A stretch of DNA of 64,000 nt from Penicillus capitatus (GCA_965649825.1 OZ287697.1:1226351-1290350), one strand, 5' to 3'; positions 1 to 64,000 are shown, counted from the first letter of the stretch. Numbers and translations: made by a program. Notes: generated by a model not told the origin, from the sequence alone.

Positions 1-2069
1 GGTCTCCGTGATTTCTGCTCTGCTATGGTTTCCAGCACTGAGGAAAGCTCCATTGCCGTGGCCTGTGTTGTTTGTCACAAGGGATTGTTTCACAAAGAGA
101 TATGACGTTCTCGTAAAAATGCAGTTTCCGGACACCTCTGCTGCGTTTGATGCGAACGTCGCATTGATAAAGGACAACGAGCTGTTCTGCCAAGCACTAA
201 CCGCGCCTCCGTTGCGACTGGACGAACTGGATCTGAAGGTGAGGTTATGAGACGCAAGCTGGCTTCCGTCGTCTGAATCGATGCAACCTCCGTATTCGGC
301 GAAGCCCTTGGTGAACACAGAGTTGCTGACATTCGCAAATGTTCTCCGCATCTGAATGAATCCTCCATGGGATGCATTTCCATTCTGAAAATGACATGAT
401 TCGCATGAGAGCTCTGACTCTATAAGGCGAAGGCTTCCCCCTGAGACGGCAGCCTGGTTACCAGTCAAGTTTGCATCGCTCAGTGATATCGATGACCAGT
501 CAGCAAAGCCCACACCGCCGTGTTTGCTTGCATTGTTCTCAGTGAAGCGGCATCTTTCGATGAAGATTGTGCTGTTCCTTTCTGCGTATAGGACACCGCC
601 CTTCTCGGCTCTGTTGCTTCGGAAGTCTGAGTCGACAAAAGAGACGTTGGAGGACTGCATGGAAACGGACCCTCCCCAGTATCCTTCGTTTCCTTCGAAC
701 TGGGAGTCTTGGATCGTAGCGGTCGATCCGATGAGATGGATGCAAGCACCGAAGGACTCGTCTTCGTCAAACGCCTCCACTGAGTTATGGGAGCAGGTCG
801 AGTTGGATAGGAAGAGTGATCCTTTTATGATACGCATTGCAGGGACGTCGTTGCGAACAGCCTTGATGCTGTTCGCCACTGTCCTCGATCCAGCCGGAGC
901 ATCCAGCACGGATGGCTGACGGTCATGGTTTTCAGTCAGGCGATTCCGACTAGCCGTGAAGTCTTCGATTCTGTTGTCCGACGACAGGATCGCGCCGCAG
1001 CCTCTGCTCGAGCACTGATTGTCCGAGAACTCGACGTTTCGCATGTCGAGCGCGAGACACGATGTCGAGTGGACCCAGACTCCTGCAGAATCGGCGATCC
1101 GGTTCTCTCTGAAGAATACGCGGTGCAGTAGCAGAGTACGGTCTGCCGGCGCTGTATCACACCCCTCTACTTCGATTACCGCTTTCTTCTCTTCCGATTC
1201 GCCGAAGGAGCATTCCATGAACTCGAGATTGGCTAGAGTCGAACCTCCGGTTCTGCAAGGCGCAAACCGTTAAGGGTTCTCTCAGCAAGGACAGGGCCTA
1301 CTGGACGAGGAAGACGCCTTCGTTGTCGCGGGGACACGTGAACGTCGCTCTCTTGACTGCCTTCGGGAACACGCCCTCCTCGAGCTCGACGTGCTCCACC
1401 AATGCACTCAGGGTTAGCGGCCAAGGGAGGACAACGCGAGCGGAGGGTCGGATTCTCCTCGTCGAATCGAACAGCAGAGTGTCTCCTTCCTTCGTACAGT
1501 CGACGAGCGACTGCAGGTCACTGTCGATTTCGTCAAGCACCTCATCGTTCACTAACCACGTTCTCGAGCTCTCGTCCAAGTAACGACGGATATCGACGCG
1601 TCGCAGTGTACACTCGCGCTCTGGACGCAGAACGCACTTCTCCGTAAATGGTCCATGGAAGGAGTCGAGAGAATCCATACCTAATTCTCCAGTTGAGTCA
1701 AATTCTTCAGCCTGAAGCAAGGTACGTTTCTCGCTGTGGCCCTAGACGCAGAGGGAATAGGTCTTTCGCATGGAAGTGGTTACGACGCACCGGTTTTGTC
1801 CCAGTCGGATTCTGCACGTTGTTCCTTTCAGGATTACTTGACAGCGAACGCGGATGGCTAACTGTCGAAGCAGTTGTCCCTGTCGCTAAACCGCGTGTCA
1901 GAGAAATAGGTCTCCCTTGAAGTCCAAACGGACGGCACTCACGTTCGAGCGAGGAGGCAGGTGAATGGGGTGCGTTTTGGAATCGCCATGCGTCTTGAAC
2001 GGTCAAGACAGAGGAGACGCTGCACGAAGCGCAGCATAACAGCAGAAGAGCAAAGTAGCGCTGCGGCAT
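1..2069 (-). CDS. Pmp-like beta-helix surface receptor family member, 5' part (gene continues off the left edge)
   Basis: ATG at 2069 opens MPQRYFALLLLCCASCSVSS (signal-peptide-like). Segment 1620-1302 is homologous to exon 2 of the paralogs (RRIRPSARVVLPWPLTL...FTCPRDNEGVFLVQ). Intron 1301-1253 (GTAGGC...TTGCAG). Manual translation gives an uninterrupted frame from 1252 to 1 with repeats such as FEGNEGYWGGSV, FRSNRAEKGGVL, FTENNASKHGGV; the ORF track misses it because it has no stop inside the window. Splice sites between 1790 and 1621 are uncertain. Confidence 0.88.
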
Positions 2070-2307
2070 TCGGTCAGATGCGGCAACACCAAAGATTCCT
2101 TTGCGGTACGAGTGACCGGAAATGTCCTCCAATGAAATCAGAGGTTTTCAGGTTGCTTTAAGTGCAATCGCAGATGCAACCGGAGGGGAAACCGTACAAG
2201 TAACTGTCGACGGATCGAATCCTAGGCAACAACCAGCCGTCCGTCGAGTGGGACTAAGCTAACCATTTACCAAACCGCACCTCCGCCGTTCAGATATTCT
2301 TCCTACA

Positions 2308-2338
2308 GTGCAACAGTCGGTGCAACAGTCGGTGCAAC
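2308..2338. repeat. 12-bp tandem repeat (GTGCAACAGTCG) x2.6
   Basis: Read directly; lies about 240 bp upstream of the minus-strand gene ATG. Confidence 0.85.
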
Positions 2339-2679
2339 CATGCTGTCTAGAGTTCTAGCTCGATGTCGCTGAGGTATCCGCTTCTTTCACAACAGGCTCA
2401 CCGAATCGTTGGTCTGCTTTGGCAGTCGGACGCCGACAACGGTGTAAACAGAGTGTTCGGAATGTCGATTCTTTCCTAGATTCGTGCAGAACCACAAAGC
2501 CTTCGCGTCTGGCACTGTTATCATTACTTCTGACCTGTTCTGACGGTTGGATGGTGATGTCCATCAACATATCCTGCAGTAAACAACTAAGACAGAGAGC
2601 ATGAAAGCGCTTAGGCTGTGTCGCCACGAACTGCCAGTCTCTGGGATTTGCTACCACACTTTCGAAAACAATCGCCATA

Positions 2680-3375
2680 GCTATGAAGCATGAGCATCTG
2701 CTAGCGCGCCCAAGGAAGAGTCACGCGTCTCCATGGTCTTTATCGTTGAAGTAGATATTTCGAGCTGAGTTGCCATTCGGAGAGACACGAAAAAAACTGT
2801 CCCACTTTCTGTTCAAGGAATGTTACATCCCTCAAAGACATCGCACGGAAGATGACAACAGCGTAGTTTGCGGCGGCGAAACTTCTCGATTCGACAATCA
2901 GAAAATCCAGACAACGAAGGCATGTCCATACACCAAGTCGTGCCTTGTCGGGTATGAAATCTTCCCGGCGGGGAACTGAGCATTCTTCTGATCGCAGAAC
3001 ACCGATCGACGCTTCAATGTCCGCTTAAGCTTTTGCGCTGTTGAGTGCATTTCTGCGGTTTTTTGATTTCGATGCATCTGACTCGTCGTGGACAACGAGG
3101 ATGGAAAGTTTTGCCTCGTGACATCTCTTTTCTTCTTATCCATAAAGTGGAACGATCGAACATATCACTGAATTTTTTAACTTCTGATACAGCGGATTTG
3201 CCGGCGAACGGTGAATGCTGAGCGAGCGCATTTGCAAGTTTCCTTCGCGAGTGGCAACCGCGCTGCGTGGACCACTTCAAGAATGCAGGATAAAAATGCA
3301 CCCTCTTGCTGATGAAGGGCCGACGCAGCGAACAGCTTGCGTTTTTACTCCTCGCCGATCTCATGATGTGACTGA
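2680..3375 (-). pseudogene. Highly decayed N-terminal relic of the receptor family
   Basis: DNA similarity to 34570-34975 (AGCTATGAAGCATG...GGAAGAGTC.CGCGTCTCCATGGTC; GATCTCATGATGTGACTGA). That segment translates on the minus strand to exon-3-like RGCSF...CISLRLAD. Confidence 0.5.
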
Positions 3376-3394
3376 TTCGTTGAGAATGGAATTG

Positions 3395-3562
3395 ATCTCC
3401 ATCGTATTCTGGTTCACTGTCATGCCGTCCAGTCCTCGGGACTGGACATACCTCGCGAAGAGAGCGTTCCACAGCATCGTCACCTCATCTCCATCGTATT
3501 CTGGTTCACTGTTATGCCGTCCAGTCCTCGGGACTGGACATACCTCGCGAAGAGAGCGTTCC
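3395..3562 (+). repeat. Direct duplication of 76 bp (3395-3470 and 3487-3562; period 92)
   Basis: ATCTCCATCGTATTCTGGTTCACTGT...AGAGAGCGTTCC occurs twice with one substitution. Confidence 0.92.
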
Positions 3563-4383
3563 TCAGCGTCGTCGTCGTCCTTCATCTGGGCTACATCTCA
3601 CTGACAAGCACCTTCATCAGCATCCTCAACTGCATCGAAGTCGATGAACTGACGGAAATCATGGAAACGGTCACAACACAATACTGGACTGCAGACACCA
3701 GCATTCGATGCCATGAGGGATCACACGCGATGCTGGAACGCGCCGTAGGATGGCCCGGTCTGATCTTGCTCTCTCTGGGATTTCCCCTCATCACCGCATG
3801 CGTCGTCTCTCTGGGCAAATGGACGCACAGAAGCGAGGGATGGATACAAGACCTCTTTGGATTCATGTATCAGTCTTACAAGGACAGTCTCTGATACTGG
3901 GAGTGTGTCGTCATTGGACGGAAGGCTGTCATTGCTGGTGTTGTCGTTCTTGCCTATCCACTGGGAGCCAGTCTCCAAGTCATGTTCGCCGCCTTCGTCT
4001 TCACTGTCGCCCTCTACCTGCAAACAGCCTGTCGAGCATTCAGAGAGGATCTTGATCAGCTCAACAATTTGGAAAGTTACTCCCTTCTGGTATCGCTCCT
4101 GAGGTATATATCCAGGCTCTGCTTCGCTACGAATCGTCTCTCGTTGAGCTTGTCTGTCCATAGGCTTGGTAACATTGCAACTCAATCTTTTGTTCTTTTT
4201 CTCCCCTTTGGCACTTTTGTTGAGATCCATAACAGACCATCTGAGAGATGTTCTCAGAAATCGGAATGTCCTATTTGATGTCGACGCAAGTGGACTGAGT
4301 GTAATGACAATCCATCTAGTGGGTCATCTGCCTGGATCTCTGCGAGATGTGATTCGCATATGGATCAGTCAGTCGTCTTGCTG
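3395..4383 (+). pseudogene. 5'-truncated membrane-domain fragment of a B-type receptor
   Basis: High similarity to 17260-18150 (SSPRDWTYLAKRAFLSVVVVLHLG...). In-frame TGA at 3892-3894 where paralogs have TGC; frameshifts after about 4100; starts with a 76-bp internal duplication. Confidence 0.9.
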
Positions 4384-5110
4384 AGTTTTGTTTGTCACAA
4401 ACAAGGTTGATGACTGCGAGACGCCTTAAGATCTGCGGTGCATTGGTCCCTGAAACATATCTGAATCCCTTTCATCAGATCAGACTATTTCCTAGGATCA
4501 CACATACAGTTCATGCCAATAATTGCCATCATCGTTTCTTTCCATGATGTGACAGATGATGGAGTGTATTGTATCCTTGGATGTAATGATCCATCGATTC
4601 TTAGCAGGCTGTCAAATGCGAGACAGCGAGTGATACAGATCGTTGGCAAGAATTCCATGTCGGAAGGCACCAATAGAAAATCAACTCTCAAGTATGATGC
4701 TACACGCACTGAGTGATTTAGTATCGTCTCCTGTCATGGAAGAAGATTCCAGATGTGCTCGGAGTGTTGTTGCCGCTCAACTTTATGAAGTGCGACGAAG
4801 AAAGTGCATACTTACTCCTCACCACGGTCGTCTGACAGCACCTCCCGTAAGCGAGAGTCGACAGGATGAGCAGACCGCGAAACAGTGGTGCCTCATCCGT
4901 AATGCAATCGCGTAAACTGCAGTTGTCCGTCGCGGACACGGCAATCGCTACGCTTTCCGCATTCAGGGTGAGAGCGGGAGACGATGGGACACGTGCATGG
5001 ATCCTGTTTCCGACGAAGGGTCATAGTGGCAGCTGGCCGACAGCTCCGGATCAGACGACGGACACCTCATTTCCATGCGAAATTCATACTACACTTGTCC
5101 TCTTTCTGAC

Positions 5111-5117
5111 TATTAAA
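5111..5117 (+). promoter_or_regulatory. TATA-like box (TATTAAA) of receptor gene A
   Basis: 52 nt upstream of ATG 5163, in the same TA(T)AAAGCC context as the TATAAAAGCC boxes of the paralogs. Confidence 0.55.
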
Positions 5118-5162
5118 GCCTCACGGTTTTGTTGAAATTGTCTTCAAGCCACCTGACGAAAA

Positions 5163-6425
5163 ATGCGACACCCTTTCTTTGGATTGCTGTTGACATGCAC
5201 AGTGTTCAGTGCAAGCGCGAACAAGTTTACCTGCCAGAGGGTTTATTATCGCGGGGGCTTGACTACAACGACGGCCGAAGATGCTCCGACCGCGTCGTTT
5301 TTGGGCAAAAACCCGAACTCGAATCCGTCGACGCTCTCGGAAGGAATATCTCTTGCGCCAGGCGCGACGGAGATTCCGTCGTCCCCGACGAGACACGAGG
5401 ACGACGCAGCGGATTCGGCACTTCCGTTCCGGACAGGCGAGACTGATGAGAAAGAACGCCCATCCGTGGCTAGGCGAGGCAGGGGTAAGGGCCGCTCTCT
5501 GCGACAAGATGACGGCCTCGACGACGAGACCCCTGAAAGTGAGATTCCTGTTCTCCTCGAGAACATTATCTTGACGCCAGTGCGTCCTGTCTTCGCAGGC
5601 CGTCCTTGTTCTCTCAGTGACCAAACCATCGGAGAACATCTAAACGAAACGACGAGAACGTGGCGTATCAACCGTTCGCTTCTCGGTCACGTCGAAGATG
5701 ACATTCAAGTCATAATCAACTGTACGAAGCCAGGCGACGTCCTCTCCTTCAGCTCGAAGCGCAGAATCCGACCGTCTTCGCGCATCGTCATACCATGGCC
5801 GTTGACGTTGACTGCCCCAGTGAGCAGTTTTGAGCTCGAGGAAGGCGTGTTCCCTCGTTCCGAAGCAAAGACGACCCTCACCTGTCCGAACAGAAGAGAG
5901 GGCGTCTTCTTTGTGAAGTGAGATTCGAGTTCTATCATCTGCTGTCGTCTGATATTGCCCTTGTGTTCAGGTCGACGGGTGTCTTTTTCGCCAATCTGAT
6001 GTTCGAGGGCTGCTCCTTCAAATCTGGGAGTTCTGCATCCATCGTGGAGGTTAAAAACTGTTCAACCAGACGCATCAGAGACACCATTCAGTTCCACCAT
6101 GTCGGCTTCAGGAAGAACACCTTGATCAAAGGCACGGGACTCGCAATGCAGTCTCCATCTTGCTTTGAGCTGGAGCTGATCGACTTCGTCTTCGAGAATA
6201 ACACCTGCGACGGCCGTTGTGGCGTGATTCTGTCCAGACGGAATCGATTAAGAGACATCGTTATCCGGAACAACAAGCCGTCAGGCACTGGGACCACAGA
6301 GACGACGGCGTTCTATGTGTCTTCTGGATCAGAGACGTCAGTGGATGGCATTAACAGCACACGAAACAGATGCCCAAGCATCAATGTCGAAGGAGGATCT
6401 TTGAACATGTCGAAGGCTGTCTTCT
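5163..6425 (+). pseudogene. Receptor gene A, 5' part truncated by LTR retrotransposon (exons 5163-5538, 5599-5917, 5971-6425)
   Basis: Signal peptide MRHPFFGLLLTCTVFSASA and RSLRQDD motif. Introns 5539-5598 (GTGAGA...CGCAG) and 5918-5970 (GTGAGA...TTCAG) lie at positions conserved with paralogs. The frame ends at the LTR start TG (6426). Confidence 0.9.
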
Positions 6426-6582
6426 TGTGAAGCCTATTAGTCATGACGTATGTCACGTCACCTCGAATCTCATGTATTAGTCGTCCCTCCTGATCCGGAG
6501 GGTATATTAATGAAATGGAACAGACAGAAAGGACTCTCTTTAAAAGACAAGTTTGCCTTACACCGCCAAGCGTACCATGACA
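6426..6582 (+). repeat. 5' LTR of outer element
   Basis: TGTGAAGCC...GTACCATGACA, repeated at 16034-16190; contains TATATTAA at about 6503 and the inverted repeat TGACGT-atgtc-ACGTCA at 6444-6460. Confidence 0.97.
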
Positions 6583-6584
6583 TC

Positions 6585-6596
6585 TGGTTTCGGAGC
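6585..6596 (+). other. Primer-binding site TGGTTTCGGAGC (outer element)
   Basis: 2 nt after the 5' LTR, starts with TGG (complement of tRNA CCA); the identical 12-mer occupies the same position in the inner element. Confidence 0.85.
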
Positions 6597-6627
6597 AGAG
6601 AAGGCGGACCCAACTGTCATCGCCGTG

Positions 6628-8169
6628 ATGATGGCAATACTCTTGTTTTGTTACGGCGCTGGCGTCGTGGACGCCGCCGATGACGAGGGTACCTCAAACG
6701 AGGACCTGGAGATGACCGCCGGACAGAACGTGGCAGACATCATGCGGACAATAAGGTTGTTGAGAAGGGAAAATGCGGAATTGCGACAGGACAAAGACAA
6801 ATGGCTGGGCGAGGTGGTTAAACTGCGCAAACGGCTGTCATTGCGATGCCCGTGTCCTGAAGAGACGGCCGAATCCTCTACGGGAGGCCGTTGGAAAGCG
6901 TGGAAGGCGTGGTTTTCCTCTGGCAGCCGCGCACGTCCAAACGACGGGCAAAACGACGGTCAATCTGCCCAAGCGCCTGATTCGGGTTTCCGATGGATGT
7001 GGCGGTCAACCTTCCATCGGGTCCGACGATCAGTCACCGACTTCCTAGCGGCGACGGCGACAGTCACGGGGACATCGCTTCGTATCGTTGCAACGATCTT
7101 CTGGCTCTGCGTGTCCTTCATCGGCACGAACGTGCTCTGCCTAATGTGGTTGAAGGCAGCGAAGATTTGGACGGGCTGCAAGGCCGCCGTGAACTGGTAC
7201 TTCCATCTGCCACTATGGGTGGTCCTGCGTCAGGCCGCGGGTCAGCTGGCAAAGCTCCTCGGACGCCTGCAGTGGGAAAGCGAATCCGAGAAAGGTGATG
7301 GAAACTTGAAGCAGGAGATGAAGAATCTGAAAAAGGCGCTAAGCGATCTGCAACAGGCCTCGCGAAGCCGAAAGCAGTCGTCTACCGACACGGTTTCAGG
7401 GCATAACAGAGATGGGAGCAAGTCTCCGCGAGCGTCATTCCCGCCAAAGAGGAGCCACGACACGCCGCGGAAGAAGATGTGCAAGCGCTGTCACGGGGAG
7501 GATCATCCTATCTGGGCATGTCCTGCCAGACCCGAGAAACCCAATGCGCCGTGTCCCGTCTGCCGACGAGGTATGCATTGGAAGGATCAGTGCCCAAACA
7601 GGCCTCGCGACATGGCTTACGCGGCATCCACCTGCACAGGGTCCGAACCCGACGAGGAATTCAGCTTTCGAAGCGGAAGATCCTCTCCCAGAGGCACTGG
7701 CCCGAAGGAGGACGAAGGGTGCTCCTATCATGCAGCGCCATCTACCTGCAAGGAAATGAAAAAGGGAGCCAAGAAGCCTCTACTGCACGTGCAAGGACGG
7801 ATCTCCGGCGAAGATCGGCTTCGAGATTTCCTCGTCGATTCCGGATCATCCGCAAACTTGATATCGAGAAGAGTTTGCGAAGAGACGGGACAATCGGCAG
7901 TCCCCTGTGAAGTCTCTGAAGTATTCGGGTTGTCGGGCGAGGGTCTCCAGGTTCTCGGTCAGGCCACACTGCCCACGCGTGTGGGAGAATCGGAGCAGAT
8001 GGTGTCTTACCTTGTGGTCCCTCAGTTGAGAAAGACGATCCTCGGAACCCCAGCGCTGAGTCAGTTCGAGTTCTCAATCAACTGCCATGAGGAGTATCTC
8101 GAGAGGCCGACAGGAGAACGTATTTTCTGTCATGCGACGACAACCTCTCCTGTGCAAAAAAACGAGTGA
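6628..8169 (+). CDS. gag: Gag-protease ORF of outer element
   Basis: Two CX2CX4HX4C knuckles (CKRCHGEDHPIWAC 7480-7521, CPVCRRGMHWKDQC 7552-7593); aspartic protease FLVDSGSS (Asp at 7837); hydrophobic N-terminus. Start codon uncertain (ATG 6577, 6628 or 6631). Confidence 0.9.
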   Translation: MMAILLFCYGAGVVDAADDEGTSNEDLEMTAGQNVADIMRTIRLLRRENAELRQDKDKWLGEVVKLRKRLSLRCPCPEETAESSTGGRWKAWKAWFSSGSRARPNDGQNDGQSAQAPDSGFRWMWRSTFHRVRRSVTDFLAATATVTGTSLRIVATIFWLCVSFIGTNVLCLMWLKAAKIWTGCKAAVNWYFHLPLWVVLRQAAGQLAKLLGRLQWESESEKGDGNLKQEMKNLKKALSDLQQASRSRKQSSTDTVSGHNRDGSKSPRASFPPKRSHDTPRKKMCKRCHGEDHPIWACPARPEKPNAPCPVCRRGMHWKDQCPNRPRDMAYAASTCTGSEPDEEFSFRSGRSSPRGTGPKEDEGCSYHAAPSTCKEMKKGAKKPLLHVQGRISGEDRLRDFLVDSGSSANLISRRVCEETGQSAVPCEVSEVFGLSGEGLQVLGQATLPTRVGESEQMVSYLVVPQLRKTILGTPALSQFEFSINCHEEYLERPTGERIFCHATTTSPVQKNE

Positions 8170-8208
8170 TCCTGGGTTCCTCTACCCCAGGGCACAAAAA
8201 ACAGAGGA
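8157..8208 (+). promoter_or_regulatory. -1 programmed ribosomal frameshift signal: A-AAA-AAC plus H-type pseudoknot
   Basis: Heptamer 8157-8163 in the gag frame; 7-nt spacer; stem 1 CCTGGG(8171-8176)/CCCAGG(8186-8191); stem 2 TCCTCT(8178-8183)/AGAGGA(8203-8208); pol is in the -1 frame. Confidence 0.9.
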
Positions 8209-10479
8209 GATCTGCTCCCGGCTCGACGGTGGCGATCTCCATCCTCGACGCGGACGGCAAGGCTCGAGTCGCGGTCAAGGACGACCGGGCGTATCTACCA
8301 CTGAGCCGATCTGCAGTGGTCGGTCCTAAAGCGACGAAGCTGTTGGTGTTGCCGGTGAAGATTGGAGGAGACGGTATCCAAGGACTGGTACCCGTACTGC
8401 AAGTGCGAGACTTGCTGACCTCTGTCTGTCTGTCGGGAGAGGGCACGGTCCGCATCCAGCTCTATAACTCGTCAGATGAAGCCAAGATCCTAAGCCCCAG
8501 GCTCCGAGTGGCCGCCGTCATCAGGGCTCCGGACAGTCGATTTGTGATCGACCGGCCAGAGGCGCTAGATCCAGAATCGCTCAGCGCCAAGGTGAATCAC
8601 ACCTCGGTCGCAGATCAAGCTCCTGCAGGAGCCGGTGGCGCTGAATATTGGGAGAACAAATACCTAGTAGTGTTCTCTCGAGGAGAGTTTGGCGTCGGAA
8701 GTCCAATGGTGAAACTGACGATCTGCCACAGAGAAATAGAGTGGCTAAAAGACGCAAAAGAAATTCCCCTCTGCAACAGAGGAAGACAGTACGAAACGGG
8801 TGACGTATCAGAAAAGGAAGCCAGTGCCGTGATCGCGGATCTGCATCAACGAAGAGTCATCAGACCGGTGGAAGCATCTGAAAAGGTCTTCCTCAATCCA
8901 ATCATCTGGGTCAGGAAGACCAATGGCAAGGCGCGCAAAACAGTCGACTTTCGTCTGTTGAATGCTTACTGTCGCACGTGGAAGACACAGATGCCAGGCG
9001 TGTATCCGACCATCTCGAGCATCCCTGATCGATGGGATCGGTTCACGGTGCTGGACTTGGACTCGGGCTTCTTTAACATCCCCGTCTGCGGTGTTCTGCA
9101 GAGCCTGTTTGGCTTCGAACACCGCGGCCGGCGGTGGACCTATCGGAGTCTTCCGATGGGCTGGAGTTGCAGCCCATCCCTGTTTCTGAGCAGGCTCCAG
9201 GCCATCTTCCAAGGGGCGCCTGCCACGATATATCAGGATGACATTCTCGTTGGGGGACAGGGCCAAAAGGAACACGATGACAACTTGGATCGTGTTCTGT
9301 CGATAATGGCCGACCATTGTCTCCGCACAAATCGAGAAAAAATGCAATTCTGCAGACCAGAAGTGACATTCCTGGGTTACGATGTGAAGAAATCTACGTT
9401 TGGGCTCGATAGCTACGTCCGAAAACAATGCTCTCAGCTGCCAGTTTCGACGTCCAAGCGTCAACTCCAGAAGATCATCGGCATTCTTAACGTCTGCCGA
9501 CCATCATGTTACAAGCTGGCGGAATGGCTAGAGCCGCTGCAACGGGAACTCCGACTCCCGAGGAAGGACCGATCTGACCTATCCACCCTTCAAGCCAAGA
9601 CCCGAGAAGTATGGAGAAAAGTGCTTCAGAATAACGTCAGGGTGCATCGGCAGACGACAGACAAACCGATCGACTGCCATCTGTATGTGGACTGGAGCGG
9701 AGTAGGCATCGGCTACGCTCTGTTCTCGGGAACGATCAGCGAAGGCCGGCTGATCAGCCTAAACAGCTGCCGAGAAACAAAAGGGCCAAGCAGCAGTATG
9801 CTTGGCGAGCTGCGCGGCCTATGCTGGGCCTTGGAACAAGTCAAGGTTCAGACTGCAGGAACCCGAGTAATCCTGTGGACAGATTCGCAAAGCGCCTACC
9901 AGTGTGTGATGACAACACCGAAGAAGCGGTCCGTCCTGGACGTGCGCGTTTCCAGGCTTCTGGATTGGTTGTGGTCAAACTTTCCCATCCCTTCCAGACT
10001 TGAGGTACGCCATCTTCCTGGCGCCTCTAACACTATTGCAGATACTTTGAGTCGTTGGCCGCTCCATCAAGAGACATCCCAGACCTTTCTCACAGAACAG
10101 CAAACCGAGCGGATCAGAACCGCGCATGAAGGCCATTGGAATCCTCGCCGCACATGGGAACATCTCAAAAGGGATGGAAGCGTATGGCCATCGGCCCGCG
10201 CGGATGTTGAAGAGCACGTACGAAGATGCGAAGGGTGCCAAAGAGGAGCCAGTCCCCGTCTTAGAGACGAATGGAGAGGCATTGAATGTCCCGTGGCAAA
10301 TCATATGTTATTCCTTGACTACCTCGGACCGATCAAGCTGGGAAAATACCAAAAGCAGAACAAGCACGTCTTAGCAATCGTCGACGGATTCACGAGGTTC
10401 TGCCAGTTGACGATAACGACGCACCCAAACGAAGAGACGGTGATCAAGGCCCTCACGAGGTGGTGGAACGCCACCGTAG
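8166..10479 (+). CDS. pol: Pol of outer element, 5' part (dUTPase-like relic, RT, RNase H, integrase N-terminal half)
   Basis: RT motifs VDFRLLN, LDLDSGFF, LPMGW and YQDD (9231-9242); RNase H LYVDWS...ELRGL...WTDS...ADTLSR; integrase HHCC (AHEGH...CEGC) and LFLDYLGP; interrupted at 10480. Confidence 0.95.
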
Positions 10480-10660
10480 TGTGATACGTGAAATCGAACG
10501 CAAGGGAAGAAAACAGAGTTTGTTACAAAGTCGAATCGTGTTTGTAAAACATCGTATTTATACTGCTCAGCATGACGTTATGATGTCGTCATGCCTCTTG
10601 TAATGATGTGACCGGTGTTTCTTCCCTTCTGCTTCCCGCTTCATCGTCAGGTCCACGACA
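10480..10660 (-). repeat. 3' LTR of inner element
   Basis: Base-for-base identical to 15197-15377; TATAAATA on the minus strand at 10562-10555; hairpin GCATGACG/CGTCATGC at 10570-10594. Confidence 0.98.
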
Positions 10661-13447
10661 ATCGCTTCCCTGCGTTTTACTCCGAGAAAAGAAAGGTCGG
10701 AGATGATCTCTGTGGGTTAGGAAAGGCTTCTTGGATTGTGAACTGAAAAGATAGTAGAGCTGAGGGGAGAATTGTTTGTGGATGATGTAAGGGCCCAGCC
10801 ACTGGGGGGCTAATTTGTTGCCGTGCGTGTGGGCATGTTGGTGGTCAAAAAGGAGGACAGAGGAGCCAACGGGCAGGATCGAGGAGCGATCCGGGTGGGC
10901 CTGTTGGCGTTGATGCTGATGCTGGATCTGTTGGTCGATGGCTGTCCAGCGAGTGGCGAGAACGTCATGATGTCTGGTAGGGTGCGGTGCCTCTGATTGC
11001 GGCGCGGTGTTGGATGTGGGGGGCTCCGGAATGGGATGTAGGCGCGGCTGATAGCCGAATGCGGTCTGTGCGGCACTGAGCTTGGTGATTGCATTCGGAT
11101 GTGCGTTCAGCAGGGCTTGGACTTGGGGCAGATGTCTGGCCCATTTGCCTTGTGTCGGAAGGCGCTGTAAACGACGGATGACTTCTTGGTTGAGGCGCTC
11201 GACGGTCCCGTTGCATTGCGGCCGGTATGCAGGGATGGTGCGGCGATGGATGCCGCGGGCGGTCATCCAGGCAGACAACTGGTTGCCGACAAAGGCTGGT
11301 GCGTTGTCGGTCTGGATGGTGGTGGGGTTGCCAAAGAGCGTAGTCCAGTGTTCAAGGAGTTTGATGATGCTCGCGGCGTTGGCCTGGGAGGAGGCGGAGA
11401 GCAGGCAAAAGCGAGTACAGAGATCGACGGCGGCGATAATAAAACGCTGTGAGCCGTCGGGCTTCATAGGTCCGATGACGTCGAGACCCACGCACTGGTT
11501 CATGTGTTGCCAGGTATTGAAGGAGGGGGCTACTGGCGGGTCATGTCTGGCGAAACGCTGGCATTGGGGACAGCTGCGTACCCACTGTTGCACCTGAGAG
11601 GTGGCCTGTGGGAAGTAGATCATCTGCTGAAGCTTCTGGGCGGTAGTCTGGGCGCCGTAGTGACCACTGCCTTCATGCGCCAGGGCGAGCCAGCGGGGAA
11701 TTTCTTGTGGATCAAGGCAACACGGTATCCAGCGGAAGCCGTCGGCAGAGTGTTCTAGGCGGTCATGGTGGAGGCGAAAAAATTGGGCGCGGTGTTTGAG
11801 GCGGGCGCGTTGCTGCGGCGTCATATCGTCAGGGCAGCGAGTGGTGCGCAAATAATTGTCCATCTGAGAGTACCAGTTCGGCCAAACGGGGGGTTGGGCA
11901 CTGGCGTGTCGTGCAGGAGCCACCACAGGGTTCGTCGTGAGTGTCTGACGCCACCAGGGGCTGCGACTGAGAAGATCTGCGATGACGTTCGCCACGCCAT
12001 CTACATGCTTCACTCGTCCTGCGGCTAAGTTGAGAGTGTCCAGATGTCGTTGGACTAGGAAGCTCTGGTCCTTGCCTCCACTGGCTTGCTTGACAACAGT
12101 GGCATCCGTGAAAATGGTGAGGCGTTTACCAATGATGGCGTGTCGGACTTCTCTGAGTGCCCGTTCTAGGCCGAGGAGCTCCGCCTTTCCACTGGAGCGG
12201 AATTTCTCTCGTTGAAATCCTCCTGCCCCGAGGCGGATAAGTTGCTTGGTCTTGGCATCAAAAAGGGCGTAGCCAAACCCGTCTCTACTGGCGTCGACGT
12301 ACAGATCGACCGAGTCCCCGATTGAATCCGGCCGATTGTACCAGATATGCCTGAAGGATTGGATGAGTGTTGTCCATCGACCGGGATCTTCCTTCCAGTA
12401 TCGCTGTATTTCTGCGGCCTCAGCGTTGGCAAGCTTCTGAAGATCCGCGAGACTCCTCACGTTGCTGCGACAATAGTTAAGCAGTGTGCGGAGCAGGCCA
12501 AGGAAAGATCGGATTTCGGTCTTTGTCTGTGGCGGTGTCGCTGCGAGCAGCCGCTGCACCGTTTCTCGGGGGGGCAGTACTCCTTTCTGCGTGAACCGGT
12601 GTCCCAGGAATTCTATCTCTTCCATCCCGTACTTGCATTTCTTCGGGGATGCTGTCCATCCGTGCTTCCTGTATACTGTCAGGAGTTCTGTCACTGCCTC
12701 CTCAAGATCCCTTTTTGTCCGTGCACCGACACAGACATCGTCAGCGTAGCTCTCAATTGTCGCTTGTATTCCTTTAGCCGTCAGCAGGTCCCGTGCTTCA
12801 GCAATGGTCACCTGTACCGCCTGGTCGAAAAACGCCATCGAGTTAACCCAGCCCATGGGGAGTCTTGTAAAGGCATAGGGTTGGCGGTCGAAAACAGTAA
12901 CAAAATACGGCTGGATATCTTCAGCGAGTGAGACTTGGTAGAATCCGTGCCTGAAGTCAAACTTCGCGAAGACTTGCATCCCAGCTAAGCCTTGCGTCGC
13001 TCCTTCTCGGTGCATGGGAAGTGCGGGTCTCCGCGTTGTCAGAGTGTTGAGTCCTCTGAAGTCGAGTACCACTCGTCTCTCGAGTGAGTCCTTCTTCGCG
13101 ACTGAGAACCACGGTATAACGTGCTTCGGCTTCCCGTGGAATCGCTTCACAATGCCGGCGTCTATGAGCTGGTCGATTTCCTTCCGGCAGGCCGCAGTTT
13201 CAGCAGCGAACGCGTATGGGACTCTTGTGGTCACCGAGTGCAGTTGTCCCTGTACGTCGTCCATGCCGACCCTCCATCCCCGAAAACGCCCAACTCCTTC
13301 ACGGATGACGTCCGGGAACTTGGTCAGCAGCTGTTCCAAGCTGCAGCAGTCATTTGTCTTGTTATGCGACAGCAGTCCTGACTGCAAGTCTACTGCCGCG
13401 TGGGAAAAGATCTTCTCGTGCTGCGAAGCTGATGTTGCTTCCCGTCA
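10589..13447 (-). CDS. pol: Pol (RT, RNase H, integrase) of inner element
   Basis: LDFRGLN, FDFRHGFYQ, LPMGW, YADD (12748-12737); LYVDAS...AELLGL...FTDA...ADLLSR; HEGSGH...CPQC, GLDVIGP, TDNAP, NGTVERLN, QWLGPY. The frame is open upstream to a TGA at about 13450, overlaps gag by about 58 nt in the -1 frame, and stops inside the 3' LTR. Confidence 0.96.
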
Positions 13448-15195
13448 CAATCGCGGACCGTGTAGTCCACTCCCGGTTGTGCTGGCACCTCAAAGATCGT
13501 GGTCTTCCCGGTTATGCGGATCGGTTCTTTGCGATGGTTCGTGAGTGTCAGCGTGGAGAAAGTCTCGTATTGCACTCCGAGATGGACTGAAAAATGCGGT
13601 GCAACGATGGGTGTCCTCTTGTGCGTCATCGATCTGGGGAGGACAAATGGCGTCTTGATCATCCTGCTCTCTGTCGGTCCAAGCACTATTGATCGGTTGA
13701 GCGGGATCTGGACTCTGTCCCCTTTGATCCCTGGCAGATGAGTCACCTTTTCCGTGATTCTGCCAATTTCTTCGTGGATTATTTCGTTGACTGCGTCTTT
13801 GTCGGCTTTGGGTCCCGCGAAGAGGCATCTGACGTGGCGTCCACGAATGCTGATCGAACGACTGTGCGGATGTGCCGAGATTTGATTCTCAGCCATCGCG
13901 TCGATCCCCAGCAAAAGATCGTATCCGGGTTTTGGGAGTACCAGGCAATTTAAGTGGAAACCCTGGTTGGTCGACTTTTCAACCGCAACGTCCACTCCAC
14001 ATCTGCCCGTGACCTTTGCCGTTTCGCCGTGAGCGAGAAGGAGGCGTGTTCCGTCTTGCTTGACCTCGAGTCCAAGTTCCTTCGCTAAGGCAAGGGACAT
14101 GATTGAGGACTCGGCCCCTGTGTCGACGAGCGCGTCTATCCTCCTCGGATATCCGAGATGGCTTTGTGCCACCAATCCCAGCTTCATGACCCTTCGGTTT
14201 TCCTTCTTTCCCGTCGCCTTGGCCATACACGCGAAAGAGGTGTCTTGTTCCATTATCTCCTCCTGTCCTTCGCTGAGCGTCTCGCACACATGTTCCCCAC
14301 TTCCTTCTGGCGTCGAGTTCTCTGCCACAAACGCACGACGGCCTCCCCATCTCCTTGGCTGCGTCGTGGGTCTCCGATTCCCTACCGACCCCTCTCCCCC
14401 GTTCAGGATCCTCTGAAGGAATCGCATCATGTTCTGGGCTTCGCGTCGCGAGGTCTTGCAGATCTCGCGTGCCCCCACCATAACTCTTCCGGCACTCGTG
14501 ATTGCCGCAAAGTTTATCGCGCCGTCTTGTCCTATGACGCGTCCGTCGGTTGCGGCGTTGGCCTGCACAACGCCCATGTCCACTTCCATTAAGTCCTCGT
14601 CAGCTTCTCCTCTCTGTGGCGTCGCACTCGACTCCCAGAAACTAGCGTTTCGAAGGACGGTGCTCATATCTGCCACGGTTGCCGTGGCTGGCAGAGGCAG
14701 CATCAGTTTCCGGAGGTTCGTCGGTAATCTTCGGTACAACGTCTTGACTTGCGTCTCCCTGGACGCTGTCGAGCCAACGCACGTCGCCATGTACCGGTCG
14801 ACGAATTCCAGCCATGTCTCCCCTTTGCCCTTTGTCATGCGTCCCAGCCTCTCTTCCGCTGATAGCGTCGATGCTGGACATGCGCCAAGCGTGAGCTCTT
14901 TCACGATTCGCCACTTGTCCGATGTCTGGACGTGTCCCAGGGGCGCACCGAAAAAGGCATGAACTGTCGCGGCTGCTCCCGCGAAAGCCGCATTAAAGGC
15001 GGCCAACCCACTGAAATGTGGCTCAACCCTCTCAAGGACTTGGCGTACGAGATCGAACGCTGGCGATCTAGGCTCGAGCCTCTGCACCAAGTACTTGACG
15101 CGGGGACGGTAGTCGTCCTCCACGAAGGCTGCGGCGTTGAGCAAGGACGCGAACTCGTCGCGGTCCATCTTGGAAATTCGCAGCTCCGAAACCAT
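13390..15195 (-). CDS. gag: Gag-protease(-dUTPase-like) ORF of inner element
   Basis: Retrotransposon-gag-like MTKGKGETWLEFVDRY segment; protease ALVDTGAES (14124-14116); C-terminal IPLNRSIVLGP...LTNHRKEPIRI domain; no zinc knuckle. Confidence 0.92.
   Translation of the reverse strand: MVSELRISKMDRDEFASLLNAAAFVEDDYRPRVKYLVQRLEPRSPAFDLVRQVLERVEPHFSGLAAFNAAFAGAAATVHAFFGAPLGHVQTSDKWRIVKELTLGACPASTLSAEERLGRMTKGKGETWLEFVDRYMATCVGSTASRETQVKTLYRRLPTNLRKLMLPLPATATVADMSTVLRNASFWESSATPQRGEADEDLMEVDMGVVQANAATDGRVIGQDGAINFAAITSAGRVMVGAREICKTSRREAQNMMRFLQRILNGGEGSVGNRRPTTQPRRWGGRRAFVAENSTPEGSGEHVCETLSEGQEEIMEQDTSFACMAKATGKKENRRVMKLGLVAQSHLGYPRRIDALVDTGAESSIMSLALAKELGLEVKQDGTRLLLAHGETAKVTGRCGVDVAVEKSTNQGFHLNCLVLPKPGYDLLLGIDAMAENQISAHPHSRSISIRGRHVRCLFAGPKADKDAVNEIIHEEIGRITEKVTHLPGIKGDRVQIPLNRSIVLGPTESRMIKTPFVLPRSMTHKRTPIVAPHFSVHLGVQYETFSTLTLTNHRKEPIRITGKTTIFEVPAQPGVDYTVRDCDGKQHQLRSTRRSFPTRQ
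15183..15194 (-). other. Primer-binding site TGGTTTCGGAGC (inner element)
   Basis: 2 nt inside the 5' LTR boundary at 15197; identical to the outer-element PBS. Confidence 0.85.
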
Positions 15196-15196
15196 T

Positions 15197-15377
15197 TGTG
15201 ATACGTGAAATCGAACGCAAGGGAAGAAAACAGAGTTTGTTACAAAGTCGAATCGTGTTTGTAAAACATCGTATTTATACTGCTCAGCATGACGTTATGA
15301 TGTCGTCATGCCTCTTGTAATGATGTGACCGGTGTTTCTTCCCTTCTGCTTCCCGCTTCATCGTCAGGTCCACGACA
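15197..15377 (-). repeat. 5' LTR of inner element
   Basis: Identical to 10480-10660; followed on the plus strand by the duplicated GTAG. Confidence 0.98.
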
Positions 15378-15381
15378 GTAG

Positions 15382-15971
15382 TAAGACATGGAGGGATAGA
15401 AGCTATATTTTCAGATCAAGGCCAAGCATTCTGTGGTCGTCGTTTGCGTGCCTTTTGCACCGATCGGCAGATCACACATTACTATTCCCCCACCTATACC
15501 GCCCATACCAATGGCCGAGTAGAGCGGCTGGTCGGGAACATCAAGACAAGAGTGAAGAAAATGGCAGCGAACCAGGAACTCCCGATCGATGGCAAACGCC
15601 TCGAAAACATAATCAATGATGCCGTTCATGGCGTGACCAAATTTACGCCTAACGAGCTCTTTTGGGGAGTGAGGCGCGGTGGAGAACGAATCGACGACGA
15701 GCGATTAAAGATATGGAGATCAAAGGCGATTCGAAATTGCAGAAAAGCGAGAGAAGCGACAACGAAGCGAAGTCGAAGGAGATTGGGAGCCGCGACATCG
15801 TCCCTAAGAACCGGAAGCCAAGTACTAGTGTACTACCCCGAAGCGGGAAGAGGAGCGGCATGGAGAGGCCCTTTCATGTTGGCAGAGAGAATTGGAAGAT
15901 GTCGATGGAATGTGCTAGGCCATGCGAGAAACCCGGTACATTCTAGTCGGATCAAGGAGTATCATGAATAA
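15382..15971 (+). CDS. pol: Pol of outer element, 3' part (integrase core and C-terminal domain)
   Basis: Removing the insert and one GTAG restores the frame ...WWNATVVRHGGIEAIFSDQGQAF...TNGRVERL...WRGPF, supplying the second Asp and the Glu of the DDE triad. Confidence 0.95.
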
Positions 15972-16033
15972 GGGACCGAAAGATGAACGAAGTGTGTTTT
16001 TCTCTTTATTTTCGAAGTGGCAGCCGAAGCGTA

Positions 16034-16190
16034 TGTGAAGCCTATTAGTCATGACGTATGTCACGTCACCTCGAATCTCGCGTATTAGTCGTCCCTCCTG
16101 ATCCGGAGGGTATATTAATGAAATGGAACAGACAGAGAGGACTCTCTTTAAAAGACAAGTTTGCCTTACACCGCCAAGCGTACCATGACA
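16034..16190 (+). repeat. 3' LTR of outer element
   Basis: 157 bp; differs from the 5' LTR at 3 positions (AT>GC dinucleotide, A>G). Confidence 0.97.
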
Positions 16191-18201
16191 CCTTCTACGG
16201 AACTCAACGTGACTGGATTTGCGAAGCCTGGAAACTATACCGTTCTCATCAATTTCGATGAAGACATTCTAAAAGAGGAAGAGATCAATGTCACTGTGCA
16301 GAGCTGCACGATTGGCGAAGCCTCTTTAAGAGATGGCACATTTTGCGAGCCCTGCAACGCCGCCACTTACAACTTTGACTTGAAGGAAGACTCCAAGTGT
16401 CAGCCATGCCCCGACAACGGGAACTGTACAACGAAAGTGATCGTTCCGAAACAAGGGTACTGGAACAGTTCGCCGTGCTCTCCGCACATCCAGAGATGTC
16501 TGACGACCCATGCATGTGATGGCGAAATCAGAACCACCACTCTCCAGGAGATATCAGAGAACATTTCCATCTGCAGCATGAATGAATGGAACCTGGAGAC
16601 GCGTGATTCCGGTTCATATAATATCTGCGAATACAGACAAGCTCAGTGCGTTCAAGTGGCGATCGACGTTAGAATTCCCCGGGTCTCTGATCGGAAGTGT
16701 CCTGCATTGTTAGGGCCATTCGGGACCGCTCTGCGGTTCATGCGACGCAGGTTACGGAAAGGCGCAGTTCGTCTCGTGCGAGGAGTGCTTCTCAGATGCC
16801 GTAAATGTACTCCTCGTGCTTTTGTCTGTTTTGGTCTTCTTAATTCTGGTAGCGATCACAATGAGAGCGAATCTGGGCTCCGCAAACCCCGATTCGTCGG
16901 CTCGTAAGATGATGGTCGAGGTCTTCAAGGCAAGCAATTCCCTTCATCGTTTTGCACGATACCAGATTTTTTGTCAGATTGCGGTGAACTATGCCCAAGT
17001 GACGGCCGTGGCCGTTTCGATCAACGTGTCTTGGGATCTGAATCTGATCCGACTTTTCGAAGCTGCCGGTAACGACACGAAACATCGATTATAATCTGAC
17101 GCATTTAGATGTCTGTGCATTCTTGTAGAGCTTGTCAGTGGCGTCGTCGCGGATGCCATCGAACGGGCTGTGCATTGTCTTCTTCCCGACGGCGCCATCG
17201 TGGAGCGATCCGTTTTTGGCATCTTGATGGACATGGCTGCCGTCAGCATCGTCATCCTCATCTCCATCGTATTCTGGTTCACTGTCACGCCGTCCAGTCC
17301 TCGAGACTGGACATACCTCGCGAAGAGAGCGTTCCTCAGTGTCGTCGTCGTTCTTCATCTGGGCTACATCTCACTGACAAGCACCTTCATCAACATCCTC
17401 AACTGCATCGAGGTCAATGAACTGACGGAGACCATGGAAACGGCCACAACACAATACTGGACAGCAGACACCAGCATTCGATGCCACGAGGGATCACACG
17501 CGATGCTGGAACGCGCCGTGGGATGGCCCGGTCTGATCTTGCTCTCTCTGGGATTTCCTCTCATCACCGCGTGCGTCATCTCTCTGGGCAAACGGACGCA
17601 CAGGAGCGAAGGATGGATACAAGACCTCTTCGGTTTCATGTATCAATCCTACAAGGACAGTCACTGCTACTGGGAATGTGTCGTCATCGGACGGAAGGCC
17701 GTCATTGCTGGCGTTGTCGTTCTTGCCTATCCATTGGGAGCCAGTCTCCAAGTCATGTTTGCTGCCTTCGTCTTCACCGTCGCCCTCTACCTGCAAACAG
17801 CCTGTCGACCGTTCAGAAACGATCTCGATCTGCTGAACAACCTGGAAAGCTACTCCCTGCTCATATCGCTTCTGACGTTCATATCCAGTCTCTGCTTCGA
17901 TACGGATCGTCTCTCGTCGAGCGCCTGCCTGTCCATCGCTGTGGTAATATTGGTACTCAATCTGTTGTTCTTCTTCTTCCTGTTAACAATTCTGCTGAGA
18001 TCCTTTGCGGACCATCTCAGAGATGTGCTTACGAATCAGAATGTTTCATTTGATGCCGAAGCAAGTCGACTGCGTGTGTTGGCAATCTATCTTGTGGTTC
18101 ATCTGCCAGAATCTTTACGCAATGCGATTCGCATGTGGGCCAGTCGTCTTGCTGCACTCTATCGCAAACTTGAAAATGAAAACTACGAAACGAGGCCTTG
18201 A
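16191..18201 (+). pseudogene. Receptor B1: 3' half only (stalk end, Cys-rich module, membrane domain)
   Basis: Begins mid-stalk (PSTELNVTGFAKPGNY) directly after the LTR. Introns 16656-16713, 16930-16977 (GC-AG) and 17069-17128; last exon 17129-18201 ends LENENYETRP. Confidence 0.9.
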
Positions 18202-18339
18202 GCCTTTGCAGCTTTTGCATTCTTCCTTGACATGTCTGAACCCTCTTACTTAATCACACTGTTTTCTCGGGTCACACAAAAGCAGTTCGTTCACTGAAAC
18301 AATGACCATTATCGTTTCTTGCCATTATGTGACGATGCC

Positions 18340-18830
18340 GGAATGGAAGGCCGTCCTCGCAGTCGTGGTCGTCTTTTCTTATGAAATGGGTTCAGCCTCC
18401 ATGCTGTTCTTACGTCATCCGTCCTAATCGCACCCCTTCATCACTTCCAGACAGAATTGTCCCTACCACGAGGAGTTTGATTCCATCAGTAATGTAGACA
18501 GCCTTTCCATTCTGCTTTCATTACTCTCTCTCGTCTGCGACATCCTCTTTGGGGATGATCACACACCACAAGAGATCCGTGTGCTAGTCATTGTTTTCCT
18601 GCTCTGTATAAGCATTAGCTTTCTGTCTTTTTTGGCCTGTCTTGTTCTCTTTGCAGTGGATCTGGAAACGGTGCGTCGGGGAAAGAATTCATTCTTCGCC
18701 GACACATGCACATTTCGCATTCTCTGCGTGTATTTTTAATGCTTCTGTATTGATGTGAAAGATGCTTTAGTGCGATGAATCCATCATGGCAGATCTCGTC
18801 GCTCTGTATACTCCGAAATTTGAAGTTGCT
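18340..18830 (+). pseudogene. Decayed fragment of the receptor membrane-domain C-terminal half
   Basis: Translates with shifts to KAVLAVVVVFSYEMG...PYHEEFDSISNVDSLSILLSLL, matching the RKALLAVVVVFSYDLG...PYREEFDCLNDVESLSIMLSLL segment. Confidence 0.8.
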
Positions 18831-18949
18831 CTATCCTGGCGTACATTTCTTGCTGTGTGTCAAAATGAAAAGGGCGATTGCTTAACTTCTCCCAGCTTTC
18901 CTTGCCAGAATGATTTCGGGTGTCAAAGATACAAATAACTGTCAACTGG

Positions 18950-21900
18950 ATACCTGTTTAAACGGAAACGTCTCATTGTTGTGTGACGTTGTCTCCGTTC
19001 GTCTCTCTGTGTGCTGCGATATCTATCTCCTAGACATGAAGCGTAAGAGACAAATGTCTCACACTGCGAGAGTGACGTCTCGTTTCCGATTCCGGAAGAT
19101 GCACAAAGCAGTATGTTCCTGATGCTTTGAGTCGTCTGCGTAGTTTCTCTGTTCAGGACAAAGTGAGCATCGCCTTCGTCTATCAATCATCACGTCCTCT
19201 GTGATTACTGCAGATGTTTGAGCGATGCGACGATATGAATGTCATTTCTGAAAATTTAAAATTGGGCAGAATGCGAGAACGACGACGACGTCACTAACGC
19301 GACATCGTCAAAGATCTCACTCAGGTGTAGAATTACCATGTGTCCAATAAATCCGATAAACAAACGCGAGGTGCTCTGGTCGAAACTACTCAACTGACTG
19401 TCTAGCTTTGGAGGAATCCAAGCCTCGATATGCGGCAATTGTACGCAAGAAACAGTTCCGCGCTGAAGAACGCGTTTGTTTGCATTAAGCGCGATATGGT
19501 CGTCGAGCATCGGAATAGGGAGACCAATGAAAGAAGGTCTGCTCGATGGGGCACAACACAAAAGAAATAGCTCTCTCCGAGAGTTCGAATCTTGCAATGC
19601 CCTTGTCCAACCCATCGTAAAGCATACCTCACATCTCCGACCTCTCGGACTCTGATTGCCGACGCTAAAGGTTCGAGTACTTTTTCGCAACGCAGCCGAG
19701 CACATCTTCGGAGTGCATGAGAGGTGCATCCTTCCTTCCCCAGACGCAAACAGACGCCATGACTTGATCAGACGCACTTCGATCTTGAACAAAACACCTT
19801 CAGACGAGGGGCCGAGTGATAGATTGAATAGAAGATGGCAGTGGATGGAGTCCCGAGCCGCGAGGGTTGCCGAGTCATGTGACGAAGGAGATATGGTTCC
19901 TTCAGAGCATCCGCATCCTGGCGTGCAGGGTGCTCGTCAAGAGCGCTCTTGGCTTCGCCGCATCGAACGCGCTGCAGTTGATTTTGTGAATGAAGCACCC
20001 CACTCAAACAAGTTCAGTATCAGGTAGGGTAGGGTCGGCCATGATGCAATCGTTTGAATGCCACAATCCGTACGAATGCTTTTTGAAGAACCGAGGCGCC
20101 GAAGATGGAGACATCGCCGGGCGAACATCCTATGCGATGTGTTCGGTCAGTGCCGAGATCTCGACGCCAGCGTCGGCGACGGATACGAGAACCATCTGCG
20201 CACTCGCAGACGAAAATCTACCTCCGCCAGCCTAGGTGGTCTGTGGAAGGAGTTAAAACTCGCAACGCACTGCTCTGTTTGTCAACGCACCGTAATTTCT
20301 GCAGCCAAGACCTTGACTTAACACAGGCGCGAGGTGCATGCAGATCTCACGACTGGCGTTGGCGTTTTGGCGAACAGCGTCGGCCGTCACCAATGAGTGC
20401 GAGTACTCTAGACGCAGTTGTTGCTGGCGGTCGTCGATAGCTTGTGCAAGTATGCTTGTCTCGCAGAGATAGACCACCCCATAGGCGGTGAGCAAATCCA
20501 AACGTGACAGCCATGTATCCAACGTCGTCTTCGCCAGCGTTGGAGGGCGAGGAGCAGCGCATACATCATCATGTGATCATCACTCTGCGATTGTCGTTCC
20601 AGCCAACAGGATCCTTCTGTCTCGAGGACTTGATCTCTATCTCTGTCGGATGGGCGTCTGCATCGAGGTTCATTATGCTTCTTCTGTGACGTGACGCCGA
20701 AAGGAGAAGTTCAGAGCTTCGCGATTTAAGCGCGTTATCGTTTCTGAGAACGGTTGATTCTCTTATTCCTGTGAACACCAGGCGGCGCAGCTGCTCTGAA
20801 CGCAAGATTCCAGCCAACCCGTCAGCTTCCAGATGCTTTCCAATTGTGCGACGGTGGTTGCACGGTTCGTCGAGAGACTCGGCATTGACCATCAAGGACA
20901 TGCCTAGCGGGATTTCTCCCTCAATTCACGTATGTGACAAACACAGCATCATGGCAACACTCGTGTATCCGCAGATGGAAAGTGTTGGGACAAAAATGGC
21001 AATAGAGGTGACAGCTGACGCAGAGCGAAGGACAGAGGGCGGTACAGCGCACTAACGGACGCCTACTCACATACCGTCGCGATAGTTGCATGTCGCGGAG
21101 GGACCATCCCTGACCTGTTGCACTGCGTATGGCTGAGACAGATGCTGTGGGTTTAGAGGACAGAGGCCGATGCCGTCGATGTCAAGTGGACATTCACCTC
21201 GGTCGCACTGTTTGAAGCTACCGGTGACGATCACGACAATGCTTGAGCTGAGTGCAGGGTGCGTTCAGTTCTCTCCAGCGTTCATCGATGGTGTCACCTC
21301 TGAAGCTGTCAATCGTTCTGTGTGTGGACTGCATTCGGGAGACTGCCCCCTCAGAACGTTCCATCGGAAGCATCGTCCGCGACGTTGTAACCAATTGGGT
21401 TATCTTTGCGTTTGTTGTGTCTTGGCTTATCATCAAGTCCCGACAAAAGATGACCTCGGTGCTTCTGCTGCAGGTGGTTTGAGTGTTTTTTTGGATTGGA
21501 TGCTTTTACATCTCTCTTTTGACAAGATCGAGAGAGCGTCTAGACAGTCTAGGGTTTATCAATGAATGGATCGAAAAGTGAATGTCCCGTTTGGGGCACC
21601 CATCCGAGTCACTGCCAAGGCGGGGCACTACCCCATCTTCTTCCTGTGCGGCGCCATTCTTCACCAATACATTCTACAAATTCCGACAATTCTTTCGGGT
21701 GCTGGAAAAGGCACGCGATGGAGAGAGGTTCCGGTATCTGTCTTTGTAGCTTCCTCCGGTCCGCTTGGAACCGTGGGCATTCCAGAAGTAAGTGGTCTCT
21801 ATCTTCCAATGCAGCCCCACACGGACAAGCCGGTGATTCTGCCAGAGCTCCGAATCTGAAGAGGTACTGGTTCGAGGGAAAATGGTTGGCTGCGAATTGC

Positions 21901-24620
21901 GAGAGTCTTAAAGCCTGAGGTCTCTCAAGATACTTCCCTGGAAAGTGTCCACGCCGGAAATTTTGTCAGATAAGCGGTCAGATAATGACTGGTCAGTCTC
22001 TCTCTAATGTCTCTTTCCGCCTCACCGTTCAAGTAGTGCGAGATTCGATATTTGATCCACGATCTGTCCGGGGGATCCCTTTCGGCCCGCAGCTGCTGTC
22101 CTCTGTGATGGAAGTCGCGCGCCGCCACTCTGCCAATGCTAGAGAGAGCCCAGGTTTCCATTTCTGGGTTGCCCAGAAAATCGAGTGACCTTCCAGGGAC
22201 CAGTCAAGCAGCTCTTGCTGGATCTGGATGCTGACCTCTGAGACGTTGGTCCAACTGAGAGCTGCTGTTTGAATTCGACCCGAGTCCAGAATCAGGCCAA
22301 GGCTTTGTCTTCGGTTCTGAGCCATCTGGGCCGACAGCTTCCTTAGTGCGCTCAGACCATTTCGCAAGCCCACGAGAGCAGAGATCTCCCATGACGTCCA
22401 GTCAGGATCCCACCAGCTTTCACCATGTCGAATACCACCATGCGAAAGTCCCCAGCTAGTACCAAGGCGGTGGCGGGTTCGGTCTTTTTGCGTTGAGACA
22501 GTCAATATCCAGTCCGGGCGTTCGGAGACCGGGATCGGGCCGGAGCCTGATAAAAGGTCTATTTGGCGAGGAGGAATCGGGGACCAGGAGTGTATCTGTT
22601 GAGGTTGAATTTCCGGAGGTCTTCTGGGAGTAGCCCTCTGCCAGCGAGACCATGCGATTCTACGATAGCATTGACCCGCTGAGCGTTCTGATCTTGCTTG
22701 GTGAAACAGCGGGTTGGCCAGCACTCTATGTCTTCTTCTGGAGTCAAAGTACAGTGCTTGTTGCACAATTTGTTGTGCTGGCGGTCGAACTCCCGCGAGC
22801 GTGTACGCCGAGGGGTAGGAGGTGGTTCTGAACGTTCCAGTCAGCAGTAGGCATGCTTGTCGCATAGCTTTCTCCAGGGGGCCAGCTTTCAGCTCGTTGT
22901 ACGCTGCACTTTGCCAAACTTCTGCTCCATAGTAGGCCGCAGGTTCGATGACACGACTGACCAGTTTTTTCGACGGCTTCTGGTAACATGCTTCAGGTCG
23001 AGCCAGTCATTCGTCGGATCCAGTCCAGACGAGTGCGGACTTTCCCAGCTGCACTTGCCACTTGGGGGCTCCAGGACAGTGTCTCATCGAGCCAGACACC
23101 TAGGTAAAGCACGGCGGCTTTCCTTACGAGTTGCTGGCCGCGCAGGAATAGGGGAAGGGTGTCGCTTCTTCTTCTTTTCACAAATCTGATCTGAAAGCAT
23201 TTCTCCGGAGTGAAGACCAGTCCTCTATCTCGAGCCCAGGTATTCATGCGGTCGAGAGTCTCCTGGAGCTTGTTCTGGGCTACCTTTTCAGATGGGGCTG
23301 CGCTGAGAATCAAGATGTCGTCAGCATAGGCTTGGGCATGGATTCCTTCTAAATCGTCAGCTAACTCCAGGATCGGATCCATGCCTATTATGAAAAGCAG
23401 CGGGGATAAGGGGCTTCCCTGAGGGGTCCCGATGGACGGGTGGTGTGTGAAGCATCCCCCTTCGAGGTCCAGCTTGGCTTCTCTATTACCGAAGAAGGAT
23501 TGTATCCAGCGCATGAGGTAAGGGGGGTGTTCATGCGATCTAATGCATTCAGTACCGCGGTGGGTCTAATGCAGTCGAAAGCACCTTTGATGTCCAGGGT
23601 GACCCCATATACCTCGCGGCCTGCCCCTTGGTTCCGTTCAATGAAATCTGTAGATTCCACCAAAGCATCGGCCACTCCTCTCCCAACCCTGAATCCAAAC
23701 TGTCTGCAGGAGAAGCCGTTCTTGGATTCGATGAGCTGGGCCAGTCGATGTGCCGCAATCTGATGCACACATTTGGCAACGTGGTTTGAGTGTTTGTTCG
23801 TCGTCTTCTGTATCGGTCACATTTCTGTAAGCAAGACGTCGATCGACACCCTCAGCTGCATCGAAAAGCGCGATTTCATCACCGACGATGGCGATCGCGC
23901 AACAGACTGCTGGGCACTGGACGCTAGTATCAAATGCCATTAAAGATCACATGCCGTTTTGGCAGTTCTGGGACAGGCATTTCTTCTTCTCTCCGTCTCC
24001 GGTGTTCCTTCTGTCGCCGGATGCCTCATCGTCGAGAACATCGCAGACGAGTACAAAGAGGGATGGTGGATCTGCGACGTTTCTTGATGCTCTCTACCGT
24101 TCCTTCTCAGAGAGACTCGTTCTCTGGAAGTCCGTGATCGTGTCAAGAAAATCTCTTCTGGTCGCCATCTTTGTTTTCTGCTATTCCTTAGGCACGTATT
24201 CGCAGCAAGTGATGTCTGTCGTGTTGGTTCTCATATTTGCTTTCTATGAGCAGATGGCCTGCCGGTCCTCATCGTCTGAACTTGACATCCTCGATGAAAT
24301 GGAAAGCGCCTAGATTCTCATTTTTCCGCTCGCTTCTGTCTCGAGTGTCTTCTTCAGTGATGGACGGGTCACATCAGACGGGCATTACGTGCTTCATGAC
24401 CCACAGTGTTGTGCTTTGCGACCTTGCACTTCCGATTTGCTTTCTCTCCTTTCTCTCCATTTTTGTTGCGAGTGCCTCAAGATTGTCTTGATCAGAGAGG
24501 GCGTGGCTGTTGATGAACATGCTGGACCGTATCACACCATTAAGGTCTGTATGCTCACTTGTATCATTGCCGGTGTCAGAGGAGCTCTTTCGCTGTTCTC
24601 GGTCTGTGGCAAGGAATGAC
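18950..24620 (+). pseudogene. Old decayed receptor paralog (internally deleted), interrupted by a LINE
   Basis: Exon-2-like DNA at 19016-19043; GTGAGC...CTGCAG intron remnant followed by MFERCD (19214; compare IFEGCD); Cys-module-like TTGCACGGTTCGTCG (20858); clear membrane-domain remnants VTSEAVNRSV (about 21290) and LYRSFSERLVLWKSVIVSRKSLL (about 24090) with stops and frameshifts. The 5' extent is less certain. Confidence 0.7.
21489..23780 (-). mobile_element. 5'-truncated non-LTR retrotransposon (RT + degenerate RNase H-like + CCHC), copy 1
   Basis: 15-bp target-site duplication GTGGTTTGAGTGTTT (21474-21488 / 23781-23795); QFGFR, LDIKGAFD, GTPQGSPLS, YADD; C-terminal CPCG...DHLLLECP; short A tail; nonsense and frameshift lesions. 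Confidence 0.95.
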
Positions 24621-26091
24621 CGGCACAGATTCTCAGATACCTTGGAGGAACTTATTAAACTGTTAGGCCATTAGATGGATGTCAAACCATCTCGGTAGTA
24701 TCTGTTTCTATTTTTTACAATCTTTCATTTGCTACAGCCATCTTTCTGACGTAATGACAGTTGACTGTAAGGATTCTTGCATTTAGACAAATGTAGAAAC
24801 GTGTGACCGTAATGCTGAATGAAATGCTTGCCTAGAAACGGTCATTTCATACACAGAGCCTGGTATGCAGTGTGCCTCGTTCACGAGCATGGCCTGTTGC
24901 CATGAAGTAGTTGAAACACTTGATCTGAAGACACACAGAATCGCCGAAAGGTCTGTGTCTACTTTCTGAATGTCTTGGCTGTACGCCACGATCTGAAGTG
25001 TAGAGATTCTGCCATGTGCCGTGTCTTACTCAAATCAGATCTATCACTGAAATCCTCGCAAGAGAGTACTGCACCCAGAATAAACGTCATTGTGATCTGA
25101 TCGACTTATGCATGGTGTTTGGTCGAGTCTAAAAAGTGAGTTTCGCGTCCTTCAAAGCATGGACGCGGTCGAGCGCGTTTAGGACATAGATCAAGGCCAT
25201 GCAGGATCACACCTTCTAAGAAAGAGTACCGTCTCTGTGCTGTACTGCACAGGAAGGTCTCCAATACCGAACTCCGTAACTGTCAGACCAAATGACAGAT
25301 AGTCCAGTGGCAGGAGCACCTGACATTCTTCTCGTAATGCGAGTAAGCTGCAGAGGAAAGGGCACGCATCCACGAGCGATACTACTGTGTATCCGGTCAA
25401 AAGCGGCAGAACGCGCATAGCTATACGAAAGGCACGTCCACAGATATACCTCTGCTCAATGCGTTGGTTCTCAGTCGACCTTTGTTATCTTCAAACAACA
25501 TAACGGCATCAGGGGAGGGAACTCCGAACAGTAAGGGTCTCACGTGTTCCCACACTTGAAGGCGGACTCCCGTTGATCGCCTTTCTGTCAACAATCTGCT
25601 TCCGTTCTCTGCATAAAGACGGTGGACGTGAGTGCTGCGAGGCTAGAGCGAGTAAACGCGTACCTTCGGTGCTGACACTCCAGATGCACAGTCTCAGGCC
25701 AGATTCGCCGACGTCACGTAAGCGATAAGACAAAGTAGCAAAGCACGGTTCTATAACAGCGATAGCAGCGGTTGCTTTGACACTGTCATCAGGACATGCG
25801 ACTGTGGACGGCGCGGTCTTTCCCGAGTCAAATCATGATCTGTGGTTGTTCGCTGCATGTCAACAAGTGTGGCTCTGCTCGACCTGAAAAGACGTTCAGG
25901 GGTCAGCTCGACGAACAGACGCTGGAAGAGGCACGCTGCGTTAGTTCTCTGCCCCGTCGGGAGAACAAGGGACGCACGCGTGCATCATGCACACCGACGC
26001 GTGGTCGCTGAGTCAGTTGCGTAGCTGCTGCATCAGGAATATTCCTTGCCTCATCTTCAGGCGATTTTCATGCAACAGGCCTCGTCCCGAC

Positions 26092-26098
26092 TATAAAA
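26092..26098 (+). promoter_or_regulatory. TATA box (TATAAAA) of receptor C1
   Basis: 60 nt upstream of the ATG; conserved at the same spacing in D, B2 and C2. Confidence 0.7.
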
Positions 26099-26151
26099 GC
26101 CACATGGTCTGCAGGCGTCTGCGAGATCCGTCTCTCAGTTCTTCGTCGAAA

Positions 26152-29100
26152 ATGCGACGCCGTTTCCTTGGTTTGCTGCTGACGCTCGTCGCCTTTGGCG
26201 CAAGTGCGACCGCGTTCGTCTGCCGGAGGTCTCACCTCCGCCGAGCTTTGGCCGCAGAAACGGCAGAAGATGCCTCGACCACTTATGTTTCCACAAAGAT
26301 TCTTAGCTCAGAACCGTCCGCAGTCTCAGAAAGAAAGGCATCTGCACCGCCTAGTGCAAAAGAGTCTGCCTCGTTCCCGACGAAGCACTCGCACAGTACA
26401 GCTCCGCCCCTCGCGTCCGAGACGCGCGAGACGGCAGAGAAAGAACGCCCATCTGTGGCTGGAAGAGGTCGGAGTGAGAGCCGTTCTCTGCGCCAGGACG
26501 ATGGCCGCGACGATAATCTTAAAAGTAAGGAAGGCCCTTTGCTGTCTTCGAGAACACCTGCTTGACGCCAGCGCTCTTGGCCTTTGCAGGCGTTCCTTGT
26601 TTGCTTAGTGAACGAACCATCGAAGAGCACCTGAACGAAACGACGAGAACGTGGCGTATCAACCGTTCGATTCTTAACGACGTCGAAGATCCTATCCAAG
26701 TCATTGTCAACTGTACGAAGCCAGGCGACGTCCTCTCCTTCAGTCCGAAGCGCAGAATCCGGCCGTCTCCGCCCATCGTCATACCATGGCCATTGACGTT
26801 GACTGCCCCAGTGAGCAGTTCCGAACTCGAGGAAGGCGTGTTCCCTCGTTCCGAAGCAAAGGCAGTCTTCACCTGTCCGAACAGAAGCGATGGCGTCTTC
26901 TTGGTTAAGTAAGCTTCGAATTCCCCATCCGCTGTTGTCTGACGTCGATCTCGTTTTCAGGTCGACGGGTGTTCTTTTCGCCAATCTGATCTTTGAGGGC
27001 TGCACTATCAGTGCAGCGAACGGCGATGAAGACGCCATCGTCAGAGTCGACGTCGACGACTGTGCATCGACTCGTGCAGACGATCAGCTGCGTCTTCACC
27101 ACGTCGATTTCCGATACAACAGCCTCGCCGAGAACAACGCCATCCGAGTGCACTCACCATCGTGCTTAAAGCTGGAACTCGTCGACCTTGGTTTCGAGAA
27201 CAACAACTGCAGCGGTCCATGCATCGTCTTCCCGTCCAATCAAAGCAGTCGGCTGCGCGACATCAGAGTCCTGAACATCACGTCGTCGGGCGAAGCTGTC
27301 GACACCTCGGCCGTGTTTTGGGGTCCTCCTGGTTCGAAGATTAACGTCACTCGGCTGACAGCGGCCAACAACGCAATCCAGATCTTCAGCATCGAAGACG
27401 GCACGCTGGTGCTAAACGACTCGAAGCTGACGAACAACAGCGCGACAGTTGGAAGTCCAGTCTATTTGGCAAAGTCCAATGGAACATTTGAAAACGTCAG
27501 CTTCGCTGGAAACGGTGCCTCTCACAGCGCTGGATCTCTCATGTTGGACGACTCGGCGATCCGCATAGATAACTGCACCTTCGAGGATGGCAATTCCGCC
27601 GAATTCGGCGGGTTCATTGACGCCGAAGAAAATTCTAATGTGACCATCAGGGACTCGACTCTCAGTCGTGGGAAAGCGAAGGACGGAGGATGTCTTCGAG
27701 TACATCTCTCAAATCTCACTCTTCATAACGTGACGCTGCGAGAGTGTCATTCCGTGGTCGACGGAGCGGCGATTCGTCTGTCCAATGCGACCGCCAACAT
27801 CACCACCGCGAGGCTGGATTCGAACAGTGCGGGTGACGATGGCGGATGCATGTATGCAGAGTTCTCCAATGTTACCGGAGACGACTGGACCGTGAAGAAC
27901 AACTCGGCTGGCGATCACGCAGGCGGACTCCGGGTGCGACTCGAGACGAATCTCAGTCTCGCCAACTCCGTTTTCCTCGACAACGAGGCAGACAGAGGGG
28001 GAGCCGTGTCTCAGGAGCTGGCTTCCGTCGTCAACTTCACAGATGTCTCATTCTCTGGCAACGTTGCTGCGACCGAGGGCGGTGCGTTCTACATCACCAA
28101 TTCGACGACGATCCTCAGCAACTGCACTTTCAATGACAGCAAGGCCGATGATGGCGGTATCCTGTTCGCAAGGAAGATGACCACAGTGAACATTTCCTCG
28201 TCGATCATGAGGAATGGCACTGCGAGACGCGGAGGATGCCTGCTCGCTCTCGACGGGTCGGTCAGAGTTTCGAATTCGACGATGGAGAACTGCACGTCCA
28301 AGGAAGACGGCGGGGCCATGCACCTGCGAAACATCGGAGCACACATCTCGAATTCCAGTTTTCTGTCGAATAGCGCAGAGGATAGTGGCGGAGCCGTCTT
28401 CGCCGATGAGAAGACCATTCTCGAAGGTCGGGAATGGTGCGTGAAAAACAACAGCGCCGGGGGCGACGGAGGTGGCGTTCTGTTGAAGCAGTCCACGATC
28501 CAAGTGAAGGACTCTCTCTTCCGAAACAACTCTGCTCTCCACGGCGGCGCTGTGCATCAGAGCTCTTCCTCAAATGGAACGTTCTTAAACGCGACGATGG
28601 TAAACAACACGTGCTCAAGGAATGGAGGGGCCTTCTTCACCGTCGATTCGTCAAGGCTGAATATCTCTAACTCTACGTTTCGTGGTGGAAGCGCAGAAGA
28701 CGACGGCGGGTTCGTTGCAGCCATCTCGAACAGCTCTGTCGATCTGGAGCATGCCAACATGAAGAATGGACACGCAACGAATGGAGGAGCCGTCTTCGCA
28801 GTCGACAGTCTCTTCAAAGGAGATCATCTCAACGTCACCGAGTGTTCCGCCAGTTCAACGGGCGGAGGATTCTCCTTCGAATCCGTAAACGCGGCAATGC
28901 TCACAGTTCAGCTTGATCACTCCATCGTGCAGAACAACACAGCTCGTCTAGGAGGTGAGGATCCGCAGCCGCTCTCTCATGCGGCCGATGTGTTATTCAG
29001 GTGGTCTGTATGTGACAAACAGCAGTGGACACCTCAACTGCTCGGAGGGCAACTCCGACTGCTTCCTCGTCACTATGCTGAACACGACTTTCGTGGACAA

Positions 29101-31661
29101 CAGCGCTGCTTATGCAGGAGGAGCGGTGTTCATGGGCTGCACCCAGAATGTGCACATCGATTGCCCTTCGAAGAATGAGGAGAAGACTGGTGGTGTCCAC
29201 ACAGAAAAGCGAAAGCGTTCTGTAGGTAGCCTCAATTCAACAGACGATGTCTGTGGGACATGGAAGAAGAACAACGCAAAACAGTATGGTGATGATGTTG
29301 CTTCGTTCGCATCACAAGTCAACGTGACCGTCAACGAAAGGGGCATCACAGGTTCAGAGGAGGATGGCTCGTATATATACAGAAGCGGATCGCCCCTCTC
29401 CATCAGTCTGGAAGTCCGAGATGGTTTTGATCAAGGTCCTGCGGTGGGAAGAAATGGCCGCGTGGTTTCCAGCACCATCTCATCTCCAAACAGCCTCTTC
29501 TCGGGATATCAGACAATCCTTTTGGGCTCTCCTTCTACGGAACTCAACGTGACTGGATTTGCGAAGCCTGGAAACTATACCGTTCTCATCAATTTCGATG
29601 AAGACATTCTAAAAGAGGAAGAGATCAATGTCACTGTGCAGAACTGCACGATTGGCGAAGCCTCTTTAAGAAATGGCACACTTTGCGAGCCCTGCAACGC
29701 CGCCACTTACAACGTTGACGTGGATGATGAAGAGTCCGAGTGTCGGCCATGCCCCGACAACGGGAACTGTACAACGAAAGTGATCGTTCCGAAACAAGGG
29801 TACTGGCACAGTTCGCCGTGCTCTCCGCACATCCAGAGATGTCTGACGACCCATGCATGTGATTGTAAAAACAGAACCGCCACTCTCCAGGAGAAATCAG
29901 AGAACATGGACAACTGCAACATCAGCAACAAGGAAATCGAAGAATACCAACAGGAACAGTGTGAAAAGGCAAGTTTGAAATCCTAATTTGCTCAGATGTT
30001 GATGATCTCTGTTGTGCATGCAGGGTTACACTGGTCCACTCTGTGGATCTTGTAACAGTTCACATGGCAAATCTCACTCTCATCTCTGCGAAGAATGTCG
30101 ATCGGACGGTGCTGACGTCGTCTTAGTCATGCTGTCATTTCTTGTTCTGATGGGGTTGTCCGGCATCACCATCAGAAGCAACCTCATCTCTGTCTTTTCA
30201 TCGAAGCAACAAACACAAGGTTCTCAGTCTTCTGCTGCCTCCACCAGCACCCACACGTTGCCGTCCGAGAGGAGAATCGAACTGGCAGTTATGGAAGAGG
30301 TCAGAGAAGAAGGATCGACTTCTTCGCACAATCAAGAAGCTGAGCCTTGTCAATCTTCTGAGGACGCAGAGCTCGGCAAATGGAAGGCCGTCGAGCTCTT
30401 TAAGGTCTTGAACCTCTCTATTTCCTATTTTGTCTATGCATCCTAACTGTTCTTCAGATAACAGTGAACTTTCTGCAGGTCACAGCCATAGCTGTGGCAA
30501 TCGATGCTCAGTGGACATTCGCCTTAATCGCACTCTTCCAGACTGCAGGTGACTGGAAGACAACTCTGTCGGACAGTCTCATGACACGTGATGTGTTCTG
30601 CAGAGTTCGTCAGCGCCATCACATCAGAAGCTGTAAATCGATCTGTCGACTGCCTTATCCCAGCAGAAGCTTCTCTGCATCGTTCAATCGACGGTACACT
30701 TGTGGATGTATTGCAGCCGTTTGCGTGCACCCTTGTCTTTGCTGTTTTCTGGCTAGTGATCAAGATCAGAAGCAACAAGCCTTTGATGTACATGTTGAAG
30801 CAGTGTGTTCTTAGTGCACTCGTTGTCTGTTATATCAGCTACATCTCCATCACCAAGACACTCGTCAACATCCTCAACTGCGTTGAGGTCTATGATTCAA
30901 ATGACACAACAACAGATTACACAACAAAAGTTTACTGGACAGTGGACACCAGCGTTGAGTGCTACGAAGGATCCCATGCTGCCTTGGCTTTTTTGCTGGC
31001 ATGGCCATTCCTCTTCATCTTCACCCTTGGATTTCCCCTGGCGATCGCATACCTCATCGGTAAGAATGTGACAGAGGATTACAAGGACGGATGGATCTAT
31101 GCCGTCGCCGGTTTCGTATACCGATCCTACAGCCAGAAGTACATCTTCTGGGAGTCTGTGATCATGTCCAGGAAGGCCCTTCTCGCAGTCGTGGTTGTCT
31201 TCTCGTACGATCTGGGTCCCAACATCCAGGCAGTCTTGGCATCCTTCGTCTTCGTCGTGGCACTTTTCTTCCAGATGAAATGTCGTCCTTACCGCGAAGA
31301 ATTTGATTGTCTTAATGACGTGGAGAGCCTTTCTATTATGCTTTCCTTACTCACCTTTGTCAGTAGCATCTTCTTCAGTGACGATCGTGTATCATATGGG
31401 GTTCGTGTGTTGATGAGCGTTTTCCTGTTCTGTACAAACGTCTTCTTCTTTCTCTATCTGTTGGCCCTTTTAGTGACATTTGCGGCTGAGTACCTGGGAA
31501 GTGTATTGGTCAGAGAAGGAGTGCACTCATCTTCAACAAAAGGCACATTTCGCATTCTCCGTGCCTATCTTGTCGATTACCTCTTCGCTCGTGCGATAGC
31601 TGCCATGATCCGATGGGTCAACAAAGGAAGATCTCGTCGATACGGCCGTTCTGCAGTTTAA
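26152..31661 (+). CDS. Receptor C1: Pmp-like beta-helix / stalk / Cys-rich / multi-pass membrane protein, 1,727 aa
   Basis: Exons 26152-26524, 26590-26908, 26961-28954, 29001-29968, 30024-30404, 30458-30548, 30604-31661 sum to 5,184 nt in frame. Introns are 46-65 nt with CTGAC/CTAAC-type branch sites; intron 4 is GC-AG. Signal peptide, about 20 GG(A/C/F)(I/V/L) repeats, many N-x-S/T sequons, 8-9 hydrophobic segments. Confidence 0.92.
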
Positions 31662-31799
31662 AGTTGCTTTGTCGTTTTCAGATCTCTTTCTGTGTATTGG
31701 GAATAGGAAGGCGATTAAAACCGTCTCACCTTTCAGTGTTTGAATGATTCTTGGCATCGTCACAGGACATCAACTGTGAATGGAAAGTGTTTAAGCAAA

Positions 31800-34700
31800 A
31801 GTGTCTCTTTGGTGTGTGATTCAGCTGTCGTCCGTCTCGATGAACGGCAATCGGCGTTTCGTGGATGTATAGGGACAACAGCAATGATTACCTGACTCAT
31901 ACGAGTGACATCTCGAGATTCTGATTCTAGAGAAACTGAGGAGCAGCATGTTCCTAACGCTTCATTGCTTCTCTGGTTTCGCCGTGGTCGAAAGCGAAAC
32001 TCGTGTCTGTCTGTCGAGTCAGACATATGCAGCATTACAGAAGACTGCATTTCACATGAAGAAGATTTTAGAGTCACATATGAGACACATGTTCGTGACT
32101 GAACGCGAGGACGATGAAAAGAGGTTTGTATCGTTGGAGATCTCGTTCCAAAGGCAACGACTTGAGAATCACACGAACGCATGCAACAATCACAGATGTC
32201 CCGCACATGATATCAATCGTGTCAGCTCACGTATATCGGCACAAAAGACCGTGAGACATCAGCAAGAAAGGGAAAAACAAAGCGATGATGCGCCCATCGT
32301 CGCACAAGACCCCAGTCCCTGACAGAATGCGAGATCGTTTCGCATGGAGGACTCGTCGTCTTCCACAACATCTTCCTCGTTTCCCTTAAGCAACTCACAG
32401 GAGTTGCTACTGTGTTATCTGTCAGCCAGGTTACGCTACAGAATGACAGCTAGTTCCAGAGGGGCAGCAATAGAGCCTCACACCATATATGTGCGCCAGA
32501 ATTGACGCGGGAGAATGGATCCGCGACGATGATGTTTCTGACAGGCGCACGCACCATGATGCCTCGACCCAACGATGACAGAGAAATCTAGACACATGAC
32601 CGTGGAATGAGGCATGATGTCTGGAAGTGCTCGCTTTCGGAGTCGACTTCTTTCCCAGAATCGACAGGGACGATGTGCTCACAACGCGCACCCTCTGAAA
32701 AGACAGTCAACATCAAGACATCCGCAGCGGAGAGCAAAGGCACAACAATTCGGGATGGATGGCAGAAGTCTTCATTCACACTGTGCATTCAGACCTGCAA
32801 TCAAGCTGCCAATCTGAGCCGAAAGAAGAATCGACAAAGCAACGGGTCACCTCGCAGAGGCAGAGGCAGAGGCAGAAGGATTGCTTCGAACAGGGTGTAT
32901 TTGATCGGTGCTGGCTTCTCCGCGCTGTCGGGTGAATTGCGGACGGCGAGACAAGTCGGTGATTGATTGGCGATCGCGTGTTGGTAGGCCTTTGGCTTTG
33001 TGTCCGATTACTCGCTCCATCTGCCGATTGGATGGAAATGGATCTTTGCGTTTGGCGGTGTTTTGCATACATACGCACAGCGCGCTTGACGGAAAGGACA
33101 GCTCGGCCTTCCACTGAACCGCAGTGCCAGCGACAACGAGATACTCCCAGACTGTTGTTGTTTACCAGCAGAAGGCAAGAGACGCTGCTGTGTCTTCAAC
33201 GCGACAACGCGGCCTAGGGATTCTGCAGACCGCGTCCTGAAACGGAAGGATGAGAGGACAGCGATCGAGACATAACTGGATAAGGATGTGACGCTCTTTG
33301 TCGAAGAGGGCGAAATCCTGGGTACAAGATCCAGAGCGACCGATGACGGTTTCGCCGTAGTGCGACGTTGAAGTCGAAGGTTCAAGCACTGCCGCGAGCT
33401 CGAGAGAATCTGTGTTCGGGTAGCTGGTCGTATATTCACCTGTGAATTCAGTACGGCAAATCTTGAGACGCATAGTGGTTGCATACGGTTGTCGATTTGT
33501 CGTCGCAGCACCAATGCTCCTGTTCGGCTGTGACGAGCGCTGTTTCTCGCTGTTGTCTCTTGACAACGCCTAGACAGTTTTCATTGTAACGGATTCAGCA
33601 AAAGGAAGTGGATGGCGGCGATCTCGTGGTCGTGACAATAATCGTACGATGAGGAAATGTCAGTCACATCGCTCACTCACTGTTGGACTGTGGCAGATGA
33701 GGGCAGCAGAAACAGAAGCGGTAAGCTGCGTTTGGATTGAACTAGAGAATGGCAGAGATGTGCGACCGCTGGTTTAGAGCTGTCACATCCAGACGTTCCT
33801 TCGCTGCCTGCTAAGAGAGACACTATCCTTCCTACCTGACGTATTCAGCATCCACTAGGGGGACGATCTTTTTTCTGTGGACGGGACAAACTTGTTAAGC
33901 ATTTCTTCAAACAACTGTACGACGACAGAAGAGTGGAAATGCGAGAAACCGGTAACCATTTTGCTGTAGCGTACGCAGATAGAGTCTCATCGCTGCACAT
34001 CAAGGAGAAAGGAGCCCTCCGCCGTCAAGAAGACTGGCAGTCGACTGCTGTACGAGCAGCAGAATATGGTTTTTGATCTTAAGAGAACAATAACCTCCAT
34101 GGCATTTACGTCTATTAGCTCTTGCAGAAATCCAGTTCTAAGGCAGTGGCTGCCAGATCAAGAGATACAGGTTGAAAAGAAGAAGGCTCTGTTTACGCTA
34201 AAGGCACAAGGTCGTTCGTCGCCTGGCGGCGCGCTTCTAAGTAAACAAGCTGCTCTGCATTGACAAGACAGCTACGTTTTGTCGATCCGCGAAGAACGGA
34301 TCTCCCTCGCATGCAGTAGCGGGCCGTTTTCGAAACAAGGTCGCTTCTCCCTCGATTGTTGAGCCAGCGATGCTGTATGTGATCCTTTACCTTTCGGCAC
34401 AGGCGGTGCGCTTGGTCGATGTTGTTCCTCTTCACTAGAACTGAGCTTTCTGTCGCGAATCCCTCCTTGTCCTGCCATCGTTGGCGCAGCGAGCTGCTAA
34501 GACAGAGAGCGTTGAAGCACTTGGCTGTGCAGCCGCGAACGACCAGCCTCTGAACGCGATGTCTTCAGAGCTATGAAGCATGCGTATCTGCTAGCGCACA
34601 CGCAAGGAAGAGTCGCGCGTCTCCATGGTCTGCATCTTCGACGTAGATACCATGAGCCGAGACGGCATCCAGAAGAGAGACACGGAAGAACATGGCTCCA

Positions 34701-35600
34701 CTTTCTGGTCAAGAAAGCTCTATCCCTTCTCATCTGCCAAACGGAGGCTAATGCATCGCATTGAATGCTCGAACGGCTGCGACAGCAGATTCGTCGGCGA
34801 AAGATCGATGTCGAACACGTTGCAAGTCGCCGCCGAGTGGCAGCCGAACTGCACGGACGGCTTCGACTACGCAGGGATGAAACTGCAGCCTCTCGCTGCT
34901 GCAAGGCCCGCGCGACGAGCAGCTTTCGTCTTTACTGCTCACACACCAGAGTTCGATCTCATGATGTGACTGAGCCTTCGGCGGCAAACTCGCAGCAGCC
35001 GTACACCCGTAGACTTTACGCGTCCAAACAGCACGGTGGCGTCTTTGACGTCGACCACCGAAGACAGAGCTGTCGAAGCATTTGGAGAAAGAGGTCGTAT
35101 GCAAAGGCCAACGCCAATGCGTCCACTGTGAAACCTTCTAAACCGAGTCGCCTGGTTACATTTAAATCTGCATCCTTTAGGACGTCGGTGCACGAAGACA
35201 CGGCGAAATCTGACGGCACTAGCGGAAAGCGACCGACTCTGCAGTCCGAAGCGGATGTCTTCGCGAAAACTTCGTCCCAGTGGTCTCTCCGATGCGCGTC
35301 AACAGACGACGCCGAACTGTGCGTTCAGCTAGACAGTCCAGAAAGCTCTAGCTACCTTTTCTGCCGCAGAACCGAGCTGCGAGAGGTCGAATCGCTGCGC
35401 TTCCGGAACGGTAGAGAGACCTCGACGCTTACAGATATCTCTGTCCGGTGCAGGACAGATTCCACGATTGACAGGACAGGCGCATCGTGGCATATACTGC
35501 GTTACTGTTGCGAAATTGAAATGCGAAGTGAGCTCAAAACCAATCAGCCCATCGTTGGACACACTTTCGAAAACCATGCCTCGCATTCCTCCTGCCACCG
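31800..35600 (-). pseudogene. Highly decayed minus-strand receptor paralog (head-to-head with D, tail-to-tail with C1)
   Basis: Collinear minus-strand remnants: exon-2-like IRPLS...ALSSVV (about 35100), RGCSF (34893-34879), CISLRLAD (34755-34732; compare CLSLELFD), FTGEYTT (33446-33426; compare FAGDYS), GGATCCATTCTCCCGCG (32522-32506; compare B-type GGATCCACAATCCGCG), TDTSFAFDHG (32010-31981; compare ADTSIRCHEG). Aligned by eye only. Confidence 0.55.
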
Positions 35601-35971
35601 GCTCTGCTGCTGGCAACTGTCTCATGTCGTCAGTCAGGTCTAAAACACGTCAGCGTAGAAGACGCCAAGAGACATGCGACTGTGGTAAACAGCGCGGTCT
35701 TTCCCAAGTCAAATCATGATCTGTGGTTGTTCGCTGCATGTCAACAAGTGTGGCTCTGCTCGACCTGAAAAGACGTTCAGGGGTCAGCTCGACGAACAGA
35801 CGCTGGAAGAGGCACGTTGAGTTGGTTCTCTGCCCCGTCGGGAGAACAAGGGACGCACGCGTGCATCATGCACACCGACGCGTGGTCGCTGAGTCAGTTG
35901 CGTGGCTGCTGCATCAGGAATATTCCTTACCTCATCTTCAGGCGATTTCATGCAACAGGCCTCGTCCCGAC

Positions 35972-35978
35972 TATAAAA
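35972..35978 (+). promoter_or_regulatory. TATA box of receptor D
   Basis: TATAAAA 60 nt upstream of ATG 36032. Confidence 0.7.
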
Positions 35979-36031
35979 GCCAGATGGTCTGCAGGCGTCT
36001 GCTGGATCCGTCTCTCAGTTCTTCGTCGAAA

Positions 36032-39000
36032 ATGCGACGCCGTTTCCTTGGTTTGCTGCTGACGCTCGTCGCCTTTGGCGCAAGTGCGACCGCGTTCGTC
36101 TGCCGGAGGTCTCACCTCCGCCGAGCTTTGGCCGCAGAAACGGCAGAAGATGCCTCGACCACTTATGTTTCCACAAAGATTCTTAGCTCAGAACCGTCCG
36201 CAGACTCAGAAAGAAAGGCATCTGCACCGCGTAGTGCAAAAGAGTCTGCCTCGTTCCCGACGAAGCACTCGCAAAGTACAGCTCCGCCCCTCGCGTCTGA
36301 GACGCGCGAGACGGCAAAGAAAGAACGCCCATCTGTGGCTGGAAGAGGTCGGAGTGAGAGCCGTTCTCTGCGCCAGGACGATGGCCGCGACGATAATCTT
36401 AAAAGTAAGGAAGGCCCTTTGCTGTCTTCGAGAACACCTGCTTGACGCCGGCGCTCTTGGTGTTCGCAGGCGTTCCTTGTTCGCTCAGCGAACGAACCAT
36501 CGGAGAACAACTGAACGTAGAGACAAGAACGTGGCGCATTAGCCCTTCGCTTCTCACTGACGTCGAAGATGACATCCAAGTCATTGTCGACTGTACGAAG
36601 CCCGGCGACGTCCTCTCCTTTAGTCCGAAGCGCAGAATCCGGCCGTCTTCGCGCATCGTCGTACCGTGGCCGTTGACGTTGACTTCCCCAGTGAGCAGTT
36701 CCGAACTCGAGGAAGGCGTGTTCCCCCGTGCCGAAGCAAAGGCAGTCTTCACCTGTCCGAACAGAAGAGATGGCGTCTTTTTGGTTAAGTAAGCTTCGAA
36801 TTCCCCCATCCGCTGTTGTCTGACGTCGATGTCGCCTTTAGTTCGACAGGTGTCCTTTTCGCCAATCTGATCTTTGAGGGATGCGATTTCGCTGCAGCGA
36901 ACAGCAATGAAGACGCCATCGTCAGAGTCGTCGTCGACGACTGTGCGTCGACTCGTCCAGATGACCAGCTGCGTCTGCACCACGTCGATTTCCGATACAA
37001 CACACTCGACGAGAACAACGCCATCCGAGTGCCCTTATCATCGTGCTTAAGTCTGGAACTGTTCGACCTTGGTTTCGAGAACAACAACTGCAGCGGTCCA
37101 TGCATCGTCTTCCCGTCCAATCAAAGCAGTCGGCTGCGCGACATCAGAGTCCTGAACATCACGTCGTCGGGCGAAGCTGTCGACACCTCGGCCGTGTTTT
37201 GGGGTCCTCCTGGTTCGAAGATTAACGTCACTCGGCTGACAGCGGCCAACAACACGATCCAGATCTTCAGCATCGAAGACGGCACACTGGTGCTAAACCA
37301 CTCGAAGCTGACGAACAACAGCGCGACAGTTGGAAGTCCAGTACACCTGCGAACGAAGTCCAATGGAACATTTGAAAACGTCAGCTTCGCTGGAAACGGT
37401 GCCACTCACAGCGCTGGATCTCTCATGTCGGACGACTCGGCGATCCGCATTACAAACTGCGCCTTCGAGGATGGCAATTCCGCCGAATTCGGCGGGTTCG
37501 TCGACGCCGAAGAACATTCTAATGTGACCATCAGGGACTCTATCTTTAGTCGCGGTCAAGCGAAGAATGGAGGATGTCTTCGAGTCCATCTCTCAAATCT
37601 CACTCTTCATAACGTGATGCTGCGAGAGTGTCATTCTGTGGTCGACGGAGCGGCGATGCATTTATCCAATGTGACCGCCAACATCACTACCGCCACGCTG
37701 GATTCGAACAGAGCGGGCGACGATGGCGGATGCCTGTATGCAGAGTTCTCCAATGTTACCGGAGACGACTGGGCCGTGAAGAACAACTCGGCTGGCGATC
37801 ACGCAGGCGGACTCCGGGTGCGACTCGAGACGAATCTCAGTCTCGCCAACTCCGTTTTCCTCGACAACGAGGCAGACAGAGGGGGAGCCGTGTCTCAGGA
37901 GCTGGCTTCCGTCGTCAACTTCACAAATGTCTCATTCTCTGGCAACGTTGCTGCGACCGAGGGCGGTGCGTTCTACATCACCAGTTCGACGACGATCCTC
38001 AGCAGCTGCACTTTCAATGACAGCAGAGCTGATGATGGCGGTATCCTGTTCGCAAGGAAGATGACCACAGTGAACATTTCCTCGTCGATCATGAAGCATG
38101 GCACTGCGAGACGCGGGGGATGCCTGCTCGCTCTCGACGGGTCTGTCAATGTTCAGAACTCGAAGATTGAGAACTGCACGTCCAAGGAAGACGGCGGGGC
38201 CATGCACCTGCGCAACATTACAGCGCACATCTCGAATTCCAGCTTCCTGTCGAATAGCGCAGAGGACAGTGGCGGAGCCGTCTTCGCCGATGAGAAGACC
38301 CATCTCGACGGAGGTGAATGGATAGTGGAAGACAACAGTGCCGGGGACAATGGAGGTGGCGTTCTGTTGAAGCAGTCCGCGATCCAAGTGAACGATTCTC
38401 TCTTCGGAAACAACTCTGCCGTCTATGGCGGTGCCGTGCATCAGAGCTCTTCCTCTAATGGAACGTTCTTCAACGCGACGATGATAAACAACACGTGCTC
38501 AAGGAATGGAGGCGCCTTCTTCACCGTCGATTCGTCAAGGCTGAATATCTCTAACTCTAAGTTTCGTGGTGGAAGCGCAGAAGACGACGGCGGGTTCGTT
38601 GCAGCCATCTCGAAGAGCTCTGTCGATCTGGAGCACACCAACATGACGAATGGAAACGCAACGAATGGAGGAGCCGTTTTCCTCTCCGACAGTCTCTTCA
38701 AAGGGGATCATCTCAACGTCACCGAATGTTCCGCCAGTTCAACGGGCGGAGGATTCTCCTTCGAATCCGTAAACGCGGCAATGCTCACAGTTCAGCTTGA
38801 TCACTCCATCGTGCAGGACAACACAGCTCGTCTAGGAGGTGAGGATCCGCAGCCGGTCTCTGATGCATTCGATATGTTTTATCAGGTGGCCTGTATGTAA
38901 AAAACAGCAGTGGACCCCTCAACTGTTCGGAGGGCCACTCCGACTGCTTCCTCGTCACTATGCTGAACACGACGTTCGTGAACAACAGCGCTGATTATGC

Positions 39001-41527
39001 AGGAGGCGCCATCTTCACGAGCAGCTCTGTGAACGTTGGTGTCATTTGTGACAGTGAGACAGACGATGGCGCTGAGAATTCATCGTTGTTACTGGCAGAA
39101 GCCTTCGATCTGACAAAAACCATCTGTCCATGGTGGATAGGCAACACGGCCGAAACATATGGTCATGTCGTTGCTTCGTTCGCATCACAAGTACAAGTCA
39201 ACGTGACCGTCAATGAAAGGGGCATCACAGGTTCAGAGGAGGATGGCCCGTACATATACAGAAGCGGATCGCCCCTCTCCATCAGTCTGGAGATCCGAGA
39301 TGGTTTTGATCAAGGTCCTGCGGTGGGAAGAAATGGCCGTGTGGTTTCCAGCACCATCTCATCTCCAAACAGCCTCTTCTCGGGAAATCAGACAATCCTT
39401 TTGGGCTCTCCTTCTACGGAACTCAACGTGACTAGATTTGCGAAGCCTGGAAACTATACCGTTCTCGTCAATTTCGATGAAGACATTCTAAAAGAGGAAG
39501 AGATCAATGTCACTGTGCAGAATTGTACGATTGGCGAAGCCTCTTTAAGAGATGGCACATTTTGCGAGCCCTGCAGCAGTACCAGCTACAATTTTAACAC
39601 CAGTGCGACGGAATGTGAGCCATGCCCTGCGAATGGTAACTGTGAGAAAAAGGCAATTGTTCCGAAACAAGGGTACTGGAACAGTTCGCCGTGCTCAGAG
39701 CACATCCAGAGATGTCTCACAGAAGAAGCGTGTGATAGTGGCAATCGTCAGGATGAGTTAGCTGAGCGCACACGAGATCTGCAGACGTGTCAATTCGACA
39801 ATCAGTACCTTCAAGACTATACAGAGGCGCAGTGCAGAGAGGTGAGCATCGTGCTTAACTATGGACTGCCTCAAGTGTCGTTTGGTTCTCAGGGGCACGA
39901 AGGACCACTCTGCGGATCTTGCAAGAAATCATTTGGTAAATCTCACTCTTATCTCTGTGAGAAGTGCCTTTCGGACGTTATTAATGTCGTCCTAGTCGTT
40001 CTGTCTTTTTTTGTTCTGTTGGGGTTGTCTAGCATCACCATTAGAAGCAACCTCATCTCTGTATTTATATCGCAGCAGCGGCAGCAAACACAAGTTCCTA
40101 CGTTCTCTGCTGCATCCGCCAGTGCTCGAGCAGTTCCAACTGAGAGGGCGATTGAATTAGCAGTCTTGGGGAGTACCACAGATGGAGATCGTACTCATGG
40201 GCACTGTCAGGAAGCCGAACGTGCGCAATCTTTTGAAGATACAGAGCTTGCCAAACTGAAGGCCGACGAGCTTTATAAGGTTTAGCTTTCCCTATTGTCT
40301 GTTTTGTTCCTTTCCTTCTTACTGTTTGCTCTGCAGATTACAGTAAACTTTCTGCAAGTCACAGCCATAGCGATCTCTGCTGACGCGCAGTGGACACCCG
40401 AAATGGTCGCATTCTTCCAAGCTGCAGGCGACCAGGAGACATTCTGTTACACAATCTCATGACACGTGGTGTGTTCTGCAGAGTTTATCGGTGCCGTCAC
40501 ATCAGAATCTGTGAATCTATCTGTGGATTGTCTTCCGTCAGACGGAACTCCTCTGCAGCGCTCCATCGCCGGTACACTCGTGGATGTACTGCAGCCGATC
40601 GCAGCCATATTCTTCTTTGCCATTTTCTGGCTGGTGATCAAGATCAGACAGAACAAGTCATGGACCTACCTGTTGAAGCGGTGTGTTCTCAGTACTCTCT
40701 CAGTCTTCTACATCAGCTACATCTCCATCAGCAGGACACTTGTCCAAATCCTCAACTGCGTTGAAGTCCACGATTCAAATGACGCAACAAAAGTTTACTG
40801 GACAGTGGACACTAGTGTCGAGTGCTACAAGGAATCGCATGCCGCGCTGGCTTATCTGCTGGCGTGGCCATTCCTCGTGATCTTCACATTTGGCTTTCCA
40901 CTGGCCGTTGCATGCCTGGTCGCCAAAAAGGTTGCGGAAGATTACAAAGATGGCTGGATCTACGAAGCCGCCGGTTTCATGTATCAATCCTTCAGAAAGC
41001 GATACATCTTCTGGGAGTCTGTGATCATGTTCAGAAAGGCTGTCCTCACCGTCGTGGTTGTCTTTTCTTACAAACTCGGATTTGACATCCAAGTCGTTAT
41101 TGCTTCCTTCGTCCTTATTCTATCGCTTTACTTCCAAATGAAGTTCCGTCCCTATCGCGAAGAGTTCGATTCTCTCAATGACGTCGAGAGCCTCTCCATC
41201 TTGATCTCTTCTCTCACATTCGTCTGCAGCATCTTCTTTGGGGTCGATCACGTCTCAGATGCGGTTCATATGCTGATCAGTGTTCTTTTGTGCTTCACTA
41301 ATGTTCTTTTCTTCCTTTACCTTATCACTCTTTATGCGGTTTATTTCACAGCCGATTACCTGAAAAGTGTGCTGGTCAAAGAAGGCATTATTTCTGAAGA
41401 GTCGCACGGCGCCTTTCGGATTCTTGTTATTTATCTGATGGATTACCTGTTCATCATTGTGAAAAACACCTTGATGCGCTGGGGTCAACCTGTCAGGGCT
41501 CGGCGCTATCGTCGGTCCGAAGTCTGA
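36032..41527 (+). CDS. Receptor D, same architecture, 1,722 aa
   Basis: Exons 36032-36404, 36470-36788, 36842-38838, 38886-39841, 39893-40279, 40337-40427, 40482-41527 sum to 5,169 nt in frame. The model requires a GC donor at 40428 (G|GCGACC), homologous to G|GTGACT in C. Confidence 0.88.
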
Positions 41528-43369
41528 AGTTGCTACATTATGTTTCACATGTATTTCTTTGTGGTGGGAATGAAAAAGGAGATCGACGCCCTCCTCTTTT
41601 CGTCGCGTCAATGACATCCGATATCAGAAGAGGACTTCGATTGTCGATAAACATGAGTTTAAACAGATGTGTTTAATCGTATCTTTGCCGGTGTCAGACG
41701 ATTCTTTTCGCTGTTCTCCTACTGTGGCAGGTAATCGCCGACACAGATCCTCGGAGACCATGTATAATTGGTCGTGCTTGCAGCCCCTTTTAGGTTAAAC
41801 ATCAGAGGCGCGACTGTGTTCAGTACAAGACCAACGATCGACAGGCACAGAGACATAAATGACTAAGGCGAAGAATGAATGAAATGTGTAGGATAGAGTC
41901 CTCGGATACCATGGAGGAGCCAATCAATCTGTATGTAGGCCATTAGATGCATGACAAACCACGTTTGCGTTTATTTGTTTCTATTTTTGCAAACTTTCAT
42001 TTGCAGTCCCAGTCTTGCTAACTGAAGAACCATTGTCGGCAAGGAGAGCATGCATTCAGACAAACGCGTGAGACGCGAGACCATTCGGCTGCATGAAGTG
42101 TTTGCGTAAAACCCTTCACTCGCATATACAGAGTCTTGGCATGGAATGTGCCTTGTTCACAGCTATGACTCGTTGCTGTAGAGTACTTAAAACCATTAAC
42201 CAGAAACGCACAGAATTACTGTCGATTCTGCATCGACTTTGAACGGCTTAGCTGTTCGCCGCGGTCGGAGGTATAGAAATTGTGCTCTGTACTGTACCTT
42301 GTCCAAAATCAAATCTATCACTTCGGTCCTCACACGTGCGTGATGTATATCTGGTACGAACATTCATGAAACCAAATCATGAAGTTTGTTCGATACTGAA
42401 AAAGAGTGGTCTCAAGCTATTCAAAGCATGGACGCAGACGACCGCATATTTATTTAGGACATGAACCAAGGGCATGGAAGAAGACCCCACCTTCCATGCA
42501 GTATTCCACCGTGCAGTTTTCCATACCCGAACTCCATAACTGTTGAACTAAATGATAAATAACGAGGTGCCTGGAGCACCACGGCCCTAACTGAATCTGA
42601 TGTTCTCCTTATGGTGCGAGCAAGCTGCATAGGAGAAGGCACTGATCCACGAGCGATAGTACTGTGTATCCGGTCAAAAGCGGCAGAATGCGCATAAACA
42701 TACGAAAGGCATACCTACGGACACATCTCCGTCGGATGCTTTGAGTCGCAGTCGACCTGCCTCATCTTCAGGCAAGGCATCGGGTTGGATGTAACTCCGA
42801 AGCGATAGGCTTTCACGTGTCCTTATACTTGCCGTGGACTACTGTTGATCACTGTTTCCTTAAAAAATCTGCTTCCGTTCTCTCGAGGAAGACCGTGGAC
42901 ATGTATATGTGGTGCGAGGCTAAAACGAGTGAACGAGTGCCTTCGGTGCTGACACTCTAAATGCACAGCCTCAGGACAGATTCGCCGACGTCACGTAAGT
43001 GATAAAACAAGGTAGCAAAAAGCACGGTTCTATAATAGCGATAGCAGCGGTTGCTTTGACACTGTCACCAGGACGCAGCCTGTGGACGGCGCGGTCCTTC
43101 CCGAGTCAAACTATGATCTGTGGTTGTTCACTGCATGTCAACAAGTGTGGCTCTGCTCGACCTGAAAAGACGTTCAGGGGTCAGCTCGACGGACAGATGC
43201 TGGAAGAGGCACGTTGAGTTGGTTCTCCGTCCCATCGGAAGAACAAGGGGAAGCACGCGTGCATCATACACACCGACGCGTTGTCGCTGAGTCAGTTGCA
43301 TAGTTGCTGCATCGGGAAAATTCTCACCTCATCTCCCAGCGATTTCCGTGCAATAGGTCTCATTCCGTC

Positions 43370-43376
43370 TATAAAA
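43370..43376 (+). promoter_or_regulatory. TATA box of receptor B2
   Basis: TATAAAA 65 nt upstream of ATG 43435. Confidence 0.7.
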
Positions 43377-43434
43377 GCCACACGGAGAGTCTGTAAGCGT
43401 CTGCGAGATCCGTCTCGCAGTCCTTTAACGAAGC

Positions 43435-46400
43435 ATGCGACGCTGTTTCCTTGTTTTGCTGTTGACGCTCGTCGTTTTTGCCGCAAGTGCGACCGCGTTC
43501 GTCTGTCGGAGGTTTTACCTAAGCCGAGCTTTGGCCGCAGAAACGGCAGAAGATGCCTCGACAACTTATGTTTCCACAAAGATTCTTAGCTCAGAACCGT
43601 CCGCAGTCTCAATAAGAAAGGCATCTGCACCGCCTAGTGCAAAAGAGTCTGCCTCGTTCCCGACGAAGCACTCGCACAGTACAGCTCCGCCCCTCACGTC
43701 CAAGACGCGCGAGACGGCAAAGAAAGAACGCCCATCTGTGGCTGGAAGAGGTCGGAGCGAGAGCCGTTCTCTGCGCCAGGACGATGGTCGCGACGACAAT
43801 CTCACAAGTAAGGGCCCTTTGATGTCTCCGAGAGCGCTTTCTTGACGCCAGCGCTCTTGGCCTTTGCAGGCGTTCCTTGTTTGCTTAGTGAACAAAGAAT
43901 CAGAGAACAACTGAACGTAGAAACAAGAACGTGGCGCATTAGCCCTTCGCTTCTCACTGACGTCGAAGATGACATCCAAGTCATTGTCGACTGTACGAAG
44001 CCCGGCGACGTCCTCTCCTTCAGTCCGAAGCGCAGAATCCGGCCGTCTTCGCGCATCGTCATACCATGGCCATTGACGTTGACTGCCCCAGTGAGCAGTC
44101 CCGACGTCGAAGAGGGCCTGTTCCCTCGTTCTGACACAAAGGCGATCTTCACCTGTCCGAGCGAGAGAGAAGGTGTATTCGTAGTGAAGTGAGCTTCGAG
44201 TTTACCCATCCGCCGTTGTCCGATGTCGATGCCGCGTTTAGATCGACGGGTGTTCTTTTCGCCAATCTGATCTTTGAGGGCTGCGCTATCAGTGCAGCGA
44301 ACAGCAATGAAGACGCCATCGTCAGAGTCGACGTCGACGACTGTGCATCGACTCGTGCAGACGATCAGCTGCGTCTGCACCACGTCGATTTCCGATATAA
44401 CAGCCTCGCCGAGAACAACGCCATCCGAGTGCACTCACCATCGTGCTTAAAGCTGGAACTCGTCGACCTTGGTTTCGAAGACAATACCTGCAGCGGTCCA
44501 TGCATCGTCTTCCCGTCCAATCAAAGCAGTCGGCTGCGCGACATCAGAGTCCAGAACATCACGTCGTCGGGAAAAGCTGCCGACGCCACGACCGCGTTTC
44601 GGGGTCCTCCTGGTTCGAAGATTAGCGTCACTCGGCTGACAGCAGCCAACAACACGATCCAGATCTTCAGCATCGAAGACGGCACACTGGTGCTAAACGA
44701 CTCGAAGCTGACGAACAACAGCGCGAGAGTTGGAAGTCCAATCTATCTGTCAAAGTCCAATGGAACATTCGAAAACGTCAGCTTCGCTGGAAACGGTGCC
44801 ACTCACAGCGCCGGATCCCTCATGTCGGACGACTCGGCGATCCACATTAATAACTGCACCTTCGAGGAGGGCAATGCCGCCGAATTCGGCGGGTTCGTCG
44901 ACGCCGAAGAACATTCTCTGGTGACCATCAGAGACTCGAACTTCAGTCGTGGCCAAGCGAAGGACGGAGGATGTCTTCGAGTACATCTCTCAAAGCTCAC
45001 TCTTCATAACGTGACGCTGCGAGAGTGTCATTCCGTGGTCGACGGAGCGGCGATTCGTCTGTCCAATGCGACTGCCAACATCAAAAACACTACGCTGGAT
45101 TCGAACAGAGCGGGCGACGATGGCGGATGCTTGTATGCAGAGTTCTCCAATGTTACCGGAGACGACTGAACCGTGAAGAACAACTCGGCTGGCGATCACG
45201 CAGGCGGACTCCGGGTGCGACTCGAGACGAATCTCAGTCTCGCCAACTCCGTTTTCCTCGACAACGAGGCAGACAGAGGGGGAGCCGTGTCTCAGGAGCT
45301 GGCTTCCGTCGTCAACTTCACAAATGTCTCATTCTCTGGCAACGTTGCTGCGACCGAGGGCGGTGCGTTCTACATCACCAATTCGACGACGATCCTCAGC
45401 AACTGCACTTTCAATGACAGCAGAGCTGATGATGGCGGTATCCTGTTCGCAAGGAAGATGACCACAGTGAACATTTCCTCGTCGATCATGAAGCATGGCA
45501 CTGCGAGACGCGGGGGGTGCCTGCTCGCTCTCGACGGGTCGGTCAGAGTTGCGAATTCGACGATGGAGAACTGCACGTCCAAGGAAGACGGCGGGGCCAT
45601 GCACCTGCGCAACATCGCAGCACACATCTCGAATTCCAGTTTTCTGTCGAATAGCGCAGAGGATAGTGGCGGAGCCGTCTTCGCCGATGAGAAGACCATT
45701 CTCGAAGGTCGGGAATGGTGCGTGAAAAACAACAGCGCCGGGGGCGACGGAGGTGGCGTTCTGTTGAAGCAGTCCACGATCCAAGTGAAGGACTCTCTCT
45801 TCCGAAACAACTCTGCTCTCCACGGCGGCGCTGTGCATCAGAGCTCTTCCTCAAATGGAACGTTCTTAAACGCGACGATGGTAAACAACACGTGCTCAAG
45901 GAATGGAGGGGCCTTCTTCACCGTCGATTCGTCAAGGCTGAATATCTCTAACTCTACGTTTCGTGGTGGAAGCGCAGAAGACGACGGCGTGTTCGTTGCA
46001 GCCATCTCGAACAGCTCTGTCGATCTGGAGCATGCCAACATGAAGAATGGACACGCAACGAATGGAGGAGCCGTCTTCGCAGTCGACAGTCTCTTCAAAG
46101 GAGATCATCTCAACGTCACCGAGTGTTCCGCCAGTTCAACGGGCGGAGGATTCTCCTTCGAATCCGTAAACGCGGCAATGCTCACAGTTCAGCTTAATCA
46201 CTCCATCGTGCAGAACAACACAGCTCGTCTAGGAGGTGAGGATCCGCAGCCGCTCTCTCATGCGGCCGATGTGTTATTCAGGTGGTCTGTATGTGACAAA
46301 CAGCAGTGGACACCTCAACTGCTCGGAGGGCAACTCCGACTGCTTCCTCGTCACTATGCTGAACACGACTTTCGTGAACAACAGCGCTGCTTATGCAGGA

Positions 46401-48801
46401 GGAGCGGTGTTCATGGGCTGCACCCAGAATGTGCACATCGATTGCCCTTCGAAGAATGAGGAGAAGACTGGTGGCGTCCACACAGAAAAGCGAAAGCGTT
46501 CTGTAGGTAGCCTCAATTCAACAGACGATGTCTGTGGGACATGGAAGAAGAACAACGCAAAACAGTATGGTGACGATGTTGCCACGTTCGTTTCCACGAT
46601 TGTGGCAACGGTGAGACTCAACGGCGAAAACACGACCGTCTCCAATACGAAGGATCCATGCCGAATCGGACCTTACAGAAGCGGAAGCTCCTTTCCCGTC
46701 GCTGTCAGAGCCGTTGACGATTTCGGACAGACTCCGGCGACCGGGAGAGATCATCGTCCTGTGGTATCCACAATTTCATCTCCAGACGATCTCTTCGCTG
46801 GAGACTACAGCATTCTCATGAATTCTGATCTGGAGTTCAATGTCACTGCTCACGCACGACCAGGCAACTACAGGATTCTCTTCGGATTCGGCGAAAAAAC
46901 GCTGAGAGATTTCGAGATCGTGGTGGAGGTGCAGCGATGCAAGATCGGAGAAGAGTCGTCCGAAGACAAGACGTCCTGCGAGCCCTGCAGTGCCGCCACC
47001 TACAACTTTGACTTGGATGATGAAGACTCCGAGTGTCAGCCTTGTCCCGACAACGGAAACTGTACCACCAGAATCATCCTGCCCAATCAAGGCTATTGGC
47101 ATCCGACACCCTGCTCTCCGCACATTCAGAAATGCCTTTCTACAGATGCCTGTAACAACGTCAGTCGGCAGCATAGACTGTTAGAACTCACAGATGATGT
47201 GGAATACTGTGACTTCAATGAAATGTTCATCAAGAACTACACATTAGCTCAGTGTAGCGAGGTATGTACCTTGCCAGCATGTGGAGGCGAGCTCTATCGC
47301 CATGTGTTTTTAGGGATATGTAGGACCGCTCTGCGGTTCATGTGACATCGGTTACGGAATCGTCCAGTTCGTCTCTTGCGAAGAGTGTTTCTCGGATGCC
47401 GTAAATGTACACCTCGTGCTTCTGTCCCTTCTGGTCTTCTTAATCCTGACAGCGATCACCGTGAGAGCGAATCTGGGATCCACAATCCGCGATTCGTCGG
47501 CTCGTAAGATGATGGTCGAAGTCTTTAAGGCAAGCAATTACCTTCATCGTTTTGCCTGATGCCAGATTTTTCGTCAGATTGCGGTGAACTATGCCCAAGT
47601 GACGGCCGTGGCTGTTTCGATCAACGTCTCCTGGGACCTGAACCTGGTCCGACTATTCGAAGCTGCCGGTAACGACATGAAACATCGATTACCATCTGAC
47701 GCACTCAGACGTCTGTGCATTCGTGTAGAGCTCGTCAGTGGAGTCGTCGCTGATGCCATCGAACGGGCTGTGCACTGTCTTCTTCCCGACGGCGCCATCG
47801 TGGAGCGATCCGTTTTTGGCATCCTGATGGACATGGCCGCTGTCAGCCTTGTCATCCTCATCTCTATTCTTTTCTGGATCATTGTCATGCCGTCCAGTCC
47901 TCGAGACTGGACATACCTCGCGAAGAGAGCGTTCCTCAGCGTCGTCGTCGTTCTTCATTTGGGCTACATCTCGCTGACAAGCACCTTCATCAGCATCCTC
48001 AACTGTATCGAAGTCAATGAACTGACGGAGACGATGGAAACGGCCACAACACAATACTGGACTACAGACACCAGCATTCGATGCCACGAGGGATCACATG
48101 CGATGCTGGAACGCGTCGTGGGCTGGCCCGGTCTGATCTTGCTCTCTCTGGGATTTCCCCTCATCACCGCGTGCGTCATCTCTCTGGGCAAACGGACGCA
48201 CAGGAGCGAAGGATGGATACAAGACCTCTTCGGTTTCATGTATCAATCCTACAAGGACAGTCACTGCTACTGGGAGTGTGTCGTCATTGGACGGAAGGCT
48301 GTCATTGCTGGTGTTGTCGTTCTTGCCTATCCACTGGGAGCCAGTCTCCAAGTCATGTTTGCCACCTTCGTCTTCACCGTCGCCCTCTACCTGCAAACAG
48401 CCTGTCGACCGTTCAGAGACGATCTCGATCTGCTGAACAACCTGGAAAGTTACTCCTTGCTCATATCGCTCCTGACGTTCATATCCAGTCTCTGCTTCGA
48501 TACGGATCGTCTCTCGTCGAGCGCCTGCCTGTCCATCGCTGTGGTAATATTGGTACTCAATCTGTTGTTCTTCTTCTTCCTGTTAACAATTCTGCTGAGA
48601 TCCTTTGCGGACCATCTCAGAGATGTGCTTACGAATCAGAATGTTTCATTTGATGCCGAAGCAAGTCGACTGCGTGTGTTGGCAATCTATCTTGTGGTTC
48701 ATCTGCCAGAATCTTTACGCAATGCGATTCGCATGTGGGCCAGTCGTCTTGCTGCACTCTATCGCAAACTTGAAAATGAAAACTACGAAACGAGGCCTTG
48801 A
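43435..48801 (+). pseudogene. Receptor B2, full-length but with one in-frame nonsense codon
   Basis: Exons 43435-43807, 43870-44188, 44242-46235, 46282-47261, 47314-47529, 47578-47668, 47729-48801. TGA at 45167-45169 where C1, D and C2 have TGG (GDDW). Intron 47530-47577 is GC-AG. Confidence 0.85.
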
Positions 48802-48939
48802 GCCTTTGCAGCTTTTGCATTCTTCCTTGACATGTCTGAACCCTCTTACTTAATCACACTGTTTTCTCGGGTCACACAAAAGCAGTTCGTTCACTGAAAC
48901 AATGACCATTATCGTTTCTTGCCATTATGTGACGATGCC

Positions 48940-49430
48940 GGAATGGAAGGCCGTCCTCGCAGTCGTTTTCGTCTTTTCTTACGAAATGGGTTCTGCCTCC
49001 ATGCTGTTCTTACGTCATCCGTCCTAATCGCAACCCGTCATCACTTCCAGACAGAATTGTCCCTACAGCGAGGAGTTTGATTCCATCAGTAATGTAGACA
49101 GCCTTTCCATTCTGCTTTCATTACTCTCTTTCGTCTGCGACATCCTCTTTGGGGATGATCACGCACCACCTGAGATCCGTGTGCTAGTCATTGTTTTCCT
49201 GCTCTGTATAAACACTATCTTTCTGTCTTTTTGGCCTGTCTTGTTTCCTTTGTAGTGGATCTGGAAACGGTGCGTCGGGGAAAGAATTCATTCTTCGCCG
49301 ACACATGCACATTTCGCATTCTCTGCGTGTATTTTTAATGCTTCTGTATTGATGTGAAAGATGCTTTAGTGCGATGGATCTATCATGGCAGATCTCGTCG
49401 CTCTGTATACTCCAAAATTTGAAGTTGCTC
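48940..49430 (+). pseudogene. Decayed membrane-domain fragment (copy of 18340-18830)
   Basis: Collinear copy with scattered substitutions. Confidence 0.78.
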
Positions 49431-49549
49431 TATCCTGGCGTACATTTCTTGCTGTGTGTCAAAATGAAAAGGGCGATTGCTTAACTTCTCCCAGCTTTCC
49501 TTGCCAGAATGATTTCGGGTGTCAAAGATACAAATAACTGTCAACTGGA

Positions 49550-52500
49550 TACCTGTTTAAACGGAAACGTCTCATTGTTGTGTGACGTTGTCTCCGTTCG
49601 TCTCTCTGTGTGCTGCGATATCTATCTCCTAGACATGAAGCGTAAGAGACAAATGTCTCACACTGCGAGAGTGACGTCTCGTTTCCGATTCCGGAAGATG
49701 CACAAAGCAGTATGTTCCTGATGCTTTGAGTCGTCTGCGTAGTTTCTCTGTTCAGGACAAAGTGAGCATCGCCTTCGTCTATCAATCATCACGTCCTCTG
49801 TGATTACTGCAGATGTTTGAGCGATGCGACGATATGAATGTCATTTCTGAAAATTTAAAATTGGGCAGAATGCGAGAACGACGACGACGTCACTAACGCG
49901 ACATCGTCAAAGATCTCACTCAGGTGTAGAATTACCATGTGTCCAATAAATCCGATAAACAAACGCGAGGTGCTCTGGTCGAAACTACTCAACTGACTGT
50001 CTAGCTTCTTGGAGGAATCCAAGCCTCGATATGCGGCAATTGTACGCAAGAAACAGTTCCGCGCTGAAGAACGCGTTTGTTTGCATTAAGCGCGATATGG
50101 TCGTTGAGCATCGGAATAGGGAGACCAATGAAAGAAGGTCTGCTCGATGGGGCACAACACAAAAGAAATAGCTCTCTCCGAGAGTTCGAATCTTGCAATG
50201 CCCTTGTCCAACCCATAGTAAAGCATACCTCACATCTCCGACCTCTCGGACTCTGATTGCCGACGCTAAAGGTTCGAGTACTTTTTCGCAACGCAGCCGA
50301 GCACATCTTCGGAGTGCATGAGAGGTGCATCCTTCCTTCCCCAGACGCAAACAGACGCCATGACTCGATCAGACGCACTTCGATCTTGAACAAAACACCT
50401 TCAGACGAGGGGCCGAGTGATAGATTGAATAGAAGATGGCAGTGGATGGAGTCCCGAGCCGCGAGGGTTGCCGAGTCATGTGACGAAGGAGATATGGTTC
50501 CTTCAGAGCATCCGCATCCTGGCGTGCAGGGTGCTCGTCAAGAGCGCTCTTGGCTTCGCCGCATCGAACGCGCTGCAGTTGATTTTGTGAATGAAGCACC
50601 CCACTCAAACAAGTTCAGTATCAGGTAGGGTAGGGTCGGCCATGATGCAATCGTTTGAATGCCACAATCCGTACGAATGCTTTTTGAAGAACCGAGGCGC
50701 CGAAGATGGAGACATCGCCGGGCGAACATCCTATGCGATGTGTTCGGTCAGTGCCGAGATCTCGACGCCAGCGTCGGCGACGGATACGAGAACCATCTGC
50801 GCACTCGCAGACGAAAATCTACCTCCGCCAGCCTAGGTGGTCTGTGGAAGGAGTTAAGACTCGCAACGCACTGCTCTGTTTGTCAACGCACCGTAATTTC
50901 TGCAGCCAAGACCTTGACTTAACACAGGCGCGAGGTGCATGCAGATCTCACGACTGGCGTTGGCGTTTTGGCGAACAGCGTCGGCCGTCACCAATGAGTG
51001 CGAGTACTCTAGACGCAGTTGTTGCTGGCGGTCGTCGATAGCTTGTGCAAGTATGCTTGTCTCGCAGAGATAGACCACCCCATAGGCGGTGAGCAAATCC
51101 AAACGTGACAGCCATGTATCCAACGTCGTCTTCGCCAGCGTTGGAGGGCGAGGAGCAGCGCATACATCATCATGTGATCATCACTCTGCGATTGTCGTTC
51201 CAGCCAACAGGATCCTTCTGTCTCGAGGACTTGATCTCTATCTCTGTCGGATGGGCGTCTGCATCGAGGTTCATTATGCTTCTTCTGTGACGTGACGCCG
51301 AAAGGAGAAGTTCAGAGCTTCGCGATTTAAGCGCGTTATCGTTTCTGAGAACGGTTGATTCTCTTATTCCTGTGAACACCAGGCGGCGCAGCTGCTCTGA
51401 ACGCAAGATTCCAGCCAACCCGTCAGCTTCCAGATGCTTTCCAATTGTGCGACGGTGGTTGCACGGTTCGTCGAGAGACTCGGCATTGACCATCAAGGAC
51501 ATGCCTAGCGGGATTTCTCCCTCAATTCACGTATGTGACAAACACAGCATCATGGCAACACTCGTGTATCCGCAGATGGAAAGTGTTGGGACAAAAATGG
51601 CAATAGAGGTGACAGCTGACGCAGAGCGAAGGACAGAGGGCGGTACAGCGCACTAACGGACGCCTACTCACATACCGTCGCGATAGTTGCATGTCGCGGA
51701 GGGACCATCCCTGACCTGTTGCACTGCGTATGGCTGAGACAGATGCTGTGGGTTTAGAGGACAGAGGCCGATGCCGTCGATGTCAAGTGGACATTCACCT
51801 CGGTCGCACTGTTTGAAGCTACCGGTGACGATCACGACAATGCTTGAGCTGAGTGCAGGGTGCGTTCAGTTCTTTCCAGCGTTCATCGATGGTGTCACCT
51901 CTGAAGCTGTCAATCGTTCTGTGTGTGGACTGCATTCGGGAGACTGCCCCCTCAGAACGTTCCATCGGAAGCATCGTCCGCGACGTTGTAACCAATTGGG
52001 TTATCTTTGCGTTTGTTGTGTCTTGGCTTATCATCAAGTCCCGACAAAAGATGACCTCGGTGCTTCTGCTGCAGGTGGTTTGAGTGTTTTTTTGGATTGG
52101 ATGCTTTTACATCTCTCTTTTGACAAGATCGAGAGAGCGTCTAGACAGTCTAGGGTTTATCAATGAATGGATCGAAAAGTGAATGTCCCGTTTGGGGCAC
52201 CCATCCGAGTCACTGCCAAGGCGGGGCACTACCCCATCTTCTTCCTGTGCGGCGCCATTCTTCACCAATACATTCTACAAATTCCGACAATTCTTTCGGG
52301 TGCTGGAAAAGGCACGCGATGGAGAGAGGTTCCGGTATCTGTCTTTGTAGCTTCCTCCGGTCCGCTTGGAACCGTGGGCATTCCAGAAGTAAGTGGTCTC
52401 TATCTTCCAATGCAGCCCCACACGGACAAGCCGGTGATTCTGCCAGAGCTCCGAATCTGAAGAGGTACTGGTTCGAGGGAAAATGGTTGGCTGCGAATTG

Positions 52501-55220
52501 CGAGAGTCTTAAAGCCTGAGGTCTCTCAAGATACTTCCCTGGAAAGTGTCCACGCCGGAAATTTTGTCAGATAAGCGGTCAGATAATGACTGGTCAGTCT
52601 CTCTCTAATGTCTCTTTCCGCCTCACCGTTCAAGTAGTGCGAGATTCGATATTTGATCCACGATCTGTCCGGGGGATCCCTTTCGGCCCGCAGCTGCTGT
52701 CCTCTGTGATGGAAGTCGCGCGCCGCCACTCTGCCAATGCTAGAGAGAGCCCAGGTTTCCATTTCTGGGTTGCCCAGAAAATCGAGTGACCTTCCAGGGA
52801 CCAGTCAAGCAGCTCTTGCTGGATCTGGATGCTGACCTCTGAGACGTTGGTCCAACTGAGAGCTGCTGTTTGAATTCGACCCGAGTCCAGAATCAGGCCA
52901 AGGCTTTGTCTTCGGTTCTGAGCCATCTGGGCCGACAGCTTCCTTAGTGCGCTCAGACCATTTCGCAAGCCCACGAGAGCAGAGATCTCCCATGACGTCC
53001 AGTCAGGATCCCACCAGCTTTCACCATGTCGAATACCACCATGCGAAAGTCCCCAGCTAGTACCAAGGCGGTGGCGGGTTCGGTCTTTTTGCGTTGAGAC
53101 AGTCAATATCCAGTCCGGGCGTTCGGAGACCGGGATCGGGCCGGAGCCTGATAAAAGGTCTATTTGGCGAGGAGGAATCGGGGACCAGGAGTGTATCTGT
53201 TGAGGTTGAATTTCCGGAGGTCTTCTGGGAGTAGCCCTCTGCCAGCGAGACCATGCGATTCTACGATAGCATTGACCCGCTGAGCGTTCTGATCTTGCTT
53301 GGTGAAACAGCGGGTTGGCCAGCACTCTATGTCTTCTTCTGGAGTCAAAGTACAGTGCTTGTTGCACAATTTGTTGTGCTGGCGGTCGAACTCCCGCGAG
53401 CGTGTACGCCGAGGGGTAGGAGGTGGTTCTGAACGTTCCAGTCAGCAGTAGGCATGCTTGTCGCATAGCTTTCTCCAGGGGGCTAGCTTTCAGCTCGTTG
53501 TACGCTGCACTTTGCCAAACTTCTGCTCCATAGTAGGCCGCAGGTTCGATGACACGACTGACCAGTTTTTCGACGGCTTCTGGTAACATGCCCCAGGTCG
53601 AGCCAGTCATTCGTCGGATCCAATCCAGACGAGCGCGGACTTTCCCAGCTGCACTTGCCACTTGGGGGCTCCAGGACAGTGTCTCATCGAGCCAGACACC
53701 TAGGTAAAGCACCGCGGCTTTCCTTACGAGTTGCTGGCCGCGCAGGAATAGGGGAAGGGTGTCGCCTCTTCTTCTTCTTTTCACAAATCTGATCTGAAAG
53801 CATTTCTCCGGAGCGAAGACCAGTCCTCTGTCTTGAGCCCAGGTATTCATGCGATCGAGAGTCTCCTGGAGCTTGTTCTGGGCTACCTTTTCAGATGGGG
53901 CTGCGCTGAGAATCAAGATGTCGTCAGCATAGGCTTGGGCATGGATTCCTTCTAAATCGTCAGCTAACTCCAGGATCGGATCCATGCCTATTATGAAAAG
54001 CAGCTGGGATAAGGGGCTTCCCTGAGGGGTCCCGATGGACGGGTGGTGTGTGAAGCATCCCCCTTCGAGGTCCAGCTTGGCTTCTCTATTACCGAAGAAG
54101 GATTGTATCCGGCGCATGAGGTAAGGGGGTGTTCATGCGATCTAATGCATTCAGTACCGCGGTGGGTCTAATGCTGTCGAAAGCACCTTTGATGTCCAGG
54201 GTGACCCCATATACCTCGCGGCCTGCCCCTTGGTTCCGTTCAATGAAATCTGTAGATCCACCAAAGCATCGGCCACTCCTCTCCCAACCCTGAATCCAAA
54301 CTGTCTGCAGGAGAAGCCGTTCTTGGATTCGATGAGCTGGGCCAGTCGATGTGCCGCAATCTGATGCACACATTTGGCAACGTGGTTTGAGTGTTTGTTC
54401 GTCGTCTTCTGTATCGGTCACATTTCTGTAAGCAAGACGTCGATCGACACCCTCAGCTGCATCGAAAAGCGCGATTTCATCACCGACGATGGCGATCGCG
54501 CAACAGACTGCTGGGCACTGAACGCTAGTATCAAATGCCATTAAAGCTCACATGCCGTTTTGGCAGTTCTGGGACAGACATTTCTTCTTCTCTCCGTCTC
54601 CGGTGTTCCTTCTGTCGCCGGATGCCTCATCGTCGAGAACATCGCAGACGAGTACAAAGAGGGATGGTGGATCTGCGACGTTTCTTGATGCTCTCTACCG
54701 TTCCTTCTCAGAGAGACTCGTTCTCTGGAAGTCCGTGATCGTGTCAAGAAAATCTCTTCTGGTCGCCATCTTTGTTTTCTGCTATTCCTTAGGCACGTAT
54801 GCGCAGCAAGTGATGTCTGTCGTGTTGGTTCTCATATTTGCTTTCTATGAGCAGATGGCCTGCCGGTCCTCATCGTCTGAACTTGACATCCTCGATGAAA
54901 TGGAAAGCGCCTAGATTCTCATTTTTCCGCTCGCTTCTGTCTCGAGTGTCTTCTTCAGTGATGGACGGGTCACATCAGACGGGCATTACGTGCTTCATGA
55001 CCCACAGTGTTGTGCTTTGCGACCTTGCACTTCCGATTTGCTTTCTCTCCTTTCTCTCCATTTTTGTTGCGAGTGCCTCAAGATTGTCTTGATCAGAGAG
55101 GGCGTGGCTGTTGATGAACATGCTGGACCGTATCACACCATTAAGGTCTGTATGCTCACTTGTATCATTGCCGGTGTCAGAGGAGCTCTTTCGCTGTTCT
55201 CGGTCTGTGGCAAGGAATGA
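49550..55220 (+). pseudogene. Old decayed receptor paralog interrupted by a LINE (copy of 18950-24620)
   Basis: Near-identical to the first copy, including the LINE insertion site. Confidence 0.7.
52090..54381 (-). mobile_element. 5'-truncated non-LTR retrotransposon, copy 2
   Basis: Same 15-bp target-site duplication (52075-52089 / 54382-54396); 495-aa ORF 54117-52630 with PQGSPLS, YADD, LTGTFRTTS and an RNase H-like tail. Confidence 0.95.
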
Positions 55221-56692
55221 CCGGCACAGATTCTCAGATACCTTGGAGGAACTTATTAAACTGTTAGGCCATTAGATGGATGTCAAACCATCTCGGTAGT
55301 ATCTGTTTCTATTTTTTACAATCTTTCATTTGCTACAGCCATCTTTCTGACGTAATGACAGTTGACTGTAAGGATTCTTGCATTTAGACAAATGTAGAAA
55401 CGTGTGACCGTAATGCTGAATGAAATGCTTGCCTAGAAACGGTCATTTCATACACAGAGCCTGGTATGCAGTGTGCCTCGTTCACGAGCATGGCCTGTTG
55501 CCATGAAGTAGTTGAAACACTTGATCTGAAGACACACAGAATCGCCGAAAGGTCTGTGTCTACTTTCTGAATGTCTTGGCTGTACGCCACGATCTGAAGT
55601 GTAGAGATTCTGCCATGTGCCGTGTCTTACTCAAATCAGATCTATCACTGAAATCCTCGCAAGAGAGTACTGCACCCAGAATAAACGTCATTGTGATCTG
55701 ATCGACTTATGCATGGTGTTTGGTCGAGTCTAAAAAGTGAGTTTCGCGTCCTTCAAAGCATGGACGCGGTCGAGCGCGTTTAGGACATAGATCAAGGCCA
55801 TGCAGGATCACACCTTCTAAGAAAGAGTACCGTCTCTGTGCTGTACTGCACAGGAAGGTCTCCAATACCGAACTCCGTAACTGTCAGACCAAATGACAGA
55901 TAGTCCAGTGGCAGGAGCACCTGACATTCTTCTCGTAATGCGAGTAAGCTGCAGAGGAAAGGGCACGCATCCACGAGCGATACTACTGTGTATCCGGTCA
56001 AAAGCGGCAGAACGCGCATAGCTATACGAAAGGCACGTCCACAGATATACCTCTGCTCAATGCGTTGATTCTCAGTCGACCTTTGTTATCTTCAAACAAC
56101 ATAACGGCATCAGGGGAGGGAACTCCGAACAGTAAGGGTCTCACGTGTTCCCACACTTGAAGGCGGACTCCCGTTGATCGCCTTTCTGTCAACAATCTGC
56201 TTCCGTTCTCTGCATAAAGACGGTGGACGTGAGTGCTGCGAGGCTAGAGCGAGTAAACGCGTACCTTCGGTGCTGACACTCCAGATGCACAGTCTCAGGC
56301 CAGATTCGCCGACGTCACGTAAGCGATAAGACAAAGTAGCAAAGCACGGTTCTATAACAGCGATAGCAGCGGTTGCTTTGACACTGTCATCAGGACATGC
56401 GACTGTGGACGGCGCGGTCTTTCCCAAGTCAAATCATGATCTGTGGTTGTTCGCTGCATGTCAACAAGTGTGGCTCTGCTCGACCTGAAAAGACGTTCAG
56501 GGGTCAGCTCGACGAACAGACGCTGGAAGAGGCACGCTGCGTTAGTTCTCTGCCCCGTCGGGAGAACAAGGGACGCACGCGTGCATCATGCACACCGACG
56601 CGTAGTCGCTGAGTCAGTTGCGTAGCTGCTGCATCAGGAATATTCCTTGCCTCATCTTCAGGCGATTTTCATGCAACAGGCCTCGTCCCGAC

Positions 56693-56699
56693 TATAAAA
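56693..56699 (+). promoter_or_regulatory. TATA box of receptor C2
   Basis: TATAAAA 60 nt upstream of ATG 56753. Confidence 0.7.
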
Positions 56700-56752
56700 G
56701 CCACATGGTCTGCAGGCGTCTGCGAGATCCGTCTCTCAGTTCTTCGTCGAAA

Positions 56753-59700
56753 ATGCGACGCCGTTTCCTTGGTTTGCTGCTGACGCTCGTCGCCTTTGGC
56801 GCAAGTGCGACCGCGTTCGTCTGCCGGAGGTCTCACCTCCGCCGAGCTTTGGCCGCAGAAACGGCAGAAGATGCCTCGAGCACTTATGTTTCTACAAAGA
56901 TTCTTAGCTCAGAACCGTCCGCAGTCCCAGAAAGAAAGGCATCTGCACCGCCTAGTGCAAAAGAGTCTGCCTCGTTCCCGACGAAGCACTCGCACAGTAC
57001 AGCTCCGCCCCTCACGTCCGAGACGCGCGAGACTGCAGAGAAAGAACGCCCATCTGTGGCTGGAAGAGGTCGGAGTGAGAGCCGTTCTCTGCGCCAGGAC
57101 GATGGCCGCGACGATAATCTTAAAAGTAAGGAAGGCCCTTTGCTGTCTTCGAGAACACCTGCTTGACGCCGGCGCTCTTGGTTTTCGCAGGCGTTCCTTG
57201 TTCGCTCAGCGAACGAACCATCGAAGAGCACCTGAACGAAACGACGAGAACGTGGCGTATCAACCGTTCGATTCTTAACGACGTCGAAGATCCTATCCAA
57301 GTCATTGTCAACTGTACGAAGCCAGGCGACGTCCTCTCCTTCAGTCCGAAGCGCAGAATCCGGCCGTCTCCGCCCATCGTCATACCATGGCCATTGACGT
57401 TGACTGCCCCAGTGAGCAGTTCCGAACTCGAAGAAGGCGTGTTCCCCCGTGCCGATACAAAGACGACCTTCACCTGTCCTAATAGAGGAGAGGGTGTGTT
57501 CCTGGTGAAGTGAGCTTCGAATTCCCCCATCCGCTGTTGTCTGACGTCGATGTCGCCTTTAGTTCGACAGGTGTCCTTTTCGCCAATCTGATCTTTGAGG
57601 GATGCGATTTCACTGCAGCGAACAGCAATGAAGACGCCATCGTCAGAGTCGTCGACGACGACTGTGCGACGACTCGTGCAGACGATCAGCTGCGTCTGCA
57701 CCACGTCGATTTCCGATACAACAGCCTCGCCGAGAACAACGCCATCCGAGTGCACTCACCATCGTGCTTAAAGCTGGAACTCGTCGACCTTGGTTTCGAG
57801 AACAATACCTGCAGCGGTCCATGCATCGTCTTCCCGTCCAATCAAAGCAGTCGGCTGCGCGACATCAGAGTCCGGAACATCACGTCGTCGGGAGAAGCTG
57901 CCGACGCCACGACCGTGTTTTGGGGTCCTCCTCGTTCGAAGATGAACGTCACTCGGCTGACAGCGGCCGACAACACGATCCAGATCTTCAGCATCGAAGA
58001 CGGCACACTGGTGCTAAACCACTCGAAGCTGACGAACAACAGCGCGACAGTTGGAAGTCCAGTCTATTTGGCAAAGTCCAATGGAACATTCGAAAACGTC
58101 AGCTTCGTTGGAAACGGTGCCACTCACAGCGCCGGATCTCTCATGTCGGACAACTCAACGATCCGCATTAATAACTGCACCTTCGAGGAGGGCAATTCCG
58201 CCGAATTCGGCGGGTTCGTCGACGCCGAAGAACATTCTCTGGTGACCATCAGAGACTCGAACTTCAGTCGTGGGAAAGCGAAGGACGGAGGATGTCTTCG
58301 AGTACATCTCTCAAATCTCACTCTTCATAACGTGACGCTGCGAGAGTGTCATTCCGTGGTCGACGGAGCGGCGATTCGTCTGTCCAATGCGACTGCCAAC
58401 ATCAAAAACACTACGCTGGATTCGAACAGAGCGGGCGACGATGGAGGATGCCTGTATGCAGAGTTCTCCAATGTTACCGGAGACGACTGGACCGTGAAGA
58501 AGAACTCGGCTGGCGATCACGCAGGCGGACTCCGGGTGCGACTCGAGACGAATCTCAGTCTCGCCAACTCCGTTTTCCTCGACAACGAGGCAGACAGAGG
58601 GGGAGCCGTGTCTCAGGAGCTGGCTTCCGTCGTCAACTTCACAGATGTCTCATTCTCTGGCAACGTTGCTGCGACCGAGGGCGGTGCGTTCTACATAACC
58701 AATTCGACGACGATCCTCAGCAGCTGCACTTTCAATGACGGCAGAGCTGATGATGGCGGTATCCTGTTCGCAAGGAAGATGACCACAGTGAACATTTCCT
58801 CGTCGATCATGAAGCATGGCACTGCGAGACGCGGGGGGTGCCTGCTCGCTCTCGACGGGTCGGTCAGAGTTGCGAATTCGACGATGGAGAACTGCACGTC
58901 CAAGGAAGACGGCGGGGCCATGCACCTGCGCAACATCGCAGCACACATCTCGAATTCCAGTTTTCTGTCGAATAGCGCAGAGGATAGTGGCGGAGCCGTC
59001 TTCGCCGATGAGAAGACCATTCTCGAAGGTCGGGAATGGTGCGTGAAAAACAACAGCGCCGGGGGCGACGGAGGTGGCGTTCTGTTGAAGCAGTCCACGA
59101 TCCAAGTGAAGGACTCTCTCTTCCGAAACAACTCTGCTCTCCACGGCGGCGCTGTGCATCAGAGCTCTTCCTCAAATGGAACGTTCTTAAACGCGACGAT
59201 GGTAAACAACACGTGCTCAAGGAATGGAGGCGCCTTCTTCACCGTCGATTCGTCAAGGCTGAATATCTCTAACTCTAAGTTTCGTGGTGGAAGCGCAGAA
59301 GACGACGGCGGGTTCGTTGCAGCCATTTCGAAGAGCTCTGTCGATCTGGAGCACACCAACATGACGAACGGAAACGCAACGAATGGAGGAGCCGTTTTCC
59401 TCTCCGACAGTCTCTTCAAAGGGGATCATCTCAACGTCACCGAGTGTTCCGCCAGTTCAACGGGCGGAGGATTCTCCTTCGAATCCGAAAACCTGGAAAT
59501 GCTCACAGTTCAGCTTAATCACTCCATCGTGCAGGACAACACAGCTCGTCTAGGAGGTGAGGATCCGCAGCCGGTCTCTGATGCATTCGATCTGTTTTAT
59601 CAGGTGGCCTGTATGTGAAAAACAGCAGTGGACACCTCAACTGCTCGGAGGGCAACTCCGATTGCTTCGTCGTCACTATGCTGAACACGACTTTCGTGAA

Positions 59701-62222
59701 CAACAGCGCTGCTTATGCAGGAGGCGCCATCTTCACGAGCAGCTCTGTGAACGTTGGTGTCATTTGTGACAGTGAGACAGACGATGGCGCTGAGAATTCA
59801 TCGTTGTCCGTCTGTCCATGGTGGATAGGCAACACGGCCGAAACATATGGTCATGTCGTTGCTTCGTTCGCATCACAAGTCAACGTGACCGTCAATGAAA
59901 GGGGCATCACAGGTTCAGAGGAGGATGGCCCGTACATATACAGAAGCGGATCGCCCCTCTCCATCAGTCTGGAGATCCGAGATGGTTTTGATCAAGGTCC
60001 TGCGGTGGGAAGAAATGGCCGTGTGGTTTCCAGCACCATCTCATCTCCAAACAGCCTCTTCTCGGGAAATCAGACAATCCTTTTGGGCTCTCTTTCTACG
60101 GAACTCAACGTGACTGGATTTGCGAAGCCTGGAAACTACACCGTTCTCATCAATTTCGATGAAGACATTCTAAAAGAGGAAGAGATCAATGTCACTGTGC
60201 AGAACTGCACGATTGGCGAAGCCTCTTTAAGAAATGGCACACTTTGCGAGCCCTGCAACGCCGCCACTTACAACGTTGACTTGGATGATGAAGACTCCGA
60301 GTGTCGGCCATGCCCCGACAACGGGAACTGTACAACGAAAGTGATCGTTCCGAAACAAGGGTACTGGCACAGTTCGCCGTGCTCTCCGCACATCCAGAGA
60401 TGTCTGACGACCCATGCATGTGATGGCGATAACAGAACCACCACTCTGCAGGAAATGTCAGAGAACATGGACAACTGTAGCATCAGCAACAAGGAAATCG
60501 AAGAATACCAACAGGGACAGTGTGAAAATGCAAGTTTGATATTCTGATTTTCTCAGGTGTTGATGGTCTCTGTTGTGCATGCAGGGTTATACTGGTCCAC
60601 TCTGTGGATCTTGTATCAGTTCACATGGCAAATCTCACTCTCATCTCTGCGAAGAATGTCGATCGGACGGTGCTGACGTCGTCTTAGTCATGCTGTCATT
60701 TCTTGTTCTGATGGGGTTGTCCGGCATCACCATCAGAAGCAACCTCATCTCTGTCTTTTCATCGAAGCAACAAACACAAGGTTCTCAGTCTTCTGCTGCC
60801 TCCACCAGCACCCACACGTTGCCGTCCGAGAGGAGAATCGAACTGGCAGTTATGGAAGAGCTCAGAGAAGAAGGATCGACTTCTTCGCACAATCAAGAAG
60901 CTGAGCCTTGTCAATCTTCTGAGGACGCAGAGCTCGGCAAATGGAAGGCCGTCGAGCTCTTTAAGGTCTTGAACCTCTCTATTTCCTATTTTGTCTATGC
61001 ATCCTAACTGTTCTTCAGATAACAGTGAACTTTCTGCAGGTCACAGCCATAGCTGTGGCAATCGATGCTCAGTGGACATTCGCGTTAATCGCACTCTTCC
61101 AGACTGCAGGTGACTGGAAGACAACTCTGTCGGACAGTCTCATGACACGTGATGTGTTCTGCAGAGTTCGTCAGCGCCATCACATCAGAAGCTGTAAATC
61201 GATCTGTCGACTGCCTTATCCCAGCAGAAGCTTCTCTGCATCGTTCAATCGACGGTACACTTGTGGATGTATTGCAGCCGTTTGCGTGCACCCTTGTCTT
61301 TGCTGTTTTCTGGCTAGTGATCAAGATCAGAAGCAACAAGCCTTTGATGTACATGTTGAAGCAGTGTGTTCTTAGTGCACTCGTTGTCTGTTATATCAGC
61401 TACATCTCCATCACCAAGACACTCGTCAACATCCTCAACTGCGTTGAGGTCTATGATTCAAATGACACAACAACAGATTACACAACAAAAGTTTACTGGA
61501 CAGTGGACACCAGCGTTGAGTGCTACGAAGGATCCCATGCTGCCTTGGCTTTTTTGCTGGCATGGCCATTCCTCTTCATCTTCACCCTTGGATTTCCCCT
61601 GGCGATCGCATACCTCATCGGTAAGAATGTGACAGAGGATTACAAGGACGGATGGATCTATGCCGTCGCCGGTTTCGTATACCGATCCTACAGCCAGAAG
61701 TACATCTTCTGGGAGTCTGTGATCATGTCCAGGAAGGCCCTTCTCACAGTCGTGGTTGTCTTCTCGTACGATCTGGGTCCCAACATCCAGGCAGTCTTGG
61801 CATCCTTCGTCTTCATCGTGGCACTTTTCTTCCAGATGAAATGTCGTCCTTACCGCGAAGAATTTGATTGTCTTAATGATGTGGAGAGCCTTTCTATTAT
61901 GCTTTCCTTACTCACCTTTGTCAGTAGCATCTTCTTCAGTGACTATCGTGTATCGTATGGGGTTCGTGTGTTGATGAGCGTTTTCCTGCTCTGCGCAAAC
62001 ACCCTCTTCTTTCTCTACCTGTTGGCCCTTTTAGTGACATTTGCGGCTGAGTACCTGAGAAGTGTATTGGTCAGAGAAGGAGTTCACTCATCTTCAGCAA
62101 AAGGCACATTTCGCATTCTCCGTGCCTATCTTGTCGATTACCTCTTCGCTCGTGCGATAGCTGCCATGATCCGATGGGTCAACAAAGGAAGATCTCGTCG
62201 ATACGGCCGTTCTGCAGTTTAA
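56753..62222 (+). CDS. Receptor C2, same architecture, 1,713 aa if intron 4 is spliced
   Basis: Exons 56753-57125, 57191-57509, 57563-59556, 59604-60529, 60585-60965, 61019-61109, 61165-62222 sum to 5,142 nt in frame. The intron-4 donor is AAT|GCAAGT, weaker than AAG|GCAAGT in C1. Confidence 0.87.
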
Positions 62223-62359
62223 AGTTGCTTTGTCGTTTTCAGATCTCTTTCTGTGTATTGGGAATAGGAAGGCGATTAAAACCGTCTCACCTTTCAGTGT
62301 TTGACTAGTTTTTGGTACCGTAAGAGGCCATCAACTGTGAATGGAAAGTGTTTAAGCAA

Positions 62360-64000
62360 AAGTGTCTCTTTGGTGTGTGATTCAGCTGTCGTCCGTCTCG
62401 ATGAACGGCAATCGGCGTTTCGTGGATGTATAGGGACAACAGCAATGATTACCTGACTCATACGAGTGACATCTCGAGATTCTGATTCTAGAGAAACTGA
62501 GGAGCAGCATGTTCCTAACGCTTCATTGCTTCTCTGGTTTCGCCGTGGTCGAAAGCGAAACTCGTGTCTGTCTGTCGAGTCAGACATATGCAGCATTACA
62601 GAAGACTGCATTTCACATGAAGAAGATTTTAGAGTCACATATGAGACACATGTTCGTGACTGAACGCGAGGACGATGAAAAGAGGTTTGTATCGTTGGAG
62701 ATCTCGTTCCAAAGGCAACGACTTGAGAATCACACGAACGCATGCAACAATCACAGATGTTCCGCACATGATATCAATCGTGTCAGCTCACGTATATCGG
62801 CACAAAAGACCGTGAGACATCAGCAAGAAAGGGAAAAACAAAGCGATGATGCGCCCATCGTCGCACAAGACCCCAGTCCCTGACAGAATGCGAGATCGTT
62901 TCGCATGGAGGACTCGTCGTCTTCCACAACATCTTCCTCGTTTCCCTTAAGCAACTCACAGGAGTTGCTACTGTGTTATCTGTCAGCCAGGTTACGCTAC
63001 AGAATGACAGCTAGTTCCAGAGGGGCAGCAATGGAGCCTCACACCATATATGTGCGCCAGAATTGACGCGGGAGAATGGATCCGCGATGATGATGTTTCT
63101 GACGGGCGCACGCACCATGATGCCTCGACCCAACGATGGCAGGGAATTCTTGACACATGGCCGTGGAACGAGGCATGATGTCTGGAAGTGCTCGCCTTCG
63201 AAGTAGACTTCTTTCCCAGAATCGACAGGAACGACGTGTTCACAACGCACACCCTCTGAAAAGACAGTCAACATCAAGACATCCGCAGCGGAGAGCAAAG
63301 GCACAACAATTCGGGATGGATGGCAGAAGTCTTCATTCACACTGTGCATTCAGACCTGCAATCAAGTCGTCAGTCTGAGCCGAAAGAAGAATCGACAAAG
63401 CAATGGGTCACCTTGCAGAGACAGAGCAGAAGGATTGCTTCGAACAGGGTGTATTTGATCGGTGCTAGCTTCTCCGCGCTGTCGGGTGAATTGCGGACGG
63501 CGAGACAAGTCGGTGATTGATTGGCGATCGCGTGTTGGTAGGCCTTTGGCTTTGTGTCCGATTACTCGCTCCATCTGCCGATTGGATGGAAATGGATCTT
63601 TGCGTTTGGCGGTGTTTTGCATACATACGCACAGCGCGCTTGACGGAAAGGACAGCTCGGCCTTCCACTGAACCGCAGTGCCAGCGACAACGAGATACTG
63701 CCAGACTGTTGTTGTTTACCAGCAGAAGGCAAGAGACGCTGCTGTGTCTTCAACGCGACAACGCGGCCTAGGGATTCTGCAGACCGCGTCCTGAAACGGA
63801 AGGATGAGAGGACGGTGATCGAGACAGAACTGGATAAGGATGTGACGCTCTTTGTAAGAGAGGGCGAAATCCTGGTCTGCGGCGTGAAAGGCGACAGATA
63901 ACGGTTTCGCCGTACTGTGCCGTCGAAGACGAAGGTTTAAGCACTGTCACGAGCTCGAGAAAGAATCTGAACTTGTGTCGCTGGTGTGTGTGAATGTTGG
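62360..64000 (-). pseudogene. 3' part of the decayed minus-strand paralog (copy of 31800-33400)
   Basis: Collinear with 31800-33400 at an offset of about 30,560; same TDTSFAFDHG-like remnant at about 62540-62570. Confidence 0.5.

Follow-up and report, generated by a model that had tools for sequence, protein, structure and literature searches.

The window analysed here is a stretch of 64,000 nucleotides from Penicillus capitatus (GCA_965649825.1, OZ287697.1:1226351-1290350). Four full-length paralogous genes, C1, D, B2 and C2, and one remnant, B1, lie within 46 kb of it, all on the + strand, clustered and co-oriented inside a 30.6-kb tandem duplication (Table 1). A sequence-only reading of the window had described these genes as different combinations of interchangeable modules, namely a linker (X or Y), a stalk (P or Q) and a membrane domain (B, C or D), and had proposed that the modules are shuffled in an array of receptors. 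Combinations are written below in that order, as in X-P-C.

Table 1. Features of the 64,000-nt window, with positions counted from its first nucleotide.
Feature	Position	Strand	Basis or remark
Distant family member, 5' part (N-domain and beta-helix), running off the window's left edge	1-1612	-	tblastn; ORF 1298-1720 (-)
Pseudogene relic, piece of a B-type membrane domain broken into several frames	3392-4372	+	blastn, tblastn, ORFs
Divergent paralog, 5' end (signal peptide, N-domain, first beta-helix turns), cut by left LTR	5163-6425	+	blastn, tblastn
Outer Ty3/gypsy-type LTR retrotransposon carrying nested element	6426-16193	+	repeat search; ORFs
Inner LTR retrotransposon nested in outer one	10480-15377	-	LTRs and Pfam
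B1, truncated remnant	16194-18201	+	sliding identity, ORFs, duplication boundary
Duplication copy 1	16723-33412	+	self-blastn
Spacer 1	18202-25337		ORFs and tblastn
Relic membrane-domain fragments in spacer 1	18347-18820, 23767-24589	+	tblastn
Non-LTR reverse-transcriptase fragment in spacer 1, frameshifted	22029-23768	-	ORFs
C1 gene, X-P-C	26152-31661	+	7 exons, 1727 aa, intact, translation without internal stops
Recent conversion tract, C1 = B2, with X loop	28337-29293	+	ends where B2's Q stalk begins
D gene, Y-P-D	36032-41527	+	1722 aa, intact
D patch differing from the D of ctg340394	37827-38817	+	D otherwise identical
B2 gene, X-Q-B	43435-48801	+	1681 codons, in-frame TGA
Duplication copy 2	47323-63969	+	self-blastn; ends ~30 bases short of the window's end
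Spacer 2 (duplicate of spacer 1)	48802-55938		ORFs, self-blastn
Non-LTR RT ORF in spacer 2, 495 aa	52630-54117	-	Pfam RVT_1 match on this unit-2 copy
C2 gene, Y-P-C	56753-62222	+	1713 aa, intact

Each full-length gene has 7 exons, and all 6 introns lie at positions homologous across the four genes, as the sequence-only reading had stated. These introns are 46-65 nt long with GT/GC-AG ends, and C1 has a TATA box at ~26092-26098. Exon 1 is presumably spliced as modelled; in the divergent paralog, the exon-1 intron position is read straight through (5163-5921). The encoded proteins, of ~1,700 aa, consist in order of a signal peptide, a small N-domain, a ~700-aa right-handed PMP-type beta-helix, a Cys-bounded loop, a stalk, a neck and a 9-TM domain. 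What had been called the linker is a variable loop that also differs in length, is closed by two conserved cysteines and occurs in many forms across the paralogs. Stalks P and Q are all-beta, and the neck is Cys-rich and EGF-like. Nine hydrophobic helices make up the membrane domain, of types B, C and D in the window and E just outside it.

N-glycosylation sequons lie almost entirely ahead of TM1 (54/57). In C1, 15 GG[AGCS][ILVMAF] motifs fall within aa 473-935, and the protein scores 18.9 bits against Chlam_PMP (PF02415), whose gathering score is 20.6. An autotransporter domain was not detected; the C-terminus is the alpha-helical 9-TM domain. An AF2 model of this domain reached a pLDDT of 91.2 and a pTM of 0.84; a Foldseek search of the model against the PDB gave a best E of 0.5, with a TM-score of 0.25 when query-normalised and 0.30 when target-normalised, and a profile search against PDB sequences gave no match. 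The proteins are predicted to reside in the plasma membrane, where the beta-helix would bind ligands of the wall or the extracellular space, with the membrane domain as a putative transducer or channel.

B2 is interrupted by a nonsense codon, Trp540 being changed to TGA at 45167-45169. B1 had been listed as a gene of the form ?-P-B; the combination stands but the whole gene does not, since B1 starts only at 16194, where the right LTR of the nested retrotransposon pair has just ended. Its first stretch, 16194-16520, is a C-type stalk end plus Cys-rich part with 95-100% identity to C1; the neck that follows (16520-16700) is unique, and B-type exons 5-7 complete the remnant. The outer element has LTRs of 160 nt (6426-6585 and 16034-16193, 98% identical), and its gag, protease, RT and integrase ORFs were recognised by eye from the translations. 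Its two flanks are non-contiguous gene sequence: the left one stops at ~aa 170 in the beta-helix exon, and the right one is the stalk end, so that ~2.6 kb of gene is missing. The inner element, which has LTRs of 181 nt (10480-10660 and 15197-15377, 100% identical) and Pfam matches to RVT_1, RNase H, integrase and aspartyl protease, is a recent insertion.

Family fragments at 1-1612 (- strand), 3392-4372 and 5163-6415 carry the array beyond the stretch in which the sequence-only reading had placed it. In tblastn searches with the gene models, the first shows an aa identity of 50% in the exon-2 domain and ~25% in the beta-helix. The second matches B1/B2 at 87.8% of nucleotides and B2 at 89.6% of amino acids. 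The third, which adjoins the LTR starting at 6426, has ~80% nt and ~55% aa identity to C1, D, B2 and C2.

Self-blastn aligns the two copies of the duplication in a 12.4-kb match of 97.69% identity and a 4.1-kb match of 97.03%, and the sole gap in their match (29121-29279 / 59724-59841) is the X-versus-Y linker. On the B1/B2 side, the duplication starts at 16723/47323, which is the intron 4/exon 5 junction. The spacers of the C1/C2 and B1/B2 units are ~99.5% identical over ~7 kb, with just ~35 differing sites between the duplicates in the stretch 19.8-26.5 kb. This agrees with the description of C1/C2 and B1/B2 as positional duplicates that differ in ectodomain modules while their spacers are nearly identical. 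Growth by segmental duplication would account for the doubled B-C-D/E triplet, with its period of 30.6 kb.

The module states assigned earlier were recovered: C1 and B2 have linker X and C2 and D linker Y, the stalk is P in the B1 remnant and in every full gene except B2, which has Q, and the membrane types are B, C and D. In sliding comparisons, identity among the four genes is 90-100% between the promoter and the linker or stalk, and this part is made up of interleaved tracts; in the membrane part, C versus D is 75% and C versus B is ~50% identical. Before position 29320, the 135 informative sites fall into the four-taxon splits S3 (77), S1 (30) and S2 (28) and form 22 runs where 79.6 +/- 5.0 are expected, and after it the counts are 172, 7 and 7 for S3, S1 and S2. 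The PHI statistic was 0.367, versus 0.587 +/- 0.009 expected (z = -25), and 0 of 2000 permutations were as low. Recombination between the paralogs is strongly supported, with incongruent segment histories and splits clustered in tracts.

Within the tract common to C1 and B2 there are 4 differences in ~955 nt, and 44 consecutive sites at 28933-29296 group (C1,B2|C2,D). The breakpoints fall inside exon 4 (29001-29968), with the X/Y start at ~29130, the X/Y end and P/Q start at ~29293-29313 and the onset of C/D divergence at ~29590-29680; none of the linker and stalk boundaries is at an intron. At the X-to-P and X-to-Q junctions, the partner sequences are just 40-55% identical. From the comparison of the four full genes, two or three conversion events could explain all five combinations.

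Between C and D, dS is 0.10-0.14 for the beta-helix and 0.01-0.05 for the stalk, and 1.1-1.33 for the Cys-rich part and 1.07 for the membrane domain; within one gene pair, the converted region has a far lower dS than the unconverted one. The ectodomain halves have a dS of 0.05-0.15 among paralogs, and the 3' parts are old, anciently diverged lineages (dS >1). A search for a non-synonymous excess found none: dN/dS was 0.20-0.74 in all segments with useful counts and 0.45-0.63 between the X and Y loops, as pairwise Nei-Gojobori values averaged per segment, an average that could mask positive selection on a few loop residues. An ectodomain that is 90-100% identical on a membrane domain that is 50-75% identical is the reverse of a design with variable recognition and a constant anchor.

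The same genes are carried by contig ctg340394 of a second assembly (ENA ERZ25074695), which has a coverage of 13x, going by the contig name. The X-P-C junction was recovered there at 100% identity over 9.3 kb. Another 11.6 kb, which reaches from D's 3' part across B2 into spacer 2 and includes the position of B2's TGA, also matches at 100%; sliding comparisons showed no differences between the two B2 copies. Further states found in the contig are X-P-E, long-Y-P-C and a C1/C2 hybrid. Its D differs from that of the window solely in a ~1-kb patch of 44 variant sites, and 34 of these agree with states found in the paralogs C1/C2/B2; a reading of this patch as haplotype conversion presumes that both assemblies are correct. 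The two sequences are not colinear: identical (100%) blocks of 9.3, 11.6 and 3.3 kb stand in a different arrangement, the array position of each C variant differs between the assemblies, and the second C copy of the contig is a fine-scale C1/C2 mosaic that switches within tens of bases. Because the block placement and the D patch differ between assemblies, there are either real haplotype differences or one assembly is partly chimeric, and the arrangement of the window or of ctg340394 could in part be an assembly or consensus artefact.

An exhaustive HMM search returned 6047 relatives. The names of 20 were looked up, and 16 proved to be from Caulerpa lentillifera and 2 from Bryopsis, the nearest relatives with a name, as would fit a bryopsidalean (siphonous) green alga; these 18 measure 1.4-3.4 kaa, and the three scanned have Beta_helix and/or Chlam_PMP repeats. 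Full-length relatives score well above the gathering cut-offs: Bryopsis P0098 matches Chlam_PMP at 95.4 bits and Caulerpa P0047 matches Beta_helix at 102.6 bits. The proteins of Caulerpa lentillifera and Bryopsis sp. KO-2023 (e.g. EP00210 P004162, GMH45542.1) are true family members, with E values of 1e-58 to 1e-114 for the membrane domain and with Beta_helix and Chlam_PMP repeats in the N-terminal part, and are annotated merely as hypothetical proteins. A 441-aa ORF of D is present in a public collection as P0035. Several Caulerpa genes are numbered consecutively (g3760-g3787), which suggests arrays. The presence of a Y-type loop in P0038/P0039, genes of a more distant relative, hints that the loop dimorphism may be old. 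Scanning JGI metagenomes turned up no close relatives, and bryopsidalean genome papers, text-searched on a few terms, contained nothing on this family; within that limited search, the statement that no such locus has been described for the family appears correct.

In the case of the beta-helix, there is a likeness to the chlamydial Pmp proteins (Chlam_PMP, PF02415), autotransporter adhesins that form a multi-copy polymorphic family with GGA(I/L/V) and FxxN repeats and a right-handed beta-helix. Chlamydial Pmps belong to the bacterial type-V autotransporters and end in a beta-barrel, whereas the window has spliced eukaryotic genes with TATA boxes, and their products combine a signal peptide and sequons with a Cys-rich neck and nine membrane helices; the alpha-helical 9-TM C-terminus, the spliceosomal introns and the TATA boxes do not fit a type V autotransporter. 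Fungal TRP-like/Flc/Pkd2 proteins (Pfam TRP, PF06011) likewise have a large extracellular N-terminal part followed by ~9 TM, and 13 of 64 relatives match this profile at E <=0.01 (best E 6.8e-8). B2 exon 7 scores 21.5 bits (E 1.2e-4, profile positions 278-400) and Bryopsis P0098 23.1 bits, below the gathering score of 28.5 bits, and the C and D copies have no match to it. Trichomonad Pmp-like and BspA-like proteins, which come from an unrelated lineage, possess one TM helix at the C-terminus and have neither a 9-TM domain nor a stalk-and-neck. According to PMC6701047 and bioRxiv 10.1101/454884, they mediate adherence and are, like the window family, eukaryotic expanded surface families with Pmp-type repeats.

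Our results indicate that the window probably holds a tandem array of lineage-expanded giant N-glycosylated surface-protein genes remodelled by gene conversion, in which the module combinations are the footprints of a few conversion tracts and not the product of a purpose-built shuffling mechanism. Since the 5' parts are near-identical in interleaved tracts and the 3' parts are old, the "modules" would mark the places where tracts run out of homology. Non-allelic homologous recombination would continually remodel the array, with interlocus gene conversion, and probably also unequal crossing-over, keeping the promoter and the 5' 3.1-3.5 kb near-identical in all copies. Tracts would stop where homology stops, at the loop, the stalk or the start of the Cys-rich neck, and deeply diverged old 3' lineages would persist downstream of their ends. 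For example, the ~1-kb tract common to B2 and C1 may have brought loop X into a C gene; we infer the direction of each conversion. Some copies are meanwhile being eroded by retrotransposon insertions and a nonsense mutation.

Interlocus gene conversion and unequal crossing-over drive the evolution of known tandem clusters of receptor and surface-protein genes, among them the Cf/RLP and NLR genes of plants and the var, SRS and VSG genes of parasites. The window resembles them in its tandem paralogs, tract-like mosaicism, incongruent segment histories, TE-interspersed pseudogenes and fragments, and haplotypes that differ by conversion patches. Unlike them, it belongs to another lineage, the siphonous green algae, and to another family, exchange mainly homogenises the extracellular half while old diversity resides in the membrane half, and no non-synonymous excess was found. 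To our knowledge, the family has no link to immunity or antigenic variation.

The sequence-only reading had seen here a recombination-diversified recognition locus (self/non-self, pathogen or substrate), in which selection would favour recombination because it sets ectodomain modules in fresh combinations on differing membrane outputs. Its recombination is real and apparently ongoing, and the many forms of the Cys-closed, length-variable loop, the occurrence of the Y-type loop in a distant relative, the X-P-E and long-Y-P-C combinations of the second assembly and a large, glycosylated, predicted cell-surface family all agree with such a role. Combinatorial shuffling for recognition was nevertheless not supported, and we regard this proposal as unlikely: ectodomains are homogenised and not diversified, dN/dS stays at 0.2-0.7 throughout, X versus Y included, and the variable end is the membrane domain and not the presumed ligand-binding end. 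Moreover, two or three events are enough for every combination, the boundaries fall inside exon 4, B1 is truncated, B2 has a nonsense codon, and no dedicated diversification machinery was found in the window, where the reverse transcriptases are those of retrotransposons. A role in self/non-self or pathogen sensing is pure conjecture. A genuine siphonous-algal recognition system, in which conversion moves an old, maintained set of loops (X, short-Y, long-Y and others) among receptors, seems to us quite improbable. Such a system might serve to recognise extruded cytoplasm as self, to govern the compatibility of gametes or thalli, or to sense wall damage or microbes; if true, each receptor would be the same beta-helix coupled to a different 9-TM output domain, a fold without a solved or curated relative.

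Reads of near-identical tandem copies, or of two haplotypes, might also have been joined or polished into a chimeric consensus. The lack of colinearity with ctg340394, the one public contig with these genes, its differently arranged identical blocks, the ~99.5% identity of the ~7-kb spacers, the 13x coverage and the contig's C copy that flips between C1-like and C2-like states all speak for this. There is nevertheless little chance that it produced the mosaic, because the X-P-C junction and the stretch from the D 3' part through B2, with its TGA position, are identical in two assemblies, X-P is seen in a third gene, E, and the conversion patches, at <=1 kb, are far below long-read length. Furthermore, with partners just 40-55% identical, an overlap-based misjoin is impossible at X-to-P and X-to-Q. 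Metagenome-assembled eukaryotic arrays can differ between assemblies, which is a caution against reading "module shuffling" from a single contig. Exon shuffling, by which modules would be swapped as exons through recombination in conserved introns, is hardly credible: the conserved intron positions and the B1/B2 duplication boundary at the intron 4/exon 5 junction favour it, but it is contradicted for the linker and stalk boundaries by X/Y, P/Q and C/D breakpoints inside exon 4, and introns of 46-65 nt are a small recombination target.

The remodelling of the array by gene conversion reveals no new kind of system, given that concerted evolution by gene conversion in a tandem array is a textbook mechanism. 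The window provides a nucleotide-level record of giant surface proteins that join a PMP beta-helix to a 9-TM domain and form a large family, as yet uncharacterised, which has expanded in siphonous green algae. This family has thousands of relatives; its members in the window pass no Pfam model, and no structural relative was found in the PDB. The sharp boundary between a homogenised promoter and ectodomain and ancient membrane halves predicts that the paralogs are co-regulated and would bind the same ligand, with different signalling or transport.

The four full-length paralogs of the array, C1, C2, D and B2, named after the type of their membrane domain, have seven exons each in the spliced models, with six introns at homologous positions. 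This identity of intron positions had been noticed in the sequence-only reading, and the assortment of modules recorded there is recovered exactly by open reading frames and sliding identity, with linker, stalk and membrane states of X-P-C in C1, Y-P-C in C2, Y-P-D in D and X-Q-B in B2. All 24 modelled introns measure 46-65 nt; four are GC-AG and the remainder GT-AG. The sequence of the window, with a G+C content of ~52%, is eukaryotic: TATA boxes lie ~60 nt 5' of the start codons, the gene models contain short spliceosomal introns, and both LTR and non-LTR retrotransposons are present. The first intron (26525-26589 in C1, and the homologous positions in D, B2 and C2) is a predicted GTAAG...CAG intron of 62-65 nt, which was preferred to a frameshifted exon 1 common to all copies. 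In a divergent paralog at 5163-5921 this position reads through as coding; either an intron was gained or lost, or a frameshift common to the four genes has been modelled as an intron. Opposite the beta-helix repeats, every copy has a long antisense ORF of 146-169 aa (28048-28557, 37932-38441, 45329-45838 and 58650-59159, all on the minus strand); these ORFs most likely arise from the codon composition of the repeats and are not genes.

Features of the array (window positions, except for the E gene, which is placed on locus L003 of the second assembly)
Feature	Position	Strand	Description
C1 gene	26152-31661	+	spliced model, complete
D gene	36032-41527	+	spliced model, complete
B2 gene	43435-48801	+	spliced model, all seven exons
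C2 gene	56753-62222	+	spliced model, complete
E gene	L003 15461-20948		next after second C copy of contig, just past right end of window; X loop, P stalk, new (fourth) membrane type E
C1 intron 4	29969-30023	+	GC-AG, gene model
C2 intron 4	60530-60584	+	GC-AG, gene model
D intron 6	40428-40481	+	GC-AG, gene model
B2 intron 5	47530-47577	+	GC-AG, gene model
C1 exon 7	30604-31661	+	9-TM domain
D exon 7	40482-41527	+	9-TM domain
B2 exon 7	47729-48801	+	9-TM domain
Divergent paralog, 5' end	5163-6425		left flank of retrotransposon nest; ~80% nt identity
Outer Ty3/gypsy-type LTR element	6426-16193		LTRs 6426-6585 and 16034-16193, 160 nt, 98% identical
Inner LTR retrotransposon	10480-15377	-	nested, younger; 181-nt LTRs
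Family relic	1-1612	-	sequence match
Family relic	3392-4372		B-like fragment, sequence match
Family relic	18347-18820		duplicate at 48947-49315
Family relic	23767-24589		duplicate at 54368-55190

Self-comparison reveals a 30.6-kb tandem duplication (16723-33412 and 47323-63969) with 97.0-97.7% identity, interrupted only at 29121-29279 / 59724-59841, where linker X stands against linker Y. Given that the spacer copies differ at only ~35 sites over ~7 kb, the positional duplicates with differing ectodomains and nearly identical spacers had been correctly described. The exception is B1, which had been taken as a gene with an uncertain linker and is a truncated copy, beginning at 16194, directly 3' of the right LTR of the outer element. 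The LTRs of the inner element are 100% identical, which indicates a very recent insertion. The flanks of the outer element come from separate stretches of a family gene, and the ~2.6 kb of coding sequence between them is missing; this suggests recombination between elements, or a deletion. Each spacer contains, inside a relic family gene, a non-LTR-type reverse-transcriptase fragment (22029-23768 and 52630-54541, both on the minus strand), with a 495-aa ORF in the copy of the second tandem unit and ORFs of 278, 173 and 126 aa in the broken copy of the first. Diversification driven by reverse transcriptase, DGR-like or other, was rejected, since the reverse transcriptases present are those of LTR and non-LTR retrotransposons.

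The four genes are 90-100% identical, in interleaved patches, from the promoter to the linker (B2) or the end of the stalk (C and D) in sliding windows; 3' of this homogenised part, identity is ~75% for C versus D and ~50% for C versus B. Before position 29320 all three four-taxon splits are frequent (77, 30 and 28 sites), falling into 22 runs versus 79.6 +/- 5.0 expected, and after it a single split predominates (172, 7 and 7 sites). The pairwise homoplasy index is 0.367 versus 0.587 +/- 0.009 when permuted (z = -25), and none of 2000 permutations gave a value as low. For C versus D, synonymous divergence is 0.01-0.14 across beta-helix and stalk but rises to 1.07-1.33 across neck and membrane domain, a contrast indicating that the 5' portions have been homogenised by interlocus gene conversion and that the 3' portions represent old lineages. 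C1 and B2 show 4 differences in ~955 positions over 28337-29293, a tract that includes loop X and whose end coincides with the switch from stalk P to Q in B2. One tract of this type explains the linker difference between C1 and C2, in either direction (X into C1 or Y into C2). The C-type stalk of B1, 95-100% identical to C1 over 16194-16520, is a second event of the same type. Exon shuffling of linker and stalk is ruled out by the X/Y boundary, the P/Q boundary and the onset of C/D divergence, all of which lie within exon 4.

A second assembly, contig ERZ25074695:ctg340394_13x_l (ENA metagenome, 576,620 bp), carries genes identical to some ORFs of the window. The comparison covered L004 and L003, adjoining loci on this contig with the same genes as the window, starting with the 3' half of the first C copy of the contig. 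Blocks of 100% identity relate window 38700-50285 to L004, 20591-29890 to L003 1-9300, and 60700-64000 to L003 9550-12849, but their order differs; the window is not simply part of the contig. The order on the contig is a C copy with a long Y loop, D, B2, spacer-1-type sequence and a second C copy, whose 5' part is that of C1 (X-P) and whose 3' part is mostly that of C2; at ~29.97-30.06 kb this copy alternates from C1-like to C2-like states over tens of bases. The upstream region and 5' part of the E gene on L003 are 94.9% identical to their D counterparts, and from the upstream region the array looks like a duplicated B-C-D/E triplet. B2 is without any difference across the whole gene in the two assemblies. 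Its sole defect is a single TGG-to-TGA change at Trp540 (45167-45169), for which a sequencing error is unlikely, given that the second assembly agrees. Reading this TGA as a sense codon was rejected because in the non-canonical codes known from other ulvophytes it is TAA and TAG that are reassigned, and TGA is not. Further arrays of the family, with 75-82% nucleotide identity and in both orientations, occur at 460-482 kb of ctg340394 (L002) and on a 496-kb contig of a second sample (L001, ERZ26696514:ctg303634), where genes P0038 and P0039 have a Y-type loop.

The difference between the assemblies may represent two haplotypes or strains, produced by conversion tracts and unequal exchange. D is identical in window and contig save for 44 differences within 37827-38817, 34 of which are states of C1, C2 or B2. 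A genome study (bioRxiv 10.1101/2020.07.21.211367) reports a diploid genome with 1.29% heterozygosity and 52.4% G+C for Ostreobium, the G+C content agreeing with that of the window, and 40.4% G+C for Caulerpa; two haplotypes would fit such diploidy and a heterozygosity of ~1.3%, if the alga of the window is related. Alternatively, one assembly may be partly chimeric within the repeat. The key junctions are not misjoins, given that the identity of the partners is only 40-55% at the X/P and X/Q boundaries, and the X-P-C junction is exactly reproduced in the contig. Which variant occupies which position of the array is provisional. As for the function, the sequence-only reading had proposed a recognition locus in which selection diversifies the module combinations. 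Its recombination between copies stands on the homoplasy index and the split runs, and a variable loop is present; beyond these two points the recognition locus has no positive support, and we regard it as improbable. In all segments with useful counts, pairwise dN/dS lies at 0.2-0.7, with 0.45-0.63 for X versus Y loops and 0.20-0.25 for the membrane domain; these values argue against selected combinatorial diversification. No diversifying selection is seen at segment resolution in four sequences, and single sites could still differ.

The encoded proteins, of ~1,700 aa, start with a signal peptide and a ~100-aa N-domain, followed by a beta-helix region containing 15 motifs of the GGx[ILV] type. 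This region scores marginally below the Pfam Chlam_PMP threshold, and full-length relatives from Bryopsis and Caulerpa are clearly above the Chlam_PMP and Beta_helix thresholds. Alignment with more distant paralogs defines the linker as a length-variable loop bounded by two nearly invariant cysteines. For exon 4, which encodes loop, stalk and neck, the structure model has a mean pLDDT of 50, the stalk alone being moderately confident and all-beta; the neck is Cys-rich, with a weak ephrin-receptor-like match. The membrane part comprises one TM helix, a ~90-aa acidic and serine-rich loop, and then eight helices. In C1, 54 of the 57 N-glycosylation sequons are ahead of the first TM helix. The proteins presumably reside in the plasma membrane, the beta-helix being a putative binder of wall or external glycans and the 9-TM part putatively transducing or conducting.

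Exon 7 gave a confident AlphaFold (AF2) model from an alignment of 64 sequences (pLDDT 91.2, pTM 0.84). Foldseek found no relative of this model in the PDB (best E 0.5; TM-score <=0.25 query-normalised, 0.30 target-normalised), and a profile search of PDB sequences with the membrane domain gave no match. The copies in the window are above the threshold of no Pfam model; B2 reaches 21.5 bits, under threshold, with fungal TRP (PF06011), which is also matched below threshold by 13 of 64 relatives (best E 6.8e-8). These matches are a lead towards distant kinship with Flc/Pkd2-like proteins. An exhaustive profile search of a 1.84-billion-protein library with the membrane domain gave 6047 relatives at E <=1e-3; among the 20 matches with names looked up, Caulerpa lentillifera accounts for 16 and Bryopsis sp. 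KO-2023 for 2, which makes a bryopsidalean (siphonous) green alga the most likely source of the window. The modelled 9-TM domain appears to be a widespread fold not yet described. A word-indexed search with the whole of C1 was dominated by bacterial and archaeal PMP-repeat proteins and was redone with the non-repetitive 3' part. Word-indexed searching yielded a 2116-aa JGI metagenome protein, with 22% identity to C1 over 76% of its length and, judged by eye, the same order of parts; its composition suggests a ciliate. Close relatives were absent from the JGI metagenome scan.

The array most likely grew by duplication of the B-C-D/E triplet; non-allelic homologous recombination then probably holds the promoters and the ectodomain-coding 5' parts close to identity, occasionally transferring a loop or stalk variant, with the tract halting where homology ends. 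The outcome would be probably co-regulated proteins with nearly the same beta-helix and different membrane domains. The locus is of a well-known kind, within an uncharacterised algal protein family, and term searches of genome papers on Caulerpa, Ostreobium, Bryopsis and Halimeda found nothing on this family. Six homologs of Caulerpa lentillifera have nearly consecutive gene numbers (P0071 g3760, P0067 g3773, P0048 g3776, P0096 g3781, P0063 g3785 and P0078 g3787), which points to tandem arrays as a conserved feature of the family in Bryopsidales; they may be the rule.
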